The translations under genes and the position numbers were made by a program. Under the pieces are notes generated by a model. It was not told the DNA's origin and did not search any database. It was given only the letters and a program-made list of their open reading frames with translations. This document shows, one piece after another, positions 1 through 64,000 of a stretch of 64,000 nt of DNA; positions within the stretch are counted from its first letter, which is position 1; every line of letters begins with the position of its first letter. The stretch comes from a virus, in the IMG/VR virus record IMGVR_UViG_3300035703_000059, positions 1 to 64,000 of that record, one strand, 5' to 3'.

Positions 1-50
1 AGGAACTCGACAAGCCGGGGTACGAAAACCCCTTCAAGAAGGAGTAACCG

Positions 51-2447
51 ATGACGGGTCAGCAGAAAACCGTCTCGCCGGAGGCGCAAGACATTCTCGA
101 CCGCCTCCGCGAGCATTACCGGCAGCAAGGAAAAGCCGCCGCTGCCGCAAACTACAACCGGCACCTCAAGTCGTTCTTCTCATGGGCCGAGGGGCAGGGG
201 TACTCGGTCAAGACCCTGCCGCCCGACTCCGTCGAGACTTTCCTCGCGGCCAGCGGCCAGAAGGAGACGACGGCCTACGTCATGCGGACGCAGATCAAGA
301 GCGCGCTCCGTGAGGCCCACGCGGCTCTCGGCGTCGACTTCGCCCATCTGGAGTACCAGACCGGCAAGCCCCGCGCGGTCCGCCAAGTTCAAAAACAGCG
401 CGAGAAAGAGAAGCGCGCCGAGAAGCGCGCCGCCGCCCTCGACGGCCAACAGCCCACCTTCCTGTTCGACCCGCACGCCCACAACCCCGTCCCCCACTAC
501 GCAGAGGAACCTTCGATGCCCCACGACGTCACCCAGCCGGAACCCCCGGCACCCGCCCCCGCGACCCCGTACCCCACCGGGGCATCGGCCGGCGGGGCTG
601 CGGGACAGCCAATCGTCATTCAGATGCAACAGCCGCGTCCGGTCGCCCCTGCGGCCGTCACCAAGGGTCCGACGGCGACCGCGCAGTCGGCCCAGCGGGG
701 CATCGTCATCAACAACCACACGTTCACCGGCCCCTACGTCAAAATCAGCCGGATTGCCGATGGTTCTGAGCCGTTCGTCGCTCCCGGCACGGAGACGTTC
801 GTGACCACGCTGCCGGCCTCGCAGCTTGTGCCGCACGGCGACCTTGGGGCGTTCCTCCAGCAGTTCATCGTGCCGGGGCTGCGGCTCGCCTCGACGACCG
901 CACAGGTTCAGTTCGTATTCCACGAACTCAACGACCGCCGTCAGCCGACCGGCCGGCGCGACGAACTCGTCGTCTCGGTGCCGATGGGCGGTTCGATGTT
1001 CGGCGGCCAACCGGCCAGCGCCCCGGCGCCTTCGATGCCGTTCGGCGGCTCGCTCCACGGGATGCCGGCCCCGGCCCCGCAGTTCGACCCCGCGACGGCG
1101 TACCTGCTCAAGAAGCTCGACGAGGAGTCCGAGGGCGCGAAGCGCCGGGCCGACGACCTCGCCGTCGAACTCAAGAAGGCGCAGGACGCGCAGACGCAGT
1201 TCCTCCTCATGCAGCAGATGCAGCGGGAGAACGACCTGCGGCGCGACTTGGAGGAGCGCAAGATTCGCGAGATGGAGCGCGCCCAGCAGACCGCCCTCGC
1301 GGCTTCGATGCCGCCCCCGATGCCGACCATCCTGCCGCCGGAGCCTAAGTCCGACGGGACTGCGGAACTCGTCCGCGCGCTGACCGAGTCGAACGCGCGG
1401 GTCTTTGAGGTCATGCTCGCCCGCACGAATCAGCCGGCGCCGGTCGCGCCGCAGCAGAAGGACGCCGCCGAGTGGGTGCTGCCGCTGATTTCGCAGATGC
1501 AGCAGCAGGCGATGGCCCAGCAGCAGGCGAACCAGCAGATGCTCGTTCAAATCATGCAGGGCAATCAGCAGTTCATGCAGGCGCTCGTCACGCGTGAATC
1601 GCCGGAGGTCAAACTCCTCCGTGACGAGTTGCGGGAGGTGAGGGCTGCGGCCAACGCCCCAAAAGGGGATGACATCGAGGAGTTCGCCGAGAAGTTCCAG
1701 AAGCTCAAGGTCGTCGGCGAACTGATGGGTGGCGGCGGCGGAGCCGCGACCACGGGCCTCATCGATAGCCTCGTCGCCAACGCGGACACCATCGGCGCTG
1801 GCGTCGCGAAGATTATCGCTGCCGCGAAGCCGACCCCGCGTCTGCCGATGCGCGCGCCGACGCCGATGGCCGGGGCGCCCATCCAGACCCAGCAGGCGCT
1901 CCCGCCCGGCCAGCCGCAGCAGCAGGCCGCGCCGCCGCCGAAGCCGGAGGTCGCCATCGCGCATCTGGCTGCCGCGTCCGAGGCCGCGCTCGCGGGCGAC
2001 CAAGAGCAGAAGGTCATCGACGAGGTCGTGTCGATGGTGCAGTCGCTCATGGGGCTGCCGCACCCGTTCCCGACCATCGGCCGCAAGGTGCTGGAGGCGC
2101 TGAAGCAGGTGAAAGACCACGATGACCTGTTCTCGGTCGCCAAGCATCTGTGGGTCGCCACCGGGCAGGAAATCGATAAGAAGGCGGCGCGGGCTATCGC
2201 CGACGTGTTCTACAAGTGGTTCCCGCTCGTCCACCAGAGCCTCTTCGGCGAGATGCGCTACCTCGACGGGCAGAGCGAGGAGATGTTCGCGGCCATCATG
2301 GCGGCGGGCGTCCCCCAGCCGGCAGAGGAGCCGGAGTCGGATGAGGAGTCCGGCGAGGACGGCGAGGACGACGGCGAGGAGTCGGAGGACGACGGCGCCA
2401 TCGATACTGCGGCTGTCGATGACAACGCCAAGACCATCGGTGGATAG
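51..2447 (+). CDS. Large protein: N-terminal integrase SAM/core-binding-like helical domain, P/Q/M-rich and coiled-coil middle, acidic tail
   Basis: 798-aa ORF with RBS AAGGAG upstream. The N-terminus (NYNRHLKSFFSWAEGQG...VETFL...TTAYVMRTQIKSAL) resembles an integrase N-terminal domain. No catalytic R-H-x-x-R-H-Y residues are visible. Confidence 0.6.
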   Translation: MTGQQKTVSPEAQDILDRLREHYRQQGKAAAAANYNRHLKSFFSWAEGQGYSVKTLPPDSVETFLAASGQKETTAYVMRTQIKSALREAHAALGVDFAHLEYQTGKPRAVRQVQKQREKEKRAEKRAAALDGQQPTFLFDPHAHNPVPHYAEEPSMPHDVTQPEPPAPAPATPYPTGASAGGAAGQPIVIQMQQPRPVAPAAVTKGPTATAQSAQRGIVINNHTFTGPYVKISRIADGSEPFVAPGTETFVTTLPASQLVPHGDLGAFLQQFIVPGLRLASTTAQVQFVFHELNDRRQPTGRRDELVVSVPMGGSMFGGQPASAPAPSMPFGGSLHGMPAPAPQFDPATAYLLKKLDEESEGAKRRADDLAVELKKAQDAQTQFLLMQQMQRENDLRRDLEERKIREMERAQQTALAASMPPPMPTILPPEPKSDGTAELVRALTESNARVFEVMLARTNQPAPVAPQQKDAAEWVLPLISQMQQQAMAQQQANQQMLVQIMQGNQQFMQALVTRESPEVKLLRDELREVRAAANAPKGDDIEEFAEKFQKLKVVGELMGGGGGAATTGLIDSLVANADTIGAGVAKIIAAAKPTPRLPMRAPTPMAGAPIQTQQALPPGQPQQQAAPPPKPEVAIAHLAAASEAALAGDQEQKVIDEVVSMVQSLMGLPHPFPTIGRKVLEALKQVKDHDDLFSVAKHLWVATGQEIDKKAARAIADVFYKWFPLVHQSLFGEMRYLDGQSEEMFAAIMAAGVPQPAEEPESDEESGEDGEDDGEESEDDGAIDTAAVDDNAKTIGG

Positions 2448-2526
2448 GTAGAGTAGGCGTAAGTGTCGGAACGCGGGGAGTCGGCCACGGTGCCGGCTCC
2501 CCGTTTTTCGTGGTAGGCTGCGCGCC

Positions 2527-3246
2527 ATGCCGCTCCTTACCATCAAGCTGCAACGCGTTCCCAACGTCCTCGGCATCTATGGCAAGTCGAAGGACGAGTT
2601 CCCGCAGTCGGCGTCGTGGCTCCACCCGGACGCCGCTCGCGGGTTCGCGGCTCTGCAAGCCGGCCTCGGCCAGCGGGTGCGCGTTTCTGACGTGTTTCGG
2701 ACCGCTGAGCAGTCGCTCGCGGCGCGCGCCATGAAGTCCGGCGTTCAGCCGCCGGGGTTCTCGCTCCACAACTACGGCATCGCCATCGACATCCACACCG
2801 ACGCCATGCTCGCGGCGCTCAAGCTGGACAAGCCGGCCCTCGACAAGCGGTTCACCGAACACGGGTGGTTCTGCCACCGCAAGGACGGCAAGCGCGGCAT
2901 GGAGGATTGGCACTTCAACTTTCTCGGTGTCGGCGACGAAGCCGCGCCGTTCCTCGCGGCGAGCGCGAAGTCGTCGAACACGTCGGCCGCCGGGGATGCG
3001 AAAATCCGCGCGATTCACGGCGACGACTTGACGCTGACCCCTGCGGAGGCGCAGGAAGCGCTGAAAAAGCTGCGGATGTACCACGGCGACCTCGACGGCA
3101 AGTTCGGTCCCCGGTCGCAGCAGGCGCTCATGGTGTTCCAGCGGGCGTGGAAGCTCGTTGACTCCGGCGTGCTGGACGCCAAGACTGAGCGAACACTCGC
3201 CTACGTCACCGCGAATCGCGTCGAACTCGACCCGGCGTCGGTCTAA
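2527..3246 (+). CDS. Endolysin: M15/VanY-type peptidase plus C-terminal peptidoglycan-binding domain
   Basis: Zn-peptidase motifs SLHNYGIAIDI and EDWHF. PG_binding_1 motif DGKFGPRSQQALMVFQRAW-KLVDSGVLDAKT. Confidence 0.9.
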   Translation: MPLLTIKLQRVPNVLGIYGKSKDEFPQSASWLHPDAARGFAALQAGLGQRVRVSDVFRTAEQSLAARAMKSGVQPPGFSLHNYGIAIDIHTDAMLAALKLDKPALDKRFTEHGWFCHRKDGKRGMEDWHFNFLGVGDEAAPFLAASAKSSNTSAAGDAKIRAIHGDDLTLTPAEAQEALKKLRMYHGDLDGKFGPRSQQALMVFQRAWKLVDSGVLDAKTERTLAYVTANRVELDPASV

Positions 3247-3255
3247 GGGGCATCG

Positions 3256-4023
3256 ATGGCGTCCCAGCTTCTCGTCAACGTGCTGCCGGTCGTGAACCTC
3301 GCGGGGGGCGCGTCCGTCACGCTCGCCCACGGGCTGCGGTCCGGCGACCAGCCGGTAACGCCGACGCAGGTGCTTTGCGACCGGGCCTCGCCTCTCGTCG
3401 TGAGCGCCGCCACCGACATCAGCATCACGGTCACGAATCCGACGGCCTCGCCGCTCACGGCGAACTTCCGCTGCGAGTACGACCACTCGATTCACGCGGT
3501 CGGGGCGACGCCGACGAAGTGGGGCGGGGTGCCGTTCACGGCGGCCGGTGTCGCGGTCTACGGGCAGTTTTTTAGCGACCTCGACCAAGTGATTTCCAAC
3601 GGGACCGGCATCACGCTGATGTCTTTCGAGAACACGTCGAGCGCGAACGGGGTGTCGGTCGTCGACCCCGGCGCCGGTCCGACGCAACTCACCGTGGCTG
3701 CGGCGGGCGTCTACTGCTTCACCCTGTCGCCGCAGCTTCTCAAGACGGCGGGCGGGGGGTCGGGAAAGGTCGCGTTTTGGGCGCGGAAGAACGGCATCGA
3801 TTTGCCGGATTCCGCGTCGGTCGTCGCGCTCACGAACAACCAAGAGAACTTGACGTTCATCGAACTGGTCGTTCCGATGAACGCTGGCGACAATGTCGAA
3901 TGGGCGTGCAACGCGGACGTCGCGAACTGCCGGCTTGAGCACTTCCCCGCGTCTGTCGCGCCCGCGCTTGTGCGTCCTGCCGTCCCCAGCATCATCGCCG
4001 GGGTCAAACTCATCGGAACATAG
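3256..4023 (+). CDS. Spike/fibre protein: N-terminal anchor domain shared with the 8521 ORF plus C1q/BclA-C-like head
   Basis: About 95 N-terminal aa align with the 8521 ORF. The C-terminal half is beta-rich (YGQFFSDLDQ...GVYCFTLSPQL...MNAGDNVEW). Confidence 0.6.
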   Translation: MASQLLVNVLPVVNLAGGASVTLAHGLRSGDQPVTPTQVLCDRASPLVVSAATDISITVTNPTASPLTANFRCEYDHSIHAVGATPTKWGGVPFTAAGVAVYGQFFSDLDQVISNGTGITLMSFENTSSANGVSVVDPGAGPTQLTVAAAGVYCFTLSPQLLKTAGGGSGKVAFWARKNGIDLPDSASVVALTNNQENLTFIELVVPMNAGDNVEWACNADVANCRLEHFPASVAPALVRPAVPSIIAGVKLIGT

Positions 4024-4043
4024 CCCATCGAAGGAGTCCGCTC

Positions 4044-4430
4044 ATGCCGTTCACGATCATCGAGGAACGCCCCTGCCCGCGCCCGACGCTCGACGTCGCG
4101 CTGAACCTGCGAAACCGGAAGAAGGCCATCGACGTCGCGATGTACGGTCCCGCGAACCCGCGACTGCCGAACGACGGCTACTGGAAGAAGCTCGCGGGCG
4201 TGTGGGGAATCTCGCCGGGCGAGGCGCGGACCATGCGCTGCGGGAACTGCGCGGCCTTTGACATCAAGCGGGAGACGCTGGACTGCATCCGCAAGGGCAT
4301 CGGGCGCGACGGCATCGACCCGCAGGACACCGTGGTCGCGGCCGAACTCGGCTACTGCCGGATGTTCGCCTTCAAGTGCGCGGCGTCGCGGACGTGCAGC
4401 GCATGGGTCGTCGGCGGCCCCATTCGTTGA
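4044..4430 (+). CDS. Cys-cluster hypothetical phage protein (CxNC...C...CxxW)
   Basis: RBS AAGGAG. Motifs RCGNCAAF, GYC and KCAASRTCSAW. Confidence 0.7.
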   Translation: MPFTIIEERPCPRPTLDVALNLRNRKKAIDVAMYGPANPRLPNDGYWKKLAGVWGISPGEARTMRCGNCAAFDIKRETLDCIRKGIGRDGIDPQDTVVAAELGYCRMFAFKCAASRTCSAWVVGGPIR

Positions 4431-4438
4431 GGTGGCGC

Positions 4439-4912
4439 ATGGCCCATCGATGCACGAACGGCCGGACCGACCCCGCGCTGTGGGAGCGCGCCAAGCGGGA
4501 CGCTGTAAAGCGTCTCGGTGGGCGCCATTCGGCGCGCGCGATGCAGCTTGCGGGCAAGCTGTACCGCGAGCGCGGGGGCGGGTACTGCGGTGCGCGGACC
4601 AAGGCGCAGCGGAAGCTGTCGAAGTGGACGCGCGAGGATTGGCGGACCTACACGGGCGAGAAGGCGTGTCGGGGCGCGAAGTGCGACCGATACCTGCCGG
4701 CGGCGGCATGGGAGCGCCTGTCGCCGCAGGAGGCGGCGGCGACGCGGTCGCGCAAGCTGAAAGCGCGGCGGCAGTATGTCCCGAACGCCCCGGCGGCGCG
4801 AGCGGCGGGGAGGCGAGCGCGCGGGGTCGGGGCGCTGCCTTCGATGGATTGGCGCAGCGTTGCGGTGTCGGCGCTTGCGGGGATGGCGCTCATCGCTTTC
4901 GCGCGCCGGTAA
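4439..4912 (+). CDS. DUF5872-like basic protein with C-terminal TM anchor
   Basis: SARAMQL...YRERGGGY...LSKWTREDW...RYLPAAAWERLS matches the family pattern as I recall it. Hydrophobic C-terminus. Start taken at ATG 4439 after GAGG. Confidence 0.7.
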   Translation: MAHRCTNGRTDPALWERAKRDAVKRLGGRHSARAMQLAGKLYRERGGGYCGARTKAQRKLSKWTREDWRTYTGEKACRGAKCDRYLPAAAWERLSPQEAAATRSRKLKARRQYVPNAPAARAAGRRARGVGALPSMDWRSVAVSALAGMALIAFARR

Positions 4913-4953
4913 TCGCGCGTCAAGGTGATCGGGTCGTGGTATGAGGTCCGGTC

Positions 4954-5712
4954 ATGGCAGTTACCGTCACCCGGCTCGATGGACAGAATGTCGGACTTCG
5001 TCTGCTGGGGCAGGTCAGCGTCAACGCGTTGTCGTTGAATCTGACGACCGGAGACGTGTCGAGTGCGTTCTTCAACGCCGAGGACTGCCGGATTCTCAAG
5101 CAGTTCGCGCTGTCGTTGTTCCAAATCGTCCCCGTCTCCGCGAGGTCGGCGGCATCGATTGGCCTTCTGGCGCGCCTGTGCGCTGTCTCGCCGGCTGACG
5201 CCTCGACGCTCACGCTGACGTCGTCGGTGTCACAGGGCGTGGCGACGCTCGTCGCGTCGGTCACGGCGTCGCCGGCCTCGCTTCTGCTCACCATCCCGTT
5301 CTCGCCGTCGGGCGGGCTTGTCCCCGGCATGGTGACGTCGAACGCGCAAGGCGGCGGGACCAGCGGGAACTCGTACATCGTGCTGCCCTACGAGGGTCCG
5401 CTCGACGTGGGAGATGCGGTGGTGCGGTCGCCGACGACGGGACGCGTGCGTCGGGCGGACCCGTGGGTAGAGACATTGATGCCGGCCATCGGAATCGCGG
5501 TGGATTGGGAGGGCGGAGACGTGAAGGTGCAGCTTGACGGGATCGTCGGTGGCCTCTACGCCGCGACGGCGCAGCCGCTCTTGTTCGTGGGAGAAAATGG
5601 CCGTCTGGTGCCTATCGCCGACGTCATTCCACGGGTGCAAATGATGGGGTACTGGCTGGACTCCAGCCGGTTCAAGTTGAACATCGACCCGCGAGCCTTC
5701 ATCCGAGCGTGA
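4954..5712 (+). CDS. Structural protein with C-terminal capsid-cement (DUF2190-like) domain
   Basis: VGDAVVRS..GRVRRAD...PAIGIA...VKVQLDG pattern. Beta-rich. Confidence 0.5.
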   Translation: MAVTVTRLDGQNVGLRLLGQVSVNALSLNLTTGDVSSAFFNAEDCRILKQFALSLFQIVPVSARSAASIGLLARLCAVSPADASTLTLTSSVSQGVATLVASVTASPASLLLTIPFSPSGGLVPGMVTSNAQGGGTSGNSYIVLPYEGPLDVGDAVVRSPTTGRVRRADPWVETLMPAIGIAVDWEGGDVKVQLDGIVGGLYAATAQPLLFVGENGRLVPIADVIPRVQMMGYWLDSSRFKLNIDPRAFIRA

Positions 5713-5825
5713 GTGCTGGAACCGGGTCGCACGTTGGTAAATTCGCGACAGTCATGTAGAGTCCTTCTCGTCTTGGGAGTTCGTCCGCGCCTCAAGACGC
5801 AGCAGGGACTCTGAGGTGCGGAATC

Positions 5826-6263
5826 ATGAGTGAACACAACAAGCCCAAGCGTCAGTATCGCCGTCGTCAGAAGTCTCCCGTCGTGTCCGCGACGGAATCG
5901 TCCGCGTCGATGGAGTCGGCTTCGGTCGCGTCGGAGCCGGCCCCTTCGATTCCCTCTCCGACGCCCCCGCGATTGACGAGCGTCGAGATTTTCCATCTCC
6001 GCCTCGCCGAAACCGAGATTCGCGCTGCGCTTGCCGAGAAGGAAGCGGCGCGACTGCGTCGTCTCTACTTCCTCGCGCTCATCGACCCTAAGGGGACGGT
6101 GCTGGCCGAGGAAAAGAACTTGGGGCAAAAGGAACGAGCGCTTCGTGAGGCGCAGGCGAAGTTCGCGGCGCTGCGAGAGCGCGTCGGCAAGCGTTTGAAC
6201 TTGGATATGAGCAAGGCCGGAATCGATGTCGAAACCGGCGAGGTGATGGTGCCGTCCGCGTAA
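5826..6263 (+). CDS. Hypothetical coiled-coil protein
   Basis: 145 aa with RBS GAGG and an E/R/A/L-rich helical C-terminal half. Confidence 0.6.
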   Translation: MSEHNKPKRQYRRRQKSPVVSATESSASMESASVASEPAPSIPSPTPPRLTSVEIFHLRLAETEIRAALAEKEAARLRRLYFLALIDPKGTVLAEEKNLGQKERALREAQAKFAALRERVGKRLNLDMSKAGIDVETGEVMVPSA

Positions 6264-6325
6264 ACCATTCGGCGGATTGGCCGCCGATAATGCCCATCTG
6301 GTGATGGGCGCACAGGAGCAAGACG

Positions 6326-8377
6326 ATGGCTAACGTGAGGAAGTTTCTCTTTTTCGACCCGGCGACGGGTCAGTATCGGGAGCAGACCGCGACCGATACC
6401 ATTCAGATCGCGAACGGCGTTGACGCGCTGGACGCGGTGAACAAGAGCCAGCTTGACGCCGTTGCGGCGGCGGCGGATGCGGCTGTCGAGGCCGAGGAAG
6501 CCCGCGCTCTCGCAGCCGAGGCGGCTCTCCAGAGCGCCATCGATGGCGTGGCGGCCGACCTGTCGGACGAGGTTGATCGCGCGACTGCGGCCGAGCAGGC
6601 CATCGCGGCTGACCTTGCGACCGAGGTTTCGGATCGCGAGGCGGCGATCACGGCTCTCGACGCGGAACTGTCGGCCGACATTCTGGCCGAGCAGACCCGC
6701 GCGCAGGCGGCCGAGGCTTCGCTTCAGTCGGCGCTGACGCAGGAGATCGCGGACCGCGTCGCTGGCGACCTCACCGAGAAGAACCGGGCCGAGGCTGCCG
6801 AGGCTTCGCTGCTGTCGGCGATCAACACCGAGGTCAGCGACCGTATCGCTGCGGTGAGCGCCGAGGCTTCGGCTCGCGCTGCGGCCGACGCGACCGAGCT
6901 GGCTCGCGCGCAGGCGGCGGAAGCCGACCTTCAGTCGCAGATCACCGCCGAGGTTGCGGCGCGTGAGGCCGCGATCACGTCGCTCAACAGCACCCTGTCG
7001 GCGGCCATCACCGCCGAGGAGACGGCCCGCATCGCTGCGGACGGCGTGCTCCAGAGCAACATCGATGATGAGGAGTCGGCTCGTATCGCTGCCGACGCGA
7101 CCCTCACGTCGGACCTCGCGGCCGAGGTTGCGCGTGCGACCGCCGCCGAGAGCGTGCTGACCGCCGACCTCGCGTCGGAGGTTGCGGCTCGCGAGGCCGC
7201 CGTCTCTGCCGAGGCGCTGGCTCGCCAGAACGCCGATGACGGCCTTGCCGCCGACATCGCGGCCGAGGAAGTGCGTGCGCTGGCCGCCGAGGGCGTCCTT
7301 CAGTCGAACATCGATGCCGAGGAAGCGGCGCGTATCGCGGCCGTTTCGGCCGAAGAGGCCGCTCGCATCGCTGGCGATGCCGCGACCCTCGCGTCGGCGA
7401 ACGCCTACGCCGATAGCCTCGTCGAAGGCATCTCGTTCAAGTCGTCCGTGCGCGTCGCGCTGCCGACTTCGTTCGATATGGGCGGCAGCACGATCAATAT
7501 GCCCGCCGACTACGCCAGCGTGGCGTCGGCCCTCGGTACTGAGGCCGGCGACCGCATCCTGCTGATCCAGCCGGAAGGTTCGGCTGGCGCCATGAACGCC
7601 GGTATCTACGTCGTGAACAGCGGCAACACCGCGCTCGTTCGCGCGCCGGATATGGCGGTTGGCTCTGACGCGTCGGGCGCCTACGTCTACGTCGAAGAGG
7701 GCGTGGTCGGAAGCACCATCCCGCACGCCAACCCCGGAACGTCGTTCGTTTGCGCCAACGTCAAGGGTGGCGACATCGTTGGCACCGACCCGCTCGATTT
7801 CGCGGTGTTCCAGCGCGTCGAGAACCTGACCTTCTCCAACGGGGTTCAGAAGATCGGCCTCGACGTTTCGGCCAAGGTCAAGACGAACGGCGCCATCGGC
7901 GCGGGCAGCAACGGGCTTGAGCTGCTGTTCGACACCACCCTGCTGAAGATCGATGGCAGCGGCAACGTCACCATCAACGACCCGCTCGCCGGTGGCCCGC
8001 TGAACATCGCGGACAGCCTGCACGGCCACAGCCACACCAGCGCGGTGCGGCCGTCGACCGCTGCCAACGAGGCGCACTTCGCCAAGTTCAACGGCGACAG
8101 CGCGACGTGGGACTCCTCGTCCTGCATGGCGTTCGTGGAATCGAAGGACGGCAGCGGCACCGCCGTCATCGTGTTCAGCGGCAAGGGCGAGCACTCGTCG
8201 CTCTCCACCGCGCTGTCGGCCTTCTCGGTCGGCGACACGGTGTACGTCGGCGGCGTTGCGGGCGAGTTCTCGGACTTCGCCAGCGTGCCGAGCGGCAAGT
8301 GGGCCATCCCGGTCGGCAAGAAGATGGCGTCGAACGCCCTCCTCGTCGACATCGGAACGGCGCTGCTGAAGGCGTAA
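6326..8377 (+). CDS. Long fibre protein: Ala/Glu coiled-coil stalk, phage-fibre beta domain, C-terminal cement-like domain
   Basis: Repeats ExxRAxAAExxL in 11-, 18- and 22-aa units. Then KSSVRVA...GDRILL...NAGIYVV...VYVEEG, a motif common in phage fibres. Confidence 0.75.
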   Translation: MANVRKFLFFDPATGQYREQTATDTIQIANGVDALDAVNKSQLDAVAAAADAAVEAEEARALAAEAALQSAIDGVAADLSDEVDRATAAEQAIAADLATEVSDREAAITALDAELSADILAEQTRAQAAEASLQSALTQEIADRVAGDLTEKNRAEAAEASLLSAINTEVSDRIAAVSAEASARAAADATELARAQAAEADLQSQITAEVAAREAAITSLNSTLSAAITAEETARIAADGVLQSNIDDEESARIAADATLTSDLAAEVARATAAESVLTADLASEVAAREAAVSAEALARQNADDGLAADIAAEEVRALAAEGVLQSNIDAEEAARIAAVSAEEAARIAGDAATLASANAYADSLVEGISFKSSVRVALPTSFDMGGSTINMPADYASVASALGTEAGDRILLIQPEGSAGAMNAGIYVVNSGNTALVRAPDMAVGSDASGAYVYVEEGVVGSTIPHANPGTSFVCANVKGGDIVGTDPLDFAVFQRVENLTFSNGVQKIGLDVSAKVKTNGAIGAGSNGLELLFDTTLLKIDGSGNVTINDPLAGGPLNIADSLHGHSHTSAVRPSTAANEAHFAKFNGDSATWDSSSCMAFVESKDGSGTAVIVFSGKGEHSSLSTALSAFSVGDTVYVGGVAGEFSDFASVPSGKWAIPVGKKMASNALLVDIGTALLKA

Positions 8378-8424
8378 TGCGATAACCCGAAGCCCGACGG
8401 ACGCGGACCCGGCGGGCAGAGGGT

Positions 8425-8470
8425 GGGCGGGGGTCACACGGGACGCCGTGTGGCCCCCGTCCTCTTTTCT
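8425..8470 (+). terminator. Probable intrinsic terminator
   Basis: Stem GGGGGTCACACGG-gacg-CCGTGTGGCCCCC followed by TCTTTTCT, after the fibre gene. Confidence 0.6.
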
Positions 8471-8520
8471 CCGCATCGATGACGTAGCCGGGGGGCGAGC
8501 GAGTAGGGTAGAGTCCGCGC

Positions 8521-10746
8521 ATGGCAAATCAAAAACTCGTCACGGTTGTTTCGGTCGTCGATCTTGCGTCGAGCGCATCGATTACGCTCCCGCACGACTT
8601 GTCGTCTGGCGGTGTCGCCGTCTCTCCAACGATGGTCGCGCCGGACCGCGCGACGCCCATCGTCGTCGAGGCCGTGACCGCGACGAGCGTGACGTTCCGA
8701 AACGACTCGGCGGTGCAGACGAGCGCGAATTTCCGCTTGTCCTACGAGCTTTCTCTCATCGCTGACCCGACGACGGTGACGCCGATTTACTGGGAGGGCG
8801 TGCCGGTCGGTGGTGGCGGGGGCGTGCCGGGGCCGGTGGGTCCGCAGGGGCCGCAAGGTATTCAAGGTCCGGCCGGTCCGCAGGGTATTCAAGGCGCGCA
8901 GGGTGCTCCCGGCGCGAGCGTGACCATCGAAGGCAGCGTTGCGACGGTGGGCGACCTTGCGTCGAAGCCACAGGTTTCGGGGCAAGGTTGGATCGTGCAG
9001 GCCGACGGCGACCTGTACGTTTGGGACGCGTCCTCGTCTGCGTGGGAGAGCGTCGGTCAGATTGTCGGTCCGCAGGGTCCGCAGGGCATCCAAGGTGTGC
9101 AGGGCATCCAAGGTCCGCAGGGTGTCGCGGGTACGCCGGGTGCGGCTGCAACGGTGGCCGTCGGCACGGTGACGGGCCTGCCCTCCGGTTCGTCGCCGAC
9201 CGTGGCAAACGCGGGAACGGCGACTGCGGCTGTGCTGAACTTCGGCATCCCGGCTGGCGCAACGGGCGCAACGGGTCCGGCAGGCCCGGCGGGTCCGGCG
9301 GGTGCGCCGGGAACGAACGCGGTCGTTGGTGTTCCGGCCGGGTCTTACGGTGACGGGGCCAACGTCCCTGCGATTACCGTCAACTCGTCGAATCAGATCA
9401 CGAACATCACCCCGACGCCCATCACGCCTGCCGGTATCGGTGCGGTTCCGACCTCGCGGACCGTCACGGCCGGATCGGGGCTGACCGGCGGCGGCGATCT
9501 TTCGGCCAACCGAACGCTGGCTATCGCGGCTTCCGGCGTCACGCCGGGGTCGTACACGGCGGCGAACATTACGGTTGGTGCCGACGGGCGCGTCACGGCG
9601 GCTTCGTCGGCGGTCGCCTTGCCGGCGAACGTCGTCGACATCCTCCAGTATTTCGGCGACGGGTCGGACGGTGACGTGACCCTGCCGACGAGCGGCACGG
9701 GCATCACGACGCTGACGAAGCCCATGTTCTACAACAGCCTCACCATCCCCGCGAACACGTCGCTTCGGACGAACGGTTGGCCGGTGCTGGTGAAGGGGAC
9801 GCTGGATGTTTCGGCGACGAACCGTTCGCCGGCCATTTTCCCCTACGAGATCAATCCCGGCGACGCTGGCGCCACGCCGACAGCAGGTGGTCTTGGCGCG
9901 ACGACGGCTCCCGGCCTCGGACCGGCGTCAGTAGGCGGTGGTAACGGCGGTGCTGGCGCGACGACAGCGGCATCTGGCTCTCCGGGGTCTGGCGGCGCGG
10001 CCTACTCAAACTCCCTCGGCGCTTCGGGCGGCGGGGGCGGAACGGGCGGGCGGTCGTCGGGCGGGGGCGCGGGCATCGGAAACGCGGGCGGCGCGGGCGG
10101 AACACCGGCGGGGGGGACGCCAATTTGGAGTCTTTCGGGGTCAATCCCACTACCGCTTCAGCCCATCAGCCGGGTCGCGTCAACCACACAGACCTTCCCG
10201 ACGTGCGCGGGTGGCGGAGCCGGCGGCGGAGGCGGCGGGTCGAACGACACGAACGCCGCTGGCGGCGGCGGCGGCGGCGGCGCTGGTGGCAAGGCGCTCA
10301 TTCTGTGGGCGAACACCGTCTCGCGCGGCGCCGGAACAGCCATTCCGTGCATCGCTGCGAAGGGCGGTAACGGGGGTAACGGCGGCAACGCGAACCCGGC
10401 AGCGGGTGTCGGTGGTGGCGGCGCGGGTGGCGGTGGCGGAGGTGGCGGATTCGTCATCTTCGGCTACCTGTCCGTGCCGGGAACGCCGGTGGCCGGATTC
10501 ATCGATGCATCGGGTGGCGACGGTGGAAACGGCGGGAACGGCCGCGCGCTCTCCGGGTCGAACTACGGCCTCGGCGGGCAGGGTGGGCAGGGCGGACGTG
10601 GCGGCGTCATTCTGTCCTACGACATGACCGCCGGAGTTGTGACGGCGGTGGATGATCGAGGTACGGCCGCAGCCACGGCAACGACGGCGACGAACTCATC
10701 CGGCACGCTCGGAACGCAGGGCGTGCAGTCGAAGGTCACGATCTAA
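8521..10746 (+). CDS. Collagen-repeat and glycine-rich fibre/spike protein
   Basis: GPQGPQGIQG triplet repeats, long poly-Gly C-terminal region, N-terminal domain shared with the 3256 ORF. Confidence 0.85.
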   Translation: MANQKLVTVVSVVDLASSASITLPHDLSSGGVAVSPTMVAPDRATPIVVEAVTATSVTFRNDSAVQTSANFRLSYELSLIADPTTVTPIYWEGVPVGGGGGVPGPVGPQGPQGIQGPAGPQGIQGAQGAPGASVTIEGSVATVGDLASKPQVSGQGWIVQADGDLYVWDASSSAWESVGQIVGPQGPQGIQGVQGIQGPQGVAGTPGAAATVAVGTVTGLPSGSSPTVANAGTATAAVLNFGIPAGATGATGPAGPAGPAGAPGTNAVVGVPAGSYGDGANVPAITVNSSNQITNITPTPITPAGIGAVPTSRTVTAGSGLTGGGDLSANRTLAIAASGVTPGSYTAANITVGADGRVTAASSAVALPANVVDILQYFGDGSDGDVTLPTSGTGITTLTKPMFYNSLTIPANTSLRTNGWPVLVKGTLDVSATNRSPAIFPYEINPGDAGATPTAGGLGATTAPGLGPASVGGGNGGAGATTAASGSPGSGGAAYSNSLGASGGGGGTGGRSSGGGAGIGNAGGAGGTPAGGTPIWSLSGSIPLPLQPISRVASTTQTFPTCAGGGAGGGGGGSNDTNAAGGGGGGGAGGKALILWANTVSRGAGTAIPCIAAKGGNGGNGGNANPAAGVGGGGAGGGGGGGGFVIFGYLSVPGTPVAGFIDASGGDGGNGGNGRALSGSNYGLGGQGGQGGRGGVILSYDMTAGVVTAVDDRGTAAATATTATNSSGTLGTQGVQSKVTI

Positions 10747-10756
10747 GGGGAGCAGC

Positions 10757-10960
10757 ATGGAAACGCGTGTGGACTGCTACGGCTTGAAGGTGACGCGCTC
10801 GGTGAAGGGCGACCGCGAGATTTACACGCGGGAAGACGGACTGATTGTCGCGTACCCGATTGGGCGAGGGTGGGGGCGAGCGATGCAGGTCATCGAGGCG
10901 CACATCCCGGCGGGGCATCCTGCCGCGTTGACGACCGAGGGACCGGCGACGGCTGGGTAG
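10757..10960 (+). CDS. Small hypothetical protein
   Basis: METRVDCYG..., RBS GGGGAG, immediately after the fibre gene. Confidence 0.55.
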   Translation: METRVDCYGLKVTRSVKGDREIYTREDGLIVAYPIGRGWGRAMQVIEAHIPAGHPAALTTEGPATAG

Positions 10961-10993
10961 TCCAACCATCGATTCCGGTGTACGCTGCCGGGC

Positions 10994-11767
10994 ATGGCGA
11001 ATGGATGGAATCCCCTCATCGGCATCGGCTTCACCAGCCTCGGCATTGGCTACCTGTGGGAAGCCTACTCTCGTAACAAGACCGGGACGCCGGCAACACC
11101 GGCGGAGCCGATCACGACGAACGGCCTGCGGAGGCGGCTTCCCCCCGGCTCAACGGGCCTCGGCTACGCGGAGCCGAAAAAGGGAGGCATCCGCTCGATG
11201 AAGATGCACGCGGTCGGCACCATCGAGGACCGTGAGCGGTACATTCGCGAGCAGATCAAGAAGGACAGCCTCAACCCGAAGGTCATCAGCGCGGCGCGCG
11301 CGGTGGTGTCGGGCCGCTGCCCGAAGGCCGACGGCGGCGTGATGTGGTGCGTCAAGCCGAAGGACTCGATGGGCGAGATTCGGCTGATGTTCAAGGCCGT
11401 CGTCGACCCGAACTCGGCGCTCGCGGTGCGCTACACGCGCGACCACCCGACCGTCGACCTCTTTCCGTCGAACGAACTGCTGGACCGTCTCCCCGCAGAG
11501 GACTGCGACGGGATGGTGGTGCGGCTCGGCGCGCTTCTGCGGGCCATTGGATTCCACGTTCGCACGCGCATTGTGGCGCCGGCCGGAAAGCCGAAACAAT
11601 GGGCGCACATCTATCTGATGGTCGCGCCTGTGCCGGGTGTCGCCGACGGATGGTTGCCGCTGGACCCGACGGAGCCGGAGCGCGCGTATCGTGCGCGAAA
11701 CGCGCCGTTTTGGGAGCCGGGAACGGACCAGATCGATCCGCTGAAACTGGACGGGCCAATCATCTAA
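10994..11767 (+). CDS. Membrane-anchored transglutaminase-like cysteine enzyme (putative protease)
   Basis: N-terminal TM. Catalytic-type triad in EDCDG...ALLRAIG...WAHIY...WLPLDPT. Confidence 0.85.
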   Translation: MANGWNPLIGIGFTSLGIGYLWEAYSRNKTGTPATPAEPITTNGLRRRLPPGSTGLGYAEPKKGGIRSMKMHAVGTIEDRERYIREQIKKDSLNPKVISAARAVVSGRCPKADGGVMWCVKPKDSMGEIRLMFKAVVDPNSALAVRYTRDHPTVDLFPSNELLDRLPAEDCDGMVVRLGALLRAIGFHVRTRIVAPAGKPKQWAHIYLMVAPVPGVADGWLPLDPTEPERAYRARNAPFWEPGTDQIDPLKLDGPII

Positions 11768-11786
11768 GACAACAGGGAGTCCGCGC

Positions 11787-12107
11787 ATGGCCGACAACGG
11801 TGAGAAGTTGGAGGGACTGCTCGACGAACGGTATCGCCCGTCGTTTCGACTGATGGTTGGAATGGGCGTAGGGGTGGGCGTGCTGACGTTCCTCATCAGC
11901 CAAGCAGAGGCGTTCGTCGAGGCGCGCATCGATAAGCGGGTGCTGGCGGGGAACGCGCTGGTGGAGATTCAGACCAAGCGACTTGAGAAGGTGGAGTACC
12001 GGGTCGACGAGGTTCGCGAGGCGGTGATGGAGATTCGCGCCGACGTGCGGACCTTGCGCGAGTCGCGAAACGTCCCGCCGCCGCCGGCCATCCGAAAGGC
12101 GGAGTAG
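11787..12107 (+). CDS. Small TM plus coiled-coil protein
   Basis: LMVGMGVGVGVLTFLI helix followed by a charged coiled coil. Confidence 0.65.
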   Translation: MADNGEKLEGLLDERYRPSFRLMVGMGVGVGVLTFLISQAEAFVEARIDKRVLAGNALVEIQTKRLEKVEYRVDEVREAVMEIRADVRTLRESRNVPPPPAIRKAE

Positions 12108-12110
12108 CCG

Positions 12111-13316
12111 ATGTCGTGTGAGGTCGTCGCCGGAGAAGCCGCAGACGGTTCCGTCGTGTTGACGGACAATCAATGCCGCACGCTCGACATTCAGAACGTG
12201 CTGGCGTTGTCCGACGGGGCCGGAAACCACGCGGCCTGCGGCTCCAAGGCGTGCGTCTACGAGACGAGCGACCCGTCCACGCTGGTCAAGGTGACGAGCG
12301 ATTGGATGGACGTGTGGGCGCTGAAAAAGACGGCCGGGATGGCGGACGTCGTTCCCGTGAAGCGGATGTTCAAGCTGAAGGGGAAGCGGCGTTCGGTGAA
12401 CGGAGTGGCCGAGAACGCGCTGTACGCCATCGAGGTCGCCCGCGCGCAGCCGCTATCGAAGCGCGACGAGTTGTTCCTCAACACGACGGCGTTCGACGCG
12501 ATCACGCTCTACTTCGACCAGATGCTCCTCCCCGGCGTCTCGCCGAAGAGCGTCATTGATTTTCGCGAGTCGTGTCGAAAGACGGTGGATGCGGCGCGGC
12601 GCGGCGGGAAGCCGTACATGACGACGCCGCAGGCCGACCAAGCGGCGTGCGAGGCCGTGACGAGCGACGCGCTCGATGCGGTGGAGCGGATGGCGAAGCG
12701 CGGCGTCTACTTCACCGACGCCCACGCGGGAAATTGGGGCCGGTACAACGGGCGGCTGGTGGCGCTCGATCTTGGGCTTTCAGCACCGCGAGGGACACGG
12801 ACCCCGAAGGTGCCAGAACTTGAAGGGATGGGCGCGATGAACGACCGGAAGATGCAAAACATGGTGCTGTTCGGCGCGGGCGCGCTGATTCTGTTCCTGC
12901 TTCTGCGGCCGAAGAAGGCCAAGGCGGAGACGTCGCTGCCCGGCAGCGGCACCGGCAGCGGGGAGTCGATCTCGTCGCTCGGCGAGCGGCCCATCGCGCT
13001 CGACCCCGCGTTCGCGAGGGCTTACGGCCCCGTCAAGGCGTACACGGTTCGCCGGGGTGACAGCCTGTCGAGGATCGCCCAGCGCGAGTTTATGACTGAG
13101 GAACTGTGGCCGTTCCTGTGGGACATCAACCGGACGGCGACGCAGTTCGCGGTTCCCGATGCGCTGGAAATCGGCCAGACCATCTACGTCCCGACGCGAG
13201 GCTCAACGAATCGGGCATACTACACGCGGTTCGACGCGCACAAGACGTGGTACATGAGCGGCGGTCGCGGTGTTCCGCCGGAGTCTGTTTCTTCGTTCAC
13301 CGTCATCGCGCTCTGA
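12111..13316 (+). CDS. Protein-kinase-like domain / TM helix / LysM fusion
   Basis: Kinase-like motifs GSKACVY, LVKV, FTDAHAGN and DLG. TM VLFGAGALILFLLL. LysM motif YTVRRGDSLSRIA...INR...PDALEIGQTIYVP. Confidence 0.8.
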   Translation: MSCEVVAGEAADGSVVLTDNQCRTLDIQNVLALSDGAGNHAACGSKACVYETSDPSTLVKVTSDWMDVWALKKTAGMADVVPVKRMFKLKGKRRSVNGVAENALYAIEVARAQPLSKRDELFLNTTAFDAITLYFDQMLLPGVSPKSVIDFRESCRKTVDAARRGGKPYMTTPQADQAACEAVTSDALDAVERMAKRGVYFTDAHAGNWGRYNGRLVALDLGLSAPRGTRTPKVPELEGMGAMNDRKMQNMVLFGAGALILFLLLRPKKAKAETSLPGSGTGSGESISSLGERPIALDPAFARAYGPVKAYTVRRGDSLSRIAQREFMTEELWPFLWDINRTATQFAVPDALEIGQTIYVPTRGSTNRAYYTRFDAHKTWYMSGGRGVPPESVSSFTVIAL

Positions 13317-13327
13317 GGAGTTGGCCC

Positions 13328-13984
13328 ATGTTCGCCCTTCGATATGACCGTCGCCCCGCGCGGCCGACCAACCTCGGCGAGCCGCTGACCGGCGGCACGG
13401 CGCTGTTCCTGTACCTCGGCGGGGGCGCGCTGCTCCTGTCGCTGTTTGGGCGCGGGAAGAAAAAGGCGGCCGACACGTCGACTTCTACTTCACCGTCGCC
13501 GACGTCTGATTCTGCGGCGGGGGCGATACGAGATGCGGCCAATCGGGTCGCTGACTTCACTCCTCCCCAGCTTGCGCCGTTCGTTCCGCCGGGGGGGTTT
13601 CTCATACTGGCGCCCGACATCATCCAGTTGGCGAAGGGGTCGTTCGCGAAGCGCGTGGGCGGACGCTGGTACATCGGGGGCGAGGGCGCGGAGGAGAAGA
13701 ACCCGGAGTTCACGCCGGAATGGTGGCGGAGCAACGAATCCGCAGACGTGAAGGACCGCGTCAACAGCGTGGGCTACGAGCGGTGCCGAAGCCTTCGGAA
13801 CTACTCGACGAAACAGCCGAATACCAAGGCGGACTGCGCGCACCTCATCAGCGGGGAGAGCATGGAATACTGCGTGTTCAAGAAGAACGTGCGGGCGTCG
13901 GCTGAAGAACTGAACAAGAACTGCGCGGGCAAGCTGCCGAACGACATTTACATCGCACAGGACACCGGCACCTACGGGTGGTGA
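13328..13984 (+). CDS. N-terminal TM protein with Cys-containing C-terminal domain
   Basis: Start ATG 13328 after GAGGAG. TM TALFLYLGGGALLLSLF followed by KKK. Confidence 0.65.
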   Translation: MFALRYDRRPARPTNLGEPLTGGTALFLYLGGGALLLSLFGRGKKKAADTSTSTSPSPTSDSAAGAIRDAANRVADFTPPQLAPFVPPGGFLILAPDIIQLAKGSFAKRVGGRWYIGGEGAEEKNPEFTPEWWRSNESADVKDRVNSVGYERCRSLRNYSTKQPNTKADCAHLISGESMEYCVFKKNVRASAEELNKNCAGKLPNDIYIAQDTGTYGW

Positions 13985-13995
13985 GGAGAGAATCG

Positions 13996-14421
13996 ATGGC
14001 GCTTGATCCAGAGGTCGCACGTCGCTTCGACGACGTGGAGAAGTTGCTCAAGCTGGTGCTGATGGCATCGGGGTCGTCGTTGCCGACGACGAGCGTGGCG
14101 ACGAGTTTTTCGGGCAATCAGATCGGGACGACGGACCGCTATCTGAACCTGTGGACGAACACCTACGACCGGCTCATCGCGCTGAAGATCGTGGGCGCGT
14201 TCGCGATTCCGGGTGCGACGGCGAAGCTGTCGCTGGAGCAGTCGGATGCGGGGCTGATCGAGGTGCTGTCGTCGACCGGCAAGGTCATCAGCGACACCAT
14301 CTGGCTCAAGCCGGGGCAGCGGCTCTTCATCAACACGAACGACGTCGTGTTCACGCTGAACGGTTCGACGTTCAGCGTCCTCATGTTCGACGGCATCAAC
14401 TACATGGAGTTCGTGCGATGA
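13996..14421 (+). CDS. Beta-rich putative virion protein
   Basis: Start context GGAGAGAATCG-ATG. Alternating hydrophobic beta pattern. Confidence 0.6.
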   Translation: MALDPEVARRFDDVEKLLKLVLMASGSSLPTTSVATSFSGNQIGTTDRYLNLWTNTYDRLIALKIVGAFAIPGATAKLSLEQSDAGLIEVLSSTGKVISDTIWLKPGQRLFINTNDVVFTLNGSTFSVLMFDGINYMEFVR

Positions 14422-15422
14422 CCCTCTCCCGCGTGCGTCAGTTCGTCCTGTCGATTCACCGTGAAATCGTGGTGGCGTTCCTCGCGGCGTTGACGGTGAC
14501 GTTCGCCGACTGTGCGGCGCAGGCGCAGATCGTCCAGCCGCAGTACGTCCGCCCATCGAAGGGCGCGAGCGTGTTCGTGTTCCCCGGCGCGGACGGCAAG
14601 GGGCTTCCGGCCAACACGAACATCCTCACGAACACCAGCGCCGTCTACGACTTCTCGGCGTTTGAGTCGGCGCAGGTTTTCGTCTCCGCGCAGACGACGT
14701 CGGGTGCAGCGTGCGCGGCCTCGTTCGCCACGGTCACGATCATCGCGCAGGGTTCGTTTAGCAAGACGACGGGATTCGTGAACGTCGCCGACCCCTACGG
14801 CGCTTACACGCAGACGGCCTTTGGTGCGTTCGCCGATGCGTACTCGTTGAGTGACCTGCCGACCTACGTCAAGTTCTCGGCGGGGACGGGCGCGAACGCG
14901 GATGCGTCGTGCCGGCTTCAGATCAACATCATCCCGGTGCCGTTCGCCTCGACGGCCAACGTGCAGGGGCGAGTGGCGGCAAACGGGACGTTCCTCGGCG
15001 CGTACCCGGTCCTCATGGGTGGCTCGGACTACGTCGCTCCGCCAAACCAGCGTGCGCGGATGCTGAAGGTGGACTCCAACGGCGCGATCAGCGCGACGAC
15101 GTTGAGCAGTCGGTACTTCTACACGAACCAGACCCTCACATCGATTCCGTCGGGCGCGGCGACGCGCGTCTTGACGGTGACGGTGGCAGAGGAGGGCGCG
15201 CGGCTTCAGAACGCCGGAAACCAGACCCTCTACTGCGGGTTCGCGTCGACGGCGTCCTCGGCGTCGTACAGCTTCGCGCTCAAGGCGTCGGCGTCGCCCG
15301 ACGACGGCACCGGCGGCGTCATCGACCTGCCATACAAGGGTCAGCCGACGAGCGGCATCTGGTGCGCGGTCAGCGGCGTGACGGCCGGTACGCTCGCGTC
15401 GTTCACCTACGTCCACCCGTAA
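14418..15422 (+). CDS. Beta-rich S/T/A-rich putative spike/vertex protein with signal-like N-terminus
   Basis: ATGA overlap with the previous gene. IVVAFLAALTVTFADCAAQA resembles a signal peptide. Confidence 0.6.
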   Translation: MTLSRVRQFVLSIHREIVVAFLAALTVTFADCAAQAQIVQPQYVRPSKGASVFVFPGADGKGLPANTNILTNTSAVYDFSAFESAQVFVSAQTTSGAACAASFATVTIIAQGSFSKTTGFVNVADPYGAYTQTAFGAFADAYSLSDLPTYVKFSAGTGANADASCRLQINIIPVPFASTANVQGRVAANGTFLGAYPVLMGGSDYVAPPNQRARMLKVDSNGAISATTLSSRYFYTNQTLTSIPSGAATRVLTVTVAEEGARLQNAGNQTLYCGFASTASSASYSFALKASASPDDGTGGVIDLPYKGQPTSGIWCAVSGVTAGTLASFTYVHP

Positions 15423-15432
15423 GGAGTCATCG

Positions 15433-15666
15433 ATGGCAGAGCTTCCGAAGAAGAACTCCAAGAGCGCGGTCGCGCTTGCGTTTGCGCTGGGGACCGGCGC
15501 GGGTGCCGGCGGGCATCAGCTTTCCGTGAACTCGCCGGTCCATCTGACGACGATGGGCGAGACGCCGATTGCCGACGAGTGGGTGTGCGAGCCGGAGGGG
15601 GGCATTTTCGACGCCCCGGTCATTTGCAGGTACAAGACGGTGTCCGCACCGGACGCTGGAAACTAA
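15433..15666 (+). CDS. Small hypothetical protein
   Basis: Start context AAGGAGTCATCG-ATG. Hydrophobic N-terminal region. Confidence 0.6.
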   Translation: MAELPKKNSKSAVALAFALGTGAGAGGHQLSVNSPVHLTTMGETPIADEWVCEPEGGIFDAPVICRYKTVSAPDAGN

Positions 15667-15678
15667 AGGAGACGAGTC

Positions 15679-17160
15679 ATGGCACAGGTTCAGCTTGAAG
15701 AACTGATTTACGCAGAGAGTCTCGACAACAGCGCGGGTCCGCAATACGATCTTCCGCTGCTGAGTGTGGACATCGGTCCCGCGACGTGGGTCGGCACGAT
15801 GGGTGACGGCAGCGTGACGCCGCTGTCCAAGTATTTTGCCGCGCAGCTTCAGCGGGCGGCGGCTCTCGTCAACCCGTCCGACGCGCTGCCCTTGTTCAAG
15901 GCGTTGGTGAGCATCCAGACGCTCAAGAACGGCCAGCCTACCCCGGCGGTGGGCGGAAGCTCGGTTGGCAGCGTCGTGACGTTCTACGCCACGATTCCGG
16001 CCGCGTACATCGGGTCGTTCGTGTGGGGCATGACGCCCGACTCGACCGGCGGCTGGGCGCTTCCCGGTGGAGGAGCGGCTGGTGGCGGCGGTGGCGGAGG
16101 GGGTGCGCCGAGTGGTCCCGCTGGCGGCGTGCTGGACTACGTTGAAATCGATGGCGTCACGAACCCCTCGACCTACCCCAACCCGAACGGCCTTGCGGTG
16201 GTGGTGGACGACGGCGGCGGCGTTTGGCGAATCCCCGTTCGCAACAACGATCCGGGGAAAACCACCTTGGCGATTGGTCCCGACGCAAACAATCCGTTTA
16301 GCGGTGGCACCGAGACTTGGAGTTTCCGAGGGCCGGACGGGGCCGCGACCAACGATCCGCTGATCAATGCCGACGACGGCGTGAAGGCTGAGATTCGCTC
16401 TGGTCGTGGCGGCGATAGTTTGCCGAACGATGTGACGGCGACCGCGAACGGCGGCGCCGGGGCGGAACTTTACGTTTGGGCCGGCGACGGTGGTCAAGGC
16501 GGTGGTGGTGGTGGCGCTGCGGGCGGTGGCGGTGGCGTAACTGTGCGCGCCGGATATGGCGGCCCCGGAGGCGCGGGTGTCGCTGGCGGGCCACCCGGTG
16601 ACGGCGGTGACGCGGGGATTACCGCCGGATACGGCGGCACCGGGTCCGCTACCCATCCAGCAGGAAAAGGCGGTCGGCTTCTTCTCTACGCTGGTGACGC
16701 CGGAAGCGACGTCGGTGGCGGCGTTGGAGCCGGTGGGAATGTCATCATCAAGGGCGGTAATCGGTCTGACAACGGCGCCGCCGGGAACAACGGCCGAATT
16801 TTGCACGACTCCGTTTCGTCTTTCGCGGCGCTTCAAAGCGTCAACATCACCGCCGTAACGACTCAGTTCGGGTTCGTGAACAGCCCGGTCATCGCCATCG
16901 ACAGCGACGCGGCCTACGTCATGGCCCCGGCCGGCAAGCTGATCGAGGACGGAAGCGAGGACGGCGACACCGTGACGATCCAGAACGTCGGCATCTTCGC
17001 GATCACGCTTCAAGGTGAGGCGACGTCTGCCGGCTCGAACCTTCTGATCGGCGGCGGATCATCGAGGCAGCTCAGCCCCAACGGCGGAAACATCACGCTG
17101 CGATGGTCCGACAATTTCACCAAGTGGATCGAGATCGCCTTCGCGGGGTCTGTGACCTAG
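15679..17160 (+). CDS. Glycine-rich fibre protein
   Basis: Repeated G-rich/beta units (ELYVWAGDGG, VTVRAGYGG, LLLYAGDAG) and a beta-rich C-terminal head. Confidence 0.75.
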   Translation: MAQVQLEELIYAESLDNSAGPQYDLPLLSVDIGPATWVGTMGDGSVTPLSKYFAAQLQRAAALVNPSDALPLFKALVSIQTLKNGQPTPAVGGSSVGSVVTFYATIPAAYIGSFVWGMTPDSTGGWALPGGGAAGGGGGGGGAPSGPAGGVLDYVEIDGVTNPSTYPNPNGLAVVVDDGGGVWRIPVRNNDPGKTTLAIGPDANNPFSGGTETWSFRGPDGAATNDPLINADDGVKAEIRSGRGGDSLPNDVTATANGGAGAELYVWAGDGGQGGGGGGAAGGGGGVTVRAGYGGPGGAGVAGGPPGDGGDAGITAGYGGTGSATHPAGKGGRLLLYAGDAGSDVGGGVGAGGNVIIKGGNRSDNGAAGNNGRILHDSVSSFAALQSVNITAVTTQFGFVNSPVIAIDSDAAYVMAPAGKLIEDGSEDGDTVTIQNVGIFAITLQGEATSAGSNLLIGGGSSRQLSPNGGNITLRWSDNFTKWIEIAFAGSVT

Positions 17161-17186
17161 TTCGGTCATCAACTAGGAGCGCATCG

Positions 17187-17588
17187 ATGGCGTCGTGTCC
17201 GGTCATCCGCAAAGAGTTTCAGCGCCTCACGAACATGAGCGCCGCTGAGATTCGGTCGTGGGCGAAGGATGACCGGGCGAAGTGCTTTTCGCAGAAGGCA
17301 ACGCGGCGACGGCTCACGCAGCCCTCAATCTATCGAGGGCATCGTGTGCCGTCGCTCGCGAACCTTCGCAAGCGCGCCTTCACGGGGGCGTGGTCGGAAG
17401 AGGACTGCTGGTACGGGAACATCGTCAACGGGTTCAACAAGCGGTTCTTGAAGATGAAGCAGAAGCACGGCTGTACGGACGGGATCGTCGTCGCGCTGCG
17501 GAATTGGGGCCACCAGCCGAAGTCGTGCGCGGTCCCGACGAAGAAATGCAAGCGCGAGCATGAGCCGCGCGTATCGAAGAAGGGATGA
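17187..17588 (+). CDS. DUF3140-like basic protein
   Basis: FQRLTNMSAAEIRSW...VALRNWGHQP matches the DUF3140 pattern (NM..EL..W ... SL.NWGHDP) as I recall it. Confidence 0.65.
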   Translation: MASCPVIRKEFQRLTNMSAAEIRSWAKDDRAKCFSQKATRRRLTQPSIYRGHRVPSLANLRKRAFTGAWSEEDCWYGNIVNGFNKRFLKMKQKHGCTDGIVVALRNWGHQPKSCAVPTKKCKREHEPRVSKKG

Positions 17589-17592
17589 GGCC

Positions 17593-18507
17593 ATGACGCG
17601 GCTTGAGGCACAGCGGGATGTCGAGACGGCGCAGCTACAAGCGGAGGCGAAGTATCAGTCCCTTCTGAACCAGCAACGCACGGCGGGACGCAGGGCTGTC
17701 GCAGCGAGCAAGGTGTCCGCGATCAAGACGAACCTCATCGATGTCGCGGAGAAGGCACAGAAGGCGGTGCTGGACTCCGAGAAGCTGATCGCGGGCAACA
17801 TCGGCACCTACGGCATCGCCAGCGGAGCGCTTCGTCGGGAGATCGAGAACAACATCGCCTACGCCAAGCGGTTCACGACGTTGTTCGTGCAGGCCGCGCG
17901 GGACTTCAAAGAAACGGGGCAGTTTTTCCGGGTGGCAGGGTCGTCGCGCGATCCGGCGGGCCTTACGGTCGTGGGCGACCAGTTCAACAGCGGCACCTTG
18001 CTTGCGAACTACGTTGACTTGACCTACGCGACGTCGGTGGCTCTCGGCGCGCAGGGCGACTCGTTGCAGGGCGGCGTCATCACCAACCTGTTCCCGAACT
18101 TGACCGACGCCGTGGCGGTGCCGCTGATGAAGGGTGTCGCGGGGCTGTGGGACGTCGTCAAGACGCTGGGGCAGGCCGGCGTCGATATGGCACAGTTCCT
18201 CGCCGACATTCTCAAGAAGCTGCCGAAGATTGGCGGGTTCGCGCTCGATTGGCTTCCGTGGGTGCTGGCGGTCGTGATCATCGGCCCGCCGCTCATTCGC
18301 ATCATTCTCGCGGGTCGTCGGCGCGGTGCAGACGCGGCGCTGGAAGAGACAGGCGCGACGTTGACTGAGGGGCGCGAGGCGATCACCAGCGGCGCGCGAA
18401 AGGCGGGGTCGATGGCCGTTCGCGGGGGCAAGGTGGCGGCGGCGGCCTACACCGGAAATCCCGCGCTTGCAATCTCTGGATTGTCGAAACGCGCACGTCG
18501 CCGGTAA
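17593..18507 (+). CDS. Helical membrane protein
   Basis: Coiled-coil N-terminus. TM WLPWVLAVVIIGPPLIRIIL. Confidence 0.7.
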   Translation: MTRLEAQRDVETAQLQAEAKYQSLLNQQRTAGRRAVAASKVSAIKTNLIDVAEKAQKAVLDSEKLIAGNIGTYGIASGALRREIENNIAYAKRFTTLFVQAARDFKETGQFFRVAGSSRDPAGLTVVGDQFNSGTLLANYVDLTYATSVALGAQGDSLQGGVITNLFPNLTDAVAVPLMKGVAGLWDVVKTLGQAGVDMAQFLADILKKLPKIGGFALDWLPWVLAVVIIGPPLIRIILAGRRRGADAALEETGATLTEGREAITSGARKAGSMAVRGGKVAAAAYTGNPALAISGLSKRARRR

Positions 18508-18516
18508 AGTGAAAGA

Positions 18517-18846
18517 ATGGCCTACGGCGCTCGTCAGAACTTGATGATTCGGTCCTATCTGCTCATCGCGGCGAAGCTCGGTGGGTGGACGAAGGACGCG
18601 GGAGCCGATGGCGCGGCCTACGTCTCGCCGGCACAGAATCCCAACCGGGAAAAAGGTGGGGTGTGTCGGAACTGTGCCTTCTGGAACGGGTCCGACGGGT
18701 GCGCGATTGTGAAGGGGCCGATTGCCGCCGAAGGGCTGTGCAAGCTGTGGGTCATCGATGAGTCGCGGCTGGGGGCCGGGCGCGTCGATGGCCGTCTCGC
18801 CGGTCGACCGATGTCGCTTGAGGTCGTGCCGCCCAAACGTCGCTGA
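18517..18846 (+). CDS. HiPIP-like four-cysteine protein
   Basis: Y...CRNCAFW...CAIVKGPIAAEGLCKLW follows the HiPIP ligand spacing. Confidence 0.7.
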   Translation: MAYGARQNLMIRSYLLIAAKLGGWTKDAGADGAAYVSPAQNPNREKGGVCRNCAFWNGSDGCAIVKGPIAAEGLCKLWVIDESRLGAGRVDGRLAGRPMSLEVVPPKRR

Positions 18847-18921
18847 AGTGCGAAGCCCCGCCGGTGTGCAGCCGGCGAGGCTTCATTTTGACTCTGCGAC
18901 GGAGGGGCGCTCGGTCAAAGG

Positions 18922-18996
18922 TGGCTGGCGGGGTAGGAGTCGAACCTACGGCCACGCGATTAACAGTCGCGCGCTCTGCCTCTGAGCTACCCGCCA
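18922..18996 (-). tRNA. tRNA-Asn(GTT) with encoded CCA
   Basis: Reverse complement TGGCGGGTAGCTCAGAGGCAGAGCGCGCGACTGTTAATCGCGTGGCCGTAGGTTCGACTCCTACCCCGCCAGCCA. It has a 7-bp acceptor stem, D arm, CT-GTT-AA anticodon loop and GTTCGA T-loop. Confidence 0.95.
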
Positions 18997-19055
18997 ATCG
19001 ATGCCGTTCCTACCGGCGTTCGCCGCTTCCGTCAAGAGCGGGTAAACTGCCCGCC

Positions 19056-19499
19056 ATGCCGGTTCAACGTGTCAGCGGACAAGCGTTCGGGGGGATCGTG
19101 GACGACGCGTTGCGCGCGGTCGTTCCGCAGGCGGTGACGCGCGTCGAGTTTCGTACCTCGCTCACGCCGCCGTCGACCATCGCCACGACGGAGTCGATTC
19201 TGGCGGCGATGATTCGCGGCGACACCGCCGAGAACGCGCCTCCGCCGACGACGGCCGCCGAGAGAGCAGAGCCGTCATACTCGGCGTCGCAGAAGTTCTT
19301 TGCGGCACTCAAGCCGACCTTCATGGTGGAGTCGCCGACGTTCGGGCGGCGTATCTACGCGCCCTACGGCGTGGCCGGACCAAAAGATTTCGTTCGTGGG
19401 CAGCGGACCTTCATCGGCGGCCTCGTCGTGATGTCGCTGGGCCTTGTGGGCCTCGGCTACGCGCTTGGCTATGCCGTGGGCCGCACGATGCCCCGCTAG
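19056..19499 (+). CDS. C-terminally membrane-anchored protein
   Basis: MPVQRVSG... with C-terminal TM FIGGLVVMSLGLVGLGYALGY. Confidence 0.65.
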   Translation: MPVQRVSGQAFGGIVDDALRAVVPQAVTRVEFRTSLTPPSTIATTESILAAMIRGDTAENAPPPTTAAERAEPSYSASQKFFAALKPTFMVESPTFGRRIYAPYGVAGPKDFVRGQRTFIGGLVVMSLGLVGLGYALGYAVGRTMPR

Positions 19500-19539
19500 A
19501 TTTTTCGCGTGCGGTGGACGCGCGCAACAGGAGTCGTCG

Positions 19540-20208
19540 ATGGCGAAAGGCATGAAGTCGGAGGCGGAGCGTCGCGCCGGGTGGCTCGCGAAGCAGCAGA
19601 AGTTCGCGGAGGCCATCGCGAAGCAGCGCGCGATGCGCGACTTCCAGTTTCCCGAAGACCGTCCGCCGCTTCGGCAGGACTCGCTCGTCAAAGGGGAGCG
19701 GCCGGAGGCTCTGCGTAGCCCCGGCGTGGCGTACCTGTGCAACTGCGGCCGTGCAGCGCGCGAGGGCGCGTCCTGCGTGTGCGAGGTCGATCCGCGCGTC
19801 CTGCGGCGCGAGGTGAGCAAGACGAACGCGCAGCGGGAGCGCCGTAAGCGGAGCATCGAGCGCAAGCTGCGTGGGTCGAAAATCGGGCAGGAAGAGCGCG
19901 CGGATCTTGAGCGCGAACTCGCCGAGATTCAAGACTTCTACGTCACCGCGCGGAACCGCACGGAGGCGAACCTTGTCGCCGAAGGACGCGTCGCGGGCAA
20001 GAAGGCCGGGCCGCGTCAGAAGAAGCTGAAGGGCAAGCTGGAGGCGAAGACGGTGGCGCCGGGCGTCGTTCGCCGGACGCGCGTGGACGGGCTTGAGGCG
20101 GTGGGCGACCGGGGCGTCATCAGCATTTGGACGCTGGGTTCCATCTTGCTCATCGGCGTGGGCGTCTACGCGGTTTACAGCACGTTCCAGAAAGAGCCGA
20201 AGGCGTAA
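19540..20208 (+). CDS. Basic protein with CxC...CxC and C-terminal TM
   Basis: Start context AGGAGTCGTCG-ATG. TM IWTLGSILLIGVGVYAVY. Confidence 0.7.
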   Translation: MAKGMKSEAERRAGWLAKQQKFAEAIAKQRAMRDFQFPEDRPPLRQDSLVKGERPEALRSPGVAYLCNCGRAAREGASCVCEVDPRVLRREVSKTNAQRERRKRSIERKLRGSKIGQEERADLERELAEIQDFYVTARNRTEANLVAEGRVAGKKAGPRQKKLKGKLEAKTVAPGVVRRTRVDGLEAVGDRGVISIWTLGSILLIGVGVYAVYSTFQKEPKA

Positions 20209-20211
20209 TCG

Positions 20212-20904
20212 ATGGCCGCATTGGCGAATGAGCGCGTCCTCATCATCGGCGACTCGATCACCGTCGGGTCGTTCGGTTCACGCTTGGAGCGGCGCTTCAA
20301 AGACGAGGGCGCGACCGTCAAGCGCGACGCGAAGAGCGGGCGCGCGACGACGTGGTTCTACGCGGACGCGGGCAAGCTGGACGCGGGCCGATTGCCCGGC
20401 CTCGCGGCGTTCAATCCGACGACGGTCATCATCGCGCTGGGGACGAACGATGCGGGGATGTTCACGACGAACGTCGAGCGCGCCAAGAGGTTCTTCGGCA
20501 AGGTGATCGCCGACCTGCGTGACAACGCGGCGGCTCCGCCGACGTTCTGGTGGGTGACGGCGCCGGCCTTCGACTCGCGCGCGAAGAACGTGGACGCGTC
20601 GTGGATCGACGCGCAGATTCGCGCCGTTTCGCCGCTGTTCGACAACGTCATCGACGCGCGTGCGCTGACGAGCGATATGACGGCGAAATCGGATGGGCGC
20701 ACGTCCGACCTCATCCACTTCACGACGAACGGCGGCGCGCGGTACGCCGACCGCGTGTTCGATGCGTTCATGCAGAAGCGCGGAAAGACGCCCGACGTGG
20801 CGCCCCCGAAGCTGCCTTCGAAGGTCGAGCCGATGACCGTGGGTCTGTTCGTGGCGGCGGCCCTCATCGCTTACGCGGTGTGGGTGTCGCGGAGGCGCGG
20901 ATGA
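20212..20904 (+). CDS. SGNH/GDSL hydrolase with C-terminal TM anchor
   Basis: Conserved blocks IIGDSI, SG, LGTND and DLIHF. TM GLFVAAALIAYAVWV. Confidence 0.9.
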   Translation: MAALANERVLIIGDSITVGSFGSRLERRFKDEGATVKRDAKSGRATTWFYADAGKLDAGRLPGLAAFNPTTVIIALGTNDAGMFTTNVERAKRFFGKVIADLRDNAAAPPTFWWVTAPAFDSRAKNVDASWIDAQIRAVSPLFDNVIDARALTSDMTAKSDGRTSDLIHFTTNGGARYADRVFDAFMQKRGKTPDVAPPKLPSKVEPMTVGLFVAAALIAYAVWVSRRRG

Positions 20905-21380
20905 AGCGGGTCTGCCTGCCCGTGCGGAACAAGAAGGGCGTGTGCGCGCGTGTCGATGCCGAAACAGCCAAGTGGGCGAAGGCGATGACGTGGCACGTCC
21001 ACAAGGGGTACGTCGCGACGACGCTCGGCAGCGGGAGCGAGGCGCAGCGGCTCTACCTGCATCGATTACTGGTGCCGACGGACGAGGCCGTGGTCGACCA
21101 CAAGAACGGCGACCGTCTCGATAACCGGCTCGGCAATCTGCGTCCGGCGTCCACCTCGCAGAACGGCGCGAACGTCTCGCGGCTGTCGACGAACAAGTCG
21201 GGATTCAAGGGCGTCGTGAAGCACGGTCGAAAGTTCCGCGCCTACGTTCACAAGAGCGGACGGACGCAGTACCTCGGCACGTTCGACACCGCGAAAGAGG
21301 CGGCGTGCGAGTACGACCGGAACGCAAAAAAGCTGTTTGGGCGATTCGCCAAGACGAACAAGGTCAAGTGCGGCGACTGA
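20901..21380 (+). CDS. HNH endonuclease with AP2 DNA-binding domain
   Basis: HNH motif YLHRL...VDHKNGDRLDNRLGNLR. AP2 motif SGFKGV...YLGTFDTAKEAACEYD. Confidence 0.92.
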   Translation: MKRVCLPVRNKKGVCARVDAETAKWAKAMTWHVHKGYVATTLGSGSEAQRLYLHRLLVPTDEAVVDHKNGDRLDNRLGNLRPASTSQNGANVSRLSTNKSGFKGVVKHGRKFRAYVHKSGRTQYLGTFDTAKEAACEYDRNAKKLFGRFAKTNKVKCGD

Positions 21381-21483
21381 CGCACGTTGACTTTCAACCA
21401 TCGATTCTCAGACCATGAGGTCACGCCGCACCGTCGACTCGGTGCTCTGACGGGATGTCCCGCAGAAAGTAAGGAGAAATCTC

Positions 21484-21822
21484 ATGGCCGCTATCGCTGC
21501 AATCTCCAACGTCGCCTACGGCGACCGCTCGGTGTCGTTCACCGCCGTTTCGGCCGGTGTTGCTGACACCCTCGACTTCTCGGTCATCGCCGCCGCGCTG
21601 ACCGCCGCTGGCGTGGCTTCCAGCACGATCAAGAGCTTCCTGTCGACGTCGCACACCGACGCCGCCGGCACGATGGCCGCGATTGCCGCCGCTGGCGGTC
21701 TGGTCGCCGGTCTGACCACGGGCAACGTCGCCGCGTTCGTCTCGGCCGACAACCAGCTTACGCTGCCCCTCGCGGCGACGTGGCAGGTCCGTATCGCGCT
21801 GGCCCACACCATCAGCGCCTAA
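21484..21822 (+). CDS. Ala-rich putative virion protein
   Basis: Strong RBS AAGGAG and highly biased codons. Confidence 0.7.
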   Translation: MAAIAAISNVAYGDRSVSFTAVSAGVADTLDFSVIAAALTAAGVASSTIKSFLSTSHTDAAGTMAAIAAAGGLVAGLTTGNVAAFVSADNQLTLPLAATWQVRIALAHTISA

Positions 21823-21857
21823 TTCGCGGGCTGACCGCATCGACACGGAGGGAATCG

Positions 21858-22067
21858 ATGGCAACCAAGAAGAAAAGCACGAAGCGGCCGGCGAAGAAGG
21901 GGAGCGCCAAGGTGTCGCTGAAGGGTCTGGCGGCTCTGCCGCACAAGGATCGCTTCAAGAAGATCGCGCAGTCCTGCCAGCTTGAGGTCACGGCCGGGGG
22001 CAAGTCGCGCGCGAAAGAAGTCGGCAAGTGCATGAAGCGTGAGTTCAAGGCGTTGAAAGACGCGTAA
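21858..22067 (+). CDS. Small Lys-rich (DNA-binding?) protein
   Basis: MATKKKSTKRPAKK, start context GGAGGGAATCG-ATG. Confidence 0.65.
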   Translation: MATKKKSTKRPAKKGSAKVSLKGLAALPHKDRFKKIAQSCQLEVTAGGKSRAKEVGKCMKREFKALKDA

Positions 22068-22148
22068 GTCAACCCCTACACGCCCCCACATTGACTTTCG
22101 AAGATGAACTTCGAAAGGATGGGGGCAGCAGAAAGAAGGAGACACCCC

Positions 22149-22784
22149 ATGTACGACTACGGCATGAACGGTTTTGCGGGTCTGATGGACGACATCAAGT
22201 CGAGCGCCGGTGAGGCGTTCGCTGGCGGCGCCGGCCTCGTTGTCGGCGTGAGCCTTGCCAAGTTCGTCACCGCCAAGGTGGACAAGGCGGTTTCGGAGAT
22301 GGAGGCGGGCGCTGGGAAGGACGCGCTCGGCTACGTCACCCCGGCCATCCCGCTGGTTCTCGGCCTTGCGCTGTACGCGAAGTTCCGCAACAGCCCGTCG
22401 CTCGCGGCTCGCAGCCTCGGCGCGGCGAACGGCGCGGGCATGATCGCCTTCTCGCTGGCGACCTACGCCAAGAAGCTGATCGGCCTGTCGAAGAGCGAGG
22501 GCGCCACGGCGGCGGCCAGCTACATCGGCCTCGGCGCGGTGGACACCTACGAGTCCCCGATCCTCGCCGGCCTCGGCAACTACGGCCCGATCAGCGAGTA
22601 CCTCCGCCCCAGCCTCGGCGCTTACGGGATGCGGTCGCCGGGCGCTCCGGTGTTCGTCGAGGACGCTGGCATGGCCGGCGCCCCGACGCAGTTCCAAGAG
22701 GTTCGTGGCAGCGTGAACGGCCTGCACGGCGCTCCGTCGTCCATCGAGATTGTTCCTTCCGCTCTTTCCTCGGTTCTGATGTAA
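22149..22784 (+). CDS. Multi-TM putative major membrane protein directly upstream of the capsid candidate
   Basis: Three hydrophobic segments and several GLG/GMAG motifs in the tail. RBS AAGGAG. Confidence 0.7.
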   Translation: MYDYGMNGFAGLMDDIKSSAGEAFAGGAGLVVGVSLAKFVTAKVDKAVSEMEAGAGKDALGYVTPAIPLVLGLALYAKFRNSPSLAARSLGAANGAGMIAFSLATYAKKLIGLSKSEGATAAASYIGLGAVDTYESPILAGLGNYGPISEYLRPSLGAYGMRSPGAPVFVEDAGMAGAPTQFQEVRGSVNGLHGAPSSIEIVPSALSSVLM

Positions 22785-22863
22785 GAAGCCCCGCGCCGGC
22801 ATCGATGCCGGTGCATTGACCCCCAACTGACGCCTGCGGGCGTCGCTCGACAGGAGAACTACA

Positions 22864-23499
22864 ATGGCCGTTCTGCGTCCCACTTCCGAAACTGGCGTGT
22901 ACGAGGTCGAAGGTCTTGGCACCAAGATCCGTTTGATCGAATGGCGTGCCGGCTCCTTCTATGACTCGGTGGCCTTCGCCGCCGGCGCCATCACCCCCGG
23001 CACCAACCAGCTTCTCTTCCAGAACCTCCAGAACAAGAACCGCCAGCACACCAATCTCGACAACAACGCTGGCCGTCTGCCCGCGCTGACCGAGCTGATC
23101 TGCAACCGTATCGGCGCGCACATCACGCAGGCCGTCGGCAGCAGCGTCACCGTCGACACCGACATCATCCAGCTTGCTCACGCGGCTTATATGCAGGTCT
23201 TCGTGAACCAAGATCGCCGGGTCGCGGACCAGCCGCTCTACACCTTCCAGAGCGGCTACGGCATCACCGGCACCACGACCCGCAACGCCACCGGCGTTGT
23301 GACGACCGGCGTCGCGTCGGCCGCTGCGGCTCCGCAGCTTCTCGTCGCGCAGCCCATCGGCCCGAACGACGCGCTGACCGGCAAGATTCAGGTTGACGCG
23401 GCGACGTGGATCGCCGGCTACGCGAACCCCTCGCTGGCCGCGACCAACGTCGTGACCGTGTTCCTCGACGGCCTCATCAAGAAGCCGCAGGGCGCGTAA
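22864..23499 (+). CDS. Candidate major capsid protein (single jelly-roll)
   Basis: 211 aa, beta-rich, no TM. FYDSV...LLFQ...K...TNL...GRLP...ICNRIG and terminal VTVFLDG resemble single-jelly-roll capsid-like proteins as I recall them. Strong RBS and codon bias. Confidence 0.6.
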   Translation: MAVLRPTSETGVYEVEGLGTKIRLIEWRAGSFYDSVAFAAGAITPGTNQLLFQNLQNKNRQHTNLDNNAGRLPALTELICNRIGAHITQAVGSSVTVDTDIIQLAHAAYMQVFVNQDRRVADQPLYTFQSGYGITGTTTRNATGVVTTGVASAAAAPQLLVAQPIGPNDALTGKIQVDAATWIAGYANPSLAATNVVTVFLDGLIKKPQGA

Positions 23500-23615
23500 G
23501 TCTCCCCGACCATCGATTCCCCCGTCGATGGGGGCGCGAGCCGTCAATCCTCACGGATTGGCGGCTTTCGCCTTTGTGGGGTATGCTCGCCGCGACTCAC
23601 CCGTAAGGAGACTCC

Positions 23616-24188
23616 ATGCAGATCGCACCGCCTCCCGATAACGCCTATATCCAGACGCTTACGTCGCGGATCATCGAAGGCCGAACGATCACGCCCTACG
23701 ACTATCGCGCGATGGTGCTTCCGCTCTACACCACGCTGTCGACGTCGCAGCCCATCGGAAGCGCGACCTACACGATCCCGACGAATATGCGCTTCCGCGT
23801 GCGAAGCATCCTGCCGCACGTTGCGCCGCTCCGCGTGTCGGCGGAGACGATTGCGAACCCCGGCAACTTTGCTCCGCAGAACGTGGCGGGTGACGTGTTC
23901 GACGGCGGCGACGTCATCGACCGTCTCTATGCGAAGGCGATGAACTGCCGCATCAACATCGCGATGCAGAGCCGCGCGTTCGACCTCACCTACAACCAAG
24001 CGTTCGCGATCTCGGACCTCATGGCGGAGAACGGACAGGGTCCGAGCTTCCTCGATATGCCGGGTCTGATTCTGCAAGGAACGACCATCGACTTGAACGC
24101 CGCGCTCATCGATACCGACGCCGACGTGATCGGCAGCCCGACCGAGTACGGCATCGTTCTCGTCGGCGCCTTCATCCGCGTGGACTAA
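23616..24188 (+). CDS. Candidate second jelly-roll capsid protein (paralog of the 24200 ORF)
   Basis: Shares AKA.N.R and terminal TEYG..L.GAF.R with the next ORF. Confidence 0.5.
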   Translation: MQIAPPPDNAYIQTLTSRIIEGRTITPYDYRAMVLPLYTTLSTSQPIGSATYTIPTNMRFRVRSILPHVAPLRVSAETIANPGNFAPQNVAGDVFDGGDVIDRLYAKAMNCRINIAMQSRAFDLTYNQAFAISDLMAENGQGPSFLDMPGLILQGTTIDLNAALIDTDADVIGSPTEYGIVLVGAFIRVD

Positions 24189-24199
24189 GGGGAAAAACC

Positions 24200-24838
24200 G
24201 TGGCGATTCTGACTCCCGCTCCGATCAACTTTCAGCAGAAAATCCGCAGCGAACTTGCGGAGGCTCTGCGGCTGAACTTCGGCGACATCTTTCCGACCAT
24301 CCTGCACCTTCGGGTGACGCTGGGCGGGACGCTGAACCCCGGACCGCCCCCGACGGTGACGCTGCCGACCCCCGGCAACGACATCTTCCGCATCCCCGGC
24401 GACTACTCGCTGCTCGTCGGCGAGATTCGCGGCCACATCGCGCTCAACGAACTGTCGCAGGAGTCGACGACGGCTCCGACGAACACGGGCCTTCTGAACA
24501 TCGCCGGTGTGCGTAACCGCGTCGTCGCCAAGGCGCTGAACGCGCGCATGGTGCTGGTCAACGCGGACCGCGACAATCTGAAGTTCGTGGAGACGGACAT
24601 CGCGAACAGCGCGAACCCGCTGGGCATCAGCGCGAACCTCTGCCTCGCGAACCTGCTCCCGGCGGCCGGTGGCTCCCCGATCAAGCTGATCGGGGACGGC
24701 GACGTCATGCCGCTCATCGTGCCGGGCAACGAGCGCATCAAGCTGACCGTCGCACTCAACGACGAGAACGCGTCGCTGGGCCAGACGGAGTACGGACTGA
24801 CGCTGATGGGCGCCTTCGTGCGTTCGCGGGGTAGCTGA
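24200..24838 (+). CDS. Candidate third jelly-roll capsid protein
   Basis: AKALNAR and TEYGLTLMGAFVR match AKAMNCR and TEYGIVLVGAFIR in the 23616 ORF. Confidence 0.5.
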   Translation: MAILTPAPINFQQKIRSELAEALRLNFGDIFPTILHLRVTLGGTLNPGPPPTVTLPTPGNDIFRIPGDYSLLVGEIRGHIALNELSQESTTAPTNTGLLNIAGVRNRVVAKALNARMVLVNADRDNLKFVETDIANSANPLGISANLCLANLLPAAGGSPIKLIGDGDVMPLIVPGNERIKLTVALNDENASLGQTEYGLTLMGAFVRSRGS

Positions 24839-26631
24839 TGAAAACGGTCGCCGACCAAGTGCGTGAAATCCGCGCCGCTCTCATCGCGCAGCACAAGCGC
24901 GAGGGCGTCGGCGACATCGCCTCCGCGAAGATGCAGACCGAGCGCGAACTGGCGCTCACGAAGATCTACGGGGGCGTCCCCGGCTACTACGGCCCGCCGC
25001 CGCCCTCGCGTGGTCTGAGTGCGGTGTCGAACGCGATCTGCCCGCCGGGATTCAAGCGGGACCGCGTCTCCAATCAATGCACCGTCGCCATCGAAGAGAA
25101 CCCGTCGTACCTGCCGGGCATCACCGAGTTCCAAGGCCCGACGCTGATGCAGAACTCGCGCGTCGACAACTTCGTCATGCAGGCGCCGAAGTTCCGTGCG
25201 CCGACGATGCTGTCGGGCCTCGGTGATCTGTCGACTGATGCCCCGTGGCCGGCGTATACCGCGACTGAGTTGACGTGCAACGCGTTCAGCGGAGACGATG
25301 GGTATGCGAAATGGTCGATGTCGCAAAAAGTCAACCAAGCGGTAATCAAATGGGTGGCCTACTGGAGAAATCCGAATAACACCAGCCCCTCCGGCGGCAC
25401 CGTATCTTCTCTTCGCGCCGATTTGATCACGGAGAGGGATGTCACGGACGAATTCAAAAACGCGGTTCGCAAGCGAAACCCCTGTCGCCCCTCTCACATC
25501 GATGCGCTAGTCCGCGCCTTCCCGCCGGGCCGTGGGGCCGGCGTGCTGGCGTGTGAGACAACCTATGAGTGCGCCAAGTACGGCAAGGTCTGCGTGAACG
25601 GGGTGTGCGAGGGTCAGTTAGTGTTCTGCGAGAAGACTGATGACTGCCAGAAGCTCGACTTTACCTACGTCTGCTCCAACGAAATCAGCTCCGTTCGTCC
25701 CCAGCCGCACGCGATATATAGTGCGCCTTACTGCACGCCAGCCCGCGCTAACGAAGTTGCGTTGTGGTCGGCCAAGAAGCGTGCAGCGGCGGCGGCAGCA
25801 ACGGCTGAAGCTCGCGCCTTGCAGCAATCCGCGAATCGCGCCCAGCAGGCCCGTCAGCGTGCCGCATCCGGTGCTTCGGCACGAACGGCGGCCATCGAGA
25901 GCGCCATACCCAGCATTTCTGCGTCGAAGTCTGCGGGGCGCGCGCGGGCAGCCGTTGCCGCAGCGGCAGCAGCAGCGGCGGCTCGCGGCGTTGGTCCGGG
26001 GACATCGACGATGTCGCCGGCCGATGCAGCGGCTCGTCAGCGCGCGGCGGCGGCCGTAGCTGCGGCGGCGGCTGTGGCGCGAGGACGCGGCCTTACGCCG
26101 GGAGCAGGCGCGGCGGCGGCCGATATGTCGCGCGCGGGCCAGCAGGCCACCGCCGACGCGGCGGCAGCGCAGGCGGCGCGTCAATCGTCGGCCGACAAGG
26201 CGGCGTGCCGACCGGAGTGCAAGACGGGCGAGGTCGCGGAGCGCATCCCCGGCACGAAGTGCTATCGATGCGTCGTTCCGCCGCTCCCGACCGACACGAA
26301 GCCACCCGAAACCAAGGTGTGCGACCCCGGATTCGTTCTCAACGCCGACGGCGGCTGCGTTCCGGCCACGCAAATCGAGCGTCCGCCGGAGTGTCCGGCG
26401 TGTCCGAAGGTGCGATGCCCGTCGTGTCCGCCCCAGCAGTCGTGTCCGACCTGCCCGCCGTGTGACGTCACCGGCGGATACGGTGGCAGCGGCGGCGGCG
26501 GTAGCGGCGGCGGTGGGGGTGGCGGCGTCACCTACATCGACAAAGAGTGTCCGGCCTGCCTTCAGAAGAAACCGAGCATTTGGCCGTGGGTGGTCGCCGG
26601 CGTTGCGACCCTCTACGCTGTCACCCGATAA
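24838..26631 (+). CDS. Cys-rich, Ala-stalk, C-terminal TM protein
   Basis: Many Cys residues (CPACPKVRCPSCP; CVNGVC...C..DC), a long Ala helix, TM WPWVVAGVATLYAV. Confidence 0.75.
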   Translation: MKTVADQVREIRAALIAQHKREGVGDIASAKMQTERELALTKIYGGVPGYYGPPPPSRGLSAVSNAICPPGFKRDRVSNQCTVAIEENPSYLPGITEFQGPTLMQNSRVDNFVMQAPKFRAPTMLSGLGDLSTDAPWPAYTATELTCNAFSGDDGYAKWSMSQKVNQAVIKWVAYWRNPNNTSPSGGTVSSLRADLITERDVTDEFKNAVRKRNPCRPSHIDALVRAFPPGRGAGVLACETTYECAKYGKVCVNGVCEGQLVFCEKTDDCQKLDFTYVCSNEISSVRPQPHAIYSAPYCTPARANEVALWSAKKRAAAAAATAEARALQQSANRAQQARQRAASGASARTAAIESAIPSISASKSAGRARAAVAAAAAAAAARGVGPGTSTMSPADAAARQRAAAAVAAAAAVARGRGLTPGAGAAAADMSRAGQQATADAAAAQAARQSSADKAACRPECKTGEVAERIPGTKCYRCVVPPLPTDTKPPETKVCDPGFVLNADGGCVPATQIERPPECPACPKVRCPSCPPQQSCPTCPPCDVTGGYGGSGGGGSGGGGGGGVTYIDKECPACLQKKPSIWPWVVAGVATLYAVTR

Positions 26632-26642
26632 GGAGAATCGAT

Positions 26643-27950
26643 ATGGCTAACAATCGTCGAAACGTGGTCCCCAGCCAGATTGCCCCCCAGCTTATGCAGA
26701 TGCGCGATCTGTCTGCCGGCAACGACATCTACCGTCAGTCGCGCCGCGCCGTCGAGGCGATGGCCGCGCTGGAGCGTCGGCGTCAAATTCTGACGTCGAA
26801 GGGCTACGTCTCTGAGGCGGGCCGCACGTTGCAGGGCATGGCGGATGTGTTCGCCGCCGCTCCGACGCTGCCGGAACTGGAGAACGCGATCAAGCAGCTT
26901 CTCCCCGACGGCTCCATCGTCAGCGGTCGCGAGTATTACGACCGCATCCAGAAGCAACTGAACCCGGTCTGGTACAACGGCGGCTACTCCCGCCCCTCGG
27001 ACTTCAACGAGTTCGTCAAGCAGAACCTCAAGGTGACGAACTACCCGGCCGAGTACCAGCCCTACGTCATGCCGGGCGTGCAGGCCGCGTCGTACTTCTA
27101 CGTCACGCAGCAGGCGCAGAAGGCCGGTTCGGCTCTCAGCGGCTTCAGCCCCGCTCCGCGCAGCGTCGTCGAGGGCGCGCGCATGGAGGAGCAGGCGCGC
27201 AAGAAGGCTGTGGCGCTGATGGCGCTCGCGGGCCTTGGGCGAATCGGTAAGGGCGTTGAGCGTTGCTGGGGATTCAACTGCCCCGACGAGACGGGTGACT
27301 TTGAGTTCACGGTTCCCGCGTCGATTGTGAATTCCAAGCTGACGGGCATCGATTACTTGAAGATGAACACGTCATGGATGTCGGGGACGGCGGGATGCCA
27401 GACCGAAATCACCAATAAGTCCGGCGGCAAGGTGTTCGGCCTCGCCATCGATGACGGCGACTCAAACAGCTACAACAACGCCAACGCGATCCGTCGAGTG
27501 AAGGCCGCCGCCGTCGCGCAGGCGCTCTACAAGGTGGGCGGCGAGGCGTACTTGACGCTTCCCAACCTCTACACCTATGGCGCCATGAAGGCGCATGACG
27601 TGCGAGAGCTTGAGCAGCTTATCCGCACCTATGGTACGGCAGACCGGATTGCAGCCAGCGCACAGAAACCGCCCGACACGTTGTTCGGGGACGGGTCGAG
27701 TTCTCGGTCGAGTAGCTGTAAATTCGACATGGGTAAGATGCCCTCGCTGGACGACGTGGCGAAGGTTTGGGACACCGTTTCGTCGCGGATTCCCGGCGGC
27801 GGCGGAGAGGTGACTCCTCCTCCGGGCGGCGACACGCCTCCCCCCGACGACGAGGAGAAGGGCGGGATCGATGCGCTGACGATGGTCGGCGTCGTCGGCG
27901 TCCTCGCCCTCGGCGGCATCGCGCTCTACTTCGCGCGCCAGAACCGATAG
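26643..27950 (+). CDS. C-terminally anchored membrane protein
   Basis: Start context AAGGAGAATCGAT-ATG. Pro linker, then TM MVGVVGVLALGGIALYF. Confidence 0.75.
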   Translation: MANNRRNVVPSQIAPQLMQMRDLSAGNDIYRQSRRAVEAMAALERRRQILTSKGYVSEAGRTLQGMADVFAAAPTLPELENAIKQLLPDGSIVSGREYYDRIQKQLNPVWYNGGYSRPSDFNEFVKQNLKVTNYPAEYQPYVMPGVQAASYFYVTQQAQKAGSALSGFSPAPRSVVEGARMEEQARKKAVALMALAGLGRIGKGVERCWGFNCPDETGDFEFTVPASIVNSKLTGIDYLKMNTSWMSGTAGCQTEITNKSGGKVFGLAIDDGDSNSYNNANAIRRVKAAAVAQALYKVGGEAYLTLPNLYTYGAMKAHDVRELEQLIRTYGTADRIAASAQKPPDTLFGDGSSSRSSSCKFDMGKMPSLDDVAKVWDTVSSRIPGGGGEVTPPPGGDTPPPDDEEKGGIDALTMVGVVGVLALGGIALYFARQNR

Positions 27951-27960
27951 GAGGCGTGTC

Positions 27961-28218
27961 ATGGCTTGTTCCGCAGACGTTTTGACGAAGTACCCGGCCG
28001 GCACGCTTGAGAACTACAAGCGGTATCCCAACGTCCAGTTCGCGAATGAGTGCTGGTACGGCTACGACGGCGTCAACACGGTCGTTTGGGCGCAAGATCC
28101 CGCCGTGCTTTACAAGGGGCAGGTCGACGACAAGATGAGCACCACGCAGATGATCGGGTGGGGCGTTCTTGGCCTCGCCCTCGTCTACGGGATCTGGTCA
28201 GCGTCGAAGAGCCGATAA
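27961..28218 (+). CDS. Small C-terminal TM protein
   Basis: TM IGWGVLGLALVYGIW. Confidence 0.7.
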   Translation: MACSADVLTKYPAGTLENYKRYPNVQFANECWYGYDGVNTVVWAQDPAVLYKGQVDDKMSTTQMIGWGVLGLALVYGIWSASKSR

Positions 28219-28230
28219 CCGGGAGAAGCC

Positions 28231-28818
28231 GTGGCCGAAACTCGTCGATTTTCACAGGCCAACGACTTCGGATTCGTCAACCGTCAAGACGACGAGGTGA
28301 TGTGCGCCGCAAGCGGCGCCGTGCCGTATCGGACGGTCTGCCAAGTCATCGATGACGCGGCGATCTACTACGCAACCGCCGGGGAAGGCGCCCTGCTCGA
28401 CATCCGGCGCTGGTACAGCCAAAGCCCCGAATTCTTCCCCGGCTCGTTCCTCCCGGCGGGCGCGATTCCGGCGTTCTACCGGGCGATTCTGGCGCGTGCG
28501 TTTTTCGCCGAGTTTGGCGGCGCGAACTTCGTCCCGACGCTTCGGCAGATGATCGTCGTGCTGAACATGGTCGAGGAACCGCGCGGGCGTGAGGACGACT
28601 ACGCCAAGACGCGGACGGCGGTGAAGGCGATCCTCGGCGTGTGCGAAAAGACGTTCAACGGACAGCCCGCGTGCAGTCCGGGGGAAATATCGTGGGCCGC
28701 AGAGCGGATGAACGCCCTTGATCGGGCAGAAACCGCCGGCCCCGGCGTCAACATGATGCTCATCGCCGTTCCGGCGCTCTTGTTTGCGGGCGCGCTGCTG
28801 CTTCGGCGGCGCGGGTAG
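28231..28818 (+). CDS. C-terminal TM protein
   Basis: TM MLIAVPALLFAGALLL followed by RRR. Confidence 0.7.
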   Translation: MAETRRFSQANDFGFVNRQDDEVMCAASGAVPYRTVCQVIDDAAIYYATAGEGALLDIRRWYSQSPEFFPGSFLPAGAIPAFYRAILARAFFAEFGGANFVPTLRQMIVVLNMVEEPRGREDDYAKTRTAVKAILGVCEKTFNGQPACSPGEISWAAERMNALDRAETAGPGVNMMLIAVPALLFAGALLLRRRG

Positions 28819-28827
28819 GGGAACGCG

Positions 28828-30927
28828 ATGGCCGACAACGAGAACACCACACCGCCGGGATTCGTCAGCACCTTTCCCGTGTTCGCTGAGTGCGATTCCA
28901 TTCTGCGCGCAACGCGGGAGGGCATCGGTCTTTTGACGGGTGGGGAAGAGGGCAGGCGCCGGGTCGATGTGAAGTACCTTCGATGCCAGCTTCTCACGCA
29001 GAGCCGGACCGAACTTGGAGATCGGTCGCTGCTCCAGTTTCCGCTGTGGTGGGACTGCCGGCCGACGAGCGGCACCTTCGATCCGGGTGACGTTTTGCGG
29101 CGGGCCTACGCAAAATACACGCAGAAAGACCCCAACTCTGCGGACATCGGATTCATCGCAGGCATCCTTCGCGAGATCGACGACCTTCAAGAGGGGGGCG
29201 GCTCCAGCGAGGACCGGGCCAACTACGAGGGAAACGCGGGTTCGTACACCATCATTCAGAACCTCCTGCTGGCCCTCTCCGACTTCCCTCGGCAGGGGTC
29301 GGACGGACGCGCGAACCTTGAGACAATCGTCGATTTGTCGCTGCGCGTGACCGACTCGATCAAAGACATCATCGTCAAAGCGTTTCCGGCGGCGGGCGGC
29401 GTCGGCGACAACGTCGTCCGCATCCTCAAGATTTTCCTCGACGGCATCTTCTACATGGGTGACGCGGTCGCCGAGGAGAAGGCGCTGCGGACCGAGATGG
29501 CCTCGCGGCTAATCTCCGACGAACGCGTGACGAACGTCGGCGGCGGCTACGAGAAGTTCTACGGCAACCGGCCATCGATGATCACGACCCGGTCGTGGTG
29601 CGCTGCCGGAAACGCTGCGCGCGACAACTACCTCGCCCCCGGAACGAACGGCGCGTACCTTCGGGCGAAGACCCGATACGATGACGCGCGGCGGTTCTTG
29701 GACACGTTCGCCGCGATGCTTGAGCGGACGCAGGGCGAGTCGACGCCGAAGACGCGCGAGCGGGTATTCGCACGATTCCAGCTAATCGGAAGCTGGATGC
29801 TGGCGTATGCCGCCGACGAGGTATGGCTGTCGGATTACATTACCTACGACACCATCTTCGACCGCCTTCGATTGTCGGCGGCAGACGCGGTCGTGAAGGT
29901 GACGTTTGAGCCGAGGCTCATCGAGTTCAAGCGCCTCTACCCGTATTCGGCGCGGGCGGCGACTCGTCTTGAGTGCGATTACCCCGACTGCGACACGGAT
30001 TTCTGGATTCCGTTTTGGGCGGACACGAAAGCCGGAAACTGGAATCTGAAAACCGGAACTGCCGACATCGGTGTGACGGAAAAGGCGATCAGAGACGCGA
30101 CGAACATCACCTTCGACTTTTACGCCACCGCGATTCCGAAGCGAAGCGTGACCGGGCGCCGGTACAACAGCTACAAGTCGAAGTCGGTCGTGGACGTGTC
30201 GCTTACGGTCATGCCGCTTGTGAACACGCTGTATGAGTGGGCGCGAGCCGCTGCCCCTACATGGGGGAAGATTAAGCAATACAATCTGATCCGTTACGCG
30301 CTGACCGGGTACGCGACCGGCGCCGTCAAAGACTTCGGCGAGTACGCGAAGAACCGCATCGATGTCTACGACCCGGCGTTTCGCCAGAGGTTCATCGACA
30401 CCCCGCTGACGTGGCAGCAGATCGCGCTCTACATCATCGCCGGGCGCACGGACCTTGGGCCGCAGCCGAGGCCGGAAGAGTTCAACGTCGCGGCGACGCG
30501 GTGTCCCGGCGGCTCGTCGGACACGTCCTGCCTGCCCTGCGAGAAGATCAAGAATCGGCGCCCCATCGGCGCACGGGAAGTCCAAATCCCGATGCTCGTC
30601 GGCTACACGCCGCCTCTGGCGACGTTCGTCGGCAGCACGAACTATCGGGGTTCGGTGGAGTACGCGGCGTGGCGAAAGGCGCTCGTCGATGCGGGTTATC
30701 CGGGGTACTACATCGACTGCATCGAACGTGACGTGACGTGGGTGTCCTCGCGGGCTGGCGAGGTGATTTCGGTTCGTCCGCCGCCGCCGCTCGTCGTCAG
30801 TCTACCGCTGGCCGCTGTGCCGAAGCCCCGCGCGGTGCGGACGTCGGACATTCCCGAACTCACCGGAATCACCCGGCCGCTCGTCGCCGAGATCGCGGGG
30901 CCGATGCTGCCTCGAAGGACTCGATAA
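28828..30927 (+). CDS. Large hypothetical protein (699 aa)
   Basis: Long ORF in operon context. No motif recognised. Confidence 0.7.
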   Translation: MADNENTTPPGFVSTFPVFAECDSILRATREGIGLLTGGEEGRRRVDVKYLRCQLLTQSRTELGDRSLLQFPLWWDCRPTSGTFDPGDVLRRAYAKYTQKDPNSADIGFIAGILREIDDLQEGGGSSEDRANYEGNAGSYTIIQNLLLALSDFPRQGSDGRANLETIVDLSLRVTDSIKDIIVKAFPAAGGVGDNVVRILKIFLDGIFYMGDAVAEEKALRTEMASRLISDERVTNVGGGYEKFYGNRPSMITTRSWCAAGNAARDNYLAPGTNGAYLRAKTRYDDARRFLDTFAAMLERTQGESTPKTRERVFARFQLIGSWMLAYAADEVWLSDYITYDTIFDRLRLSAADAVVKVTFEPRLIEFKRLYPYSARAATRLECDYPDCDTDFWIPFWADTKAGNWNLKTGTADIGVTEKAIRDATNITFDFYATAIPKRSVTGRRYNSYKSKSVVDVSLTVMPLVNTLYEWARAAAPTWGKIKQYNLIRYALTGYATGAVKDFGEYAKNRIDVYDPAFRQRFIDTPLTWQQIALYIIAGRTDLGPQPRPEEFNVAATRCPGGSSDTSCLPCEKIKNRRPIGAREVQIPMLVGYTPPLATFVGSTNYRGSVEYAAWRKALVDAGYPGYYIDCIERDVTWVSSRAGEVISVRPPPPLVVSLPLAAVPKPRAVRTSDIPELTGITRPLVAEIAGPMLPRRTR

Positions 30928-31731
30928 ATGGACACCCCCATCTACAAGCGCGCATGGTTCTGGGTCGTCGTCGGTGGGGCGATTCTCCTCGCCATCCGCC
31001 GCAAGCAGGTCGAACTGACCCCTCCGCCGAAGCTGCCGGGGCCGGAGGTCGCGCCTCCGTCGGGGTCGGCGTCGATTGACCCGTTCCGCACGACGAACCT
31101 GTCGGCCGAGCAGGAGCGCGCGTTCATCGCCGCCCTGCCGAGAGCCGGCCAGCAGTACGGCGCGCTGTTCGCACAGGCGGGTCGCGAGAAGGGCATCTCG
31201 CCGCTCTTGCTCGCGGCCATCTGCGAGACGGAGACGTACTACGGCGAGGCGGCGGCGTGCAAAGGCAAGGGTCCGGCCTGCGAGGGAACGCTCGCCGACG
31301 ACTTCGGCCTCATGCAGATCAACAGCAAGGCGCACCCGGAGTTCTTCAAGCGAAGCGTCAACGGCACGCCCGCGTGGAAGGTGCCGCTGGAAAACATCCG
31401 CTACGGTGCCGAGGTCTGGAACTCGTCGCTCGCATCGATGCGCGGGCGTCCGAACTCCAGCGGCAAGGTCGACGTCGGCGCGCGGCGAGCCGCGCAGCTT
31501 CTCGTCAAGCCGGGCAAGTACCCCGACCCGCGTCCGATGGACATCGATCTCGCACGCTGGGCCGCGACTTCGGGCTACAATGCAGGACCGATGGCGGCAA
31601 TCATCGCGGTGGCGGCGGACAGGTCGCCGGACGCCGTGACGCACGGCAGCAAGTACGGCAAGACGGTTCTGGACAAGCTGGGGAGAATCTTCAACAAGAC
31701 GGTCGAGAACTTGAACCGGGGAGCACAATGA
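30928..31731 (+). CDS. Membrane-anchored lytic transglycosylase (SLT/GH23-like)
   Basis: N-terminal TM. LLAAICETET (catalytic Glu), GLMQI, NIRYGA and GYNAG. Confidence 0.9.
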   Translation: MDTPIYKRAWFWVVVGGAILLAIRRKQVELTPPPKLPGPEVAPPSGSASIDPFRTTNLSAEQERAFIAALPRAGQQYGALFAQAGREKGISPLLLAAICETETYYGEAAACKGKGPACEGTLADDFGLMQINSKAHPEFFKRSVNGTPAWKVPLENIRYGAEVWNSSLASMRGRPNSSGKVDVGARRAAQLLVKPGKYPDPRPMDIDLARWAATSGYNAGPMAAIIAVAADRSPDAVTHGSKYGKTVLDKLGRIFNKTVENLNRGAQ

Positions 31732-31925
31732 GCGCGCCGAAAGTGATCAAGACGATGCAGTTTCCGACGCCGACAGCGGCGAAGCAGTACCTCGCGCAGA
31801 TGGGGGCGCAGTACCGCAAGATCGACGAGTTGACCGGCAAGCCGCTCTACAAGACCCCGGCGGGCATCGTGTTCCGCCCGTCGTCACCGCAGGCGCTTGA
31901 AGTGCTTGCGAACTGTGTGTGCTAG
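31728..31925 (+). CDS. Small hypothetical protein
   Basis: ATGA overlap with the SLT gene. MSAPKVIK...NCVC. Confidence 0.6.
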   Translation: MSAPKVIKTMQFPTPTAAKQYLAQMGAQYRKIDELTGKPLYKTPAGIVFRPSSPQALEVLANCVC

Positions 31926-31934
31926 GAGTCATCG

Positions 31935-32306
31935 ATGGCCGATATGATTGCGATGCTGAACGGGCTGGGCGCCTACGGCGAGTTTCCGATTGGGGACGTC
32001 GATCCGGCGACGAGCGCGCGCATCGGCCAGACCTCGCCGGGGACGGGCCTGTCGAACGAGCAGATCACCGTCTACAACCCGCAGCCGTACACGCTGGGGA
32101 AGATCGACGACGAGGAAGAGGGTCTGAGCGGGACGACGTGGCTGTTCATCGTGCTGGGCCTCGGCGCTGCGGCGTGGGGCATCTCCAAGATGGTCAAGTC
32201 TGCGTCGCCGGAGCCGGGCGAGGACTTCCTCGACGGCATCGCCGAGCCGGAGATGATCGAACTCAACGCGCCCCCCGCACGCACGCGGGGCAAGGGGAAG
32301 CGATGA
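31935..32306 (+). CDS. Single-TM protein with N-terminal LNGLG motif
   Basis: Start context GGAGTCATCG-ATG. TM WLFIVLGLGAAAWGI. Confidence 0.7.
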   Translation: MADMIAMLNGLGAYGEFPIGDVDPATSARIGQTSPGTGLSNEQITVYNPQPYTLGKIDDEEEGLSGTTWLFIVLGLGAAAWGISKMVKSASPEPGEDFLDGIAEPEMIELNAPPARTRGKGKR

Positions 32307-32533
32307 CGCTTGAGCAATTTCTCGCCGACGACCGGACCCGCGAACTGATGACGCGCATCGTCAACGGTGAGCCGCCGAAGTCGGCTGTGGCCGGACTCGC
32401 GGGAAACGTGCTGGCCGCAGAACTTGCGAAGTTGATGGGCGTTCCGCCGCCCCCGATGACGCAGGCATCGAAGCAAACGGTGACGGTCAAAGCGACGCCC
32501 GACGTGGTCGACGCAGAATTCAAAGAGGTGTGA
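32303..32533 (+). CDS. Small hypothetical protein
   Basis: ATGA overlap. Ends DVVDAEFKEV. Confidence 0.6.
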   Translation: MTLEQFLADDRTRELMTRIVNGEPPKSAVAGLAGNVLAAELAKLMGVPPPPMTQASKQTVTVKATPDVVDAEFKEV

Positions 32534-32534
32534 G

Positions 32535-32927
32535 ATGGCTCGCGAAGTGAACTACTACCAGTTGGCGGCTCTTGGGGCGGACGCCTGTCCCGCCAACATG
32601 AGGACGGTGCAGAAGCCCGACGGCGGCGTCGAGTGCGTGCCGCTGGAAGGTCCGGCTCCGCAGGGCTACCTCGCGCGGATCAAGGGCGCCGCGACGACCG
32701 AAGAGTTGTCGGCGGTCTACAACGGCGCGCTCGTTGACCCGGCGGTGTCTCGCGAGATGCTGAAGGAACTCGGCGAAGCCTACGCGTGGAAGTACGCCGA
32801 ACTGACGACGAGGCCGGGCAAGAAGGGGCTGCGTTGGCACCATGCGTTCTACGTCGTCGGCGTCGCGCTCCTCTGGAACGCGTGGCGCAAGTCGCAGGGC
32901 AAGCCGTTCAATCCGTTTTCACGGTAG
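32535..32927 (+). CDS. C-terminal TM protein
   Basis: TM AFYVVGVALLWNAW. Confidence 0.65.
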   Translation: MAREVNYYQLAALGADACPANMRTVQKPDGGVECVPLEGPAPQGYLARIKGAATTEELSAVYNGALVDPAVSREMLKELGEAYAWKYAELTTRPGKKGLRWHHAFYVVGVALLWNAWRKSQGKPFNPFSR

Positions 32928-32938
32928 GGGAGATACCG

Positions 32939-33229
32939 ATGAAGCCGATGCTGACGTTCGTCTACATGGATGGGTGCGGGGCGTGCGAGACGGCGAAGCC
33001 GGAACTCGACGCGTTCAAGGCCGCGCACCCGGAGATCGCCATTCGACGAATCGACCTTCTCGCGGTCCGCTGGCCGGAGGGGTCGTGGGCGCCGACGGCG
33101 ACGCCGACCTATCTCGCGGAGTTCGGGAACCGTCGGCCGGTGGGGTACGTCGGCGCGCTCAAGAAGGCGCAGATCGAGCAGTTCCTTCGTGAAGCCGCGC
33201 CGCGACTCGGACTCGCGGCTCCGTTCTGA
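32939..33229 (+). CDS. Thioredoxin-like protein (CGAC)
   Basis: FVYMDGCGACETAKPEL...ATPTY shows the CxxC site and cis-Pro loop. Confidence 0.85.
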   Translation: MKPMLTFVYMDGCGACETAKPELDAFKAAHPEIAIRRIDLLAVRWPEGSWAPTATPTYLAEFGNRRPVGYVGALKKAQIEQFLREAAPRLGLAAPF

Positions 33230-33238
33230 GGCGCATCG

Positions 33239-33556
33239 ATGACTCTCCTCGCCATCCTCGCCATCGGATTCGCCGCCGCCGGCCTCGCGCTCGTCGTTCG
33301 CGCGCTCGTCCCGACGCTGTGGCTCCTCATCAAGCCGTTCTCCTGCGACCTCTGTATGTCGTGGTGGGGGTCGGTGGTGTTCACGCTTCTCGCCGGGGAG
33401 TGGTCCGTGGACGCGCTGACGGGCCTGTTCGGAGGCGTCGCAGTCTCGGTCGCGATGCTGAAGGTCGTCTCTTCGTTGTCCGATGTGGGCGCCGCGCCCC
33501 CGCCCACGTTGTCGGATTCCCCCGACTTGGGCGATACTTTTCCCGAAAAGGAGTGA
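33239..33556 (+). CDS. Three-TM protein with CxxC (DUF1360-like)
   Basis: KPFSCDLCMSWW between hydrophobic helices. Confidence 0.7.
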   Translation: MTLLAILAIGFAAAGLALVVRALVPTLWLLIKPFSCDLCMSWWGSVVFTLLAGEWSVDALTGLFGGVAVSVAMLKVVSSLSDVGAAPPPTLSDSPDLGDTFPEKE

Positions 33557-33560
33557 CCCC

Positions 33561-34406
33561 ATGTTCTCTTCCGGCAATCCCGAACTGATGTCCGCCCTCG
33601 CCGGCATCGCGCGCCTCGGCGCCGCGCCGAGCGTGACCAAGCGTGCGAAGAAGCTGCCCGCAGAAGCGCGCGCGGAGTTGAGGTCGATTCAGAAGCGGTT
33701 TGCCGATGATCGCAAGGCCGCCATCGAAGCGCTGTTCGCGAAGTACCCCGCAGCGAAGATGCTGTCGCCGAAGGAGATGAGCGAGATTCGGCAGGTCGTC
33801 GATCTCTTCATCCTCAACGACGACTCCAAGGTGACGTCGTCGGGCGTGCAGTCGGACGGCGGCATGACGCTCAAGGTCGGCGGCAAGGTCGTCGCCGAGC
33901 GCAAGGCTCCGTACTCCCGATTCATGCGCGTCTGTGCCGGCGAGTTCGGTGCGGATATGACCAGCCGCCGCGCGGCGAACGCGCTGCTCGACGCGCTGGG
34001 CGCGGGCCTCTCGTTCCGTGACCGCGACGGTCGCGCGTTCATCACCCCGAAGGGGCGCGGCGCCGGTCGTCTGGTGTCCGAGTCGGCGTGCCACACCGTC
34101 GAGGTCAACGCTTCGATGCGTAACCGCGCAGTCGCCAACGTGAACCGCGCCATCCGCGAAGCCGGTCTGGACATCCAGCGGTTCGCCATGCCGACCGAGG
34201 GCGCATCGGCGACGTCGCCGGTGCAGCGCGCGGTCGCGGCTCGCGAGGCGACGGCTGCGGCCGAGCGCGCAGCGGTGGCCGAGGCGTATCGTGGAAGTCA
34301 GTCGGCGGCGGCGCAGTACGAGTCGATGGTTTCGCGCCCCACCAAGCGTCAGCAGGCTGCACGGAAGGCGGCGGCGACCCGCCGTCGGAACGCGTCGCGT
34401 CGATAG
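33561..34406 (+). CDS. Basic hypothetical protein
   Basis: RBS AAGGAG. C-terminal AARKAAATRRRN basic tail. Confidence 0.7.
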   Translation: MFSSGNPELMSALAGIARLGAAPSVTKRAKKLPAEARAELRSIQKRFADDRKAAIEALFAKYPAAKMLSPKEMSEIRQVVDLFILNDDSKVTSSGVQSDGGMTLKVGGKVVAERKAPYSRFMRVCAGEFGADMTSRRAANALLDALGAGLSFRDRDGRAFITPKGRGAGRLVSESACHTVEVNASMRNRAVANVNRAIREAGLDIQRFAMPTEGASATSPVQRAVAAREATAAAERAAVAEAYRGSQSAAAQYESMVSRPTKRQQAARKAAATRRRNASRR

Positions 34407-34475
34407 TCAGTCAACCTTGCGGCGTAGACCGCACAACAAGCGGCACCCCCGCCGCGCAAGAAACAGGAGGCCGTT

Positions 34476-34664
34476 ATGGCTGCAAAGCGTCCGAAGAAGG
34501 TGATGGCGAAGATCAAGGGCAAGAAGATGGAGTGCAAGCTGAACTGGAAGGGCAAGGATCCCAAGAAGAAGCCGAAGGCGTCCTGCAAGCCCGTCGTCGC
34601 CAAGAAGGCCTCCAAGAAGAAGGCCTCCAAGAAGAAGAGCAGCAAGAAGTCGAGCAAGAAGTAA
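34476..34664 (+). CDS. Histone-like Lys-rich protein
   Basis: Extremely Lys-rich with KKAS/KKSS repeats. RBS AGGAGG. Confidence 0.75.
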   Translation: MAAKRPKKVMAKIKGKKMECKLNWKGKDPKKKPKASCKPVVAKKASKKKASKKKSSKKSSKK

Positions 34665-34747
34665 TCGACGCCCTGCACCACTAGGGTCGATGAACGCAGG
34701 GGTCGTCGGACAGGTGCCGACGGCCCCTCGTCTTTACGGAGGAATCG

Positions 34748-35083
34748 ATGGAACCGACACCGTTCACAGGCAGCTTGACGTTCGATCACGTTCTCGCGTT
34801 TCTCGGCGCGCTGGTGCCGCTGATGAGCGCGCTCGCGGCGTTCCTCAACCACAAGGTCCGCGTCAGCGGGACGGCGTCGCCGTTCCTGCTCAACGCGGCG
34901 GCGGCGGTGAACGTGCTGGCCGTCAACGTCGACAAGGCGACCCAGCTTGCGAAGCTCGCACGCGGTCTGCCGGTGCCGTCGACTCCCGCACCGGCGGCTC
35001 CCGCCGTGGTGGACGTCGGCGCAGCGGCCGTTGAGCCGGCGCCTGCGGGTCAGCCGGAAGTGTGTCCGACGTGCGGGCGCTAA
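34748..35083 (+). CDS. Holin-like small membrane protein
   Basis: Two hydrophobic segments, at the start of a cluster of small membrane genes. Confidence 0.45.
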   Translation: MEPTPFTGSLTFDHVLAFLGALVPLMSALAAFLNHKVRVSGTASPFLLNAAAAVNVLAVNVDKATQLAKLARGLPVPSTPAPAAPAVVDVGAAAVEPAPAGQPEVCPTCGR

Positions 35084-35343
35084 TCGCGTCGGTGGTGACG
35101 GGGCTGGTCGTCGCGCTTTCGACGGCTGCCCTGTTCCTGCTCCGCGTCATCCCTCGCCGGGACGAGGAGCAGCGTCAGCGGGCGGAGGCATTGGCCGCCG
35201 ACCTGCGGCGGAAGATCGAGGAAGCCAAGGCCGCTCGCGCGGCGGCGGTCGCGCAGCAGGTCGCGGTGGTGACGCAGGCCGGCGAGGCGGACAAGAGCGC
35301 CGACTCCGTGGGCGTCGCGAACCGAATCATCGGAGGCTCGTGA
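35062..35343 (+). CDS. N-terminal TM plus coiled coil (spanin-like?)
   Basis: TM LIASVVTGLVVALSTAALFLL followed by an Ala/Glu/Arg helix. Confidence 0.5.
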   Translation: MSDVRALIASVVTGLVVALSTAALFLLRVIPRRDEEQRQRAEALAADLRRKIEEAKAARAAAVAQQVAVVTQAGEADKSADSVGVANRIIGGS

Positions 35344-35564
35344 TGCAGAACCAGAAGAACACCCAGCTTGTTCGCATGGCCGACGTGTTCGTCATCGGCC
35401 CGCTGATGACCTACGGCGGACTCCGCATGATGAAGAGCGGCGAGAAGCTGCTCGGCCTCACGCTCGCGGCGTTCGGTCTGGCGACCGTCGTCTATAACGG
35501 CGTGAACTACATCGATATGAAAGAAGCGCTCGACCGAGAGGACCGCATCGATGGGCCGATTTGA
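35343..35564 (+). CDS. Small two-TM protein
   Basis: QLVRMADVFVIGPLMTYGG...GLATVVYNG. Confidence 0.65.
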   Translation: MQNQKNTQLVRMADVFVIGPLMTYGGLRMMKSGEKLLGLTLAAFGLATVVYNGVNYIDMKEALDREDRIDGPI

Positions 35565-36000
35565 GTGGGTCTTGATCGCGCTGTACGGCGCGCTCCTCGC
35601 GTGGATTCCGATGTGCCACGACGCGCGCGCCGACGAGGCGTGCCGGGCAGTCGGCGACACCGTCGTCTGCCAGCGCGCGGGGTTCGACACGCTCGTCGAC
35701 AAGTGCGTGGACGCCGACACGCGGGCCAAGGTCTGCTCGATCAATCTCTTTGAGGCGGTCCGCCAGCGCGACGAGTCGCGCGCGGCGTTCGACGCCTGTG
35801 CGGCAGCGCCGCGCCCCGTGCCTCCGCCCCCGCCGGAGCCGTCCCGGCGTCCGCTGGTGGCCGTGGCCGTCGCTGCGGCAGGTGCGGCGGCTGTCGCCCT
35901 GTCGGCGACGCTCGACGTGCCTGTGGGCGCCCGTGCGGCCCTCGCAGGGGCCGGCGTGCTGGGCATGGGCGCGGGTGTCGGCCTCGCGGTGGCGTGGTAG
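35551..36000 (+). CDS. Cys-containing membrane protein
   Basis: N-terminal hydrophobic segment, six Cys, C-terminal hydrophobic hairpin. Confidence 0.6.
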   Translation: MGRFEWVLIALYGALLAWIPMCHDARADEACRAVGDTVVCQRAGFDTLVDKCVDADTRAKVCSINLFEAVRQRDESRAAFDACAAAPRPVPPPPPEPSRRPLVAVAVAAAGAAAVALSATLDVPVGARAALAGAGVLGMGAGVGLAVAW

Positions 36001-36046
36001 GCTCGCGGGGACACCGCGCAACTGATTGCGCCAACAGGAGTCATCG

Positions 36047-36328
36047 ATGGCAGCCAAGAAGAAGAGGAAGTCCTCGTCGAAACGCAAGATGACGGAGGCG
36101 CAGTACCGCGCTGCCGTGCGCGCAGGACGTATCGTTCCGGCCAACTACCAAGCGGCCGTGATGGCCGACGTTGATGACGAGTGGAACCGGGCCGTGCGCC
36201 GGCAGCAGGGCGTCGGCGGGCTTACCAGCCCCGACGGCGTCATGGGATTGGCCGTCGGCGCGGTGATCGGAATCGTGGGCGCGCTCCTGTGGAAAGCGTC
36301 GAGCGACATCGCGAAGAAAGACGCGTAG
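36047..36328 (+). CDS. Basic N-terminus, C-terminal TM protein
   Basis: Start context AGGAGTCATCG-ATG. MAAKKKRKSSSKRK. Confidence 0.7.
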   Translation: MAAKKKRKSSSKRKMTEAQYRAAVRAGRIVPANYQAAVMADVDDEWNRAVRRQQGVGGLTSPDGVMGLAVGAVIGIVGALLWKASSDIAKKDA

Positions 36329-36355
36329 CAATCGCGCAACCGGCCGGGAGAAACG

Positions 36356-36399
36356 AAAAAAGGGGGGCGACGGCGAAAGATGCCGTCGCCCCCCGTTTC
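36356..36399. terminator. Terminator hairpin at the convergence of the two genome arms
   Basis: A-run, then GGGGGGCGACGGC-gaaagat-GCCGTCGCCCCCC, then GTTT. The U-tract is stronger on the - strand. Confidence 0.85.
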
Positions 36400-36412
36400 C
36401 TTCGATGCCGTT

Positions 36413-36703
36413 CTACTCGCCGAGTTCGTAGGGGCCGTCGGACGCGCGCACGAACTCCGGCGCGTAGTACCGATACCGGCGGACCATCGAGGTCATGCCT
36501 TCCGGCACGAAGTATTCGAAGCGCCGCGCGAGGAGCCGGCGCTTGACCAGTTCGTTCGCGCGCTGGGCGAGGCCGCGCTTGGTGCGCGTGCCTGCGGTCT
36601 GAGCAGCGAGGACGTCGTAAGCCTCATCGATGGTGATGCCGACAACGCCGGTCGCACGGGTGGCGTCGAGGAAGATGGGGTCGATGATCGAGATTCGGGC
36701 CAT
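36413..36703 (-). CDS. Hypothetical (winged-helix-like?) protein coupled to the recombinase
   Basis: MARISIIDP... starts 2 nt after the recombinase stop. Confidence 0.6.
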   Translation of the reverse strand: MARISIIDPIFLDATRATGVVGITIDEAYDVLAAQTAGTRTKRGLAQRANELVKRRLLARRFEYFVPEGMTSMVRRYRYYAPEFVRASDGPYELGE

Positions 36704-36704
36704 G

Positions 36705-37697
36705 TTACTTTCTCCGCAGCACGTCGGCCGCGCTGCCTTTCGTGAAGGGGTTGTTTCGGCGGTCGTACATCTCAAGGGTTTCGGTTCGCTTGTGGCCGGT
36801 GGTCTGCATCGTGGCGCTGTCGGCGACGCCGCGCGCACGGGCCTCGGTGACGTGTCCGGCGCGCAGGCTGTGGCCGCTGAACGTGGTGCCGTCGAGTCCG
36901 GCGCGGTCGGCCGTGCTTTTGACGATGAGGGCGACGCTCTGCGGTGAGAGCGCCTTCGCGCGCACCCCGCCCTCGCGGGCAAGGGGGCGGAACACCGGGC
37001 CGTTCGCGATGCCAGCCTCTCGCATCCAAGCGGCGAGGGCGGACGCCGCGCAGGTCGGGCCGCCGATGTAGGGGATCGCCTTGTCGAGTCCGGCGCCCCG
37101 CTGGTCGGTCTTGGACCGGCGCACCGTGACGACGACGCCCTCCTGCGACCATCGAAGGTCGCGGGCTTCCAGCGCGCACAGTTCGGACCGGCGGAACGCC
37201 CCGGCGTAACCGACGAGCAAGATCGCCCGCGCGCGCCGGGCCTCAAGGTCGGTCCGGTCGCCGAACGTGGCGACCATCGCTTCGATGGCGTCGAACGTCG
37301 CAGGCGCCTTCGCCTCGACGCGGATGCCGAACGTGGCCTCGACGCCCTTCATGGCCGTCTTGACCGCCTCGGTCGAGCAGGGGTTCGGCAGGCTCTTGAC
37401 CCCGTGCATCTTGCCGATGGCCGCGAGCCGCCGCCGCAGGGACGACGGCTTGAGGGTGTCGGCCCGCGCGACGAGGTAGGCGACGACGGTGCGCGGGTCG
37501 GCGGGCAGGTTGGAGCTTCGATGCTCGCGGCAGAAGTCCGAGAAGTCCGCCCAATCGGCCCGGTACGCCCGCTGCGTGTTCTTCGGCACCGCGCGCTCGA
37601 CGTAGCCGCGCGCGGCCTCAAGAGCGGGCGCGAGGGCGGCGAGGTCGGCGGTCGGCACGGGGCCGGAGAGAACGAGCGCGTCGGGTTTCTTGGGCAT
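36705..37697 (-). CDS. Tyrosine recombinase (Cre-like integrase/resolvase)
   Basis: SAM domain NTQRAYRADW. Catalytic motifs AFRRSEL, SKTDQ, GHSLRAG, TGHK and MYDR. Confidence 0.95.
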   Translation of the reverse strand: MPKKPDALVLSGPVPTADLAALAPALEAARGYVERAVPKNTQRAYRADWADFSDFCREHRSSNLPADPRTVVAYLVARADTLKPSSLRRRLAAIGKMHGVKSLPNPCSTEAVKTAMKGVEATFGIRVEAKAPATFDAIEAMVATFGDRTDLEARRARAILLVGYAGAFRRSELCALEARDLRWSQEGVVVTVRRSKTDQRGAGLDKAIPYIGGPTCAASALAAWMREAGIANGPVFRPLAREGGVRAKALSPQSVALIVKSTADRAGLDGTTFSGHSLRAGHVTEARARGVADSATMQTTGHKRTETLEMYDRRNNPFTKGSAADVLRRK

Positions 37698-38031
37698 GAC
37701 GAACCTCGGAAAAGAGGGGGGCGACGCGAGTCGGAGGGGTGAGGGCAGCGGTGGATTCACGCGCCGCCAACCGACCCACGTCGCCCCCTTTGCGGGCTAC
37801 GGGAAAAGGATGGCGTACAGGATGCCAAGCACCGTGACAACGCCGATTACGGTCCCGGCGTCGGGGCCGGTCGGGGGGAAGTCCATCGCGAGGGCAACGG
37901 TCCGCGCCCATCGAAGGCGGCGCTCTTCGGGAGTCAGTTCGTCAGTTCGTCGGTCGGTCGGCATGGTCGTTCCCTTCGGGGAGGGGTCCAGCGGGGGGCG
38001 GGGCTGCCCCGGCCGCTGACCGGCCTCGCTA

Positions 38032-38060
38032 GTGATAACACCGCTTATCGCTACTGACAA
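38032..38060 (-). promoter_or_regulatory. sigma70-like promoter toward the recombinase
   Basis: TTGTCA-17 nt-TATCAC on the - strand, in an AT-richer gap. Confidence 0.55.
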
Positions 38061-38120
38061 GCAAGACCCCTTGCCTGCCAGCCCCCAGCCGGGGGCTTCT
38101 GTTCGTGCGTTCAGTTCGGG

Positions 38121-39614
38121 TTAGCCGGCGCGGAAGGACGCGCAGACGACACCCGGCGCGATGCCGTCTGCCGCTGTGCCGACCAGTTCGACCGCCACCT
38201 TGGCCGGGTCGCTGATCCACGAGCTAGAGCTGTATCCGACGCGCTCGACGCATTGGTCGCGGTAGTCCCACCGCTCGCCCCAAGCGTTGTAGTGGTGCTT
38301 CTCCTTGTTGGGCGCCCCCTTTACGCTGCCATCGCTGGGATGCATCTTGCGGGCAGTCTCCTCATCGGGGGCGGCGACGACGGCGCTTTCGTAGGTGTCA
38401 TAGCCGCGTGCGGTGCTGTGGATTCGGTACAGGTTCATCGATTCTCTCCTCGCGTCTTGCCGACGCGCTCGTACAGGGGTTTGCCGTTCGCGTCGACGTC
38501 GTCCGTGATGACGTAGACGCCGAACGGCGTCTGAATCTCCTCCGGCGGGTTCGCCGGCAGTCCGTGTGCCTCAATCCACCGGAGCCAATCGTTCGGCGTC
38601 CAAAGAGCGGTGCAGACCGGAGGAACCGGGAATCGAAGGTTCACGGCGTCTCCTTGAGCGCCTCGCGCGCGTCGATGGTGTCCTGCACCCGATTGACGAT
38701 GGCGGTCAGTTCGTCGGCGACCTCGGCGAGACGGAACATCCTCTGTCGATGCTCGTCGAGCGCCGCCTGCCACGCGACGACGCCCTGCGGGTAGTAGTCG
38801 CGATGGTTCGGTGCGTTCATGGCAATCGCGCGGATCGCGTCCCGCACGGCGACGAGCGCATCCTCGTACCCGTCGCGCAGCGCCTCTGCCGACGTGCCGT
38901 TCAAGTGAATGGTCGGGTGAATCATCTCAGTCCTCCTTCTGTGTCTCGGTGGCCCACGTCACCGATATGTATGTCGCCGCCGCTACCAGCCCGGCGATGA
39001 ACGCCTTTTGCTCCTCCTTCGATGCGAACCGATACCGTTTCGTCGGGAGCCACGCCCCGTTGAACCTGTCGACATCGACCTTGAATGGCCGCACCGCCCG
39101 CTTCTTTGCTGCGGGGGCCGCGCGCACACTCTTCTCCGCCATCACCACTCCTCACCAGCGGGGCTGTTCAGCCACCGCTCCGTCATCTCGCGCTCGCGCT
39201 CGCGGGCGCCTTTGAGCCACCGCATCCGTTCGATGTCGTTCGCCAATCGAACCTCGTCCGGTCGCGCGGTGACGACCGTCGACATCCGCTGCATGAGTTC
39301 GGTCTGCACCAGCACGCCGCCGGCATAGACGCTGCCTTCGAAGGTGCCTACCGCCCCGGCGTGAGGACCGGAGCCGGTGACGACCACGACATCCCCGGCC
39401 TCCAGTTCGTTCCCCGCTGCATCGATGACCTGCATCAGTTCCACACTCCCGACGCCGCCGCCTCGCGAACGGCATCCCACATCCGCGCTTCCAGCAGCGC
39501 GTGAAGCCTCAGTTGTTCCAGCGTCTCCGCAGAGAGGTGGTCCGCGTTCGCGCATCGCTCTCCGCAGAACGTCCCCGTCGTCGTCGGCTTGCTGCACACC
39601 AAGCACTCAAACAT
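38121..39614 (-). CDS. Run of six small hypothetical ORFs (38121-38438, 38435-38644, 38641-38925, 38927-39142, 39142-39435, 39435-39614)
   Basis: Overlapping stop/start junctions. The 39435-39614 ORF (MFECLVC...FCGERC, 59-aa Zn finger) is below the ORF-track cutoff and was found from its GGAGGCTTCG-ATG start. Confidence 0.65.
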
Positions 39615-39657
39615 CGAAGCCTCCTCGCGGCGCGTGGCCGCTTCCTGTGGTGGTCCG

Positions 39658-40767
39658 TTAGGCCGACGCGAACTCCACGTCGAGCCGCGCCTCTGCCCGC
39701 ATCTGGCGATGGCTCTGGTGGTTCCAATCCTTCAAGACGTTGACGGGCATGACGACCGCGACCTCGCCGTTCTGGCCTTCGATGACCAGCGGCTCGCGCG
39801 GCGAGCGGTAGACCACCGACACCCGTTCGCCCGGCGGCACCGCGAGGGCGAGGTACTGCTTGTTGACGCGCAGCCACTCCTCGTCGGCGAACTGTACGAA
39901 CTCCTCGTTGCCCCCGACGACGCCTTCGATGTGGACGGGCGGCGTCGGCGAGTCGCTGAAGAACGCCGCACGGTCGGGGCGAAGCGAGAGGTTCAGCACG
40001 CGCGTCTTCTCACGGGTGTTCGCCGGCAGCGGCTTGCCATCGGGGTCATGCGTCGTCGCGGCTTCGACGGCCGAGAGGAGATCGGCCGGCGTCGTGTCGA
40101 GGTGGACCGTCTCATCGTGCTGGCGGTACAGGGGAACGGTCGAGGAGAAGATGTCGACGAGGCCCATCGGCATCGTGTCCGTCTTCTCCGCGCGGACCGA
40201 GAGCCGCGCTTCGATGGGGCCGCCCCGGATGAGGAGCGAGACGAGGCGCGAGTCGCGCGAGAGGCGGATGGTCGTCTGCCTCGGTGCCAGCGTGAACAGG
40301 CGGACGAACAGCGCGAGCATCCCACCCGGCACGCGGAACGTCGGGAAGTCGGACGGCACGCCGCACGGCGCCGTGTGAAGCCGCTTGCCGTCGCTGACGT
40401 ACATCCGCCCCGCGTGAACGTAGACGCTGAACAACATATCGGTGCCGAGTTCGAAGAAGTCCTTTCGAGCCTCGGCGCCCTCGGTGTAGGCCCACGCGGA
40501 GACGAACGGGATGACATCGACGGCCACGGCGTCGTGCGGCGCGGGGCCGAGAGACGAGACACCGGGCGACGACTCGACGGCGAACACCTTGGGCTTCGAC
40601 CGCATGAACTCCGGCAGCGCATCGATGTCGCCGCGAAGCCGAAGCTCCGCGCGCGGCTCGCCGGGGGCGAACTCGTCGCCCATGACCAAATCGATGCCGT
40701 CGTCGGCGACGACCGCCGTGACCTGCCCGACACCCGTGAATCCCTTGAACAGCTTGTCAGCCTTCAT
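39658..40767 (-). CDS. Divergent DNA sliding clamp (DnaN/beta-clamp-like)
   Basis: 369 aa. YVSDGKRL (cf. ATDGHRL), VNKQYL and terminal PLVIEG...AVVMPV, typical of beta clamps. Confidence 0.7.
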   Translation of the reverse strand: MKADKLFKGFTGVGQVTAVVADDGIDLVMGDEFAPGEPRAELRLRGDIDALPEFMRSKPKVFAVESSPGVSSLGPAPHDAVAVDVIPFVSAWAYTEGAEARKDFFELGTDMLFSVYVHAGRMYVSDGKRLHTAPCGVPSDFPTFRVPGGMLALFVRLFTLAPRQTTIRLSRDSRLVSLLIRGGPIEARLSVRAEKTDTMPMGLVDIFSSTVPLYRQHDETVHLDTTPADLLSAVEAATTHDPDGKPLPANTREKTRVLNLSLRPDRAAFFSDSPTPPVHIEGVVGGNEEFVQFADEEWLRVNKQYLALAVPPGERVSVVYRSPREPLVIEGQNGEVAVVMPVNVLKDWNHQSHRQMRAEARLDVEFASA

Positions 40768-43700
40768 CGGTCATATCCTCTCGCGCACGCTGGCGCTGAA
40801 ACTTGCCCCACGTCTTTGCGGCAGCCTCGTTGAAGGCCGCCGGGTCTGCTTCCATCTGAAGGGCGACGGTTAGTCCGTACACGTCGTCCCACTTGAGCCG
40901 GAGCGGCTTCGCCTCGCCTGTCTCGACGAACGCGTGCCACAGCTCCTCGGCCCACTCACGGCCGACCGTCTTGGATTCTCTGAGCGTCAGCATCGAAGCC
41001 TCACGTCGGATAGATGCCGGAGTACCAAGAGGTCGCCTGCTCCGCGAATACCCCGTGAGGCAAGAGCGCGGCCATGACGGCTTCGATGCCGCGCGCGTAG
41101 CCGTAGTCCCAGTTGAAATAGGGCGCGTGGTCGCCGCCGTCGTGGACGACGATCAACACGGCGTTCTGCGCGTAGTCCTCGCCACGCTCCCGCCACTCGG
41201 CCGGCGAATAGAACGCCTTGCATCCCCCGGTGTCGAGCGCGTTCCGCTTCTCCAACAGCGCGACGATGGCGTTGTACGCGGCCACGCCCTTCGCACACAG
41301 CCCTTCCGGCATCTCCAGTTCTTTACGCATCGATTCTCTCCTACTGCCCGATGAGGGCGATGGTCCCGTCGACCGAGACGTGTCCCGCGCGTTCGATAGC
41401 CTCGATGAGTTCGGGCGATGCCGTGAAGGGCTTGCCCAAGTAAAGAAGGTGGTGGCTGTACGCGCCGCCCGCGTGAACCGCGAAGAGGCCGTCGCCCGTG
41501 TTGAGATCGACGCGCGCGATGGCGTCGTCGGCTTGAATGAGGGCCAGCCTGTCCGTGGGCTTGCGCGGATAGACGACGCACTCGCGGACCTTGCGCGTGC
41601 CGGGGAACTTGACCGTAACCTTGTCGAAGCGTGCCATCGATGTCTCCTCGCGGGGCGCGCTTCGATGCGCGCTCCCGCTTCCTGTGAATGTTGAACGTGC
41701 CGAACTAGCCGTCGCCGTACCGGGAGAAGTTGATGAGTCTCAACTCCTCTCCGTTCGCGTCGGTCCACGCGATCTGTTCCGGCGTGTAGTCGACGAAGAA
41801 CTCATCGTCGGTGTCGCCTTTGCGCGTCGAGGCGTAGCCCAGCGCAAACCGCTTCGCATCGATGCCGTCGACCGTATCGGCCGTTCCAAGCGCGCCGACG
41901 AGACGCATCCCCGGCGTGTTCGGGCCGAAGATCTCTTTGCCGTTGTCCCGCACGACGACCTCGACTGCGGCAGCGCCGCGCTCATCGAAGCCCGTCTGGA
42001 ACATCTCGATCACCATCCCCTTGCGGGGCTTCAGCACTACCACTCGCTCGCGCATCATCGCGCCTCCTCCTCTCGCAGTACCTCGGCTTCAGCCGCCGAA
42101 ATTCGCTTCTCACCGCACGGCTCGTTCCACGAACAATACGCGCAGAGCGCATAGCCAACGGTGTCCTTCTTGCAGCCGCAGGGACACTCGCATCGATGTT
42201 CGTGGTAGCCCGGCTTCGCGTGCAGCCGGTACGCCTCGTAGAACTCCATCCCGTTCTTGATCGCCTTCCGTAGATTGCGGTGGCAGTCACAACGCTTCGC
42301 CATCGATGCCTCCTAGTGGCAGACGCAGAGTTCGTTCAGCTTGCTCTTCGCCGACGCCACGGCCTCTTCGACCAGCCCGTATTCGCGGGCAGCTTCCTCG
42401 ACCGTCTCCAGCTTCACCCAGCCCTCGCACTCGATGCCTCCGATAGACGCGCGGCCAAGTTCGACCCCGTTGCGCCACGCCTCGACCGTGACGACGATGC
42501 CGAACAGGTCGCCGGCAGCGAGCTTCGATGCCGCCATGCGCGCGTCGTCCAGCGCATCGCGCCACGCCTCTTGCTCGGAGATGCCGTTACTCATCCGCCA
42601 CTTGACCCGCTCCTCGATCTCGTAGACCGCGAACCAGCCCCAAGCGCGATGCGACGTGCGCTCCCACGACGGCGACCCCTCGCCCCGGTCCACCTTGCGC
42701 CACGCGTCCGGGTTACGGATGAGGAAGGCGCCCTCCGGCGCGTTCTTCTCCTCGCAGAAGACCCCGTAGTGCGAGTAGTCCCACGACTCATCGTAGTCCC
42801 ACGTCACCCGGACATCGAAGCCCTCGACCTCGGCCTTCAGCCCCTCGCGACCGCCGCGCCCCTTCATCTCTTCGAACTTGATCTCGGTGGTGTCCATCGA
42901 TTCACTCCTCCCCGTTCGTCGCGGGTTCCAAAAAGTCGACGTGGTAGAAGCCGCCGCCCGGTTCGTAGACCTCGCCTTCCCACTCGATGTCGACGTGCGG
43001 GCCGGACTTGAAGATCCGCGCCTCCGGTCCGACGTACCCGTATCGATACCGCTTGGTCGCCCGGTGTGTCGGCTCCGGCGCGAGCGCGAAACGAACGCGC
43101 AGCCCTCGCGGAAAGCGCGCCAGCGCCCGCGTGCAATCGCACGGGTCGTCTCGGTGCGGCCGAACCGCGATGCCGCACGCCTCGCAGCGCGGCGGGAACA
43201 CGTCATGCTGATAGCTCATCATCGCGCTGCCTCCTCTTCTTCGGCGCACTCCTCTTCGAACCCATCCGCGCTCAGAGCGAGGAGCGCATCGATGTCGATG
43301 CCCTCGCGCTTGCACAGGTGGCGCAGGTCGCAGAGAAGGTCGCAGGTGAAAGACTCGATCTCTTGGGTCCGGTCCGCCCCGACCAGCACATCGATGCTGT
43401 CGTTGTCGGCGTAGGCAATCACCGCACCCAGCGCGCGCTCCGCGCGGTCGTCGTTCGTAGGTGAACCCGACATCACTCCGCCTCCTCTTCCAGCGTGAGG
43501 CACGACGGCGGATAGCGCACCGTCGCCCCGTAGCTTCCAGCCAGCCGAACCGTCACCGTCTCCGGCGTCACATCGATGACCCGGCATCGCCGATTCAGCG
43601 GGTCAACCACCACCATTCCGACAACGAACGCTCCCATCGAAGCCTCCACCCGCGCACAACGCGCGACCGCTGGACCCTCGCGAGAAGGCCCAGCGGTCGA

Positions 43701-45143
43701 GCGGGGGCCGCGCGCAACCGCGCCGCCCCTCGCGTCGATCCCTCACTCCGCCGACGACCACGATTCGACGGCCATCGTTTCCTCGCGGCTGCGCTGCTCC
43801 GCACGCTCCGCCCGCTCCTGCTCGTAGGTGGCAACCAGCCGGCACGCGTCCGGCGCGTAGCACCATCGATTGGTCGGGCAGCGAAGGTTCTGCGGCAGGT
43901 CCGACACCCACGCGTGCTGCTTCCGATTCCCGTAGCCGCTGCCCGTCCAGTAGACCGGCGAGAAGGGGACGCCCGCCGCCTTCAGCGCGCCCAGCCAGCC
44001 CAGCAGGTTCGTGTCGTACTGCTCGATGTCGAGCGCCTTCAGCACGTCGAGGTGCCGCTTGACGGCATCGATGGTCGCTCGCGTCTGCTCGCGGAACGTC
44101 GCGGCGTAGGGCGCCGAGTACGGCGCACCGCCGACATCCCAGAACGGACCGTGCGCCGTCGAGGCGCGCAGGTCGAGAACCTCCGACACATACTTTCCGT
44201 TGTCGTTACGGTCGAGGCGATGACGCTGGAAGGAAACGTAGATGCTCGACTCGTAGCGGTCCGACTCGTGAGGGAACTTGATCGTCACGGTGTCGTAGTC
44301 GTTCGTCGCGTCGGCGTTGATGATGATCTCCGCCGAATGAAACCCCAGCTTCGCCAACTTGTTCTTCGTAGCCATCGATGCCTCCTAGTTGATTCCGCAA
44401 TACGCGGCGATGTGACCTTCGGGAATACGAACGAGAACGCGCCAGCCGGCACGAACGTCTTTCGCCTTCGATGGCGGAAGGTGCGCGAGGAAGTCGCCGA
44501 TGTTGTCCTCGCTCTGAAGGTAGAGGAGCGCTTCGCCGGAGAGCGGCGGGGCGTCCATCAGCTTGCGGAGCCGCCGTCCCGCCTTGTCCGACTTCGGCTC
44601 TATCTCGACGTGACCGAACCTGTTTTGCTCGACGATGACCAGCATCGATGCCTCCTAGCGTGACCGAATGATGTGGTGGAAGATGTGCGCGACAAGCTGC
44701 GCCTTCGACTCGACGGAAAGCGCATCGAATCCGTCGCGGACCGACTCGTAGGTGGGCGGCGGCGGAGCCGCCGGACCGATGCCGTTCGCCCGAAGAATGA
44801 CGGAGAGCGCTTCGGGATCGCGCGTCTGCATCGCCTTGATGAGATCCGTCCAGTTGAGGCGGAGAGAGGCAGCGACCGCCTCTGCCGTGACCGGAGCATC
44901 GATGGGGACGCCCGCGTGATTCAGACACGAACGCAACGCCAGCGGGTCCGTGTCCTGCATCTCTTTGAGAAGGTCGGTCCAATCGTAGGACGCCACCACG
45001 TCGGCCACGTCATACACGTTATCGATGCCAACGCTCGACGCCTCGACTATCTCCCGAATGTCGCTCCCGTCGAAATCGTACAGGTCGCTCGCGTCAATCT
45101 CGACTTCCACTTCGACCGTCTTCGTAAAAAGGGGGCGGCCCAT
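40757..45143 (-). CDS. Array of about 12 small early hypothetical ORFs (40757-40993, 41001-41330, 41341-41637, 41705-42058, 42055-42303, 42313-42897, 42902-43222, 43219-43473, 43473-43637, 43743-44375, 44385-44645, 44655-45143)
   Basis: Tightly packed co-oriented ORFs. Most start with GGAG(N)n-(A/T)TCG-ATG. Confidence 0.7.
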
Positions 45144-45261
45144 CGATTCTCTCCTCGCCGCGTGATGCGGCTTCCGTGAAACGTCCAACCGTTTCCGTCA
45201 GACCCCAACCATCGATGGCCGGAGGCTGACGGAAACGGCGCGCGGATGCGCGCCGGTCCCC

Positions 45262-46572
45262 TTACGCCGCGAGAGCGAGTTCCACCTTGCGAACGAGATT
45301 CTTGTCGGTGAGGAGCGACCCGGCTTCACGCTCCACCGCGTCGGCATCGAAGGCGCCGCGCCACCGGAAGCCTTCGTGAACGGAACGCGTCACCGCGTTC
45401 ACCACGTCGGCGCGCGTGAACCCCGGCTCCTCCATCCAAGCGGATAGAAGGCCAGCCGCCACCTCGGTTTCCTTTCCGGGGAGCGAGAGGATCTTCGCCT
45501 TCGATAGCCCTTCGAAGAACCGATTGGCCGGCATCCCGTCGGTCAGAAGGATCTCGGACCGTGCCTGTCCCCAATCGTGCCGGAACGCGCCGAACTTCAC
45601 TTCGGCTTCGGCGAACGCCGACGCCAGCGCGACGTGAATCTCGGTCGGGGCGCCGACGTGCTTCAGCGAGAACAACGCGTGCTTCAGTTGGCCGATGACG
45701 ATGAGGTTCAAGCATCGATTCCGCCACGCCACAAGCTCGCCCGTGATGGCGCCCTCGCGAACGTCGTTCGCGCGGAGCCTCAGACCGATCTTGAAAACGT
45801 CACCGGCCGCCAGATCCACCACTTGATCCGGCATCGAGAGGAAGTCGAGCGCCAGCCGCTCGCCGTCGTATCGAACGTCGCCCTTCCACGTCTGCATCAG
45901 ATCGGCCGACGACGAGAGGAGCGACGCTAGAACCATGTCGGCATCGAAGGCCGTGTATTTCGTAGAGGCGATCCGGTACACCTCCGGCCGTTCCAGCGTC
46001 CGCCCATCGATACCCACCTCGCGATAGGCCGCCACAAGCTGCTTCGACTCGCGAGGCAGGTAGTCGTTCAACATCGCCGCACGGACCGCGAGCGAAGCGT
46101 GCGGGGCGTGCGCCGCCGCGAACCGGGGCGCGTCGGGACAAAGGCCGAAGGCGTGTTCCCATGCCGTCGGCGTCAGATCCACGTCCATCCCGTTCAACGT
46201 CACCGCGCCCGTTTTGGCATCGAAGCCGACGAGGCTCAGATCCATCTCGGTTTCGGCGCGATTCTCCCGCTGAATCGCCTTCAGCCGGTCATAAGCCGCC
46301 GTCGCGCCGTCGGGCATCGAGTCGATCTTTCGCCGCTCGATAGTGAAGTTACGGACGCCGGTTTCGTTCACGCGCGACCCGGCCGGATAGATTGGGTCCG
46401 TCCGCGCCGCCGCCTCCTCGCCGAAAGTCTCGACAAGCGCGCGACGCTGGCGAGCGATACGCGCCGCCGCCACCGTCGAAACCGTGCCAGCCTCGCCCGT
46501 CATGGTAACAGGCGACTTCGCCTTGCCCTTCGCGCCGCCCACGATCTCGCCGTTCGTTTTGACGATCTGCAT
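45262..46572 (-). CDS. DUF932-like protein
   Basis: YRIASTKYTAFD...GLRLRAND...AWRNRCLN...LKHVG follows the DUF932 layout. Confidence 0.65.
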   Translation of the reverse strand: MQIVKTNGEIVGGAKGKAKSPVTMTGEAGTVSTVAAARIARQRRALVETFGEEAAARTDPIYPAGSRVNETGVRNFTIERRKIDSMPDGATAAYDRLKAIQRENRAETEMDLSLVGFDAKTGAVTLNGMDVDLTPTAWEHAFGLCPDAPRFAAAHAPHASLAVRAAMLNDYLPRESKQLVAAYREVGIDGRTLERPEVYRIASTKYTAFDADMVLASLLSSSADLMQTWKGDVRYDGERLALDFLSMPDQVVDLAAGDVFKIGLRLRANDVREGAITGELVAWRNRCLNLIVIGQLKHALFSLKHVGAPTEIHVALASAFAEAEVKFGAFRHDWGQARSEILLTDGMPANRFFEGLSKAKILSLPGKETEVAAGLLSAWMEEPGFTRADVVNAVTRSVHEGFRWRGAFDADAVEREAGSLLTDKNLVRKVELALAA

Positions 46573-46702
46573 CGATTCACCCCTTGCGCGTCAAGCGCGC
46601 AAAACACGGACCCTCGCCCGTTGAAAGCGTCCCGGCCGACCGAGGCGCTTTCGACGGACGGCGGGGAGCGCGCGCAACGCGCCCCCGCTCGTCCTTCGAT
46701 TC

Positions 46703-47746
46703 CTACCGGCGCATCGAACCAAGCGCCTTCGCCAGCGCGGCGAACTTGCCAGCCTGCGCGGGAGTCGGCGCCCCCCCGTCGATGACGAACGAGAGCGTCA
46801 TCCACGCGCCTTGCAACGCCGCCTTCTCGACATCCGACAAGCCCGCCGTGATCACGGCCGCTTGCACGGCCATGACAACCGCGCCGATCTCGTCCATCTT
46901 CGGACGGCCGGAACGCGGACCCGTATCGGCCGGAACATCGGCCGAGTCGCCCTTCGATGCCGCCATGCGCTTCGTTTTGAGCGACGGGGCGATCTCGACT
47001 CCCTTCGCTTCGGCAATCGCAGCGTACACGTCACGCGTCGCGATCTTCGCCGCGCCCCCGTCCGTCGTCTTACGCTTCCCGCTTTCGTCCGTCGCCAGCG
47101 CAACGGCCGCCTTCTGACGTGCAGCCGTGAGGATCGCGTTTTGATCTTCGTGTGGACGCGTAGAAAGCTCCGCGCCCGAAGTCGTCGACAATTCGCCAGC
47201 GTTGACGGCCGCTTTGATCTCGTCGCTCGCCTTGTCGAGAATGTTGAGGAGATCCTTCAGCCCGTCCACCTTGCGGCCCATAGCGCGGGCCACGTCCGCC
47301 TTCGATTTCCCGGCCGCCAGCGCCGCCTTCGCCGCACGGGCCTGTGCCATGATCGAAGGCGCCATGCGAACGGCGTTCAATTCGTGCGAGAGAAGGACGC
47401 TATCGATGTCCGACTTCGGCGCCGCCTTCACCTTGAACGGGATCGTCTTTCGTCCGGCTTCGATAGCGTGCAACGTCCGGCGCCGGCCGTCCTCCACTTC
47501 AAGCCGGCCCTCTTCGTTCACGAACACGATCACGTCGAACATGACGCCGTGCTTCTTGATCGAAGCGAGCGTCACCGGGTCAATCGGATAGGCCGAAAGG
47601 TCCGCCCGTTCGTCGTAACGCGGATGTGCCGCGTCCGTCACGATGAACAATTCCTTCGGATCGATCTCGCCACGGAACCCAACCGGGAAACGCTCGCTCA
47701 TCGAAGCCTCCACCGAAACAGTCTCGTTCTTCTTCGCAGCACCCAT
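46703..47746 (-). CDS. ParB-like protein (ParB N-domain plus HTH)
   Basis: LASIKKHGV...LEVEDGRRR arginine patch...ELNAVR, followed by HTH SKADVARAMGRK. Confidence 0.8.
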   Translation of the reverse strand: MGAAKKNETVSVEASMSERFPVGFRGEIDPKELFIVTDAAHPRYDERADLSAYPIDPVTLASIKKHGVMFDVIVFVNEEGRLEVEDGRRRTLHAIEAGRKTIPFKVKAAPKSDIDSVLLSHELNAVRMAPSIMAQARAAKAALAAGKSKADVARAMGRKVDGLKDLLNILDKASDEIKAAVNAGELSTTSGAELSTRPHEDQNAILTAARQKAAVALATDESGKRKTTDGGAAKIATRDVYAAIAEAKGVEIAPSLKTKRMAASKGDSADVPADTGPRSGRPKMDEIGAVVMAVQAAVITAGLSDVEKAALQGAWMTLSFVIDGGAPTPAQAGKFAALAKALGSMRR

Positions 47747-47779
47747 CGAAGCCTCCTCGCCGCGAATCGCGGCTTCCTG

Positions 47780-47962
47780 TTAGATCGAGAAATCCAGATC
47801 GGACCCGCCACCGAAAGCCGAGAAGTCGACTCCCGCTTGAGCGCAAGCCCGCACGAACCCGGCCGGGTCCGTCGCCCACATCCTACGAAAAAGCTCTACC
47901 CACGAAAGATTCGGGTCGGCCGCGATGTCCGCCTCCCCGAAAGAATCCGATACGTTCGCCAT
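47780..47962 (-). CDS. Small acidic first ORF of the early operon
   Basis: 60 aa, first ORF downstream of the tandem promoters. Confidence 0.5.
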   Translation of the reverse strand: MANVSDSFGEADIAADPNLSWVELFRRMWATDPAGFVRACAQAGVDFSAFGGGSDLDFSI

Positions 47963-47982
47963 AATTCACCCCGTATGAAAAA

Positions 47983-48028
47983 CCGTCCTATCGGCGGCCC
48001 GTCCGAAAACCGGCCGCCGATAGGACGG
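47983..48028 (-). promoter_or_regulatory. Perfect 17-bp inverted repeat (attenuator/terminator or processing hairpin)
   Basis: CCGTCCTATCGGCGGCC-12 nt-GGCCGCCGATAGGACGG, followed by TTTTT on the - strand. Confidence 0.65.
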
Positions 48029-48724
48029 GGCGCGCGTCACCACGCGCGCCACGTCCCTTGATTTGCTTTCCCCGTTCACTCTACCGATAACAGAGGCGAC
48101 GCGCCGTGAGGCTTCCCGATTGGGGCCGCTTGTTCCGATAGTGCCGACGTTACAGAGGCGGATTTCTAGTAGAGGGATCCGCTTGTCGCGACAACGTGCC
48201 TTCGATACTTGACGCTCGATTGACCGACGGGAGGCGACCGACAAGCGCGCCGGGAAAATTCACCGGGCGCCGTTCGCGCTTCTCGCCACCTATCGAGCGC
48301 TTCGCATAGGGAAAGGCTAAAGGGCTTCTATTCGGACCCGCTTCTTCCGCGCGGGTCGCACGATCCGATTCGGACCGTTTTCGTTTTCAGCGCGCCCCCC
48401 TTAGTAGCCTTCGGGGGGGCTTCCTTCTCTATCCCGTTCCGATTCGACACCCCGCGAAGAGGGGGGTGCGCTCGGACCCGATCTAGAGCCTTCGTGACGG
48501 GCAACGGTCCCGTCTTTCGCGCGTCGAATACGCGTCTACTGTATGCAATCGAAGGCTTCGATTGGGTCGCGCGGCTGGCCCGTCCTAAGACGGCGCTTCG
48601 CGCTTGCCTTTCGCGAATCGTTCGACTCCGTTTCCGGTCCGATAGCCTTTCGGCCGATTCGTGCCTTCGATTGTCCGGGGGGCCGGACTAGCAAGCCCCC
48701 CCTTCGTCTAACCTTTCGTCCCTC

Positions 48725-48754
48725 AGTATAGTGCGAGAGGGGTCAAGGTGTCAA
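48725..48754 (-). promoter_or_regulatory. Near-consensus sigma70 promoter P2
   Basis: TTGACA-18 nt-TATACT on the - strand. Confidence 0.8.
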
Positions 48755-48811
48755 GCCCTTTTCGTCTTACCGTCGGGGGCCGTCGTTCAAGCCCCCCAAT
48801 CTTTCCCGCTT

Positions 48812-48840
48812 AGTATATGCGAGAGGGGGCGCGGCGTCAA
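48812..48840 (-). promoter_or_regulatory. Near-consensus sigma70 promoter P1
   Basis: TTGACG-17 nt-TATACT on the - strand. Spacer CCCCTCTCGCA is shared with P2. Confidence 0.8.
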
Positions 48841-49151
48841 GCCCCTTTCGCTCTTTTTTCGGTCCCCCGCCTAGCAGGGCGGACCGTCGAACGTGAAAGA
48901 GTATGCCACGGGGCGCCCCCTTACGCAAGTAAAAAAAGAAGCCCCCTTGTCGATTCCGGCCGGACGGGGCCAGGGCGCGCCCCCCCTCGCATGATTCTAG
49001 GAATAGAGGCAAATCGATAGGGGGCGCAGTAACTGCGAAAGGACGGCATTATCGGCCCTCTCTCGCATGAAACCTGGGGGCGCGGGGGCCGGGTCCGGGG
49101 GGCGCGGGGGGCCGGACGGCCGGACGGCCGGGTCGCGCGCGCGGAGAAACG

Positions 49152-49180
49152 AAAAACCCCGCGAGCTTTCGCTCGCGGGG
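49152..49180 (-). terminator. Intrinsic terminator of the replication operon
   Basis: Stem CCCCGCGAGC-gaaa-GCTCGCGGGG followed by TTTTT on the - strand. Confidence 0.85.
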
Positions 49181-49209
49181 GCAGGGCGCAACGCCCTTTT
49201 CTCAATCAA

Positions 49210-49485
49210 TCAGCGCCAGAATCCCAGCGGCATCGATGGCGCGTCGCCGCCCGCCTCTGCCTCTGTCTCCGCCTTCTTGGGACGGTCGATCTTCGTCAAG
49301 CTGGGCGCTGGCCGCTTGTCCGTGAGAATGACCCACGCATCGATTCCCACTTCCGGCAGGCCGCGCTCCCGATGAAGCTGGTCGAGCTTCTTCGCCGGGA
49401 CGCGCCCCTCGTCGATCCACTTCTGAATCGTGCGGCGCGAAACGCCCCACATCTGCGACGCCTGCGATACCGTCAACTGCGCCAT
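49210..49485 (-). CDS. Excisionase/MerR-type HTH protein
   Basis: LTVSQASQMWGVSRRTIQKWIDEGRVPA. Confidence 0.85.
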   Translation of the reverse strand: MAQLTVSQASQMWGVSRRTIQKWIDEGRVPAKKLDQLHRERGLPEVGIDAWVILTDKRPAPSLTKIDRPKKAETEAEAGGDAPSMPLGFWR

Positions 49486-49495
49486 CGGTCACTCC

Positions 49496-51163
49496 CTATC
49501 CACGTTGAATCACGGTCCATCCCGACGGCACCGACGTCGGCCCCACCGGAGACGTCAGTATAACTTGATGAGGGGACTCGCCAAGGGCGGTCATCACCTC
49601 GCAGAGCGTCGCCGGATCGAACGCGCGCTCTTCGGGGATGACGCACGCGTACTGCCCTTCGGTGACGCACGCCGCCGCGAGCGCCGCCATGACCCGCGCC
49701 CACTCGGCACCCGACAACGCCGTGTGCAGGTGTCCGCCGCGCACCAGACCGAACTGGACGACCTCGCGCTCGCCGTCCCGCAATCGAAGGTCGAACACGT
49801 CGCCGACGGGCAGATTGGCTTGCACCCGCGCGACGAACGACTCCAGCGCCTTCACCAGCAGGGCGCCCATCGCGAGGTCGAGCGCCCCCTTGAGTTCGGC
49901 CCACTCGCCGGCCTGCCGCTCGGCGTCCAGCGCGGTCTTCTGCGCCGTCTGCGCGGTCTGCCATGCCGCCGCGCGGGTCTGAAGCTCGGTGAGGTGCGCC
50001 GCTGCCGCCTCCTGCGCCTTGCGGGCCTCTTCGACGGACTCCAGCGGATCGCGGTCGCCATCAACGACCTTCTCCGCGTCCGCCGCCGATGCCTCCAGCG
50101 CCTCGACGTCACCTATCGCCCGCTCGGCCGCCGCCCGCGCCTTGTTCGCCAGCGACTCGGCCTCGGCGTAGGCGGCACGCGCTGCCGCGCTCTGCTTGCG
50201 GTACTCGGCGATGGCTTCGTGGTTCGCCCGAATCGGCCCGACCAGCGCGCCCCCGCAGACCAGACACTCCCCGGCGTCAATCGACAACTCGCACACCGAC
50301 GACACCCGCGCGAGGTTCGCGTCGTTGTCGGAGGGCTTTTCCAGCGCGTCAAGCTGCGTCTGGCGCTCTTGGAACAGCGCGATCAGCCGCTCCGCCTCGG
50401 CGCGCGCCGTCTCCAGCCGCTCCGCCGTCCGGCCCATGCCATCGAAGGCTTGCTGCGCGGCCATGACCTCGACGAGCCGCTTCTGCGCCTCGGACGCCGC
50501 CTTCTTCGCCGCCTTGATCTCGGAGTCGGTCGGCGGCGCGTTCGCGCCCCCCGTCACCAGCGCCGCCGCGCCCTTCGCCGCCTTCGCCTCGGCCGTCAGC
50601 GACCGCGCCCCCGCGCCCGCCGCCTCCAGAGCCGCCACCAGCGCGTCCGCCGGCAGGATGTCGCGTGGCAACGTCCCCAGCACCTTTTCCAGCGTCTCGC
50701 GGAGATGGGACGGAACCAGCGAACGCACGTCGTCCAGCGTCAAATCGCCCGACGCCTTCGCCAGCAGGTACTTCCGCGCCGTTTGCGGACTCCCCAGCAC
50801 CGCCTCCCGCAAGCTGCGGATGGGCAGCACGTCGGCGTGACAACGATCCGACGGCTTGTCGCCGGTCGCCTTCTTCGCCTTCGCCGTCGACCCCGACGTG
50901 CGGTAGGCCGCGACGACACCGTCGTCGAACGTCGCCAGCGCCTCCAGTTCCTTCGCCCCGTTCTGCGCGAGGCTCATCACGTCCACCTCGCGCGCAACGT
51001 CCACCCGACCCGCGATGTCGCTCGCGCGACCGGTCAACGCCAGTTCGACCGTATTGACGATGGTGGATTTGCCCGACCCGTTCGGCCCCACGACGAGAGT
51101 CTTTGCCCCCAACTCGACGTCGCACCCCTTCTTGACGTTACCTTTCACCCCGACGATGTGCAT
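49496..51163 (-). CDS. Rad50/SbcC-like ABC ATPase with coiled coil and zinc hook
   Basis: Walker A GPNGSGKS, central CLVC, signature LSGAE, degenerate Walker B VIPEE-AFD. Confidence 0.85.
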   Translation of the reverse strand: MHIVGVKGNVKKGCDVELGAKTLVVGPNGSGKSTIVNTVELALTGRASDIAGRVDVAREVDVMSLAQNGAKELEALATFDDGVVAAYRTSGSTAKAKKATGDKPSDRCHADVLPIRSLREAVLGSPQTARKYLLAKASGDLTLDDVRSLVPSHLRETLEKVLGTLPRDILPADALVAALEAAGAGARSLTAEAKAAKGAAALVTGGANAPPTDSEIKAAKKAASEAQKRLVEVMAAQQAFDGMGRTAERLETARAEAERLIALFQERQTQLDALEKPSDNDANLARVSSVCELSIDAGECLVCGGALVGPIRANHEAIAEYRKQSAAARAAYAEAESLANKARAAAERAIGDVEALEASAADAEKVVDGDRDPLESVEEARKAQEAAAAHLTELQTRAAAWQTAQTAQKTALDAERQAGEWAELKGALDLAMGALLVKALESFVARVQANLPVGDVFDLRLRDGEREVVQFGLVRGGHLHTALSGAEWARVMAALAAACVTEGQYACVIPEERAFDPATLCEVMTALGESPHQVILTSPVGPTSVPSGWTVIQRG

Positions 51164-51356
51164 TTTCTCTCCCCGATTGCGCTCGACGTAACCCGTCGAG
51201 CAGTAGTGGATGTGGTGACATCCCTTCGCGTAACCAGCGGTAAACCGACCGCTGACTTGCCCCCGTTGCTTTGGCGATCTGATCCATCGTCCAGCCCTTG
51301 TCGAGCAACGCTTGGACGATTTGTGCGGCCTCTTGTGCCTGTGATGTGCGCGGCAT
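51138..51356 (-). CDS. Cro/XRE-like HTH protein
   Basis: GWTMDQIAKATGASQRSVYRWLREG. Upstream TTGACA-17 nt-CATACC at about 51390-51418. Confidence 0.8.
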   Translation of the reverse strand: MPRTSQAQEAAQIVQALLDKGWTMDQIAKATGASQRSVYRWLREGMSPHPLLLDGLRRAQSGRENAHRRGER

Positions 51357-51414
51357 GACGGTACTCCCGGCGAGATTCAATGCCGCGAGGGTATGCCACC
51401 TTCTATTGTACCTG

Positions 51415-51837
51415 TCAAGTGTCAATCCACCATCCGGTGGTGTAGTCCTCTGGATCGTCCACCACAATCTCGACAGCGCGCTCGATCTTCGCCGGCTTGT
51501 TCTCGTCGGCCACCGCGCGCGTCATCACCAGCACCGGGCGCCCCTGCCCCATCGCCGACGACACCACGGCCTGCGTCGCCGCTCCGATGGTCCGGCCGGG
51601 AACCAGAATCGCGTCGTAGAATGGCTGGCGCGTCGACATATCGATTCTCGCCACCACGTCCAGCGCCCACGACTTCCAGCCGCCCGCGCTTGCCGCGTAC
51701 TGGAAATAGTCGTCCCGACCAGAGACGAACGTCGCCTCCCCCAGCCCCTCGTCGTCGAACAGCGCCGCCGCGTCCGCAATCCACGCCGCCGTCTCGGCCT
51801 CGTCCATCGATTTCGGGTGTGCGAAAAAGACCCTCAT
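51415..51837 (-). CDS. Hypothetical protein (nucleoside deoxyribosyltransferase-like fold possible)
   Basis: MRVFFAHP...YDAILV...GRPVLV. Confidence 0.5.
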   Translation of the reverse strand: MRVFFAHPKSMDEAETAAWIADAAALFDDEGLGEATFVSGRDDYFQYAASAGGWKSWALDVVARIDMSTRQPFYDAILVPGRTIGAATQAVVSSAMGQGRPVLVMTRAVADENKPAKIERAVEIVVDDPEDYTTGWWIDT

Positions 51838-52136
51838 CAGTCGTCTCCCCGGTTGATCAACGTCACCGCGTCCTCGGCCCCCGACTCCAACTCCGCGATG
51901 CGCTCGGACAATTGCGCCACAATCGCGCGGTACGTCTCAATCTGGTGTTGCACCGGGTCGGGGCAGTCGTCGGTGTATCCCGGCCAATTCACCGCCGAGA
52001 ACTGGTCCGCGCCCCACAGGTAGAGGAAATACTCCCCGAACTCCATCGACTCACACAGCGCGGCCACGATCCGCCCGATGTAGTTCGTCTTCTCCTCATG
52101 CGTCATTCCGTCCGTCACTTCTTTGTCCAGCAGCAT
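51837..52136 (-). CDS. Hypothetical protein
   Basis: Translationally coupled to the polymerase gene. Confidence 0.6.
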   Translation of the reverse strand: MLLDKEVTDGMTHEEKTNYIGRIVAALCESMEFGEYFLYLWGADQFSAVNWPGYTDDCPDPVQHQIETYRAIVAQLSERIAELESGAEDAVTLINRGDD

Positions 52137-54787
52137 CAGACCTCACTCCATCGAAGCCCAATCTTGGGCTTCGCCGCAAAGGACACGTCCGGCAAACCCG
52201 GCACGGTCCGGTTCATCGCTTCCTTGATCATTCGCGCGACCGTGTTCGCATCGCACTCGCACCCCGGCGGGCAGAATCCGAACTCGCGCTCCTTCTCGAT
52301 CACCTTGCCGTCCGCATCCAGCGGCCGGTACTCGTCGTGCGGACACGGCACCTCAAACGTCAACGCGTCGTGGCATTGGTTGACGAGGCCCGTCCCCGGC
52401 CCCCACAACTCGCACTTGAGCGGACCTTCGACGAGGTCGAACGTCGCCATGTGGATGATGTGCGCGCCCGCGCTCTGGACGCCGAAATTGATGATCTCGT
52501 TGAACTTCTCGCCGTCGAGGAAGTCACGCCGACGGCCGAGAACCGGGTCGACGATGTACCCCACCGTCCGATAGGTGTCCAAGCACTCGTCCCACCACTT
52601 CTGAAGCTGCGGAATCTCCCGCAGCCACCGCTTCCGAAGCGTGGCGACTTGATTCAGCGTCAAGTCGGGGTACATCAGCGTGCCGTCCGCGTTCTCCGCG
52701 CTCGTCACCAGCCCATGCACCGTCTCGTCGCCGGAGCCATAGAACGACGCGTAAGCGATGCTCTTCGCGATTTTTCGCAGCTTGTCCCATTGGTCCGACT
52801 TCGGCACCAGCCCGTCGAACTGCTTTCCGAACATCATCGATGCCGTCTGCGCGTGCGGATCGCCGCCAGCCGAAAACGTCTCCAAGTAGCGCGGGATTTG
52901 GGCCACCGACGCGATGATCCGAAGCTCCAACTGGTCCGCGTCCGCGCCCACCAGCACCCGCCCCGGCTCCGCTTTCACCAGCGCCCGCAGGTGCTTCGGG
53001 AAGTTCTGGGCGTTCGGATTCGATGACGACAGCCGGCCCGACGTCGTCCCGTGCGCGTTGTAGTCCGGGTGAATCCGCCCGTCCGGCAGAATGAGGCCGC
53101 GAGCCGCCTCATCCTGCTCGTCCTCGCTGCGAAACTGCACCCCATCGACCGGCTGGCCGTAGGGGACGAGCCGCGTGACGTAGGTGCCGTACTCCTTCGC
53201 CACCTTGCGATACCGTCGCAAGGAATCGATGAACTTCACGATGTTCTCGCGGTCCCGGTTCTGCGTCCGCAGCAGGCGAAGCGACTCGTCCGACGTCGAG
53301 GGGTCGCCCAGCTTCGTCATCTCGGCCGGCGTCAGCCCCCACTTGTCGAAAAGCAGGTCGCGAATCTGATAGGTGCTGTTCGGATTGAGGTTCGGATTCT
53401 CGGCGTTGACGCGCGTCTCCGCGAGGTAGTCGGCGATCTTGACCCGAAGCTCGTCCGACACCTTGTTCCGCAGCGGCCGGTCCACCCACATCCCCGTCCG
53501 ATGCAGGTCCGCGCAAATCGCCTGCACCCGATGGTCGAATCCCACGACGTTTTCCTGCCGCCGCAGCTTCACCGCGTCCGCCAGCTTCGGCATCACGCGC
53601 GCCGTCACCACGCAGTCGACGGCACAGTAGGTCGTCAACTCCTCGTCGGTCTGCGCCACCTCCGCCGTGTGCGCGGCCTTCCATGACGTGACGTCGGTGT
53701 AGACGCTGCCGATGTACCCCAGCTTGTGCGGCAGTTCGCTCTCGACGCTGCGGTGCAAAAGGATGGTGTCGAGGAGCGGCTTCGGCGTGACGCCGAAATG
53801 CTGCTCGATGACGATGCGGTCGAAGTACCCCGCGTTGTGGCCGACCTTCAGCTTCGTGTCATCGATGAAGAAGTCCCGCAGGATGCCCCGCAGCCGCAGC
53901 AGGTCCGACGCGGTGTACCACGGCGGATCGACGAGCGAACCGTTCGGGCCTTCGATGCTCTTGAGCGAGACGACGATGGACGCGTTCTCGTTCGCGATGC
54001 CCACGCACTTGAGTTCCGCGATGAGCGGGTCGTCGAACGTCGTCTCGACGTCGTAGATGTACGGGATGTCCGTGCGCGCGAGGAACGCCTCGACCTCGTC
54101 GGGCGACGGCGTCAAATCGATGTACGGGTGCTGCCAGCCCAGCCCACCCCGGAACCATCGGAACGCGCGTGACAGGTCGCTGCGGAACGCCCGCGTCCAG
54201 CGCCGCGCCCGCAGCACGAACGCGGGGTGCAGCGTCGGCAGCACCTTCACGTCCTTCGGCTTGTCGCCGCCGGTGATGAAGTTCCCGATGACGTCGAACC
54301 GGCCCTCGACCGGGCCACCGCGAATCTCGGTGACGCTCGCCGCCTGCCCCGTCACCGCTTGGAAGGCGATCTTCCCCAGCGTGATGATGTTCTTCGTCTG
54401 GCCGATGTCGTGCATCAGCCTCGGTCGGCAGCAATCGATGGGGTGCGGCAGGGGGTCTTCTTTCGCCGCGATCCGCTTCTTGTTGTCCCGCGACAGCTTC
54501 ACCAGCACGCGGTCCAGTTCGTTCTCTGGTGGCCGGCACGCGAGGGCCGTCGTGATCGAGACGGCGCCGCGCGGGATGCCCACCGCCTTCAGCGACTCGT
54601 TGAACTCGATGCCTGCCGAGTCGACGAGCGGGCGCTGCTCCTCGACGTCCTTCTCACGCGGCGACTCCGTCACGACCACCGCGACAGAACCGGGCCGAAT
54701 CTCGGCCGGGACCGGGACACCCGCGCGCGCCTTTCGCAGAACGCACTCGTCGCATCGCGCGCCGTCGTCTCGCGGGTCGTAGATCAT
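52136..54787 (-). CDS. Family A DNA polymerase with N-terminal family-4 UDG-like domain and 3'-5' exonuclease
   Basis: UDG-like CDEC...TESP...CRPP.N...LHPAFVLR. Exonuclease DVET, HNAGYFD and YCAVD. Polymerase GRLSSSNPNAQN, DQLELR, RKIAKSIAYASFYG and HDAL. Confidence 0.95.
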   Translation of the reverse strand: MIYDPRDDGARCDECVLRKARAGVPVPAEIRPGSVAVVVTESPREKDVEEQRPLVDSAGIEFNESLKAVGIPRGAVSITTALACRPPENELDRVLVKLSRDNKKRIAAKEDPLPHPIDCCRPRLMHDIGQTKNIITLGKIAFQAVTGQAASVTEIRGGPVEGRFDVIGNFITGGDKPKDVKVLPTLHPAFVLRARRWTRAFRSDLSRAFRWFRGGLGWQHPYIDLTPSPDEVEAFLARTDIPYIYDVETTFDDPLIAELKCVGIANENASIVVSLKSIEGPNGSLVDPPWYTASDLLRLRGILRDFFIDDTKLKVGHNAGYFDRIVIEQHFGVTPKPLLDTILLHRSVESELPHKLGYIGSVYTDVTSWKAAHTAEVAQTDEELTTYCAVDCVVTARVMPKLADAVKLRRQENVVGFDHRVQAICADLHRTGMWVDRPLRNKVSDELRVKIADYLAETRVNAENPNLNPNSTYQIRDLLFDKWGLTPAEMTKLGDPSTSDESLRLLRTQNRDRENIVKFIDSLRRYRKVAKEYGTYVTRLVPYGQPVDGVQFRSEDEQDEAARGLILPDGRIHPDYNAHGTTSGRLSSSNPNAQNFPKHLRALVKAEPGRVLVGADADQLELRIIASVAQIPRYLETFSAGGDPHAQTASMMFGKQFDGLVPKSDQWDKLRKIAKSIAYASFYGSGDETVHGLVTSAENADGTLMYPDLTLNQVATLRKRWLREIPQLQKWWDECLDTYRTVGYIVDPVLGRRRDFLDGEKFNEIINFGVQSAGAHIIHMATFDLVEGPLKCELWGPGTGLVNQCHDALTFEVPCPHDEYRPLDADGKVIEKEREFGFCPPGCECDANTVARMIKEAMNRTVPGLPDVSFAAKPKIGLRWSEV

Positions 54788-54790
54788 CGG

Positions 54791-54985
54791 TCAGCCTTTC
54801 GTTCGTTTGGGCGTCCGCCGACAGGGGACGCACATCCCGCTGCGGTTGAAAGCCGCGATGCGGTTTCCACAGCCGGGAATGACGCAGGTCTTTGCGTGGT
54901 TCACACAACCGGCGCAGTAATCGGTCTGCTTGCTAGATCGAAGATTCAGCGTCTTTCCGCAGCCAAGACAGATGGGCGAACGCAT
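54791..54985 (-). CDS. Small Cys-rich zinc-finger protein
   Basis: Four CxxC-like pairs. Confidence 0.6.
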   Translation of the reverse strand: MRSPICLGCGKTLNLRSSKQTDYCAGCVNHAKTCVIPGCGNRIAAFNRSGMCVPCRRTPKRTKG

Positions 54986-54989
54986 CGCC

Positions 54990-55502
54990 TCACCTCGTCA
55001 TCAAGTCGGTGTAGCTGAAGCGCTCTTTGAGGGCTTCGTCGACACCCAGCGGCTCGACGGACAGCTTGATCAACTCGCCGTCGTACAGAAAGATGTGCTT
55101 CGGGACCGTCACGCGGCCCTCGACGAACGCGATGCCGGTGTCGGTGATCCGCCAGTACCCCGCGTGCGGAGAGTCGGTTTCGGTCGGCGAAAGCACGTTG
55201 CCGGTTGCCTCCTCAACGAGTCCCCAATAACGCATCTTGGCGAAATCCCCGCCGCGCGCGGCGCTGAACCGGGGGCCGAGAGACGAGGGAACGTGAATCC
55301 ACTCGCGGATGTCGCCCGCATCCTTGTAGATCTTCCACATCTCGATGAGCGCGCGCGCCATCGCGCTCGTCATGGTCCGCCGGTAGACCTTCGCGAACTG
55401 GTCGCAGCACGGGCAGCGCACTCCGTCATCGATGTTCTGGCGCACCCACTCGCGGGCGCTGTTCAACGTCGTCTCGGTCAGTTCGACCTTCTCGGTTTCC
55501 AT
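54990..55502 (-). CDS. Hypothetical protein with CPCC zinc ribbon
   Basis: METEKV...CPCCDQ...RYWGLVE...GYWRIT. Confidence 0.7.
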   Translation of the reverse strand: METEKVELTETTLNSAREWVRQNIDDGVRCPCCDQFAKVYRRTMTSAMARALIEMWKIYKDAGDIREWIHVPSSLGPRFSAARGGDFAKMRYWGLVEEATGNVLSPTETDSPHAGYWRITDTGIAFVEGRVTVPKHIFLYDGELIKLSVEPLGVDEALKERFSYTDLMTR

Positions 55503-55651
55503 CGTCGCCTCCGATTTCGGACAAAAAAGAGGCCGGCTCGCCCCGCCACCGCTGCCGGCCAACTCGCCCTGTCGGCGAGTACCCTGTGATTGGGGATGTG
55601 GAGAGGGTTCACCCCCGCCGTGCGCTCACCACAAGCGCGGACCTCCCGCTA

Positions 55652-56245
55652 CTACTTGCCGAGCATGGCGCGCAGGCCGCCCGCACCGGCCGGCTTCGGA
55701 GCCGCCGTCACGGTCATCGCCGGGGCCGCCGCAGGGGCCGCCGCCTTCGCGGGCGCCTTCACCGACGCCTTGGCGGCGACGGGAGCCGCCGCGACCGCGA
55801 TCTCCGTGCCGGTCAGCGACGAGAACGACTCCGGCGTGATGAACTGCCGGTCGCTCTGCGACGTCGGGTCGTTGACGTCCTTCGCCTTGTAGTAGATGTA
55901 CGCCTCCTTGCCGTTGAACGTCTCCTCGCTGATCCCGATCTCGCCCGTCTCGATCTGGGCGGCGGTGTACCCGCAGGACAGCAGGGCCGTCTTCCACGAC
56001 CGCAGGTTGCCGGCCTTCGTCAGATCGAGGCCGATGAAGAGCCGCGTCTCGACACCCGCGAACGGCCCCTCTGCGATCACCGTCTGGAACCGCACCGACT
56101 TCTTGCCATCCTTGTCGTACTCGATGGCCTCGGTGATGTTCACCTTGTACGCGCCCGTCTCCGGCTCGACGTACCCGGCGCCGGGGTTGCGGGCCTGCAC
56201 GCCCGCCACGTTGATCTGCGCCGACCAGTTCTTGTTTTCCGACAT
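55652..56245 (-). CDS. ssDNA-binding protein (DUF669-like)
   Basis: PETGAYKVNITEA...FQTVIAEGPFAG with an Ala/Pro tail. Adjacent to the Sak4-like ATPase. Confidence 0.7.
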   Translation of the reverse strand: MSENKNWSAQINVAGVQARNPGAGYVEPETGAYKVNITEAIEYDKDGKKSVRFQTVIAEGPFAGVETRLFIGLDLTKAGNLRSWKTALLSCGYTAAQIETGEIGISEETFNGKEAYIYYKAKDVNDPTSQSDRQFITPESFSSLTGTEIAVAAAPVAAKASVKAPAKAAAPAAAPAMTVTAAPKPAGAGGLRAMLGK

Positions 56246-56377
56246 CTTACGCTCCGTTTGCCATCGATGTATCGCGTCCCGTGCGGGTCGACAGCGGTGC
56301 CGCCTGTTTTGCCTCTGTGCGACGAAGAGGGGTCTGAGGGCGTGGGACGATGAGGTTTTGCCCTCGAAATCGTTATC

Positions 56378-56608
56378 CTATCGAGTGAACTTTCGGCGCT
56401 TCGTGGCCGATTTTTCGGCCTTCGCCGCCTTCTTTTTCGGCTTCAGCGGCTTGCGGTCGAACTCCTTGCGGAGAGCCGCAACCGCTTCTCCTGCACCGCA
56501 CTTGCACACGGCCCCAAGGCCCAATTCCAAGGGACAAGTGTGCGTGTGGTTTACGAACTCGATGACATCTCTGATCAACTTCTTCTGCCTTGGTGTGAAC
56601 CGCTGCAT
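56378..56608 (-). CDS. Small basic hypothetical protein
   Basis: HTCP...CKC, RBS AGGAG. Confidence 0.55.
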   Translation of the reverse strand: MQRFTPRQKKLIRDVIEFVNHTHTCPLELGLGAVCKCGAGEAVAALRKEFDRKPLKPKKKAAKAEKSATKRRKFTR

Positions 56609-56620
56609 CCCGTACTCCTA

Positions 56621-57523
56621 TCAGCCCAACTTCGGCTTCGGCTTGTCCGTGAACATCGACAGGACGTCGGCTTTCGCGCGCATCAGCACCGCGCGGTCCA
56701 GCGAATCCCGCAACACCCAGCGGACGTGTAAATCGTTGTCGGTCTGCTCTCTCGCGAGTTCGATGGCCTCCGCGACCAGCCCCGACTCATTCGCCGGGTC
56801 GTTGAACATCGCGACGGCCAGCGCCTCGACGAGTTCTTCCTGCCACTCCAGCTTCGGGGCGCGCGGTATGACGTACCCCGCGCTCCGCAGAATCTCCGCC
56901 ACGTTCATCGGCGCCCGGTCCGGCGTGACGCCGTGCCTGTCTTTCGTGACCCACGACGGGTCATCGATGGTGCAGCGGTAGCACCCGTGCCAGCCTCGCC
57001 GCGTCTGATCGAACGCGGCACGCAGCACCACGTCGCAGGCCGTCGGCACGTCCTCTGGCAACCGCCCCGGCAGGCGCGGACCGCCGCGAACGAACACCCC
57101 GTTGACGGTCCGGGGCGTCGATTCGTGCGCCGTGAGGACAACGTGCATCCCCGCGTGCCTCGCGGTGTCGCGGAACTCCAGCACCGCGTCTCGCAGCGCG
57201 CCCCACAGCTTGAACCCCGAAAACTTCTTCTCAAGCTGTGCAACCGTCGACTCTGCGAGGAGCGAGAAGTCATCGACGATGATGGCCGAGTACCGCTTGT
57301 CCTTGCCGCGCTCACGCACGATCTTGGTCGCGTCGAGTATCGATGCGGCTTCCGTGTGGTCGGGGACGTGGCCGACGACCAGATGGGCCGGCTTGATTGC
57401 TCCCGGTGGGGCGACGAACAGCCCCGTGGGGAACGAGAAGAGGAGGTCCGTGGTCTTTCCGATGCCCGATGGCCCGTAGATCGCGACCACCGCGTTCGCG
57501 CCAGAGAAAGGAGCCGCGCTCAT
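56621..57523 (-). CDS. Sak4-like (AAA_24) recombination ATPase
   Basis: IYGPSGIGKTT, AIIVDDFS, VVLTAHE, CDVV and KDR. Confidence 0.88.
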   Translation of the reverse strand: MSAAPFSGANAVVAIYGPSGIGKTTDLLFSFPTGLFVAPPGAIKPAHLVVGHVPDHTEAASILDATKIVRERGKDKRYSAIIVDDFSLLAESTVAQLEKKFSGFKLWGALRDAVLEFRDTARHAGMHVVLTAHESTPRTVNGVFVRGGPRLPGRLPEDVPTACDVVLRAAFDQTRRGWHGCYRCTIDDPSWVTKDRHGVTPDRAPMNVAEILRSAGYVIPRAPKLEWQEELVEALAVAMFNDPANESGLVAEAIELAREQTDNDLHVRWVLRDSLDRAVLMRAKADVLSMFTDKPKPKLG

Positions 57524-57864
57524 CGTTCACCCGCGCCAATCTTGCTCCGCAGCCTCTCCAACTCAGACTCCAACTCTTCGACGTCGTTCTCAAGGTCCGC
57601 CCGCTCGCTTTGCAGACGCTCGACCTCGTCCTCCAGCTTGATCACGTCCTCGTTCAGAGCGGCGACTTCCTGCCGAAGTTTCGCCACCTCTCCCGGCTTC
57701 ACCGCCTCGCCGTCGAGGGCCGACGTGATTTCCTCGGCAATCACTCGCGCGATCTCCCCCGACCGCGCCGGATAGAACACCACCGCCACCGTTCGTCCTG
57801 TCGGGTCTACCACCGTGTTTCCGCGCGCCATCCACGGCGTTGCAGGCATGAGCGACTTGTGCAT
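57520..57864 (-). CDS. Coiled-coil hypothetical protein
   Basis: C-terminal heptad repeats. Confidence 0.6.
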   Translation of the reverse strand: MHKSLMPATPWMARGNTVVDPTGRTVAVVFYPARSGEIARVIAEEITSALDGEAVKPGEVAKLRQEVAALNEDVIKLEDEVERLQSERADLENDVEELESELERLRSKIGAGER

Positions 57865-57867
57865 CGA

Positions 57868-58725
57868 TTACTCCCTTGTGATGACGTGCGAAACGTAGAC
57901 GCCGCCGGGGACGAGCGTGAAAACGTGCATGGTCTTGCCGTCCAGCTTGAGCAGGGGCGCGATGTTGCCGCCGTCGGGCAGGAACACACCGGCGCTTCGC
58001 TCCAGCGACACCGTCGGCTTGTAGGCCGCAGGCGGGGCAGGCACCGCGCCAGCCTTCTCGGCCGCCGTCGGCTGAATGCCCGTGATTTCGTAGATTTCGC
58101 GAATCTGCTCCTCGCGCGACGCTGACGGCGTCGGCAGGGGAGCGGCCTTCGGAGCGACCTTCGGCTCGACCTTCTTCTTTGGCTTCTCCGCAGGTGCGGG
58201 CGAGGGCTTCGATGCCGGCTTCGGCGCGGGCGCCGTCGCCGCCACGACCTTCTTAGGAGTCCGCTGCTTCCCGTCGTACCCTTCCATCTTCTTGCGAATC
58301 GACAGCATCGTGTCTGCCGCCGGGACGTAGTCACCGGCCATGATGCGCTGGACGTAGGACTTGGAGAGTTTCAGCAGGTCGGCGAGGTCTTGCGTGATCA
58401 TCCCGTGCCGCTTGCGGAACTCCCGCAACTCGCGGGCGATGACCGGCAGCACCAGTTCCTTCGATGGCGGCGTGACCTCGACCGCCTTCGGCATCACGAA
58501 GGCCTTTGCTGCCTGCGCGGCATCGAAGAGAATCTGCTCTCGGCTTTTTCGCTGAATCTGCGCGAGGTAGTCCGCGCGGACCTCATCCGAGAGCGTGCCG
58601 ATGCTCTGCTCGATGCCGCTGATGTCGTTGATGGTTCTGCCGGTTGCGAGAGCGAGGTCTACCAGATCGACCTTCAGCATCTCGCGGCGCGCAAACGCCG
58701 CCTTACCAATCTCTTCTCGGTTCAT
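57868..58725 (-). CDS. XRE-family regulator with two HTH-like segments
   Basis: LREFRKRHGMITQDLADLLKLSKSYVQRIMAG, plus N-terminal RREMLKVDLVDLALATGRTINDISGIE. Confidence 0.8.
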   Translation of the reverse strand: MNREEIGKAAFARREMLKVDLVDLALATGRTINDISGIEQSIGTLSDEVRADYLAQIQRKSREQILFDAAQAAKAFVMPKAVEVTPPSKELVLPVIARELREFRKRHGMITQDLADLLKLSKSYVQRIMAGDYVPAADTMLSIRKKMEGYDGKQRTPKKVVAATAPAPKPASKPSPAPAEKPKKKVEPKVAPKAAPLPTPSASREEQIREIYEITGIQPTAAEKAGAVPAPPAAYKPTVSLERSAGVFLPDGGNIAPLLKLDGKTMHVFTLVPGGVYVSHVITRE

Positions 58726-58787
58726 CTCATGTCCTCACCCAGCTTCGCCGGGCTTCCTGTGCCGACCGCCTCGATCAGCGTGACGAC

Positions 58788-58818
58788 CTTATACCGTAGG
58801 CTTTTGACGAATGTCAAA
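58788..58818 (-). promoter_or_regulatory. sigma70 promoter overlapped by a palindromic operator
   Basis: TTGACA-18 nt-TATAAG. The palindrome TTTGAC-gaat-GTCAAA covers the -35 box. Confidence 0.75.
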
Positions 58819-58826
58819 GGAAAAAA

Positions 58827-59168
58827 TCAGCCCCCCTTCACTTTTTTTCGACGCCCCCGAACCACAGCATCAGCGACTTTGCCACCATGACCTGCCCCTT
58901 TCCCAGCAGTTCCTCCACGCGCACCGCCAAGTCCTCGTCCACGAACGCCGCCTCGCACCCCGGCACTTCCATCCGCCGAAACCCCTGCGGCGCTGCGCTT
59001 TCGTTTACGGGCAGGACGAATATTGCTTCCATCACTCAACTCCTTCACCGGCGCCACGACCGGCAACATCGACACACAGAACGGATACCCGCTGCACGCC
59101 CACACTTGACCGTGTTTCCCGACCCGAATCTTCATCGCGCTCGCACAGCGCGGACACGCCGGAGTCAT
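58827..59168 (-). CDS. Topoisomerase-I-type C4 zinc-ribbon protein
   Basis: CPRCASAMKIRVGKHGQVWACSGYPFC. Confidence 0.7.
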   Translation of the reverse strand: MTPACPRCASAMKIRVGKHGQVWACSGYPFCVSMLPVVAPVKELSDGSNIRPARKRKRSAAGVSADGSAGVRGGVRGRGLGGARGGTAGKGAGHGGKVADAVVRGRRKKVKGG

Positions 59169-59626
59169 TCGTCATCTCTCGGCGTCTCGACGAACCGCGC
59201 AAGCGTTCCTGCACCACTCACCGCAGAGTCATACGCGTCGGCAATCGCCACGCGCATCTTCTCGGCGCCCCGCGCGAACGCGCGGTCCTGCTCCTCGACG
59301 CGGCGCGCCAACAACTCGACCCGTTCCAGCGCGGAAGCAAGCTGTTCGCGCGCCAAATCACGCTGTTTCGTCGTCAACTGGTACAGCGCGTTCGACACGG
59401 TGTAGTCGTTCTTCCACCGCTCGGCCTCGGCCTTCAACTGTGCTTCTCGCAAGATCATGTGAGCTTCCCTCGCGTCACTTCGTACTCGCAGTACCGTGTG
59501 CCGCGTGGCTTGACCTCGCGACCTCGCTTCTTCTCCGCTCTTTCGCACGCCCGGCAAATCTCGCGGCCTCGCAGCAGCGTCACGCCGTCGCAGGCGGTCT
59601 GCGCCGGACAAATCCGAACCGTCGTC

Positions 59627-59980
59627 TCAAGGATGCCCCGATGTCCCATCGTGATTCTCCGCGCGAATCTGCTCTTCGTAATGCTCCAGCGCGTACCGAA
59701 TCGACTCCATCGTCGCCACCGCACGCGGTCCCCAAGTCCACTTCCCCTCTATCGAATTCGGCCCCGCACCGGCGAAGAAATCGCGCGCCGGCCGCACCCA
59801 CCGCCGGCCCATGTTCCGGTCCTTGTAGATGACGCACAACGTCAAGTCGTCCTCGCGAATCACCAGCCCGCAGATGACGTAAACCGTGTTCCGACCTCGG
59901 TGCAGGACCGTGATGTCCAGCCCTTCGATGCTCTCCATCACCCGCGACACGTCGAAGACGCGGTCCGGCACCCGGCTCAT
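59627..59980 (-). CDS. DUF1653-like protein
   Basis: HRGRNTVYVI...CVIYKD...WVRPARDFF. Confidence 0.65.
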   Translation of the reverse strand: MSRVPDRVFDVSRVMESIEGLDITVLHRGRNTVYVICGLVIREDDLTLCVIYKDRNMGRRWVRPARDFFAGAGPNSIEGKWTWGPRAVATMESIRYALEHYEEQIRAENHDGTSGHP

Positions 59981-61750
59981 CGCGTCTCTCCCGCCGCCAG
60001 CTTCAGCACGACCCACAGCTTCTTCGCAAGGTCGGGATTCCGTTCCAGCGCCTCCGTCATCTGCGCGATGGCCCAACGGTCCTCCGCCACGCGATCCTTC
60101 GGGTCCACCGTCCCACCGCACAGGTCGCACTCCTCGCAGCCACCACATCCCTCCCGAACGTAAGTCGTCATCACTTGCCTCCCTTCACGACGGTCCGGCT
60201 GTCGAGCGCCGTCATATGACCCCACTCGTCCCGCAGCGCGAACATCAGTTCGTCGCGCGTGTAGCCCATATGCCGCGCCATGACGGCGACGGAGAGCAGA
60301 GTCGTCTTGATCGCCCCCGCATCCCGCACACCCGCCGGCACGGCCGCCATCGCCTCTTTCGTCGCCCCGATCACCGACTGACGCAACTCCGGCGTCATGA
60401 TTTCCATCTTAGTGGTCATTCTCGCCCCTTCTCGTCCGAGTCACTTCGAACATCTCTTGGTAGAAATCGATGCGTCCCTGCATCAGTTCGACCTTGGTTT
60501 CCAACAGCGCCAGCGCCAGCGACAATCGATGCACCTCGTCGCTCATCGTCCGGCGCCACGCCTCGACGTCTTGCTCCCCGATCATCCCGCGACCTCCCTC
60601 TTGTCCAGCAGGCACTCCGCGTGCGCGTCCTCAAATGCTCGCAGCATCGCCGACAAGTCCCGCACCGGCATCGGGAGCAGCAGGCGCAAATCAGCCCGAC
60701 ACTCCTCGCACACCAGCGGCATAACGACCGCGTCCCTTACCATTGTTTGCTCGCCGATTACCACCGCCATCTGCGCCCCCTATTGCGATTCCCACGCCTT
60801 CGTCTCGGACATCAACGCCTTCGCCTCGTCGCTCGACTTGCCGAAGTGCCGTTGGATGGTGTGCCGGCAGAGTCTTTCACTCTCGTCCTTCTGCCCGGCG
60901 ACGCACATCGCACCGAGGAAGCCGCAGGCGACGAGGAGAACGGCCACCAGAGTCACGTCAACGCCGTCACGCATCGATGCCCTCCTTCTTAGGGTACAGC
61001 GCCGTGCGCGCGATGCGCGCCGCCGCGTGAACCTTGTCGCTCGCGCTGCTCGTCGACTCGTATTCCATGAGCGAGATTTGGGCGAGCGCGTTCCGCAGCC
61101 GCTTGATCTCGCGTTCGCTGTCGGCCGTCTCCAGCGCCGTCGCAATCCGCTTCGCCGTGTCCATGATCCCGAACATCACGGCTCTCCCTTTTCGACGCGC
61201 AGTTCCAGCTTCAACAGTTCCGTCATGCGCCGCTCGGCCCGATTCAACGCCTTCAGCGCCGCGTCCTTCTTCGCGACCTCTGCGGCGAACGCGAGGTCGA
61301 TGGCTTCCTTCTTCGTCAACCCGACGCGAAGTTCCGTGCGCTCGTCCTTTCGTATTCGGAAGCGGTAGTCGAAGGCCGCTTTTGCGGCGTAGCTGTCGTC
61401 AACAGCGATTCGGTCGCCTGTCGCGATGTACCCCTTCGGCCCCTTGACTGCCTCACCGCGATACAGCGTCGGGGTTTCCTTCTTCCACTCGCGCTCGATC
61501 TCCATGCCCCAATCGATGCCCCACAACTCCACGACCTTCTTTTCAGCGGCCATCACTCTTCTCCTCCCTCGTCTGGCACAGGAATCCCCGCCAAACACCG
61601 GGCCTCTGTTCGCCCCGAAATACGTCCCAATCGAAACGCCGTCTCCGCAGCTTGGTCGACATCGGCCCTGTGCGTCTTCATGGCAAGGTGGAACACGCCC
61701 CCCGTGACAAGAAAACCAGACGCCACTCCGGCCAAAAATGCGTACAACAT
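59977..61750 (-). CDS. Run of small hypothetical ORFs (59977-60171, 60171-60419, 60409-60585, 60582-60770, 60780-60974, 60967-61179, 61176-61553, 61553-61750)
   Basis: Overlapping TGATG/ATGA junctions with GGAG RBSs. Confidence 0.6.
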
Positions 61751-61998
61751 CAGTCACTCCCCCATCCGTCCGCGCCGTCCCATTCGGCCCACGGACTGTC
61801 GTTTGGGTCGAACACGTCGCCCCATTGAATCGGACACTCTGAACCGTCGAGTTCCCGCGTCCCGCGACACTTGGGGAACGCCATGCACCCCAAGAACTTG
61901 CCCCTCTCCCGCCGGTTCGTTCGGACCACCATCTCACCCGCGCATCGCGGACACGCGTGCTCGACCTTCGATGGCAGCTTGACGCCCCACGCGCCCAT
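61750..61998 (-). CDS. Second topoisomerase-I-type C4 zinc-ribbon protein
   Basis: CPRCAGEMVVRTNRRERGKFLGCMAFPKCRGT. Confidence 0.8.
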   Translation of the reverse strand: MGAWGVKLPSKVEHACPRCAGEMVVRTNRRERGKFLGCMAFPKCRGTRELDGSECPIQWGDVFDPNDSPWAEWDGADGWGSD

Positions 61999-62758
61999 CA
62001 CTTGTCCCCCTTGTCGAGTTCCGTGATGAGCGCGTCGGCGTAGCGCACCGCTTCCGACGCGTGCCACTCGATGTCGAGTCCGGTCAGATTCTCCTTCGAA
62101 TTCGCCAGAATCCCCTGCATCGCCGCCGTCGCGATGCGCTCACGCCGCCCTGCTTCCGGCGCGGCCACGCGCAGCTTCTCGATCTCGGCCTTCAGCGTTT
62201 CGGCTTCCTGCCGGACCGCGTAGACCTCGTTGTCCCGCTCATGGACGCCCATAATCGCCGCGCTACCCGCCTCACACGCATCTGCGAGTCCCGGCATCTT
62301 CACGTCGTTTCTCAGCCACGACGCCGCCTGCTTCAGCTTCCCCGCCATATCCTCATGCCACGGTGTCATCACTTCTCCCCCGTCGTCTGTTCCAGAATCT
62401 CTGCCGCCTTCGCACACGCCGCGTCCGAGTCCGCAAACTCACCCGGCGCCGTCACCGTTCCGTCGGGCCAGTAGACGTTCAGCACCCACGTTTTCAGCGG
62501 CGTCGGCAACACCTCAAACCGCAACCGGCGCCCGTAGTGGTAGGCCATGAGTCGGAACGGGCGCCCGCGAGTGTCGTTCCGACTGTGCCAACGCAGAATC
62601 GGTTTCCCCTCCAGCTCCTCGTCAATCTCTTGGATCAACTCCTCATACATCGGAACGATGCTATCGATGGGCCGGCAGATCGAAAACGAGTCGTCGGTGT
62701 CGTCGAGGCACAGCTTCGCTCGACACAGCAGTTCCTCCAGCCTCTCTTCCCGCGTCAT
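61998..62758 (-). CDS. Two hypothetical ORFs (61998-62369, 62369-62758)
   Basis: The first ends RRERIATAAMQGILAN...AVRYADALI, a common small-phage-protein motif. Confidence 0.6.
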
Positions 62759-63582
62759 CACTCCTCCACCGTCGCCGTAATCACGGCACTCTCGCCCCAC
62801 CGACAAATCTCATACGCCTCGCACGTCCCGTAGGCCGTGACGCACGTCTGCTCCGACAACGCCTTCGGCCAATCCCACGGGTCTGTGTCCGACAACGAGT
62901 CGATGACCCGCCGCGCGTGCGCCACCGACAACGTGAACTTCTGCCGGGCCACCGGCGCGGGGTCCACGACCTGCCTCGACATCTCGCCGGACAGCGAGAC
63001 GAGATTCAGCTTCACGCCGCCGAACTCGGAGCCGTAGACCGCCGCTCCGAAGTTCTGCATCCCAAGGAACTGCCCCGACAACGTGTACCGCAGCGGAATC
63101 TTGGCATCGATGCGCCCGACGGTCTTGTGGTCCCAAATGTAGACCTTGCCGTTCGGCTCCCGCACGACGAGGTCGAGCCTCTGCGTGAACGGCTGTCCCG
63201 CAATATCCGCGCGGAACACCTCTTCGATGGCCATCGGCTCCACGCGCTCCGACGCGTAGTGCGCCGCGTACTTGCGGTAGAGCAGGTGGATTTCCTCGAC
63301 GTATGCCTCGCCGCCAATCTTCTTCGCCGTCTCGACCACCGCGTCATACGGCAGCGCCCACTCGCCGGGGTCACGGCCCTCTTGCTGCGACTGCATCCGC
63401 GCGTAGTGCTGCGCGAGCGCCGCGTGCATCAGCGACCCTCGCAGCAGCGGCGCCGACTTGGTCTTTTGCAGCACGTTGAGCCGGAACTTGTAGGCGAACA
63501 ACTGCGGACACCGCAGCGCCGTCTCGACCGCGTGCCAACCCCATTCCCCCGACGAGCCGGCATCGATGATTTTCCCGGTCAT
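62758..63582 (-). CDS. PD-(D/E)XK Cas4/RecB-like exonuclease
   Basis: N-terminal CP, GSLMH, RLDLV, WDHKT, QFLG and C-terminal C...C..C..C (Fe-S staple pattern). Confidence 0.88.
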   Translation of the reverse strand: MTGKIIDAGSSGEWGWHAVETALRCPQLFAYKFRLNVLQKTKSAPLLRGSLMHAALAQHYARMQSQQEGRDPGEWALPYDAVVETAKKIGGEAYVEEIHLLYRKYAAHYASERVEPMAIEEVFRADIAGQPFTQRLDLVVREPNGKVYIWDHKTVGRIDAKIPLRYTLSGQFLGMQNFGAAVYGSEFGGVKLNLVSLSGEMSRQVVDPAPVARQKFTLSVAHARRVIDSLSDTDPWDWPKALSEQTCVTAYGTCEAYEICRWGESAVITATVEE

Positions 63583-63970
63583 TTACCCTCCGTATTCTTC
63601 GGGACGTAGCGATCCATCTTCGTCTCGACCGAGAAGGGGCTGTTCGCCAGCCCCAGCGCGCGCTGAAGTTCGCGCACGCGCCCGACGAGACGGTGGACCG
63701 TCTCGACTCCCGCGCCGTTGTACCGGGTGGCGTTGATGGCAATCTCGTTGAGTTCCTGCTCTGAAATCATGATTTGTCCTCCGGCGTCGGTAGGGCGCGC
63801 AGTTCTTCGGCTATGTCATCGGCACCCCACCCAAAGGACGCCTCGTTGCACACCCTCAGAGACGCCTCGCGCATCGCTTCCGCGCCGCGCTGGTAGGCTG
63901 CTGCTTCAGCGCGCTTTCGCTGGCCGGCTCTCTCAGCAAAGCCATCCCATATCGCATCGGCCTCCAGCAT
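63579..63970 (-). CDS. Two small hypothetical ORFs (63579-63770, 63767-63970)
   Basis: Overlapping stop/start junctions. Confidence 0.5.
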
Positions 63971-64000
63971 AAGCCGCGCGCGGTTTTCGGCGGCAGCAGC

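What the first reader, a model, noticed from the sequence alone, without database searches (positions are those of the whole stretch)
3251..63568. Highly iterated palindrome CATCGATG across the genome, often supplying the start codon
Seen: about 45 exact CATCGATG copies by hand count (e.g. 3251, 4445, 6538, 8474, 15428, 17182, 22800, 31930, 33234, 36042, 41635, 42301, 44373, 52835, 60972, 63561). A simple base-composition model at about 68% GC predicts under one. One-off variants (AATCGATG, TTCGATG, CATCGATT) are also common. Many genes on both arms begin RBS-N-(A/T)TCG-ATG. Established: cyanobacterial HIP1 (GCGATCGC) is a similar iterated palindrome linked to DNA methylation, and phages usually avoid palindromes. 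Inference: a HIP-like signal around a ClaI/TaqI-type core (ATCGAT/TCGA), reflecting host methylation or repair, a protein-binding site, or a translation-initiation context. It could also fingerprint the host.
Basis: seen in the sequence. Interest (0 to 1): 0.85.

Follow-up and report, generated by a model that had tools for sequence, protein, structure and literature searches.

The report
Phage-wide CATCGATG palindrome array
An uncultured 75-kb temperate phage writes the 8-letter palindrome CATCGATG into its DNA about 30 times more often than chance, bending codon choice and start-codon spacers to do so, most likely as docking sites for its own ParB/KorB-type DNA-clamp protein rather than as a host methylation mark or a translation signal.

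Summary
There are 46 exact CATCGATG in the window (1.3 expected) and 51 in the 75.4-kb genome, where it is the most over-represented 8-mer. Asp after ATC uses GAT 64% of the time, against 22% overall. The nearest relative (73% polymerase identity) has the same amino acids at these sites but ordinary codons and no array. Copies sit where they cost least: the SD–ATG spacer (11–12 starts) and Ile-Asp codons (28 of 34 coding copies). Supplying the start codon is therefore a by-product. Related phages carry GAATCGATTC, which has no ATG, 59 times, evenly spaced. The phage methyltransferase is ruled out, because array and enzyme each occur without the other. No enriched host was found in 305 bacterial genomes. 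An orphan ParB/KorB-like protein (46703–47746, −; structural matches KorB, ParB, Noc) is present in all array-bearing genomes and in none of 21 relatives without this array. A distant homolog lies beside a tandem CCTCGAGG array. Binding is inferred, not shown. This scan has reported similar phage palindrome arrays with ParB-like proteins on other DNA.

The parts
3251..3258 (.). CATCGATG copy; its ATG is the start of gene 3256-4023(+), after RBS AAGGGG
4445..4452 (.). CATCGATG copy in coding sequence, frame CAT-CGA-TG (gene 4439-4912 +)
6538..6545 (.). CATCGATG copy in coding sequence, frame xxC-ATC-GAT-Gxx (Ile-Asp), gene 6326-8377(+)
7060..7067 (.). CATCGATG copy, Ile-Asp frame, gene 6326-8377(+)
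7309..7316 (.). CATCGATG copy, Ile-Asp frame, gene 6326-8377(+)
8474..8481 (.). CATCGATG copy, intergenic, 39 nt upstream of gene 8521-10746(+)
10500..10507 (.). CATCGATG copy, Ile-Asp frame, gene 8521-10746(+)
15428..15435 (.). CATCGATG copy supplying the start ATG of gene 15433-15666(+), RBS AAGGAG
17182..17189 (.). CATCGATG copy supplying the start ATG of gene 17187-17588(+), RBS TAGGAG
17736..17743 (.). CATCGATG copy, Ile-Asp frame, gene 17593-18507(+)
18753..18760 (.). CATCGATG copy, Ile-Asp frame, gene 18517-18846(+)
22800..22807 (.). CATCGATG copy, intergenic, centre of the 16-bp palindrome CCGGCATCGATGCCGG (22796-22811) just after a gene end
25497..25504 (.). CATCGATG copy, Ile-Asp frame, gene ending at 26631(+)
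27446..27453 (.). CATCGATG copy, Ile-Asp frame, gene 26643-27950(+)
28347..28354 (.). CATCGATG copy, Ile-Asp frame, gene 28231-28818(+)
29573..29580 (.). CATCGATG copy, frame xCA-TCG-ATG (Ser-Met), gene 28828-30927(+)
30357..30364 (.). CATCGATG copy, Ile-Asp frame, gene 28828-30927(+)
31433..31440 (.). CATCGATG copy, Ser-Met frame, gene 30928-31731(+)
31930..31937 (.). CATCGATG copy supplying the start ATG of gene 31935-32306(+), RBS TAGGAG
33234..33241 (.). CATCGATG copy supplying the start ATG of gene 33239-33556(+)
35546..35553 (.). CATCGATG copy supplying the start ATG of gene 35551-36000(+)
36042..36049 (.). CATCGATG copy supplying the start ATG of gene 36047-36328(+), RBS CAGGAG
36625..36632 (.). 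CATCGATG copy, intergenic, at the junction of the two arms next to the integrase gene
39420..39427 (.). CATCGATG copy, Ile-Asp frame, minus-strand gene 39142-39606
40620..40627 (.). CATCGATG copy, Ile-Asp frame, gene 39658-40767(-)
41635..41642 (.). CATCGATG copy supplying the start ATG of gene 41341-41637(-), RBS GAGGAG; first copy of the dense cluster 41635-45217
41857..41864 (.). CATCGATG copy, Ile-Asp frame, gene 41705-42058(-)
42191..42198 (.). CATCGATG copy, frame CAT-CGA-TG, gene 42055-42303(-)
42301..42308 (.). CATCGATG copy supplying the start ATG of gene 42055-42303(-), RBS TAGGAGG
43287..43294 (.). CATCGATG copy, Ile-Asp frame, gene 43219-43473(-)
43389..43396 (.). CATCGATG copy, Ile-Asp frame, gene 43219-43473(-)
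43571..43578 (.). CATCGATG copy, Ile-Asp frame, gene 43473-43637(-)
44066..44073 (.). CATCGATG copy, Ile-Asp frame, gene 43743-44375(-)
44373..44380 (.). CATCGATG copy supplying the start ATG of gene 43743-44375(-), RBS TAGGAGG
44643..44650 (.). CATCGATG copy supplying the start ATG of gene 44385-44645(-), RBS TAGGAGG
44897..44904 (.). CATCGATG copy, Ile-Asp frame, gene 44655-45143(-)
45210..45217 (.). CATCGATG copy, intergenic, 66 nt upstream of gene 44655-45143(-); last copy of the cluster
49231..49238 (.). CATCGATG copy, Ser-Met frame, inside the HTH_17 gene 49210-49485(-)
52835..52842 (.). CATCGATG copy in the polymerase gene (GCA-TCG-ATG); the sister genome has GCG-TCG-ATG
53860..53867 (.). 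CATCGATG copy in the polymerase gene (TTC-ATC-GAT-GAC); the sister has TTC-ATC-GAC-GAG
55427..55434 (.). CATCGATG copy, Ile-Asp frame, gene 54990-55502(-)
56262..56269 (.). CATCGATG copy, intergenic, 16 nt upstream of the start of gene 55652-56245(-)
56962..56969 (.). CATCGATG copy (ACC-ATC-GAT-GAC, T-I-D-D); the sister has ACG-ATC-GAC-GAC for the same residues
60972..60979 (.). CATCGATG copy at the 3' end of gene 60967-61176(-); probably also the start ATG of ORF 60780-60974(-), after RBS AAGGAGGG
63105..63112 (.). CATCGATG copy (CGC-ATC-GAT-GCC, R-I-D-A); the sister has CGG-GTC-GAC-GCC (R-V-D-A)
63561..63568 (.). CATCGATG copy, Ile-Asp frame, gene 62758-63582(-)
46703..47746 (-). Candidate reader: orphan ParB/KorB/Noc-family protein (347 aa) with an N-terminal ParB-CTPase-like domain and an HTH DNA-binding domain
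   Evidence: phrog_1033 E 6e-20; ParB_N below cut-off; PDB sequence hits KorB, Spo0J, Noc; AF2 pLDDT 90.9; Foldseek top hits KorB, ParB, Noc; co-occurs with the array
49210..49485 (-). Small HTH_17/MerR-type DNA-binding protein (91 aa) in the same conserved module (AAA-ATPase, HTH, gap, ParB-like). Alternative reader or possible KorA-like partner; this is speculative
   Evidence: Pfam HTH_17 E 1.7e-8; homologs in G001 and G002 only
36705..37697 (-). Tyrosine integrase. Shows the phage is temperate, which gives context for a silencing role
   Evidence: PF00589 E 4e-12; conserved in G001-G003; G003 classed as provirus

Best explanation
CATCGATG is a recognition site on double-stranded DNA that selection has written many times into this temperate phage's genome. 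It is placed wherever it costs least: in the unconstrained spacer between the Shine-Dalgarno sequence and the ATG, in other short intergenic gaps, and in Ile-Asp dicodons by choosing ATC-GAT. The most likely reader is the phage's own orphan ParB/KorB/Noc-family protein (46703-47746, minus strand). By analogy with KorB, a dimer would load at each palindrome as a CTP-dependent clamp and slide about a kilobase, so that roughly 50-90 sites coat or silence the whole 75-kb genome. Site density is highest over the small-gene operon at 41.6-45.2 kb, next to the gene. Shown here: the enrichment, its DNA-level origin, its lineage specificity, the independence from methyltransferases, the fold of the protein, and its co-occurrence with the array. 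Inferred: that this protein binds the site, that it acts as a clamp, and what the coating is for (prophage silencing, genome organisation or protection).
For: Enrichment is 46 vs 1.3 in the window and 51 in the genome. DNA-level selection: GAT is used for 64% of Asp after ATC, against 22% overall and 12% after ATT. A synonymous shuffle gives 5.65±2.08 against 34 observed. At orthologous codons the sister genome encodes the same residues with GAC, CCG, ACG and GCG and has no motif. Perfect dyad symmetry with no information outside the 8 bp fits a symmetric dimer on duplex DNA. Relatives G001 and G002 carry GAATCGATTC 59 and 38 times against about 0.1 expected, evenly spaced (CV 0.49-0.66, P<=2e-4). 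Positions turn over while density is kept: only 2 shared codon positions at 52% protein identity. ATCGAT-core arrays occupy one polymerase clade plus G000, and the sister clade has none. R47, G67, G87, R90 and N124 are invariant in 39 homologs. No ParA is present. ParB_N is present in G000, G001, G002 and G328 in a conserved syntenic slot, and absent from 21 relatives lacking this array, 7 of them complete. The ParB-likes of G001 and G002, which share a motif, are 35% identical to each other but 23-26% to G000's. A homolog at 27% identity in L187 lies 1.5 kb from a tandem array of 11 CCTCGAGG, which has the same C-N-TCGA-N-G form. 12 of 51 copies cluster just downstream of the gene. KorB loads at palindromic OB sites and silences over more than 1 kb (PMC11790492).
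Against: No binding evidence exists. 8 bp is shorter than known parS, OB and NBS sites (14-16 bp). The G000 protein scores below Pfam's ParB_N cut-off (23 bits against 26.3). The co-occurrence rests on only two or three independent evolutionary events, and the whole module co-varies, including an HTH protein. G001 and G002 share a motif but their predicted recognition helices are not obviously alike. Of 72 other viral contigs with ParB-like proteins at about 30% identity, only 1-2 have iterated palindromes. L065 (a complete genome with no ParB_N) and L273 have other palindrome arrays. The sister genome lacks the array and its ParB status could not be read. G000's array is randomly spaced (CV 0.95) and fuzzier than that of G001.
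Confidence: 0.5

Rival explanations
1. The array is read by a different phage-encoded dimeric DNA-binding protein. One candidate is the immunity repressor of this temperate phage, acting like the stoperators of Cluster A mycobacteriophages to block transcription across the prophage. Another is the HTH protein at 49210-49485.
For: The phage is temperate (integrase; G003 is a provirus). The site density of 1 per 1.2-1.5 kb is similar to stoperator arrays (26 sites per ~50 kb genome; PMC9283540). Motif identity differs between related phages, as immunity specificities do. Copies are enriched at gene boundaries and over the small-gene operon. An HTH_17 protein co-varies with the array.
Against: No repressor was identified; the early proteins have no Pfam family. 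Two thirds of copies lie inside genes. Stoperators are 13-bp, asymmetric and read by a monomer, whereas these sites are perfect palindromes. Clade-B relatives are also temperate but have no array.
Confidence: 0.2
2. This is a HIP1-like imprint of the host. A host methyltransferase, repair system or DNA-binding factor recognises ATCGAT-core palindromes, and the phage mirrors or exploits it. The flanks could create overlapping methylation sites: GAATCGATTC contains two GANTC sites and GATCGATC two GATC sites.
For: The motif is an exact 8-bp palindrome with a restriction-site core, as HIP1 is (PMC5861425; PMC13756078). In G001, 61 of 63 ATCGAT lie inside the motif and perfect copies outnumber all one-mismatch variants 59 to 12, an all-or-none pattern typical of enzyme sites. 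Some relatives avoid ATCGAT entirely. The host is unknown, so it has not been examined.
Against: G001 and G002 keep the same motif while their restriction-avoidance profiles differ strongly (GATC 35/432 vs 511/360; CGATCG 0/63 vs 81/71). The array largely follows viral phylogeny. The sister genome at 73% identity lacks it. In 305 bacterial genomes the maximum density is 0.14 per kb, against 0.68 per kb in the phage. The phage methyltransferase is dissociated from the array in both directions.
Confidence: 0.13
3. This is a neutral by-product of a context-dependent mutation or biased-repair process that creates ATCGAT-core words without any reader.
For: One-off variants are also enriched in G000. 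The array appeared or vanished quickly, since it is absent in the sister.
Against: A perfect palindrome with sharp 8-bp edges. Even spacing and near absence of one-mismatch variants in G001 and G002. The same 10-mer is maintained across 52% protein divergence with site turnover. Amino-acid changes (V to I) and an Ile-Asp excess of 97 vs 52 were recruited to build sites. All of this sits against a background of extreme palindrome avoidance.
Confidence: 0.05
4. This is a translation-initiation or mRNA-level signal: the ATCG spacer before ATG tunes initiation, and coding copies are incidental.
For: 25 of 104 starts have TCG at positions -3 to -1, and 20 have ATCG, against 6.5% of internal Met codons. 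In G001 five copies abut the SD sequence.
Against: Only 12 of 51 copies are at starts, and 28 are in frame as Ile-Asp inside genes. The relatives' motif has no ATG and half its copies are intragenic. Strict palindromy is unnecessary for an RNA signal.
Confidence: 0.04

Closest known systems
KorB and its OB operators on IncP plasmid RK2 (ParB-CTPase family; PMC11790492; PDB 8qa8, 8qa9)
   Same: A ParB-family protein without a classical centromere-only role. It loads at short palindromes dispersed over a mobile element and silences genes more than 1 kb away by sliding. KorB is the best sequence and structure match to the phage protein. A small HTH gene lies in the same module, reminiscent of KorA.
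   Different: OB is 16 bp and RK2 carries about a dozen (the number is from my memory). Here the site is 8 bp, with 51 exact copies (about 89 with variants) in 75 kb, and most are written into coding sequence. No ParA/IncC partner is present. The element is a temperate phage. Binding has not been tested.
Noc and its NBS sites in Bacillus subtilis (PMC8429893, PMC7383237)
   Same: An orphan ParB paralog that nucleates on palindromes scattered along a whole chromosome rather than at one centromere. It is a structural match to the phage protein. Specificity in this family shifts through a few residues.
   Different: NBS is 16 bp and far sparser per kb. Noc tethers DNA to the membrane to block cell division, and nothing suggests that role here.
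HIP1 (GCGATCGC) of cyanobacteria (PMC5861425, PMC13756078)
   Same: An 8-bp perfect palindrome with a restriction-site core, 15-300-fold over-represented, maintained by selection inside genes, and quasi-periodic.
   Different: HIP1 is a property of host chromosomes across a phylum and is methylated by host enzymes. Here the array is specific to the phage lineage and absent from the sister phage. No enriched bacterium was found, and methyltransferases are dissociated from it.
Stoperators of Cluster A mycobacteriophages (PMC9283540, PMC6550527)
   Same: Dozens of copies of one short site spread over a temperate phage genome at about 1 per 1.5-2 kb. The site differs between related phages.
   Different: Stoperators are 13 bp, asymmetric, orientation-dependent, mostly intergenic, and read by a monomeric two-domain repressor.
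Actinobacteriophage and plasmid parABS centromeres (from memory: Dedrick et al. 2016; N15 dispersed sopC sites)
   Same: Phage ParB proteins with arrays of short repeats.
   Different: Those arrays are clustered next to parAB and serve partition of extrachromosomal prophages. Here there is no ParA, there is an integrase, and the sites are genome-wide.

Membership tests
ParB/KorB/Noc CTPase family (candidate reader protein, 46703-47746 minus strand) | ParB N-terminal (CTPase) domain fold | tested here: met
   Foldseek top hits are KorB 8qa9/8qa8, ParB 7bnr/6sdk/7bm8 and Noc 7ng0, all at probability 1.00, on a model with pLDDT 90.9. Pfam ParB_N is below the cut-off for G000 (23 bits against 26.3) but above it for G001 (32.4 bits). 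phrog_1033 E 6e-20.
ParB/KorB/Noc CTPase family (candidate reader protein, 46703-47746 minus strand) | Central helix-turn-helix DNA-binding domain following the N-terminal domain | tested here: met
   phmmer aligns residues 25-187 to KorB residues 19-179, including GKSKADVARAMG against GKKKGDIAKEIG. The Foldseek alignment to the KorB-KorA-DNA complex spans 244-253 columns.
ParB/KorB/Noc CTPase family (candidate reader protein, 46703-47746 minus strand) | Conserved nucleotide-binding motifs (GxxR arginine patch; box III Asn/Arg) | tested here: met
   G87, R90, N124 and R47 are invariant in the 39-sequence alignment. Mapping these onto the ParB boxes rests on my memory of the family.
ParB/KorB/Noc CTPase family (candidate reader protein, 46703-47746 minus strand) | CTP binding, clamp closure and specific binding to the cognate palindrome | not testable with these tools
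   Needs biochemistry. No protein-DNA prediction tool was available.
Classical ParABS partition system | Adjacent ParA (deviant Walker A) ATPase | tested here: not met
   No KGGxGK[ST] motif in any protein of G000, G001 or G002. No ParA/CbiA family in the G001 proteome scan. An integrase is present.
HIP1-type highly iterated palindrome | 8-bp perfect palindrome at least 15-fold over-represented and kept inside genes by selection | tested here: met
   About 30-fold over-represented. Supported by the synonymous shuffle and the sister comparison.
HIP1-type highly iterated palindrome | Property of the cellular (host) chromosome, shared across a bacterial lineage | tested here: inconclusive
   No enriched genome among 4 MAGs and 301 genomes of one phylum; maximum 0.14 per kb. 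The host is unknown, so the sample may miss it. The array is absent from the sister phage.
HIP1-type highly iterated palindrome | Methylated by cognate DNA methyltransferases | not testable with these tools
   No methylation data. The phage N6_N4 MTase (genome 65817-66935) is present in the array-less sister and absent from array-rich G001 and G002.
Stoperator array (Cluster A mycobacteriophages) | Asymmetric 13-bp site, orientation-dependent, read by a monomeric repressor | tested here: not met
   The site is a perfect 8-bp palindrome with no information in the flanks. Reference facts are from PMC9283540.
Start-associated sequences (Cluster K mycobacteriophages; from memory) | Motif confined to the region immediately upstream of start codons | tested here: not met
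   Only 11-12 of 51 copies are at starts; 34 lie within coding sequence.

The most novel reading that the evidence does not exclude
A group of temperate phages has repeatedly acquired an orphan KorB/ParB-like clamp together with a lineage-specific, TCGA-centred palindrome (CATCGATG, GAATCGATTC, GATCGATC). The palindrome is then written by codon choice across the whole genome within a short evolutionary time, since it is absent in a sister at 73% polymerase identity. This would give a self-addressed, genome-wide coating or silencing system whose address code evolves like an immunity specificity. It would also be the shortest known cognate site for a ParB-family protein.
Probability: 0.4. Interest if true: 0.75.

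Novelty: new variant of a known kind. Interest (0 to 1): 0.62.

Why it matters
If the ParB-like protein reads these sites, phages use ParB-CTPase clamps not only for partition but to address their entire genome. Loading sites would lie about every 1.2–1.5 kb, matching the kilobase sliding range reported for KorB. That would be a new mode of genome-wide regulation or protection in viruses. It would also be a natural experiment in how a DNA-binding specificity and its roughly 50–90 target sites co-evolve. It gives a concrete, cheap experiment (protein plus 8-bp duplex). It also shows that a strong sequence signal can reshape codon usage, dipeptide content and start-codon contexts, which matters for gene callers and for interpreting "translation signals". 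This scan has now seen comparable arrays in several unrelated phages, which suggests a widespread phenomenon. My searches of the paper library found no description of it.

Tried and rejected
1. Codon or dipeptide artefact: rejected by the synonymous and codon shuffles, by Asp codon choice and by the sister comparison.

2. Phage methyltransferase as the cause: rejected. PF01555 is absent in G001 and G002. The G001 proteome has no MTase family at all. The MTase ortholog is present in the array-less sister. There is no D12 or C5 MTase in G000.

3. Classical ParABS: no ParA.

4. Host enrichment: 4 MAGs and 301 genomes of one phylum show at most 0.14 copies per kb. This is a weak negative because the host is unknown. 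The 301 include 11 unpublished genomes (G129, G010, G183, G235, G057, G248, G027, G157, G091, G277, G097). Only the aggregate maximum is used, and it comes from G260, G264 and G137, which are not on that list.

5. Literature search for CATCGATG and GAATCGATTC returned only primers or unrelated hits, plus the Cra operator.

6. Exact 16-mer scan of the viral collection for RBS+motif gave chance hits only.

7. A single-protein polymerase query found nothing in the viral collection; the alignment query worked.

The records behind L206 and other metagenome loci are not held.

9. The word-indexed homolog search for the ParB-like protein found only itself.

10. The generality test failed: only 1-2 of 72 viral contigs with ParB-like proteins at about 30% identity have iterated palindromes. 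A search for closer ParB-like relatives in the viral collection found none above 33% identity.

11. The genome-contig scan gave only 4 MAG loci and no host.

12. GGTCGACC in the sister (5 vs 0.7) is not significant after 256 tests.

13. No complex-prediction job was sent, because protein-DNA binding cannot be tested with it.

Full report
**What the window is.** The window is the first 64 kb of a 75,406-bp uncultured virus record with direct terminal repeats, at 65.6% GC. My own gene call uses GC3 periodicity plus a codon model. It gives 104 genes at about 85% coding, with a plus-strand arm up to about 36.3 kb and a minus-strand arm from 36.7 kb on. The phage encodes the following:
- a tyrosine integrase at the arm junction (36705–37697, −; PF00589 E 4e-12);
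- a family-A DNA polymerase with an N-terminal UDG-like domain;
- a tRNA-Asn;
- a β-class N6/N4 DNA methyltransferase just beyond the window (genome 65817–66935).

**Checking the observation.** Dinucleotide-preserving shuffles give 1.34 on average and at most 5. The genome holds 51 copies, and the reversed control word holds none. It is the most over-represented 8-mer. The core ATCGAT is 114 against about 20 expected. The variants AATCGATG/CATCGATT (38 vs 2.4) and CTTCGATG/CATCGAAG (48 vs 3.5) are also enriched. The motif has sharp edges, with no information content outside the 8 bp.

**Is it only codon or dipeptide usage?** No.
- Of the 51 copies, 11 supply a start ATG directly after an RBS, and a twelfth at 60972 probably does. 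28 of the 34 intragenic copies lie in the frame xxC-ATC-GAT-Gxx, and 6 copies are intergenic.
- In a genome with about 85% GC3, Asp is GAT in 22% of cases overall. After ATC it is GAT in 64% (57 of 89), and after ATT in 12%.
- Shuffling synonymous codons within each gene, which keeps protein sequence and codon usage, gives 5.65±2.08 copies against 34 observed (z=13.6). Permuting codons gives 1.68.
- Even the Ile-Asp dipeptide is in excess, 97 vs 52.
- The most direct evidence comes from the sister genome fragment L206, which has 73% polymerase identity. At orthologous positions it encodes the same residues with ordinary codons. Examples are ACG-ATC-GAC-GAC against ACC-ATC-GAT-GAC in G000, CCG-ATC-GAC-TGC against CCC-ATC-GAT-TGC, and GCG-TCG-ATG against GCA-TCG-ATG. 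Elsewhere L206 has Val where G000 has Ile.
- L206 has no CATCGATG in 12.9 kb, where G000 has nine in the equivalent stretch.

**Start codons.** 25 of 104 starts are preceded by TCG and 20 by ATCG (11 CATCG, 9 AATCG). Only 6.5% of internal Met codons are preceded by TCG. These starts concentrate in the minus-arm operon of small genes. I read this as cheapest placement rather than as a translation signal. The spacer between the SD sequence and the ATG is unconstrained, and the ATG already supplies three of the eight letters. The relatives support this reading (next paragraph).

**Relatives.** The polymerase defines a large family. I fetched 80 loci from the viral collection, 80 from metagenomes, and four whole records, G001, G002, G003 and G005.
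- **G001 motif.** G001 is complete at 85.8 kb. It carries AATCGATT 61 times (0.47 expected), GAATCGATTC 59 times (0.08 expected) and CGAATCGATTCG 34 times. 61 of its 63 ATCGAT lie inside the motif.
- **Other ATCGAT-core arrays.** G002 has the same word 47 and 38 times (8-mer and 10-mer). L024 and L209 share it, and L030 has GATCGATC.
- **No ATG.** This motif contains no ATG. Even so, half of G001's copies sit in the roughly 18% of the genome that is non-coding. They lie typically right after a stop codon, abutting the next SD (GAATCGATTC-GGAG-N5-6-ATG) or preceding a hairpin. The coding copies prefer one frame, GAA-TCG-ATT, in 24 of 30 cases.
- **Spacing.** The arrays are spaced more evenly than chance: whole-genome CV is 0.64–0.66 in G001 and 0.49 in G002, with P≤2e-4. 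G000's exact copies are randomly spaced (CV 0.95), although all 114 ATCGAT give CV 0.79 (P=0.004).
- **Perfect versus near-perfect copies.** In G001 the perfect 10-mers outnumber all one-mismatch variants by 59 to 12.
- **Site turnover.** G001 and G002 are only 52% identical in orthologous proteins. They share just 2 coding sites at the same codon, with several others nearby. Sequence and density are maintained while positions turn over.
- **Phylogeny.** A quick maximum-likelihood polymerase tree puts G000 outside two sister clades. Clade A (G001, L030, L024, G002) all have ATCGAT-core arrays. Clade B (G003, L019–L023, L027) has none and nearly no ATCGAT.
- **Lability.** With L206 lacking the array, the trait is labile. 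It needs at least two gains or two losses.

**Background of palindrome avoidance.** All these genomes avoid palindromes to an extreme degree, each with its own profile. In G000, 34 of 64 hexamer palindromes are absent, and 21 of those have at least 5 expected (CCGCGG 0/111, CGATCG 0/92, CCCGGG 0/45, CTCGAG 0/43). G001 has no AATT (79 expected) and no TTAA (31 expected), and GATC is 35/432, whereas G002 has GATC 511/360 and CGATCG 81/71. G001 and G002 therefore face different restriction environments but keep the identical array. This argues that the array is not set by the host's restriction-modification repertoire.

**Methylation.** The G000 methyltransferase is CcrM/DpnA/RsrI-like, and its specificity is unknown. 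It is not the explanation. G001 and G002 lack PF01555. The whole G001 proteome has no methyltransferase family at E≤1e-5. The array-less sister L206 does have the ortholog, at 53% identity. Host methylation remains untested.

**Host imprint.** The host is unknown. Four MAGs holding polymerase relatives have 0.008–0.058 copies per kb. 301 genomes sampled across the phylum of one of them reach at most 0.14 per kb. The phage has 0.68 per kb. This is a weak negative.

**A candidate reader.** The protein at 46703–47746(−) has the following properties:
- It matches ParB-like PHROGs (E 6e-20), and matches ParB_N just below Pfam's cut-off.
- Its best PDB sequence matches are KorB (E 5e-5, covering the N-terminal and HTH domains), Spo0J and Noc.
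- A profile of the three viral proteins finds 21,251 ParB-superfamily members.
- An AlphaFold model has pLDDT 90.9 and pTM 0.73. Its best structural matches are KorB in the KorB–KorA–DNA complex (TM 0.68–0.70 on the target), several ParBs and Noc.
- R47, G67, G87, R90 and N124 are invariant in 39 homologs.
- No ParA-type ATPase exists in G000, G001 or G002, so this is an orphan ParB, like Noc.

**Co-occurrence of the protein and the array.** A ParB_N protein is present in G000, G001, G002 and G328, which is G002's near-identical twin. In each it sits in the same syntenic slot: AAA-ATPase, HTH protein, a non-coding gap of about 1.5 kb, then the ParB-like gene. It is absent from G003, G004, G005 and 18 further relatives, seven of them complete. 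The ParB-likes of G001 and G002 are 35% identical to each other and 23–26% identical to G000's, which matches their shared versus different motifs. In G000, 12 of the 51 copies cluster at 41.6–45.2 kb, just downstream of the gene.

**An independent link from L187.** An unrelated viral contig, L187, encodes a homolog at 27% identity. 1.5 kb upstream of that gene lie eleven CCTCGAGG in a tandem array of 15-bp repeats. This is a centromere-like cluster, and its palindrome has the same C-N-TCGA-N-G form.

**Mechanistic reading.** KorB is a CTP-dependent clamp. It loads at palindromic OB sites, slides, and silences promoters more than 1 kb away, and a small HTH partner locks it in place (PMC11790492). 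Loading sites every 1.2–1.5 kb would let such a clamp cover a whole phage genome. This fits the even spacing in G001 and G002, and the palindromy needed to serve two divergent arms. For a temperate phage the obvious uses are prophage-wide silencing, genome organisation or protection. All of this is inference.

**Caveats.**
- Nothing shows binding.
- The site is half the length of known parS, OB and NBS sites.
- The co-occurrence rests on few independent events, and a neighbouring HTH gene co-varies too.
- The recognition helices of G001 and G002 are not obviously alike.
- Possession of a ParB-like protein does not generally predict arrays; only 1–2 of 72 contigs show one.
- L065 (complete, no ParB_N) and L273 have other palindrome arrays.
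- The sister's ParB status could not be read.

**Earlier findings of this scan.** After I had reached the ParB link, a look-up showed that other follow-ups of this scan had reported palindrome arrays with ParB/KorB-like proteins in unrelated phages. One of those arrays uses TGCAATCGATTGCA, which shares the AATCGATT core. These are unchecked AI notes on other genomes. I count them as leads, not as evidence.

**Verdict.** The HIP-like, DNA-level and protein-binding readings hold. Host methylation and translation context do not hold as the primary cause. The best explanation is a genome-wide array of loading sites for the phage's orphan ParB/KorB-like protein, at confidence about 0.5. The broader claim, that this is a phage-lineage-specific protein-recognition array under selection, I hold at about 0.85. 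It is a new variant of a known kind.

Noticed in passing
whole window; also G001, G002, G003, G005, L206: Extreme avoidance of palindromes, with a different profile in each genome. In G000, 34 of 64 hexamer palindromes are absent (CCGCGG 0/111, CGATCG 0/92, CCCGGG 0/45, CTCGAG 0/43, TCCGGA 0/36) and TTAA is 3/42. G001 has zero AATT (79 expected), zero TTAA (31 expected) and GATC 35/432. This suggests very heavy restriction pressure.
   Followed up: partly
window 47747-49209: A non-coding gap of about 1.46 kb lies between the HTH_17 gene and the ParB-like gene. A gap of similar size sits in the same syntenic position in G001 (47.7-49.3 kb), where it holds two motif copies. Another first-stage note proposes a structured RNA here.
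   Followed up: no
window 36705-37697 (-): A tyrosine integrase at the junction of the two arms, conserved in G001-G003. Relative G003 is classed as a provirus, so this little-known virus group is temperate.
   Followed up: partly
window 52136-54787 (-): A family-A DNA polymerase with an N-terminal UDG-like domain and a 3'-5' exonuclease domain. It defines a large family of uncultured viruses, and some members carry inteins in the polymerase.
   Followed up: partly
window 18922-18996 (-): A tRNA-Asn (GTT) encoded antisense within the plus-strand structural arm. It is 85% identical over 60 nt to tRNA-Asn genes of Mycobacterium phages.
   Followed up: no
window 22796-22811: A 16-bp perfect palindrome, CCGGCATCGATGCCGG, centred on a motif copy 12 nt after a gene end. 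Some G001 copies likewise sit at the centre of longer inverted repeats.
   Followed up: no
L187:8135-8540: A tandem array of 15-bp repeats, each carrying CCTCGAGG (11 copies), 1.5 kb upstream of a ParB-like gene (L187:10001-10567). It looks like a centromere-type parS cluster.
   Followed up: partly
L065 (record G310), L273, L020, L051: Other relatives show different over-represented palindromes: CCTTAAGG 7/0.19 in L065, whose complete genome has no ParB_N; CCCATGGG 9/0.56 in L273; CTCGAG 34/7 in L020 and 46/15.6 in L051.
   Followed up: no
L206 (sister genome fragment): The top palindromic 8-mer is GGTCGACC (5 vs 0.70; GTCGAC 25 vs 12.7), again of the form NN-TCGA-NN. It is not significant after multiple testing.
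   Followed up: partly
genome 65817-66935 (-), beyond the window (L006:5817-6935): A beta-class N6/N4 DNA methyltransferase (PF01555, E 4e-31) of unknown specificity, itself containing two CATCGATG copies. An ortholog is present in the sister genome.
   Followed up: partly
window 12111-13316, 22864-24838: Structural genes have almost no Pfam or PHROG matches, apart from a LysM/endolysin-like hit. Three adjacent genes of about 200 aa each are conserved in G001-G003. Other first-stage notes propose a tailless, membrane-containing virion, which I did not test.
   Followed up: no

Follow-up and report, generated by a model that had tools for sequence, protein, structure and literature searches.

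A conserved L-x-G-L-G tag on particle proteins of an uncultured bacterial virus and a membrane-anchored transglutaminase-fold enzyme that may read it

The window analysed here is a stretch of 64,000 nucleotides (64 kb), positions 1 to 64,000 of IMG/VR record IMGVR_UViG_3300035703_000059. The source is an uncultured, temperate bacterial virus with a 75-kb genome of 65% GC. It is probably tailless and membrane- or lipid-containing; no prohead protease, portal or terminase was found in the proteins scanned. Standard phage profiles leave viruses of this group largely unannotated. The genome encodes a VanY-type endolysin and an SLT transglycosylase. The only protease-like protein among the ~60 proteins scanned is the product of ORF 10994, the gene for which lies near genes for a small membrane protein and a LysM protein. 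Its features are as follows:

10994-11767, + strand: ORF 10994 (257 aa), a transglutaminase-fold enzyme with a predicted membrane anchor
11012-11080, + strand: N-terminal membrane helix (residues 7-29), Gly-rich and weakly hydrophobic, helical in the AF2 model
11150-11164, + strand: STGLG, in the enzyme's own juxtamembrane linker
11504-11506, + strand: codon of the catalytic Cys171 (DCD motif), with His205 at 11606-11608 and Asp224 at 11663-11665

The initial annotation took this product for a membrane-bound cysteine enzyme, and homologue alignment, profiles and the AF2 model bear this out, identifying a Cys-His-Asp protein of the transglutaminase fold. The three triad residues are invariant in 66 homologues, in the order typical of the transglutaminase-like superfamily, and the family has an invariant signature of its own (R146, Y147, D150, D155 and D-C-D). 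In some homologues inteins sit at the catalytic Cys position, suggesting that the active site is important. The PF01841 profile matches 42 of the 66 homologues (best E 8.8e-12), with ORF 10994 itself having no Pfam match at E 0.1; the Peptidase_C93 (LapG) profile gives weak matches to 5 of the 66 (best E 0.0024). The AF2 model (pLDDT 88.8) has a papain-like transglutaminase core, which matches 3kd4 (BDI_1141; Z 12.1, 144 residues aligned, r.m.s.d. 3.1), PeiP (Z 9.8), factor XIII (9.7), PNGase (9.6), PeiW (9.2), 3isr (9.1) and LapG (8.1). Nearly all of the top 34 fold-match rows are transglutaminase-fold proteins, and Foldseek places PeiP (E 2e-4) and PeiW at the top. Identity with adenain (MEROPS C5, clan CE) was rejected: the residue order is Cys...His...Asp, not His...Glu/Asp...Cys, and there is no Peptidase_C5 Pfam match.

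An N-terminal segment of this kind is present in 102 of 118 family members. Lys and Arg residues flanking the helix average 2.71 after it and 0.83 before it; positive charge follows the helix in 74 members, with the opposite in 12. By the positive-inside rule, a rule of thumb, this excess would leave the catalytic domain cytoplasmic, facing the capsid. The weak, Gly-rich helix invites comparison with SAR endolysins, but positive charge lies after it, the opposite arrangement to that of the known ones. No wall-binding domain or repeats were seen in the AF2 model, the membrane helix standing in their place. A Cys109/Cys119 pair is conserved in the family and could form a disulfide. Of 106 family members, 33 have G[LM]G in the linker itself where 8.3 would be expected, an approximately fourfold excess.

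The enzyme family comprises 460 sequence clusters, yet 50,697 phage records contain a single homologue, from a cultured phage: gp34 of SSIP-1, a Salisaeta phage with a membrane. This protein is annotated as 'structural protein' and shares 36% identity with the ORF 10994 catalytic core over 84 residues. By homology to that annotation, ORF 10994 may be a virion component. Like ORF 10994, gp34 is membrane-anchored, but its anchor is C-terminal. The SSIP-1 genome (44 kb and 57% GC, compared with 75 kb and 65% here) has no L-x-G-L-G tags outside membrane helices, though the enzyme is present, and the capsid candidates of the two viruses have no detectable similarity.

The strict motif is L-x-G-[LM]-G, and the five sites reported initially are in frame in + strand genes with GC3 support. 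Motif sites and their carriers are as follows:

12819-12833, + strand: LEGMG, in a kinase-like/TM/LysM protein (12111-13316), 10 residues ahead of its membrane helix
19443-19457, + strand: LVGLG, in the C-terminal membrane helix of gene 18864-19499
22149-22784, + strand: protein B, a membrane protein whose gene immediately precedes that of the capsid-protein candidate; YIGLG (22521-22535), LAGLG (22563-22577) and L-x-G-A-P-x-Q/E units lie in the C-terminal tail
22864-23499, + strand: capsid-protein candidate (211 aa); VEGLG (22906-22920) lies in the N-terminal arm
25210-25224, + strand: LSGLG, in a 597-aa Cys-rich, C-terminally anchored protein (24838-26631)
26829-26843, + strand: LQGMA, in protein 26547-27950; relative L013 has LQGLG at the homologous site
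27225-27239, + strand: LAGLG, closing the conserved N-terminal half of protein 26547-27950
31935-32306, + strand: protein E, a 123-aa membrane protein, with LNGLG (31956-31970) at residues 8-12

All five strict sites initially reported (LEGMG, LAGLG, LSGLG, LAGLG and LNGLG) are present, and LVGLG is a sixth strict match; as this lies within a predicted membrane helix, the window has five non-membrane strict sites. The looser instances checked (VEGLG, YIGLG, STGLG and LQGMA) all exist, and comparison of the strict-motif carriers confirmed that they are mutually unrelated. The suggestion that the motif sits at protein ends or just before membrane anchors held only in part: one of the six sites is N-terminal and another precedes a membrane helix by 10 residues, whereas a third lies within a helix and the other three are internal.

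The + arm of the window contains 6 strict matches against 0.75 expected from within-protein shuffles (P ~4e-4); the remaining proteins contain 0 against 0.5 expected, and minus-arm proteins have none. Leu and Gly are common in a genome of 65% GC and the motif was picked post hoc, so chance or composition might account for this excess, which is weaker than the best motif of a typical shuffled proteome. Indeed, the window alone proves nothing, because most shuffled proteomes yield a gapped 5-mer just as extreme (median best P 1.7e-5). With the motif fixed beforehand, however, the enrichment recurs in relatives (three metagenome loci, L013-L015, and genomes G000-G002): 7 were seen against 0.62 expected in L013, 7 against 0.41 in L014, 5 against 0.26 in L015 and 7 against 1.6 in G001. 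When membrane and Gly-rich tracts are excluded, the structural arms of G000, G001 and G002 retain 14 against 1.7 expected and their other arms 1 against 1.8. This replication, specific to the structural arm, and the retention of the motif in homologues refute an origin by chance, to which we give almost no credence. The proteins that build the particle in this virus and its relatives carry a genuine short tag under selection, L-x-G-L-G (consensus [G/A/S]-L-[A/N/R]-G-L-G-[A]), which these results show to be specific to the structural arm and conserved.

Conservation is clear in proteins B and E. Among 55 members of the B family, D-x-Y-[DE]...G-[LMF]-G is kept in 48 and [LM]xG[LM]G in 50; G141, L142 and G143 vary little or not at all, making the motif the best-conserved element of this fast-evolving family. 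B tails carry 2-6 G-L-G or L-x-G-A-P units at ~10-residue spacing, and the B gene likewise adjoins the capsid gene in G001, G002 and L013-L020. In the E family, also fast-evolving, no element of the N-terminus is better conserved than the motif: most of 30 homologues, whose sequences have otherwise diverged, retain M-x-E-[MQ]-I-A-M-L-[ND]-G-L-G. Many of them repeat the motif immediately ahead of the C-terminal helix, and the E homologue of G001 has three 33-residue repeats, each ending L-A-G-A-P. Conservation falls from 2.67 bits before G-L-G to 1.95 after it in B, and from 3.93 to 1.95 bits in E, where the asymmetry is inflated because distant members were retrieved through N-terminal words. 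In the capsid candidate, [VI]EGLG is invariant across 12 homologues at 57-89% identity; its model is a jelly-roll (pLDDT 62), with the SPV1 capsid protein as best match (Z 7.2, Foldseek E 0.018).

Elsewhere the motif recurs where alignment fails. The counterparts by position of protein 24838-26631 are unalignable, yet have the motif at residues 120-170 in L013 (three copies), L014 and G001. The second site of protein 26547-27950 reads LAGLG in L013 and LMGLGGFG in L019, and the alignment with the L013 relative ends at the motif. The expected conservation in homologues was thus seen at 25-40% identity but not for LEGMG, which is not conserved in the only relative covering that gene, L025, where the kinase-like, TM and LysM parts are separate genes. 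LEGMG is the weakest of the sites. LVGLG is probably a helix-packing glycine pattern rather than a tag; L013 reads LMAAG at this position.

Our inference, which extends to the membrane topology, is that ORF 10994 reads the tag and does so as a protease. It would be incorporated into the particle, its catalytic domain lying on the side of the membrane that faces the capsid, and would recognize residues up to and including G-L-G. Tagged proteins would be cut at or just after the tag as the particle matures, the enzyme's own linker being one cut site, in a scheme that would parallel the action of the adenovirus protease on its (M/I/L)XGX-G sites. The stronger conservation before G-L-G than after it, together with the homology between protein 26547-27950 and L013 ending at the motif, is as non-prime-side recognition by a protease would give, and the recurrence of the motif in syntenic proteins that are no longer alignable is a further sign that the tag is real. 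Against it, SSIP-1 has the enzyme without a non-membrane motif, and no strict motif occurs in the 20 kb surrounding the L025 enzyme gene. VEGLG lies in an invariant N-terminal stretch of the capsid candidate modelled as a hairpin turn (pLDDT 62), a setting more natural for a structural or binding element than for a leader that is cut off. The N-terminal tag of protein E may lie on the opposite side of the membrane from the catalytic domain, and the best fold matches among phage-encoded proteins of known structure, PeiP and PeiW, cleave cross-links of the cell wall rather than virion proteins. Overall, an enzyme in the particle membrane that cuts tagged proteins during maturation is the reading we prefer, tentatively and at less than an even chance.

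The data agree with a docking tag about as well as with cleavage, and both capsid docking and a cell-wall peptidase role are serious rivals. In a docking or incorporation role, which we consider possible but somewhat doubtful, the motif peptide would bind a scaffold or the inner side of the jelly-roll shell and draw membrane proteins, including the enzyme, into the particle without any cleavage. The multivalent tags of the B tails and of the G001 E repeats suit such binding, as do the membrane anchoring of the tag carriers and the invariant [VI]EGLG in the capsid candidate's own arm; the tag in the enzyme's linker fits an enzyme that is cargo. Because SSIP-1 keeps the enzyme without the motif, the two are separable. 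Docking does not, however, require the conservation drop right after G-L-G, and the capsid model is too weak to reveal a pocket. The enzyme and motif might instead be unrelated, ORF 10994 being a virion-associated or lysis peptidoglycan endopeptidase like PeiW and PeiP and the motif a structural turn or other signal. Virion-bound wall hydrolases are known from PRD1, and the Foldseek ranking, the resemblance of the N-terminal helix to the signal-anchor-release helices of some endolysins, the neighbouring membrane-protein and LysM genes and the potential Cys109/Cys119 disulfide all point this way. We nevertheless find it unlikely: the charge bias (74 family members against 12) predicts a cytoplasmic catalytic domain, gp34 is anchored at its C-terminus, the genome already has two wall-active enzymes, ORF 10994 has no wall-binding domain, and the G-L-G in its linker would be left unexplained.

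A further alternative is that ORF 10994 is a true transglutaminase that joins glutamines of the B repeats (L-x-G-A-P-T-Q-V-Q) to lysines, for example the C-terminal Lys-Lys of the capsid candidate, stapling the membrane to the shell. The fold and triad would allow this, K206-K207 is invariant in the capsid candidate, and the 55-member B family contains Gln-bearing tandem decapeptides in 3-5 copies, Gln-rich tandem repeats being typical transglutaminase substrates. However, characterized prokaryotic transglutaminase-like proteins are mostly hydrolases (LapG and PeiW), the window's own protein B has a single Q-x-Q unit, and the G-L-G motif contains neither Gln nor Lys. We consider cross-linking improbable.

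If cleavage does occur, membrane-containing prokaryotic viruses would gain their first known maturation protease; neither we nor the papers searched know of a membrane-containing bacterial or archaeal jelly-roll virus that matures its particles by proteolysis. Adenovirus, poxviruses and ASFV cut at Gly-rich sites during maturation, and the system described here would be a convergent counterpart of their Gly-site codes. In its broadest form, the proposal is that a large, undescribed clade of tailless, membrane-containing jelly-roll bacterial viruses has a virion-membrane-anchored transglutaminase-fold maturation protease or sortase-like transferase, which would read L-x-G-L-G in its own sequence as well as in a dozen membrane-anchored proteins, acting before the final Gly; this generalization is plausible, though we think it more probably wrong than right. 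The combination of a Gly-site tag and a virion-type cysteine enzyme in a widespread, unrecognized group of bacterial viruses makes proteolytic maturation testable with a few recombinant proteins. Were the tag a docking signal, it would provide a simple rule for which proteins enter such particles, and even then would serve as a sequence marker for finding these viruses.

Among known systems, the adenovirus protease offers the parallel drawn initially, which stands as far as the motif is concerned: L-x-G-L-G fits the type-1 consensus (M/I/L)XGX-G, cleaved before the final Gly, which with (M/I/L)XGG-X, cleaved before X, is found on virion precursors (PMC3386624). As for adenain, several unrelated particle proteins here have Leu at P4, Gly at P2 and Gly at P1', and the candidate is a cysteine enzyme with a relative annotated as part of a virion. 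The two differ in that ORF 10994 has a transglutaminase fold with Cys...His...Asp order, whereas adenain has His...Glu...Cys and its own fold; ORF 10994 is also membrane-anchored, belongs to a virus of bacteria, and is a putative protease. The PF01841 superfamily (BDI_1141/3kd4, 3isr, LapG and PeiW/PeiP) has the fold and the Cys-His-Asp triad in common with ORF 10994, and the pseudomurein endoisopeptidases PeiW and PeiP (C71) are likewise virus-encoded. Unlike these relatives, ORF 10994 is below Pfam detection and membrane-anchored, with no sign of a wall-binding or calcium site; LapG is a periplasmic calcium-dependent protease, whereas the charge bias of ORF 10994 suggests a cytoplasmic-side domain. 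Encapsulin cargo-loading peptides are short Gly/Leu-rich tags that send unrelated proteins to the inner face of a shell, as the putative docking role would have it, but they are C-terminal and serve HK97-fold shells without a membrane. Finally, T4 gp21 (L/I-x-E) and phiKZ gp175 (S/A/G-x-E) are each a single, self-cutting virion protease reading a short site code on many head proteins; they are herpesvirus-assemblin-like serine proteases of HK97-type capsids, a protease type not found here.

All five L-x-G-[LM]-G sites claimed in the initial annotation are present where it placed them. A sixth strict match, LVGLG at 19443, lies inside a membrane helix and was set aside as a membrane-helix pattern. 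In the + arm (the structural arm), within-protein shuffles give an expectation of 0.75 matches (P about 4e-4), and the 10,978 residues of the window outside this arm contain no strict match. If the search is opened to any gapped 5-mer, one with P < 1.7e-5 appears in half of the shuffled proteomes. This is a look-elsewhere problem: because shuffled proteomes often yield gapped 5-mers as extreme as this one, the claim needs more than the window for its support, and the window's excess was rejected as sufficient proof.

Relatives identified for comparison were the 85.8-kb G001, which has direct terminal repeats, the 52.6-kb provirus G002, the fragment G003/L025 and eleven metagenome loci (L013–L023). 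These relatives are distant, shared proteins being 25–70% identical. The motif was fixed beforehand, and the expectation was taken from per-protein composition.

Motif counts in relatives
L013: 7 seen, 0.62 expected
L014: 7 seen, 0.41 expected
L015: 5 seen, 0.26 expected
G001: 7 seen, 1.6 expected
G002: 4 seen, 1.25 expected

With membrane helices and Gly-rich tracts masked, the structural arms of this virus, G001 and G002 hold 14 motifs (1.7 expected) and their other arms 1 (1.8 expected), which bears out a preference for the structural arm. The 20-kb L025 region has no strict match, and two scans of genome contigs for further related loci found nothing. G[LM]G by itself is barely enriched; the enriched feature is the Leu two residues upstream of it, and the consensus over 41 sites reads [G/A/S]-L-[A/N/R]-G-L-G-[A]. 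The carriers are otherwise unrelated, as had been proposed, with no pairwise similarity among motif-bearing proteins. The proteins that bear on the motif are as follows.

10994–11767, + strand: ORF 10994, transglutaminase-fold enzyme, 257 aa
12111–13316, + strand: LysM protein (family match; Pfam detects LysM only)
22149–22784, + strand: protein B, a membrane protein
22864–23499, + strand: capsid candidate, 211 aa
24838–26631, + strand: 597-aa protein
26547–27950, + strand: carrier of LAGLG and LQGMA
31935–32306, + strand: protein E

Conservation in homologs, a check proposed in the initial annotation, holds for the sites in protein B, protein E and the 26547–27950 protein but not for LEGMG at 12819, which is doubtful as a motif site: the L025 counterparts of the kinase-like and TM-LysM parts of the protein that carries it are without the motif. 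The kinase-like N-terminal part of the 12111–13316 protein carries D-L-H-x-G-N and D-F/L-G motifs; at L025 10747–13396 it corresponds to two tandem stand-alone genes and the TM-LysM part to a separate gene.

In every relative the gene for protein B immediately precedes that of the capsid candidate, and the protein keeps D-T-Y-[DE]-S-x-L-x-G-L-G at an overall identity of 24–56%. G141 does not vary, L142 and G143 hardly do, and the D-x-Y-[DE]...G-[LMF]-G core is kept in 48 of 55 family members (P0153–P0207). The tail goes on with three to five tandem decapeptides in this family, of the form [S/R]-L-x-G-A-P-T-Q-[V/I]-Q, and because G-L-G replaces the single G of the decapeptide in some members, L-x-G-[L/A]-[G/P] looks like one theme. 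The C-terminus of the family is also conserved (S-A-[T/A]-L-[M/V]), and the protein database starts protein B at Met16 (22149).

Of 30 protein E homologs, most keep M-x-E-[MQ]-I-A-M-L-[ND]-G-L-G at the very N-terminus, while the remainder of the sequence divides them into two dissimilar groups; because distant members were retrieved with N-terminal words, this conservation is inflated. Many of these homologs have a second motif copy just before the C-terminal helix. The G001 homolog (L004 8727–9308) contains three 33-residue repeats, each ending Q-Y-[S/N]-P-[R/N]-L-A-G-[A/V]-P, which is a further L-x-G-A-P variant of the tag. In the 26547–27950 protein, LAGLG is kept in L013 and L019, homology to L013 stops at the motif, and the LQGMA of the window reads LQGLG in L013. 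The 597-aa protein does not align with its positional counterparts, but these have the motif as well, at residues 120–170. The ten residues before G-L-G are more conserved than the ten after it, in protein B (2.67 versus 1.95 bits) and in protein E (3.93 versus 1.95 bits).

ORF 10994 is related to 460 representative clusters at E 1e-3 or better. Ten residues (R146, Y147, D150, D155, D170, C171, D172, G186, H205 and D224) are invariant in 66 aligned members; no Pfam family is detected in ORF 10994 itself, whereas Transglut_core is matched by 42 of the 66 relatives (best E 8.8e-12) and the LapG family, weakly, by 5. The AF2 model (pLDDT 88.8) has a transglutaminase fold; a search of PDB sequences with the family profile returned noise only.

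Fold matches of the ORF 10994 model
3kd4, putative protease: Z 12.1
PeiP, pseudomurein endoisopeptidase: Z 9.8, Foldseek E 2e-4
Factor XIII: Z 9.7
PNGase: Z 9.6
LapG: Z 8.1

By its triad and predicted fold, the enzyme belongs to the transglutaminase-like superfamily, within which it makes up a subfamily of its own, marked by a D-C-D signature and a membrane anchor. Among the 150 best homologs, about fifteen reach 555–620 aa through an intein (Intein_splicing, Hint, LAGLIDADG) at residue 171/172, exactly at the catalytic Cys (codon 11504–11506); intein-type homologs include P0007, P0009, P0010, P0011, P0022, P0045 and P0068. A weakly hydrophobic helix starts 102 of 118 family members. Lys/Arg counts are 2.71 after this helix and 0.83 before it, with 74 members richer after and 12 richer before, a distribution that under the positive-inside rule would place the catalytic domain on the cytoplasmic side, which would face the capsid if the membrane is host-derived. 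Besides the catalytic Cys, the ten closest homologs all share Cys109 and Cys119; a disulfide or a metal site is conceivable for this pair, with consequences for which side of the membrane the domain faces. In the linker between helix and domain, 33 of 106 members have G[LM]G where 8.3 would be expected, frequently in the form x-G-L-G-R; this linker has STGLG in the window and LNGLG in G001.

The capsid candidate is the most conserved + arm protein. Its model is a jelly roll of modest confidence (pLDDT 62), best matched by the capsid protein of Sulfolobus polyhedral virus 1 (SPV1; Z 7.2, rmsd 3.7, 131 aligned, Foldseek E 0.018), with nearly equal scores for jelly-roll cement proteins of tailed phages. 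No match was found by tblastn against phage records or by hhalign against the structural proteins of SSIP-1, a membrane-containing Salisaeta phage. It is the first of three neighbouring small proteins (22864–24838; 211, 190 and 212 aa), the latter two being paralogs.

The virus record is 75,406 bp long, and the window covers its first 64 kb (65% GC); coding frames, chosen by third-position GC, were easily distinguished. Bases 1–128 recur exactly at 75279–75406, which reflects a short terminal repeat or, if the genome is circular, an overlap from assembly. Genes at 1–36.3 kb lie on the + strand, the majority without a known family. From 36.7 kb on they lie on the − strand and encode an integrase, family-A DNA polymerase, SbcC-like protein, Sak4, ParB, exonuclease, helicase and methylase; a primase adjoining the helicase is on the + strand. 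Further family matches in the + arm include collagen-like fibre proteins and the following.

2527–3246, + strand: VanY-type endolysin with PG_binding_1 domain
20212–20904, + strand: GDSL/SGNH lipase-acylhydrolase with C-terminal membrane helix
30928–31731, + strand: SLT transglycosylase

Nowhere in the 75-kb genome was a terminase, portal, HK97-type capsid protein or Walker-A packaging ATPase recognised, a Walker-A search of the + arm being likewise negative, and no prohead protease was recognised. Many + arm proteins have a C-terminal membrane helix. The fold match of the capsid candidate, the missing tailed-phage genes and these helix-ended proteins make a tailless, membrane-containing particle likely, though not proven. 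In many proteins encoded at 17560–32306 (+ strand), a single membrane helix at the C-terminal end is followed by a short Arg/Lys tail (for example LLLRRRG, YFARQNR, RTRGKGKR) that could contact packaged DNA. Longest-ORF starts at 14151, 18864, 19444 and 26547 add Arg-rich, non-coding-looking N-terminal extensions; translation probably begins further in, for instance at MANNRRN (residue 32) in the 26547 ORF. Megablast of 23 kb against phage records gave no match, and an ESM Atlas search with the 798-aa protein gave no informative one.

The motif observation thus stands and is extended, and the interpretation of motif and enzyme as one system is supported in part. We tentatively rank first a virion maturation protease that would cut tagged proteins at or after G-L-G, its own linker tag included, because ORF 10994 is the only protease-like protein found among the genome's proteins scanned (~60), its SSIP-1 homolog gp34 is annotated as a structural protein and the family carries the tag in its linker. 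The tag also equals the adenovirus protease consensus (M/I/L)XGX-G (PMC3386624), and conservation stops at the tag, as expected if a protease reads the non-prime side. Ranking close behind, as a possible alternative, is a docking tag read by the shell, which explains the multivalent tails of the protein B family, the invariant VEGLG of the capsid candidate and the SSIP-1 enzyme, which occurs in a phage with no motif outside membrane helices. Folding residues 60–257 of ORF 10994 with the protein B tail gave a complex score of 0.00 against a mark of 0.32, which speaks neither for nor against binding.

It is unlikely that ORF 10994 acts as a PeiW-like wall peptidase with no link to the motif; its fold neighbours and weak N-terminal helix speak for this role, whereas the charge bias and the linker tag speak against it. 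The repeats of protein B could serve to bind the shell or to donate glutamines for cross-links. A true transglutaminase cross-linking Gln repeats is improbable, and chance is hardly credible as an explanation of the motif. None of the papers searched connects virion maturation in a jelly-roll virus with a transglutaminase-like enzyme. The enzyme is not a member of the adenain family, from which it differs in fold and catalytic order, but tag and enzyme would work as a system similar to the adenain code.

Follow-up and report, generated by a model that had tools for sequence, protein, structure and literature searches.

Organization of the Locus

The window, a 64,000-nucleotide stretch of viral DNA (positions 1 to 64,000 of IMG/VR record IMGVR_UViG_3300035703_000059), includes a gene for a protein that combines a kinase-like domain, a transmembrane (TM) helix, and a LysM domain (table 1). 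Its ATG is the first available, lies 3 nt past the stop of the preceding gene, and is preceded by GGCGGAG at a distance of 6 nt. GC3 is 0.63–1.0 in all 30-codon windows across the ORF, and the alternative frames are crowded with stops. The motifs quoted in a first-pass annotation of this DNA (ACGSKACVY at residues 42–50, LVK, FTDAHAGN, DLG, and LEGMG) are all present in one uninterrupted frame. A missed stop between the domains, which the annotation had said would count against a fused protein, is not seen in assembled contigs from three other studies, on which, rather than on raw reads, continuity was judged. Contig X4 (spanning 12746–12896) is identical in its letters, X6 (12663–12932) differs at three letters, of which the two located ones are third codon positions, and X2 (12829–12932) has conservative substitutions within the TM helix; all three cross the junction without a stop or indel. 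The ORF is genuine and its kinase–TM–LysM architecture is confirmed.

Table 1. Positions of the kinase–TM–LysM gene, its features, and its neighbors in the window.
Feature	Position	Strand	Evidence or remark
N-terminally anchored transglutaminase-fold enzyme; C171, H205, and D224 invariant	10994..11767	+	Neighbor gene
106-aa TM and coiled-coil protein; translationally coupled upstream gene	11787..12107	+	Conserved in L002 and L018
Whole ORF, kinase–TM–LysM	12111..13316	+	401 aa
Minimal protein-kinase-like domain, aa 1 to ~235	12111..12815	+	Conservation, PDB profile search, model, fold searches
K60 codon, ATP-anchoring lysine of strand b3	12288..12290	+	Invariant in family
Catalytic loop D203-A-H-A-G-N208	12717..12734	+	Conservation; aligned to YopO catalytic loop
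D220-L-G, counterpart of DFG	12768..12776	+	Conservation; PDB profile alignment
L237-E-G-M-G junction motif, aa 237–241; fusion point and candidate processing site	12819..12833	+	
ATG of M243, possible internal start	12837..12839	+	AAGGGA 8 nt upstream
Hydrophobic TM helix, aa 248–265, followed by conserved basic flank RPKKAKAE	12852..12905	+	
Gly/Ser-rich linker, aa 267–300, low confidence	12909..13010	+	pLDDT <50 at 268–291
LysM domain, aa 308–361, predicted b-a-a-b fold	13032..13193	+	Pfam match, model
Conserved C-terminal helix, aa 368–382	13212..13256	+	Invariably follows this LysM variant
218-aa protein: basic stretch, N-L-G, TM helix, Cys-rich domain	13328..13984	+	Downstream gene

The gene is part of a late operon in which membrane proteins are abundant, and about half of the late-arm proteins have TM helices. 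Three late proteins of ∼200 aa are encoded at 22864–24838. Membrane viruses in general carry many membrane proteins. A Walker-A scan of the late arm yielded no packaging-ATPase candidate, and the late-arm ORFs tested against Pfam and PHROG had no terminase, portal, or capsid match, a result that does not prove taillessness. The nearby transglutaminase (TGase)-like gene shows linkage to that of the kinase in loci L002 and L018 and has a distant copy in G002. Its sole match among 50,697 phage records is gp34 of SSIP-1, which is annotated as a structural protein. In fold, the model of the enzyme comes closest to PeiP and PeiW, pseudomurein endoisopeptidases that cut the wall. SSIP-1 is a membrane-containing phage (PMC6356626). 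The late arm resembles what would be expected of an SSIP-1-like virus that contains a membrane. Nevertheless, SSIP-1 has neither a kinase of the same family nor a TM–LysM homolog, its genome is 43.8 kb in size compared with 75.4 kb here, and there are just two weak protein links between the viruses.

A Minimal Kinase Domain

Across 135 homologs, K60 (of LVK) and D203 are invariant, and N208 (with D203 in FTDAHAGN) and D220 (of DLG) are conserved in at least 90%. The G-loop is reduced, with G44 as the sole conserved Gly in C-G-x-x-A-C. D64 and D67, both in the helix that follows b3, show little or no variation, and we infer that one of them is the acidic partner of K60. The domain has an N-terminal extension in which Q21 is nearly invariant, and there are about six conserved cysteines in the protein.

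The sequence of the kinase domain itself has no match in Pfam, Pkinase included, or in NCBIfam, and the only PHROG match of the protein is a weak one to phrog_4301. Among 47 relatives, eight match Pkinase and eight match ABC1 (E ≤ 0.01), two match APH, and there are also matches to PHROG "kinase" and T7-kinase families, which are annotated as protein kinases. When the family profile was compared with the PDB, matches were to protein kinases only and covered the catalytic loop and DFG; the kinase of YopO, with a DLG of its own that aligns to the one here, was best (E = 1.7e-6) and many further kinases matched. The AlphaFold model of the protein has a pLDDT of 85. All listed Foldseek matches are kinase-fold phosphotransferases, with probabilities of 0.9–1.0 to kinases and APH enzymes, and APH(2'') and APH(9) are among the best. 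The best 50 VIA structural matches are all kinases or kinase-fold pseudokinases, nearly all of them of the protein kinase kind (Z of 7.7–9.6; alignments of 121–170 residues, about 140; rmsd of 2.6–4.9 Å, about 3 Å). One of the VIA matches is TkArkI, which we take to be a tRNA kinase. Protein kinases make up most of the structure bank, and fold matches to them are therefore weak evidence on the substrate.

The domain stops ∼15 residues past DLG, structural alignments end near residue 230, and the model shows no helix between residue 196 and the TM helix. The activation segment with its APE and the aF–aI helices of the C-lobe are absent from the modeled domain, and the protein lacks a juxtamembrane regulatory or dimerization module. 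The model, the fold searches, and the conserved K60, D203, N208, and D220 bear out the annotation on this point: the N-domain folds as a kinase and its catalytic set is complete. As modeled, the domain has the fold of the protein-kinase-like (PKL) superfamily, and it is not of the Hanks type. The kinase is pared down yet apparently active.

Small kinase folds that lack both the activation loop and the substrate-binding subdomains are also found in Rio2, Bud32-type, and UbiB/ABC1 proteins. One of the structural matches is Rio2 (Z of 8.6), and the D-x-H-x-G-N loop is ABC1-like. Escherichia coli UbiB, too, has C-terminal membrane helices. The domain described here differs from these proteins in having no family-level sequence match and in having its own N-terminal extension, with the conserved Gln, and its set of cysteines.

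The N-domain could instead be a small-molecule kinase or an ATPase, acting on a lipid, sugar, wall precursor, or nucleotide and held at the membrane because its substrate is there. We consider this unlikely. The catalytic loop is as similar to the loops of ABC1/UbiB, APH, and Kdo kinases as to those of protein kinases, and distant relatives are parts of giant proteins that also contain cytidylyltransferase, 2H phosphoesterase, and pyrophosphatase domains; a nonprotein substrate is thus possible. The ABC1 and APH matches of relatives, the APH(2'') and APH(9) structures near the top of the Foldseek results, a Kdo kinase carried by one structural neighbor cluster in the ESM Atlas, and the missing substrate-binding C-lobe of protein kinases are consistent with such a substrate. 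But the profile search of solved structures returned protein kinases only, with YopO first, the 50 best VIA matches are nearly all protein kinases or pseudokinases, and the PHROGs matched by relatives, the T7 type included, are annotated as protein kinases.

Membrane Helix and LysM Domain

The LysM domain reported in the annotation is genuine. Pfam PF01476 matches residues 311–361 with 25.9 bits, above the cut-off of 20.9, and the model has strands at 308–312 and 357–361 that flank helices at 319–327 and 330–340. This part of the protein also weakly matches Ecp6 and Kbp, both LysM proteins, and profile searches of the protein found no match to PASTA repeats. There is no signal peptide, and residues 248–265 are the single hydrophobic stretch. 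With this one helix between them, the kinase and LysM domains are expected to be on opposite sides of a membrane, as the annotation had proposed from the sequence. In family members with N-terminal anchors and in those with C-terminal anchors alike, basic clusters always flank the anchor on the side facing the kinase, which favors a cytoplasmic kinase. In the protein itself, however, the C-flank is more basic than the N-flank and the positive-inside rule alone would not yield an N-in/C-out topology.

Distribution of Fused and Split Forms

Exhaustive HMMER searches delimit a family of more than 150 clusters at 50% identity that is almost purely viral. By features, the closest ESM Atlas clusters are 87–100% viral, and one neighboring cluster carries PF27024. 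A word-based homolog search with the whole protein found only itself, tblastn against 50,697 phage records matched just the LysM of a baseplate protein from an Enterococcus phage, and a scan of viral contigs with an alignment of close kinases found no relative. In a metagenome scan, L002 alone was a true relative; ten other loci matched only the LysM or a 30-residue stretch.

Most members of the family are not fused. Of 127 sorted representatives, a set that excludes 23 more without a catalytic-loop motif, ∼88 are soluble stand-alone kinases; others have unrelated N- or C-terminal anchors. The annotation had suggested a search for the domain architecture, and the kinase–TM–LysM layout was found to recur in seven distant clusters (P0002, P0022, P0062, P0080, P0091, P0097, and P0121), giving eight in all. 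The fused clusters sit in at least two separate clades of the kinase tree, where they are interspersed with unfused kinases. Our literature search found no phage kinase–TM–LysM protein and no bacterial Hanks-kinase–LysM protein.

The annotation also asked whether homologs are split into two genes, and in L018, a relative found via synteny, they are. Here separate neighboring genes encode a TGase-like enzyme, two kinases, and a TM–LysM-like protein of 188 aa that stands alone. The 188-aa protein is 37% identical to residues 309–391 and has a short N-tail followed by a helix, as does the stretch from M243 onward; the second kinase begins with a basic K-L-A-G-V-G leader. Short stand-alone relatives of residues 243–401 were not found by word-based search. 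L002 has a kinase without TM–LysM next to its TGase-like gene, and G003, a complete relative of 85.8 kb, is without the kinase and without TM–LysM. The lack of both in G003 suggests that the kinase–TM–LysM gene is accessory.

A Proposed Tethered Kinase Rather Than a Receptor

Because related viruses encode the halves as separate neighboring genes, the protein looks like a viral kinase tethered to the membrane rather than a wall-sensing receptor. The annotation had inferred a sensor linking contact with the wall to phosphorylation, and this inference is not supported. In a true receptor kinase, peptidoglycan fragments on the outer LysM would alter the activity of the inner kinase. The order of N-terminal kinase, TM helix, and C-terminal wall-binding domain is indeed that of PknB/StkP-type kinases, and the occurrence of the layout in eight clusters, with the fusion kept in at least two clades, is consistent with a receptor. 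But the kinase ends shortly after DLG, with no activation loop, aF–aI helices, or juxtamembrane/dimerization module, the linker outside the membrane is disordered, the majority of relatives are soluble or anchored by other means, and the halves are separate genes in L018. We regard a receptor as improbable.

The PASTA kinases PknB, StkP, and PrkC likewise have a cytoplasmic N-terminal kinase, one TM helix, and an outer C-terminal wall-binding domain, but the order alone is shared. These are complete Hanks-type kinases that have an activation loop, dimerization control, and PASTA repeats outside, whereas the protein described here has a truncated, atypical fold and a single LysM behind a disordered linker. 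The plant LysM kinases (CERK1, NFR1/NFR5, and LYKs) also have LysM and kinase domains across one membrane helix. However, they have a signal peptide, three N-terminal LysM domains, and a full eukaryotic kinase at the C-terminus, so the order is reversed, and common descent with them is not implied.

The explanation we prefer is that an accessory late gene formed by fusion of two adjacent genes, one for a minimal viral kinase-like enzyme and one for a small TM-anchored LysM protein, and that its product is a tethered kinase. We judge this account to be about evenly poised between right and wrong. The product would be a single-pass membrane protein with the kinase at the cytoplasmic face and the LysM on the wall side, where it would anchor the protein to peptidoglycan. 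A complete catalytic set and the lack of an activation loop make it probable that the kinase, if catalytic, is constitutively active, and it may phosphorylate proteins found on the inner side of the membrane. By analogy to the C-terminal domain of the T7 kinase (T7K), the TM–LysM half would act as a tether or address and not as a ligand-gated sensor. The halves need not remain joined, as they could be separated at L-E-G-M-G or the second could be made separately from M243.

T7K (gp0.7; PHROG 15752, PF27024) is likewise a compact phage kinase-fold enzyme without classical activation-loop control. Its C-terminal domain aims the enzyme at nucleic-acid-binding proteins, and it thus resembles the tethered kinase in that a C-terminal, noncatalytic part sets the site of action (PMC13645617). 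The resemblance does not extend to the family level: phrog_15752 is matched by five of the 47 relatives and not by the kinase–TM–LysM protein itself, and T7K has the motif DPV (PMC13645617) in comparison with DLG. T7K is also an early gene with a C-terminal DNA-binding/shut-off domain rather than a late-arm gene with a membrane helix and LysM. The location of the kinase–TM–LysM gene in the late/structural arm, unlike that of early-gene host-takeover kinases such as T7K, counts against the explanation preferred here, as do the reduced G-loop, the more basic C-flank of the helix, and the likeness of the catalytic loop to those of nonprotein kinases.

One Product or Two

The annotation offered cleavage at LEGMG, or an internal start at MNDRKMQNM, as alternatives to a single fused protein. 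Both are candidates with comparative support, from conservation of L-x-G, motif enrichment, the AAGGGA sequence, and L018. If two proteins arise from the ORF, whether through cleavage in or around L-E-G-M-G or through initiation at M243, one would be a soluble kinase, possibly a particle cargo delivered to the next host, and the other a small TM–LysM protein, resident in the viral membrane and binding the wall at entry or exit. The membrane-anchored, TGase-fold Cys-His-Asp neighbor would be the processing protease. Such a pair of products is a serious possibility, but one we lean against.

L237-x-G is conserved in at least 90% of sequences at the point where the kinase domain ends, stand-alone kinases included. 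Residues 236–237, however, form a short strand in the model with fair confidence, so L237 may merely be part of the fold. A linear motif, consisting of a basic cluster, L-G-[AG], and x-D-P, is located between the kinase and the anchor regardless of whether the anchor is N- or C-terminal; from our reading of the sequences, a cut at this motif would leave a TM piece with a neutral/acidic N-flank and a basic C-flank. L-x-G-[LM]-G occurs six times in late-arm proteins versus 0.73 ± 0.82 expected (0 of 150 shuffles reach six) and is absent from the replication arm, but this motif was chosen after seeing the data. Enrichment is weaker for the looser [LIM]xGxG (24 vs. 16 expected; reached by 3 of 150 shuffles), which is not enriched over all genes (21 vs. 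17.2 ± 4.2), and LG[AG] is not enriched.

The split form in L018, with the basic leader of its second kinase, and the Shine-Dalgarno-like sequence ahead of M243 are also consistent with two products, although a word-based search found no short stand-alone TM–LysM relative. Also against two products, retention of fusions in at least two clades suggests that the covalent link has some value. As for the candidate protease, the TGase-like gene, with its invariant C171, H205, and D224, accompanies the kinase in L002 and L018, and its sole match in a cultured phage is a structural protein. But because PeiP and PeiW are its best fold matches, the enzyme may be lytic rather than a maturation protease. 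Adenovirus-type (M/L/I)-x-G-x-G sites, which are cleaved in a viral precursor, are a possible parallel; here there are a conserved, enriched motif and an adjacent Cys-His-Asp enzyme, whose fold also fits a wall peptidase.

An extension of the two-product model has the kinase as a swappable cargo of undescribed, 75–86 kb, membrane-containing tailless viruses, tethered to the viral membrane via a cleavable basic L-x-G-x-G linker (in this virus to a LysM protein that binds the wall), released by the membrane-anchored TGase-fold protease of the virus itself, and delivered to the next cell. This is speculative and, in our view, quite unlikely. If true, the kinase would enter the next cell with the genome and phosphorylate host proteins immediately, and would be the membrane-virus counterpart of the internal proteins and Alt of T4.

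Implications

A phage kinase, that of T7, was recently reported to disarm bacterial defenses through mass phosphorylation (PMC13645617). The minimal kinases described here belong to another family, far larger and viral almost throughout, for which Pfam has no model. Membrane anchoring recurs in this family, in the form of N-terminal anchors, tail anchors, and, in eight clusters, the TM–LysM module, and its repetition points to viral phosphorylation aimed at the cell envelope. We know of no prior study of viral phosphorylation directed there. The family also marks an unexplored group of viruses, with a TGase-fold enzyme shared with SSIP-1 and a recurring L-x-G-x-G at domain borders. If L-x-G-x-G is a processing site, it would represent the first system of maturation cleavage in bacterial viruses that contain a membrane.

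Integrity of the Open Reading Frame

The kinase and LysM domains are encoded by a single gene in a complete 75,406-bp IMG/VR virus with direct terminal repeats, of which the window covers bases 1-64000. The open reading frame begins at its first ATG, 3 nt past the stop of the upstream gene to which it is translationally coupled, and is preceded by a GGCGGAG ribosome-binding site. Third-position GC is 0.63-1.0 over the full length of the gene, and stops are abundant in both alternative frames.

The motifs quoted in the first-pass annotation are all present, and no stop was missed between the two domains, as judged by assembled contigs, as opposed to raw reads, that cross the junction intact. 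A 74.6-kb contig from the probable source sample has zero differences across this stretch, and short contigs of three other studies bridge the junction with neither an indel nor a stop. Among the runs aligned to the gene, near-identical fragments are present in contigs from freshwater runs and one run labelled fungus metagenome; these studies differ from the subsurface sample that is the genome's probable origin. A small share also occurs in a drinking-water run.

Coordinates of features in the window and in L018, a related contig
Sequence	Feature	Coordinates	Strand	Remarks
Window	Late arm	1-36400	+	
Window	VanY + PG_binding_1 protein	2527-3246	+	
Window	Transglutaminase (TGase)-like gene	10994-11767	+	
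Window	Block syntenic with L002	10994-18846		
Window	Upstream gene	11787-12107	+	106 aa; N-terminal helix and coiled coil
Window	Kinase-TM-LysM gene	12111-13316	+	401 aa, uninterrupted
Window	Kinase domain	12111-12815		
Window	Bridging contig	12663-12932		Three letter differences; the two listed by place are third codon positions
Window	Bridging contig	12746-12896		Identical to the window
Window	Bridging contig	12829-12932		Conservative hydrophobic changes in the helix
Window	Juxtamembrane motif	12906-12929		
Window	226-aa protein	22104-22784		Alone has four G-L-G or L-G-A sites
Window	L-x-G-[LM]-G region	22104-32306	+	Examples: 22563-22577, 25210-25224, 27225-27239, 31956-31970
L018	Tandem kinase paralogues	10747-12377		
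L018	Small TM proteins with juxtamembrane motif	12389-12820, 12830-13396		

Kinase Domain

Residues 1-242 have no significant match in Pfam, NCBIfam, or PHROGs, and match weakly to phrog_4301, a family of unknown function. A word-based homologue search returned only the window protein itself; HMMER, run exhaustively against 1.84 billion representatives, found more than 150 relatives of the kinase, most of them 220-290 aa in size, with six matches at E < 1e-30 including the query. The 47- and 135-member alignments show K60, T62, D64, and D203 to be invariant, with conservation of 90% or more at G44, D67, H205, N208, D220, G222, and L237. Eight of the 47 relatives match Pfam Pkinase and eight match ABC1 (E ≤ 0.01); APH is matched by two, a PHROG "kinase" family by nine, and the T7-kinase family by five. 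The family profile matches solved kinases, with YopO at the top (E 1.7e-6) and the catalytic loop and DLG motif aligned. By features, the nearest ESM Atlas clusters are 87-100% viral.

Predicted structure bears out the expectation that the N-domain adopts a kinase fold. The AlphaFold model, computed from an alignment of 135 sequences, has a mean pLDDT of 85, and most ten-residue blocks of the N-domain exceed 95. Among the Foldseek matches listed, all are kinase-fold phosphotransferases, including the CurKC kinase domain, APH(2''), and JNK. In an independent all-against-all structural search, each of the best 50 matches is a kinase or kinase-fold pseudokinase (Z of 7.7-9.6 over ~140 residues at ~3 Å); BRAF, PKR, Rio2, PknE, and one baculovirus kinase are among the structural matches. 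Structural alignments end near residue 230. The domain ends ~15 residues past the DLG motif, and the activation loop and αF-αI helices are absent; the N-domain is accordingly a shortened, atypical member of the kinase-like superfamily. Its substrate could, less probably, be something other than protein. The missing loop and helices exclude identity as a Hanks-type kinase.

Approximately six cysteines are conserved family-wide in the kinase domain (near positions 3, 22, 43, 48, 155, and 180), two of which lie on either side of the glycine loop; the cysteines might bind a metal or pair as disulfides. Distant relatives of the domain are also contained in giant proteins of 1439-2317 aa (P0034, P0039, P0057, P0070, and P0079), in which cytidylyltransferase, 2H phosphoesterase, and inorganic pyrophosphatase domains co-occur.

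Membrane Anchor and Domain Junction

After a hydrophobic helix (residues 248-265; 245-265 in the model) come first the basic residues RPKKAKAE and then a disordered Gly/Ser linker. The LysM assignment holds: residues 311-361 score 25.9 bits against a Pfam curated cut-off of 20.9 and fold as β-α-α-β in the model, and an extra conserved helix follows (368-382). The conserved motif [RW]-P-K-K-A-K-A-E occurs immediately after the helix in the window protein and in the fused homologues P0002, P0080, P0091, and P0097, and L018 has it in two small TM proteins that are encoded separately.

Anchors were sorted in 127 of 150 representatives; the other 23 are without the catalytic-loop motif and include the giant proteins, which were left out. 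A hydrophobic segment is absent from ~88; ~11 are genuinely anchored at the N-terminus, ~5 are tail-anchored, and eight carry TM-LysM. In all anchored forms, the helix has an Arg/Lys cluster on its kinase-facing side, which favors a predicted orientation with the kinase facing the cytoplasm.

Between anchor and kinase, a linear motif recurs in which clustered basic residues precede L-G-[AG] and x-D-P often comes next; its N-to-C order is constant with the anchor at either end. L237-x-G closes the kinase domain, stand-alone forms included. In this genome, late-arm proteins contain six copies of L-x-G-[LM]-G versus 0.73 expected (0 of 150 shuffles reach six) and the replication arm contains zero; looser versions show weaker enrichment or none. 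The ATG of M243 is preceded at 8 nt by an AAGGGA element similar in form and spacing to the site preceding the upstream gene. The conserved and enriched motif and this element make it plausible that the junction is cleaved or that M243 is a second start, both raised in the first-pass annotation. Residues 236-237 are modeled as a short strand and may simply be part of the kinase fold. A serious, if rather unlikely, rival to a tethered kinase is that the window protein is a precursor or cargo.

Recurrence and Gene Context

A kinase, helix, and the same LysM variant are combined in seven further clusters (P0002, P0022, P0062, P0080, P0091, P0097, and P0121), with kinases no more than 28-45% identical to that of the window. 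In a quick-search maximum likelihood tree built from 130 kinase domains, the window protein and P0002 are a supported pair nested in a clade, also supported, whose other members are the stand-alone kinases P0003-P0007 and P0010, and the remaining six fused forms are placed elsewhere, interspersed with unfused kinases. The kinase-TM-LysM layout has therefore been gained or lost on at least two occasions.

Whole-virus relatives were located via the better-conserved TGase-like gene (65 metagenomic homologues, 39-64% identity). In L018 (IMG/VR, 43 kb), the genes that follow it encode, in order, two kinases (264 and 279 aa), a small TM protein, and a 188-aa protein that stands alone. The 188-aa product combines an N-terminal helix with a domain sharing 37% identity with residues 309-391 of the window protein (pairwise E 2e-11). 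Homologues are indeed split, with kinases and a TM-LysM-like protein encoded as separate genes. In L002, a 6.6-kb metagenome contig, a stand-alone 251-aa kinase adjoins the TGase-like gene. The 106-aa upstream gene is kept in L002 and L018. G003 (complete, 85.8 kb) has the TGase-like gene and lacks both kinase and TM-LysM. In the more distant phages L014 and L015, kinases have an N-terminal anchor and are located among replication genes; one of the two has a distant TGase-like gene. The split, stand-alone, and absent forms suggest that the kinase is an accessory, mobile module, and the window gene appears to be a fusion of two neighboring genes. The tandem kinase paralogues of L018 directly follow the TGase-like gene, and the second opens with K-L-A-G-V-G, a basic leader, and is without a helix. 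In L002, an M15-type peptidase adjoins the kinase in place of the VanY type seen in the window.

Membrane association extends to neighboring genes. The gene directly downstream encodes a TM, Cys-rich protein, and the 106-aa upstream protein shares only its layout with an inner-membrane spanin subunit. The TGase-like protein has an N-terminal membrane anchor and invariant C171, H205, and D224. Its model (pLDDT 83) is closest in fold to the pseudomurein endoisopeptidases PeiP and PeiW, with TglA, LapG, and transglutaminases next. The protein may cleave the wall as a peptidase or serve as a processing or maturation protease. Across 50,697 phage records, its sole match is gp34, annotated as a structural protein, of the phage SSIP-1, which contains a membrane (PMC6356626). 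The VanY + PG_binding_1 protein is likely an endolysin. Of the 39 late-arm proteins, ~20 contain hydrophobic helices, which in many cases are tail anchors at the C-terminus. On the ORFs tested, nothing was recognizable as a terminase, portal, or HK97 capsid protein, which is weak negative evidence, and no Walker-A packaging ATPase was recognized on the late-arm ORFs tested. These gene-content patterns are consistent with a membrane-containing, perhaps tailless virus.

Interpretation

Phage kinases and LysM anchors are known, each separately; their combination was not found in any virus described in the literature searched, and among the tested members of this kinase family, in which membrane anchoring recurs, none matches a Pfam model above its curated cut-off. 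The first-pass annotation proposed a wall-sensing receptor kinase. That reading lacks a structural basis for signal transfer and fits poorly with the split and soluble forms. The best-supported reading is a membrane-tethered viral kinase, probably constitutive, in which the TM-LysM half would hold the kinase at the envelope and could be detached from it.
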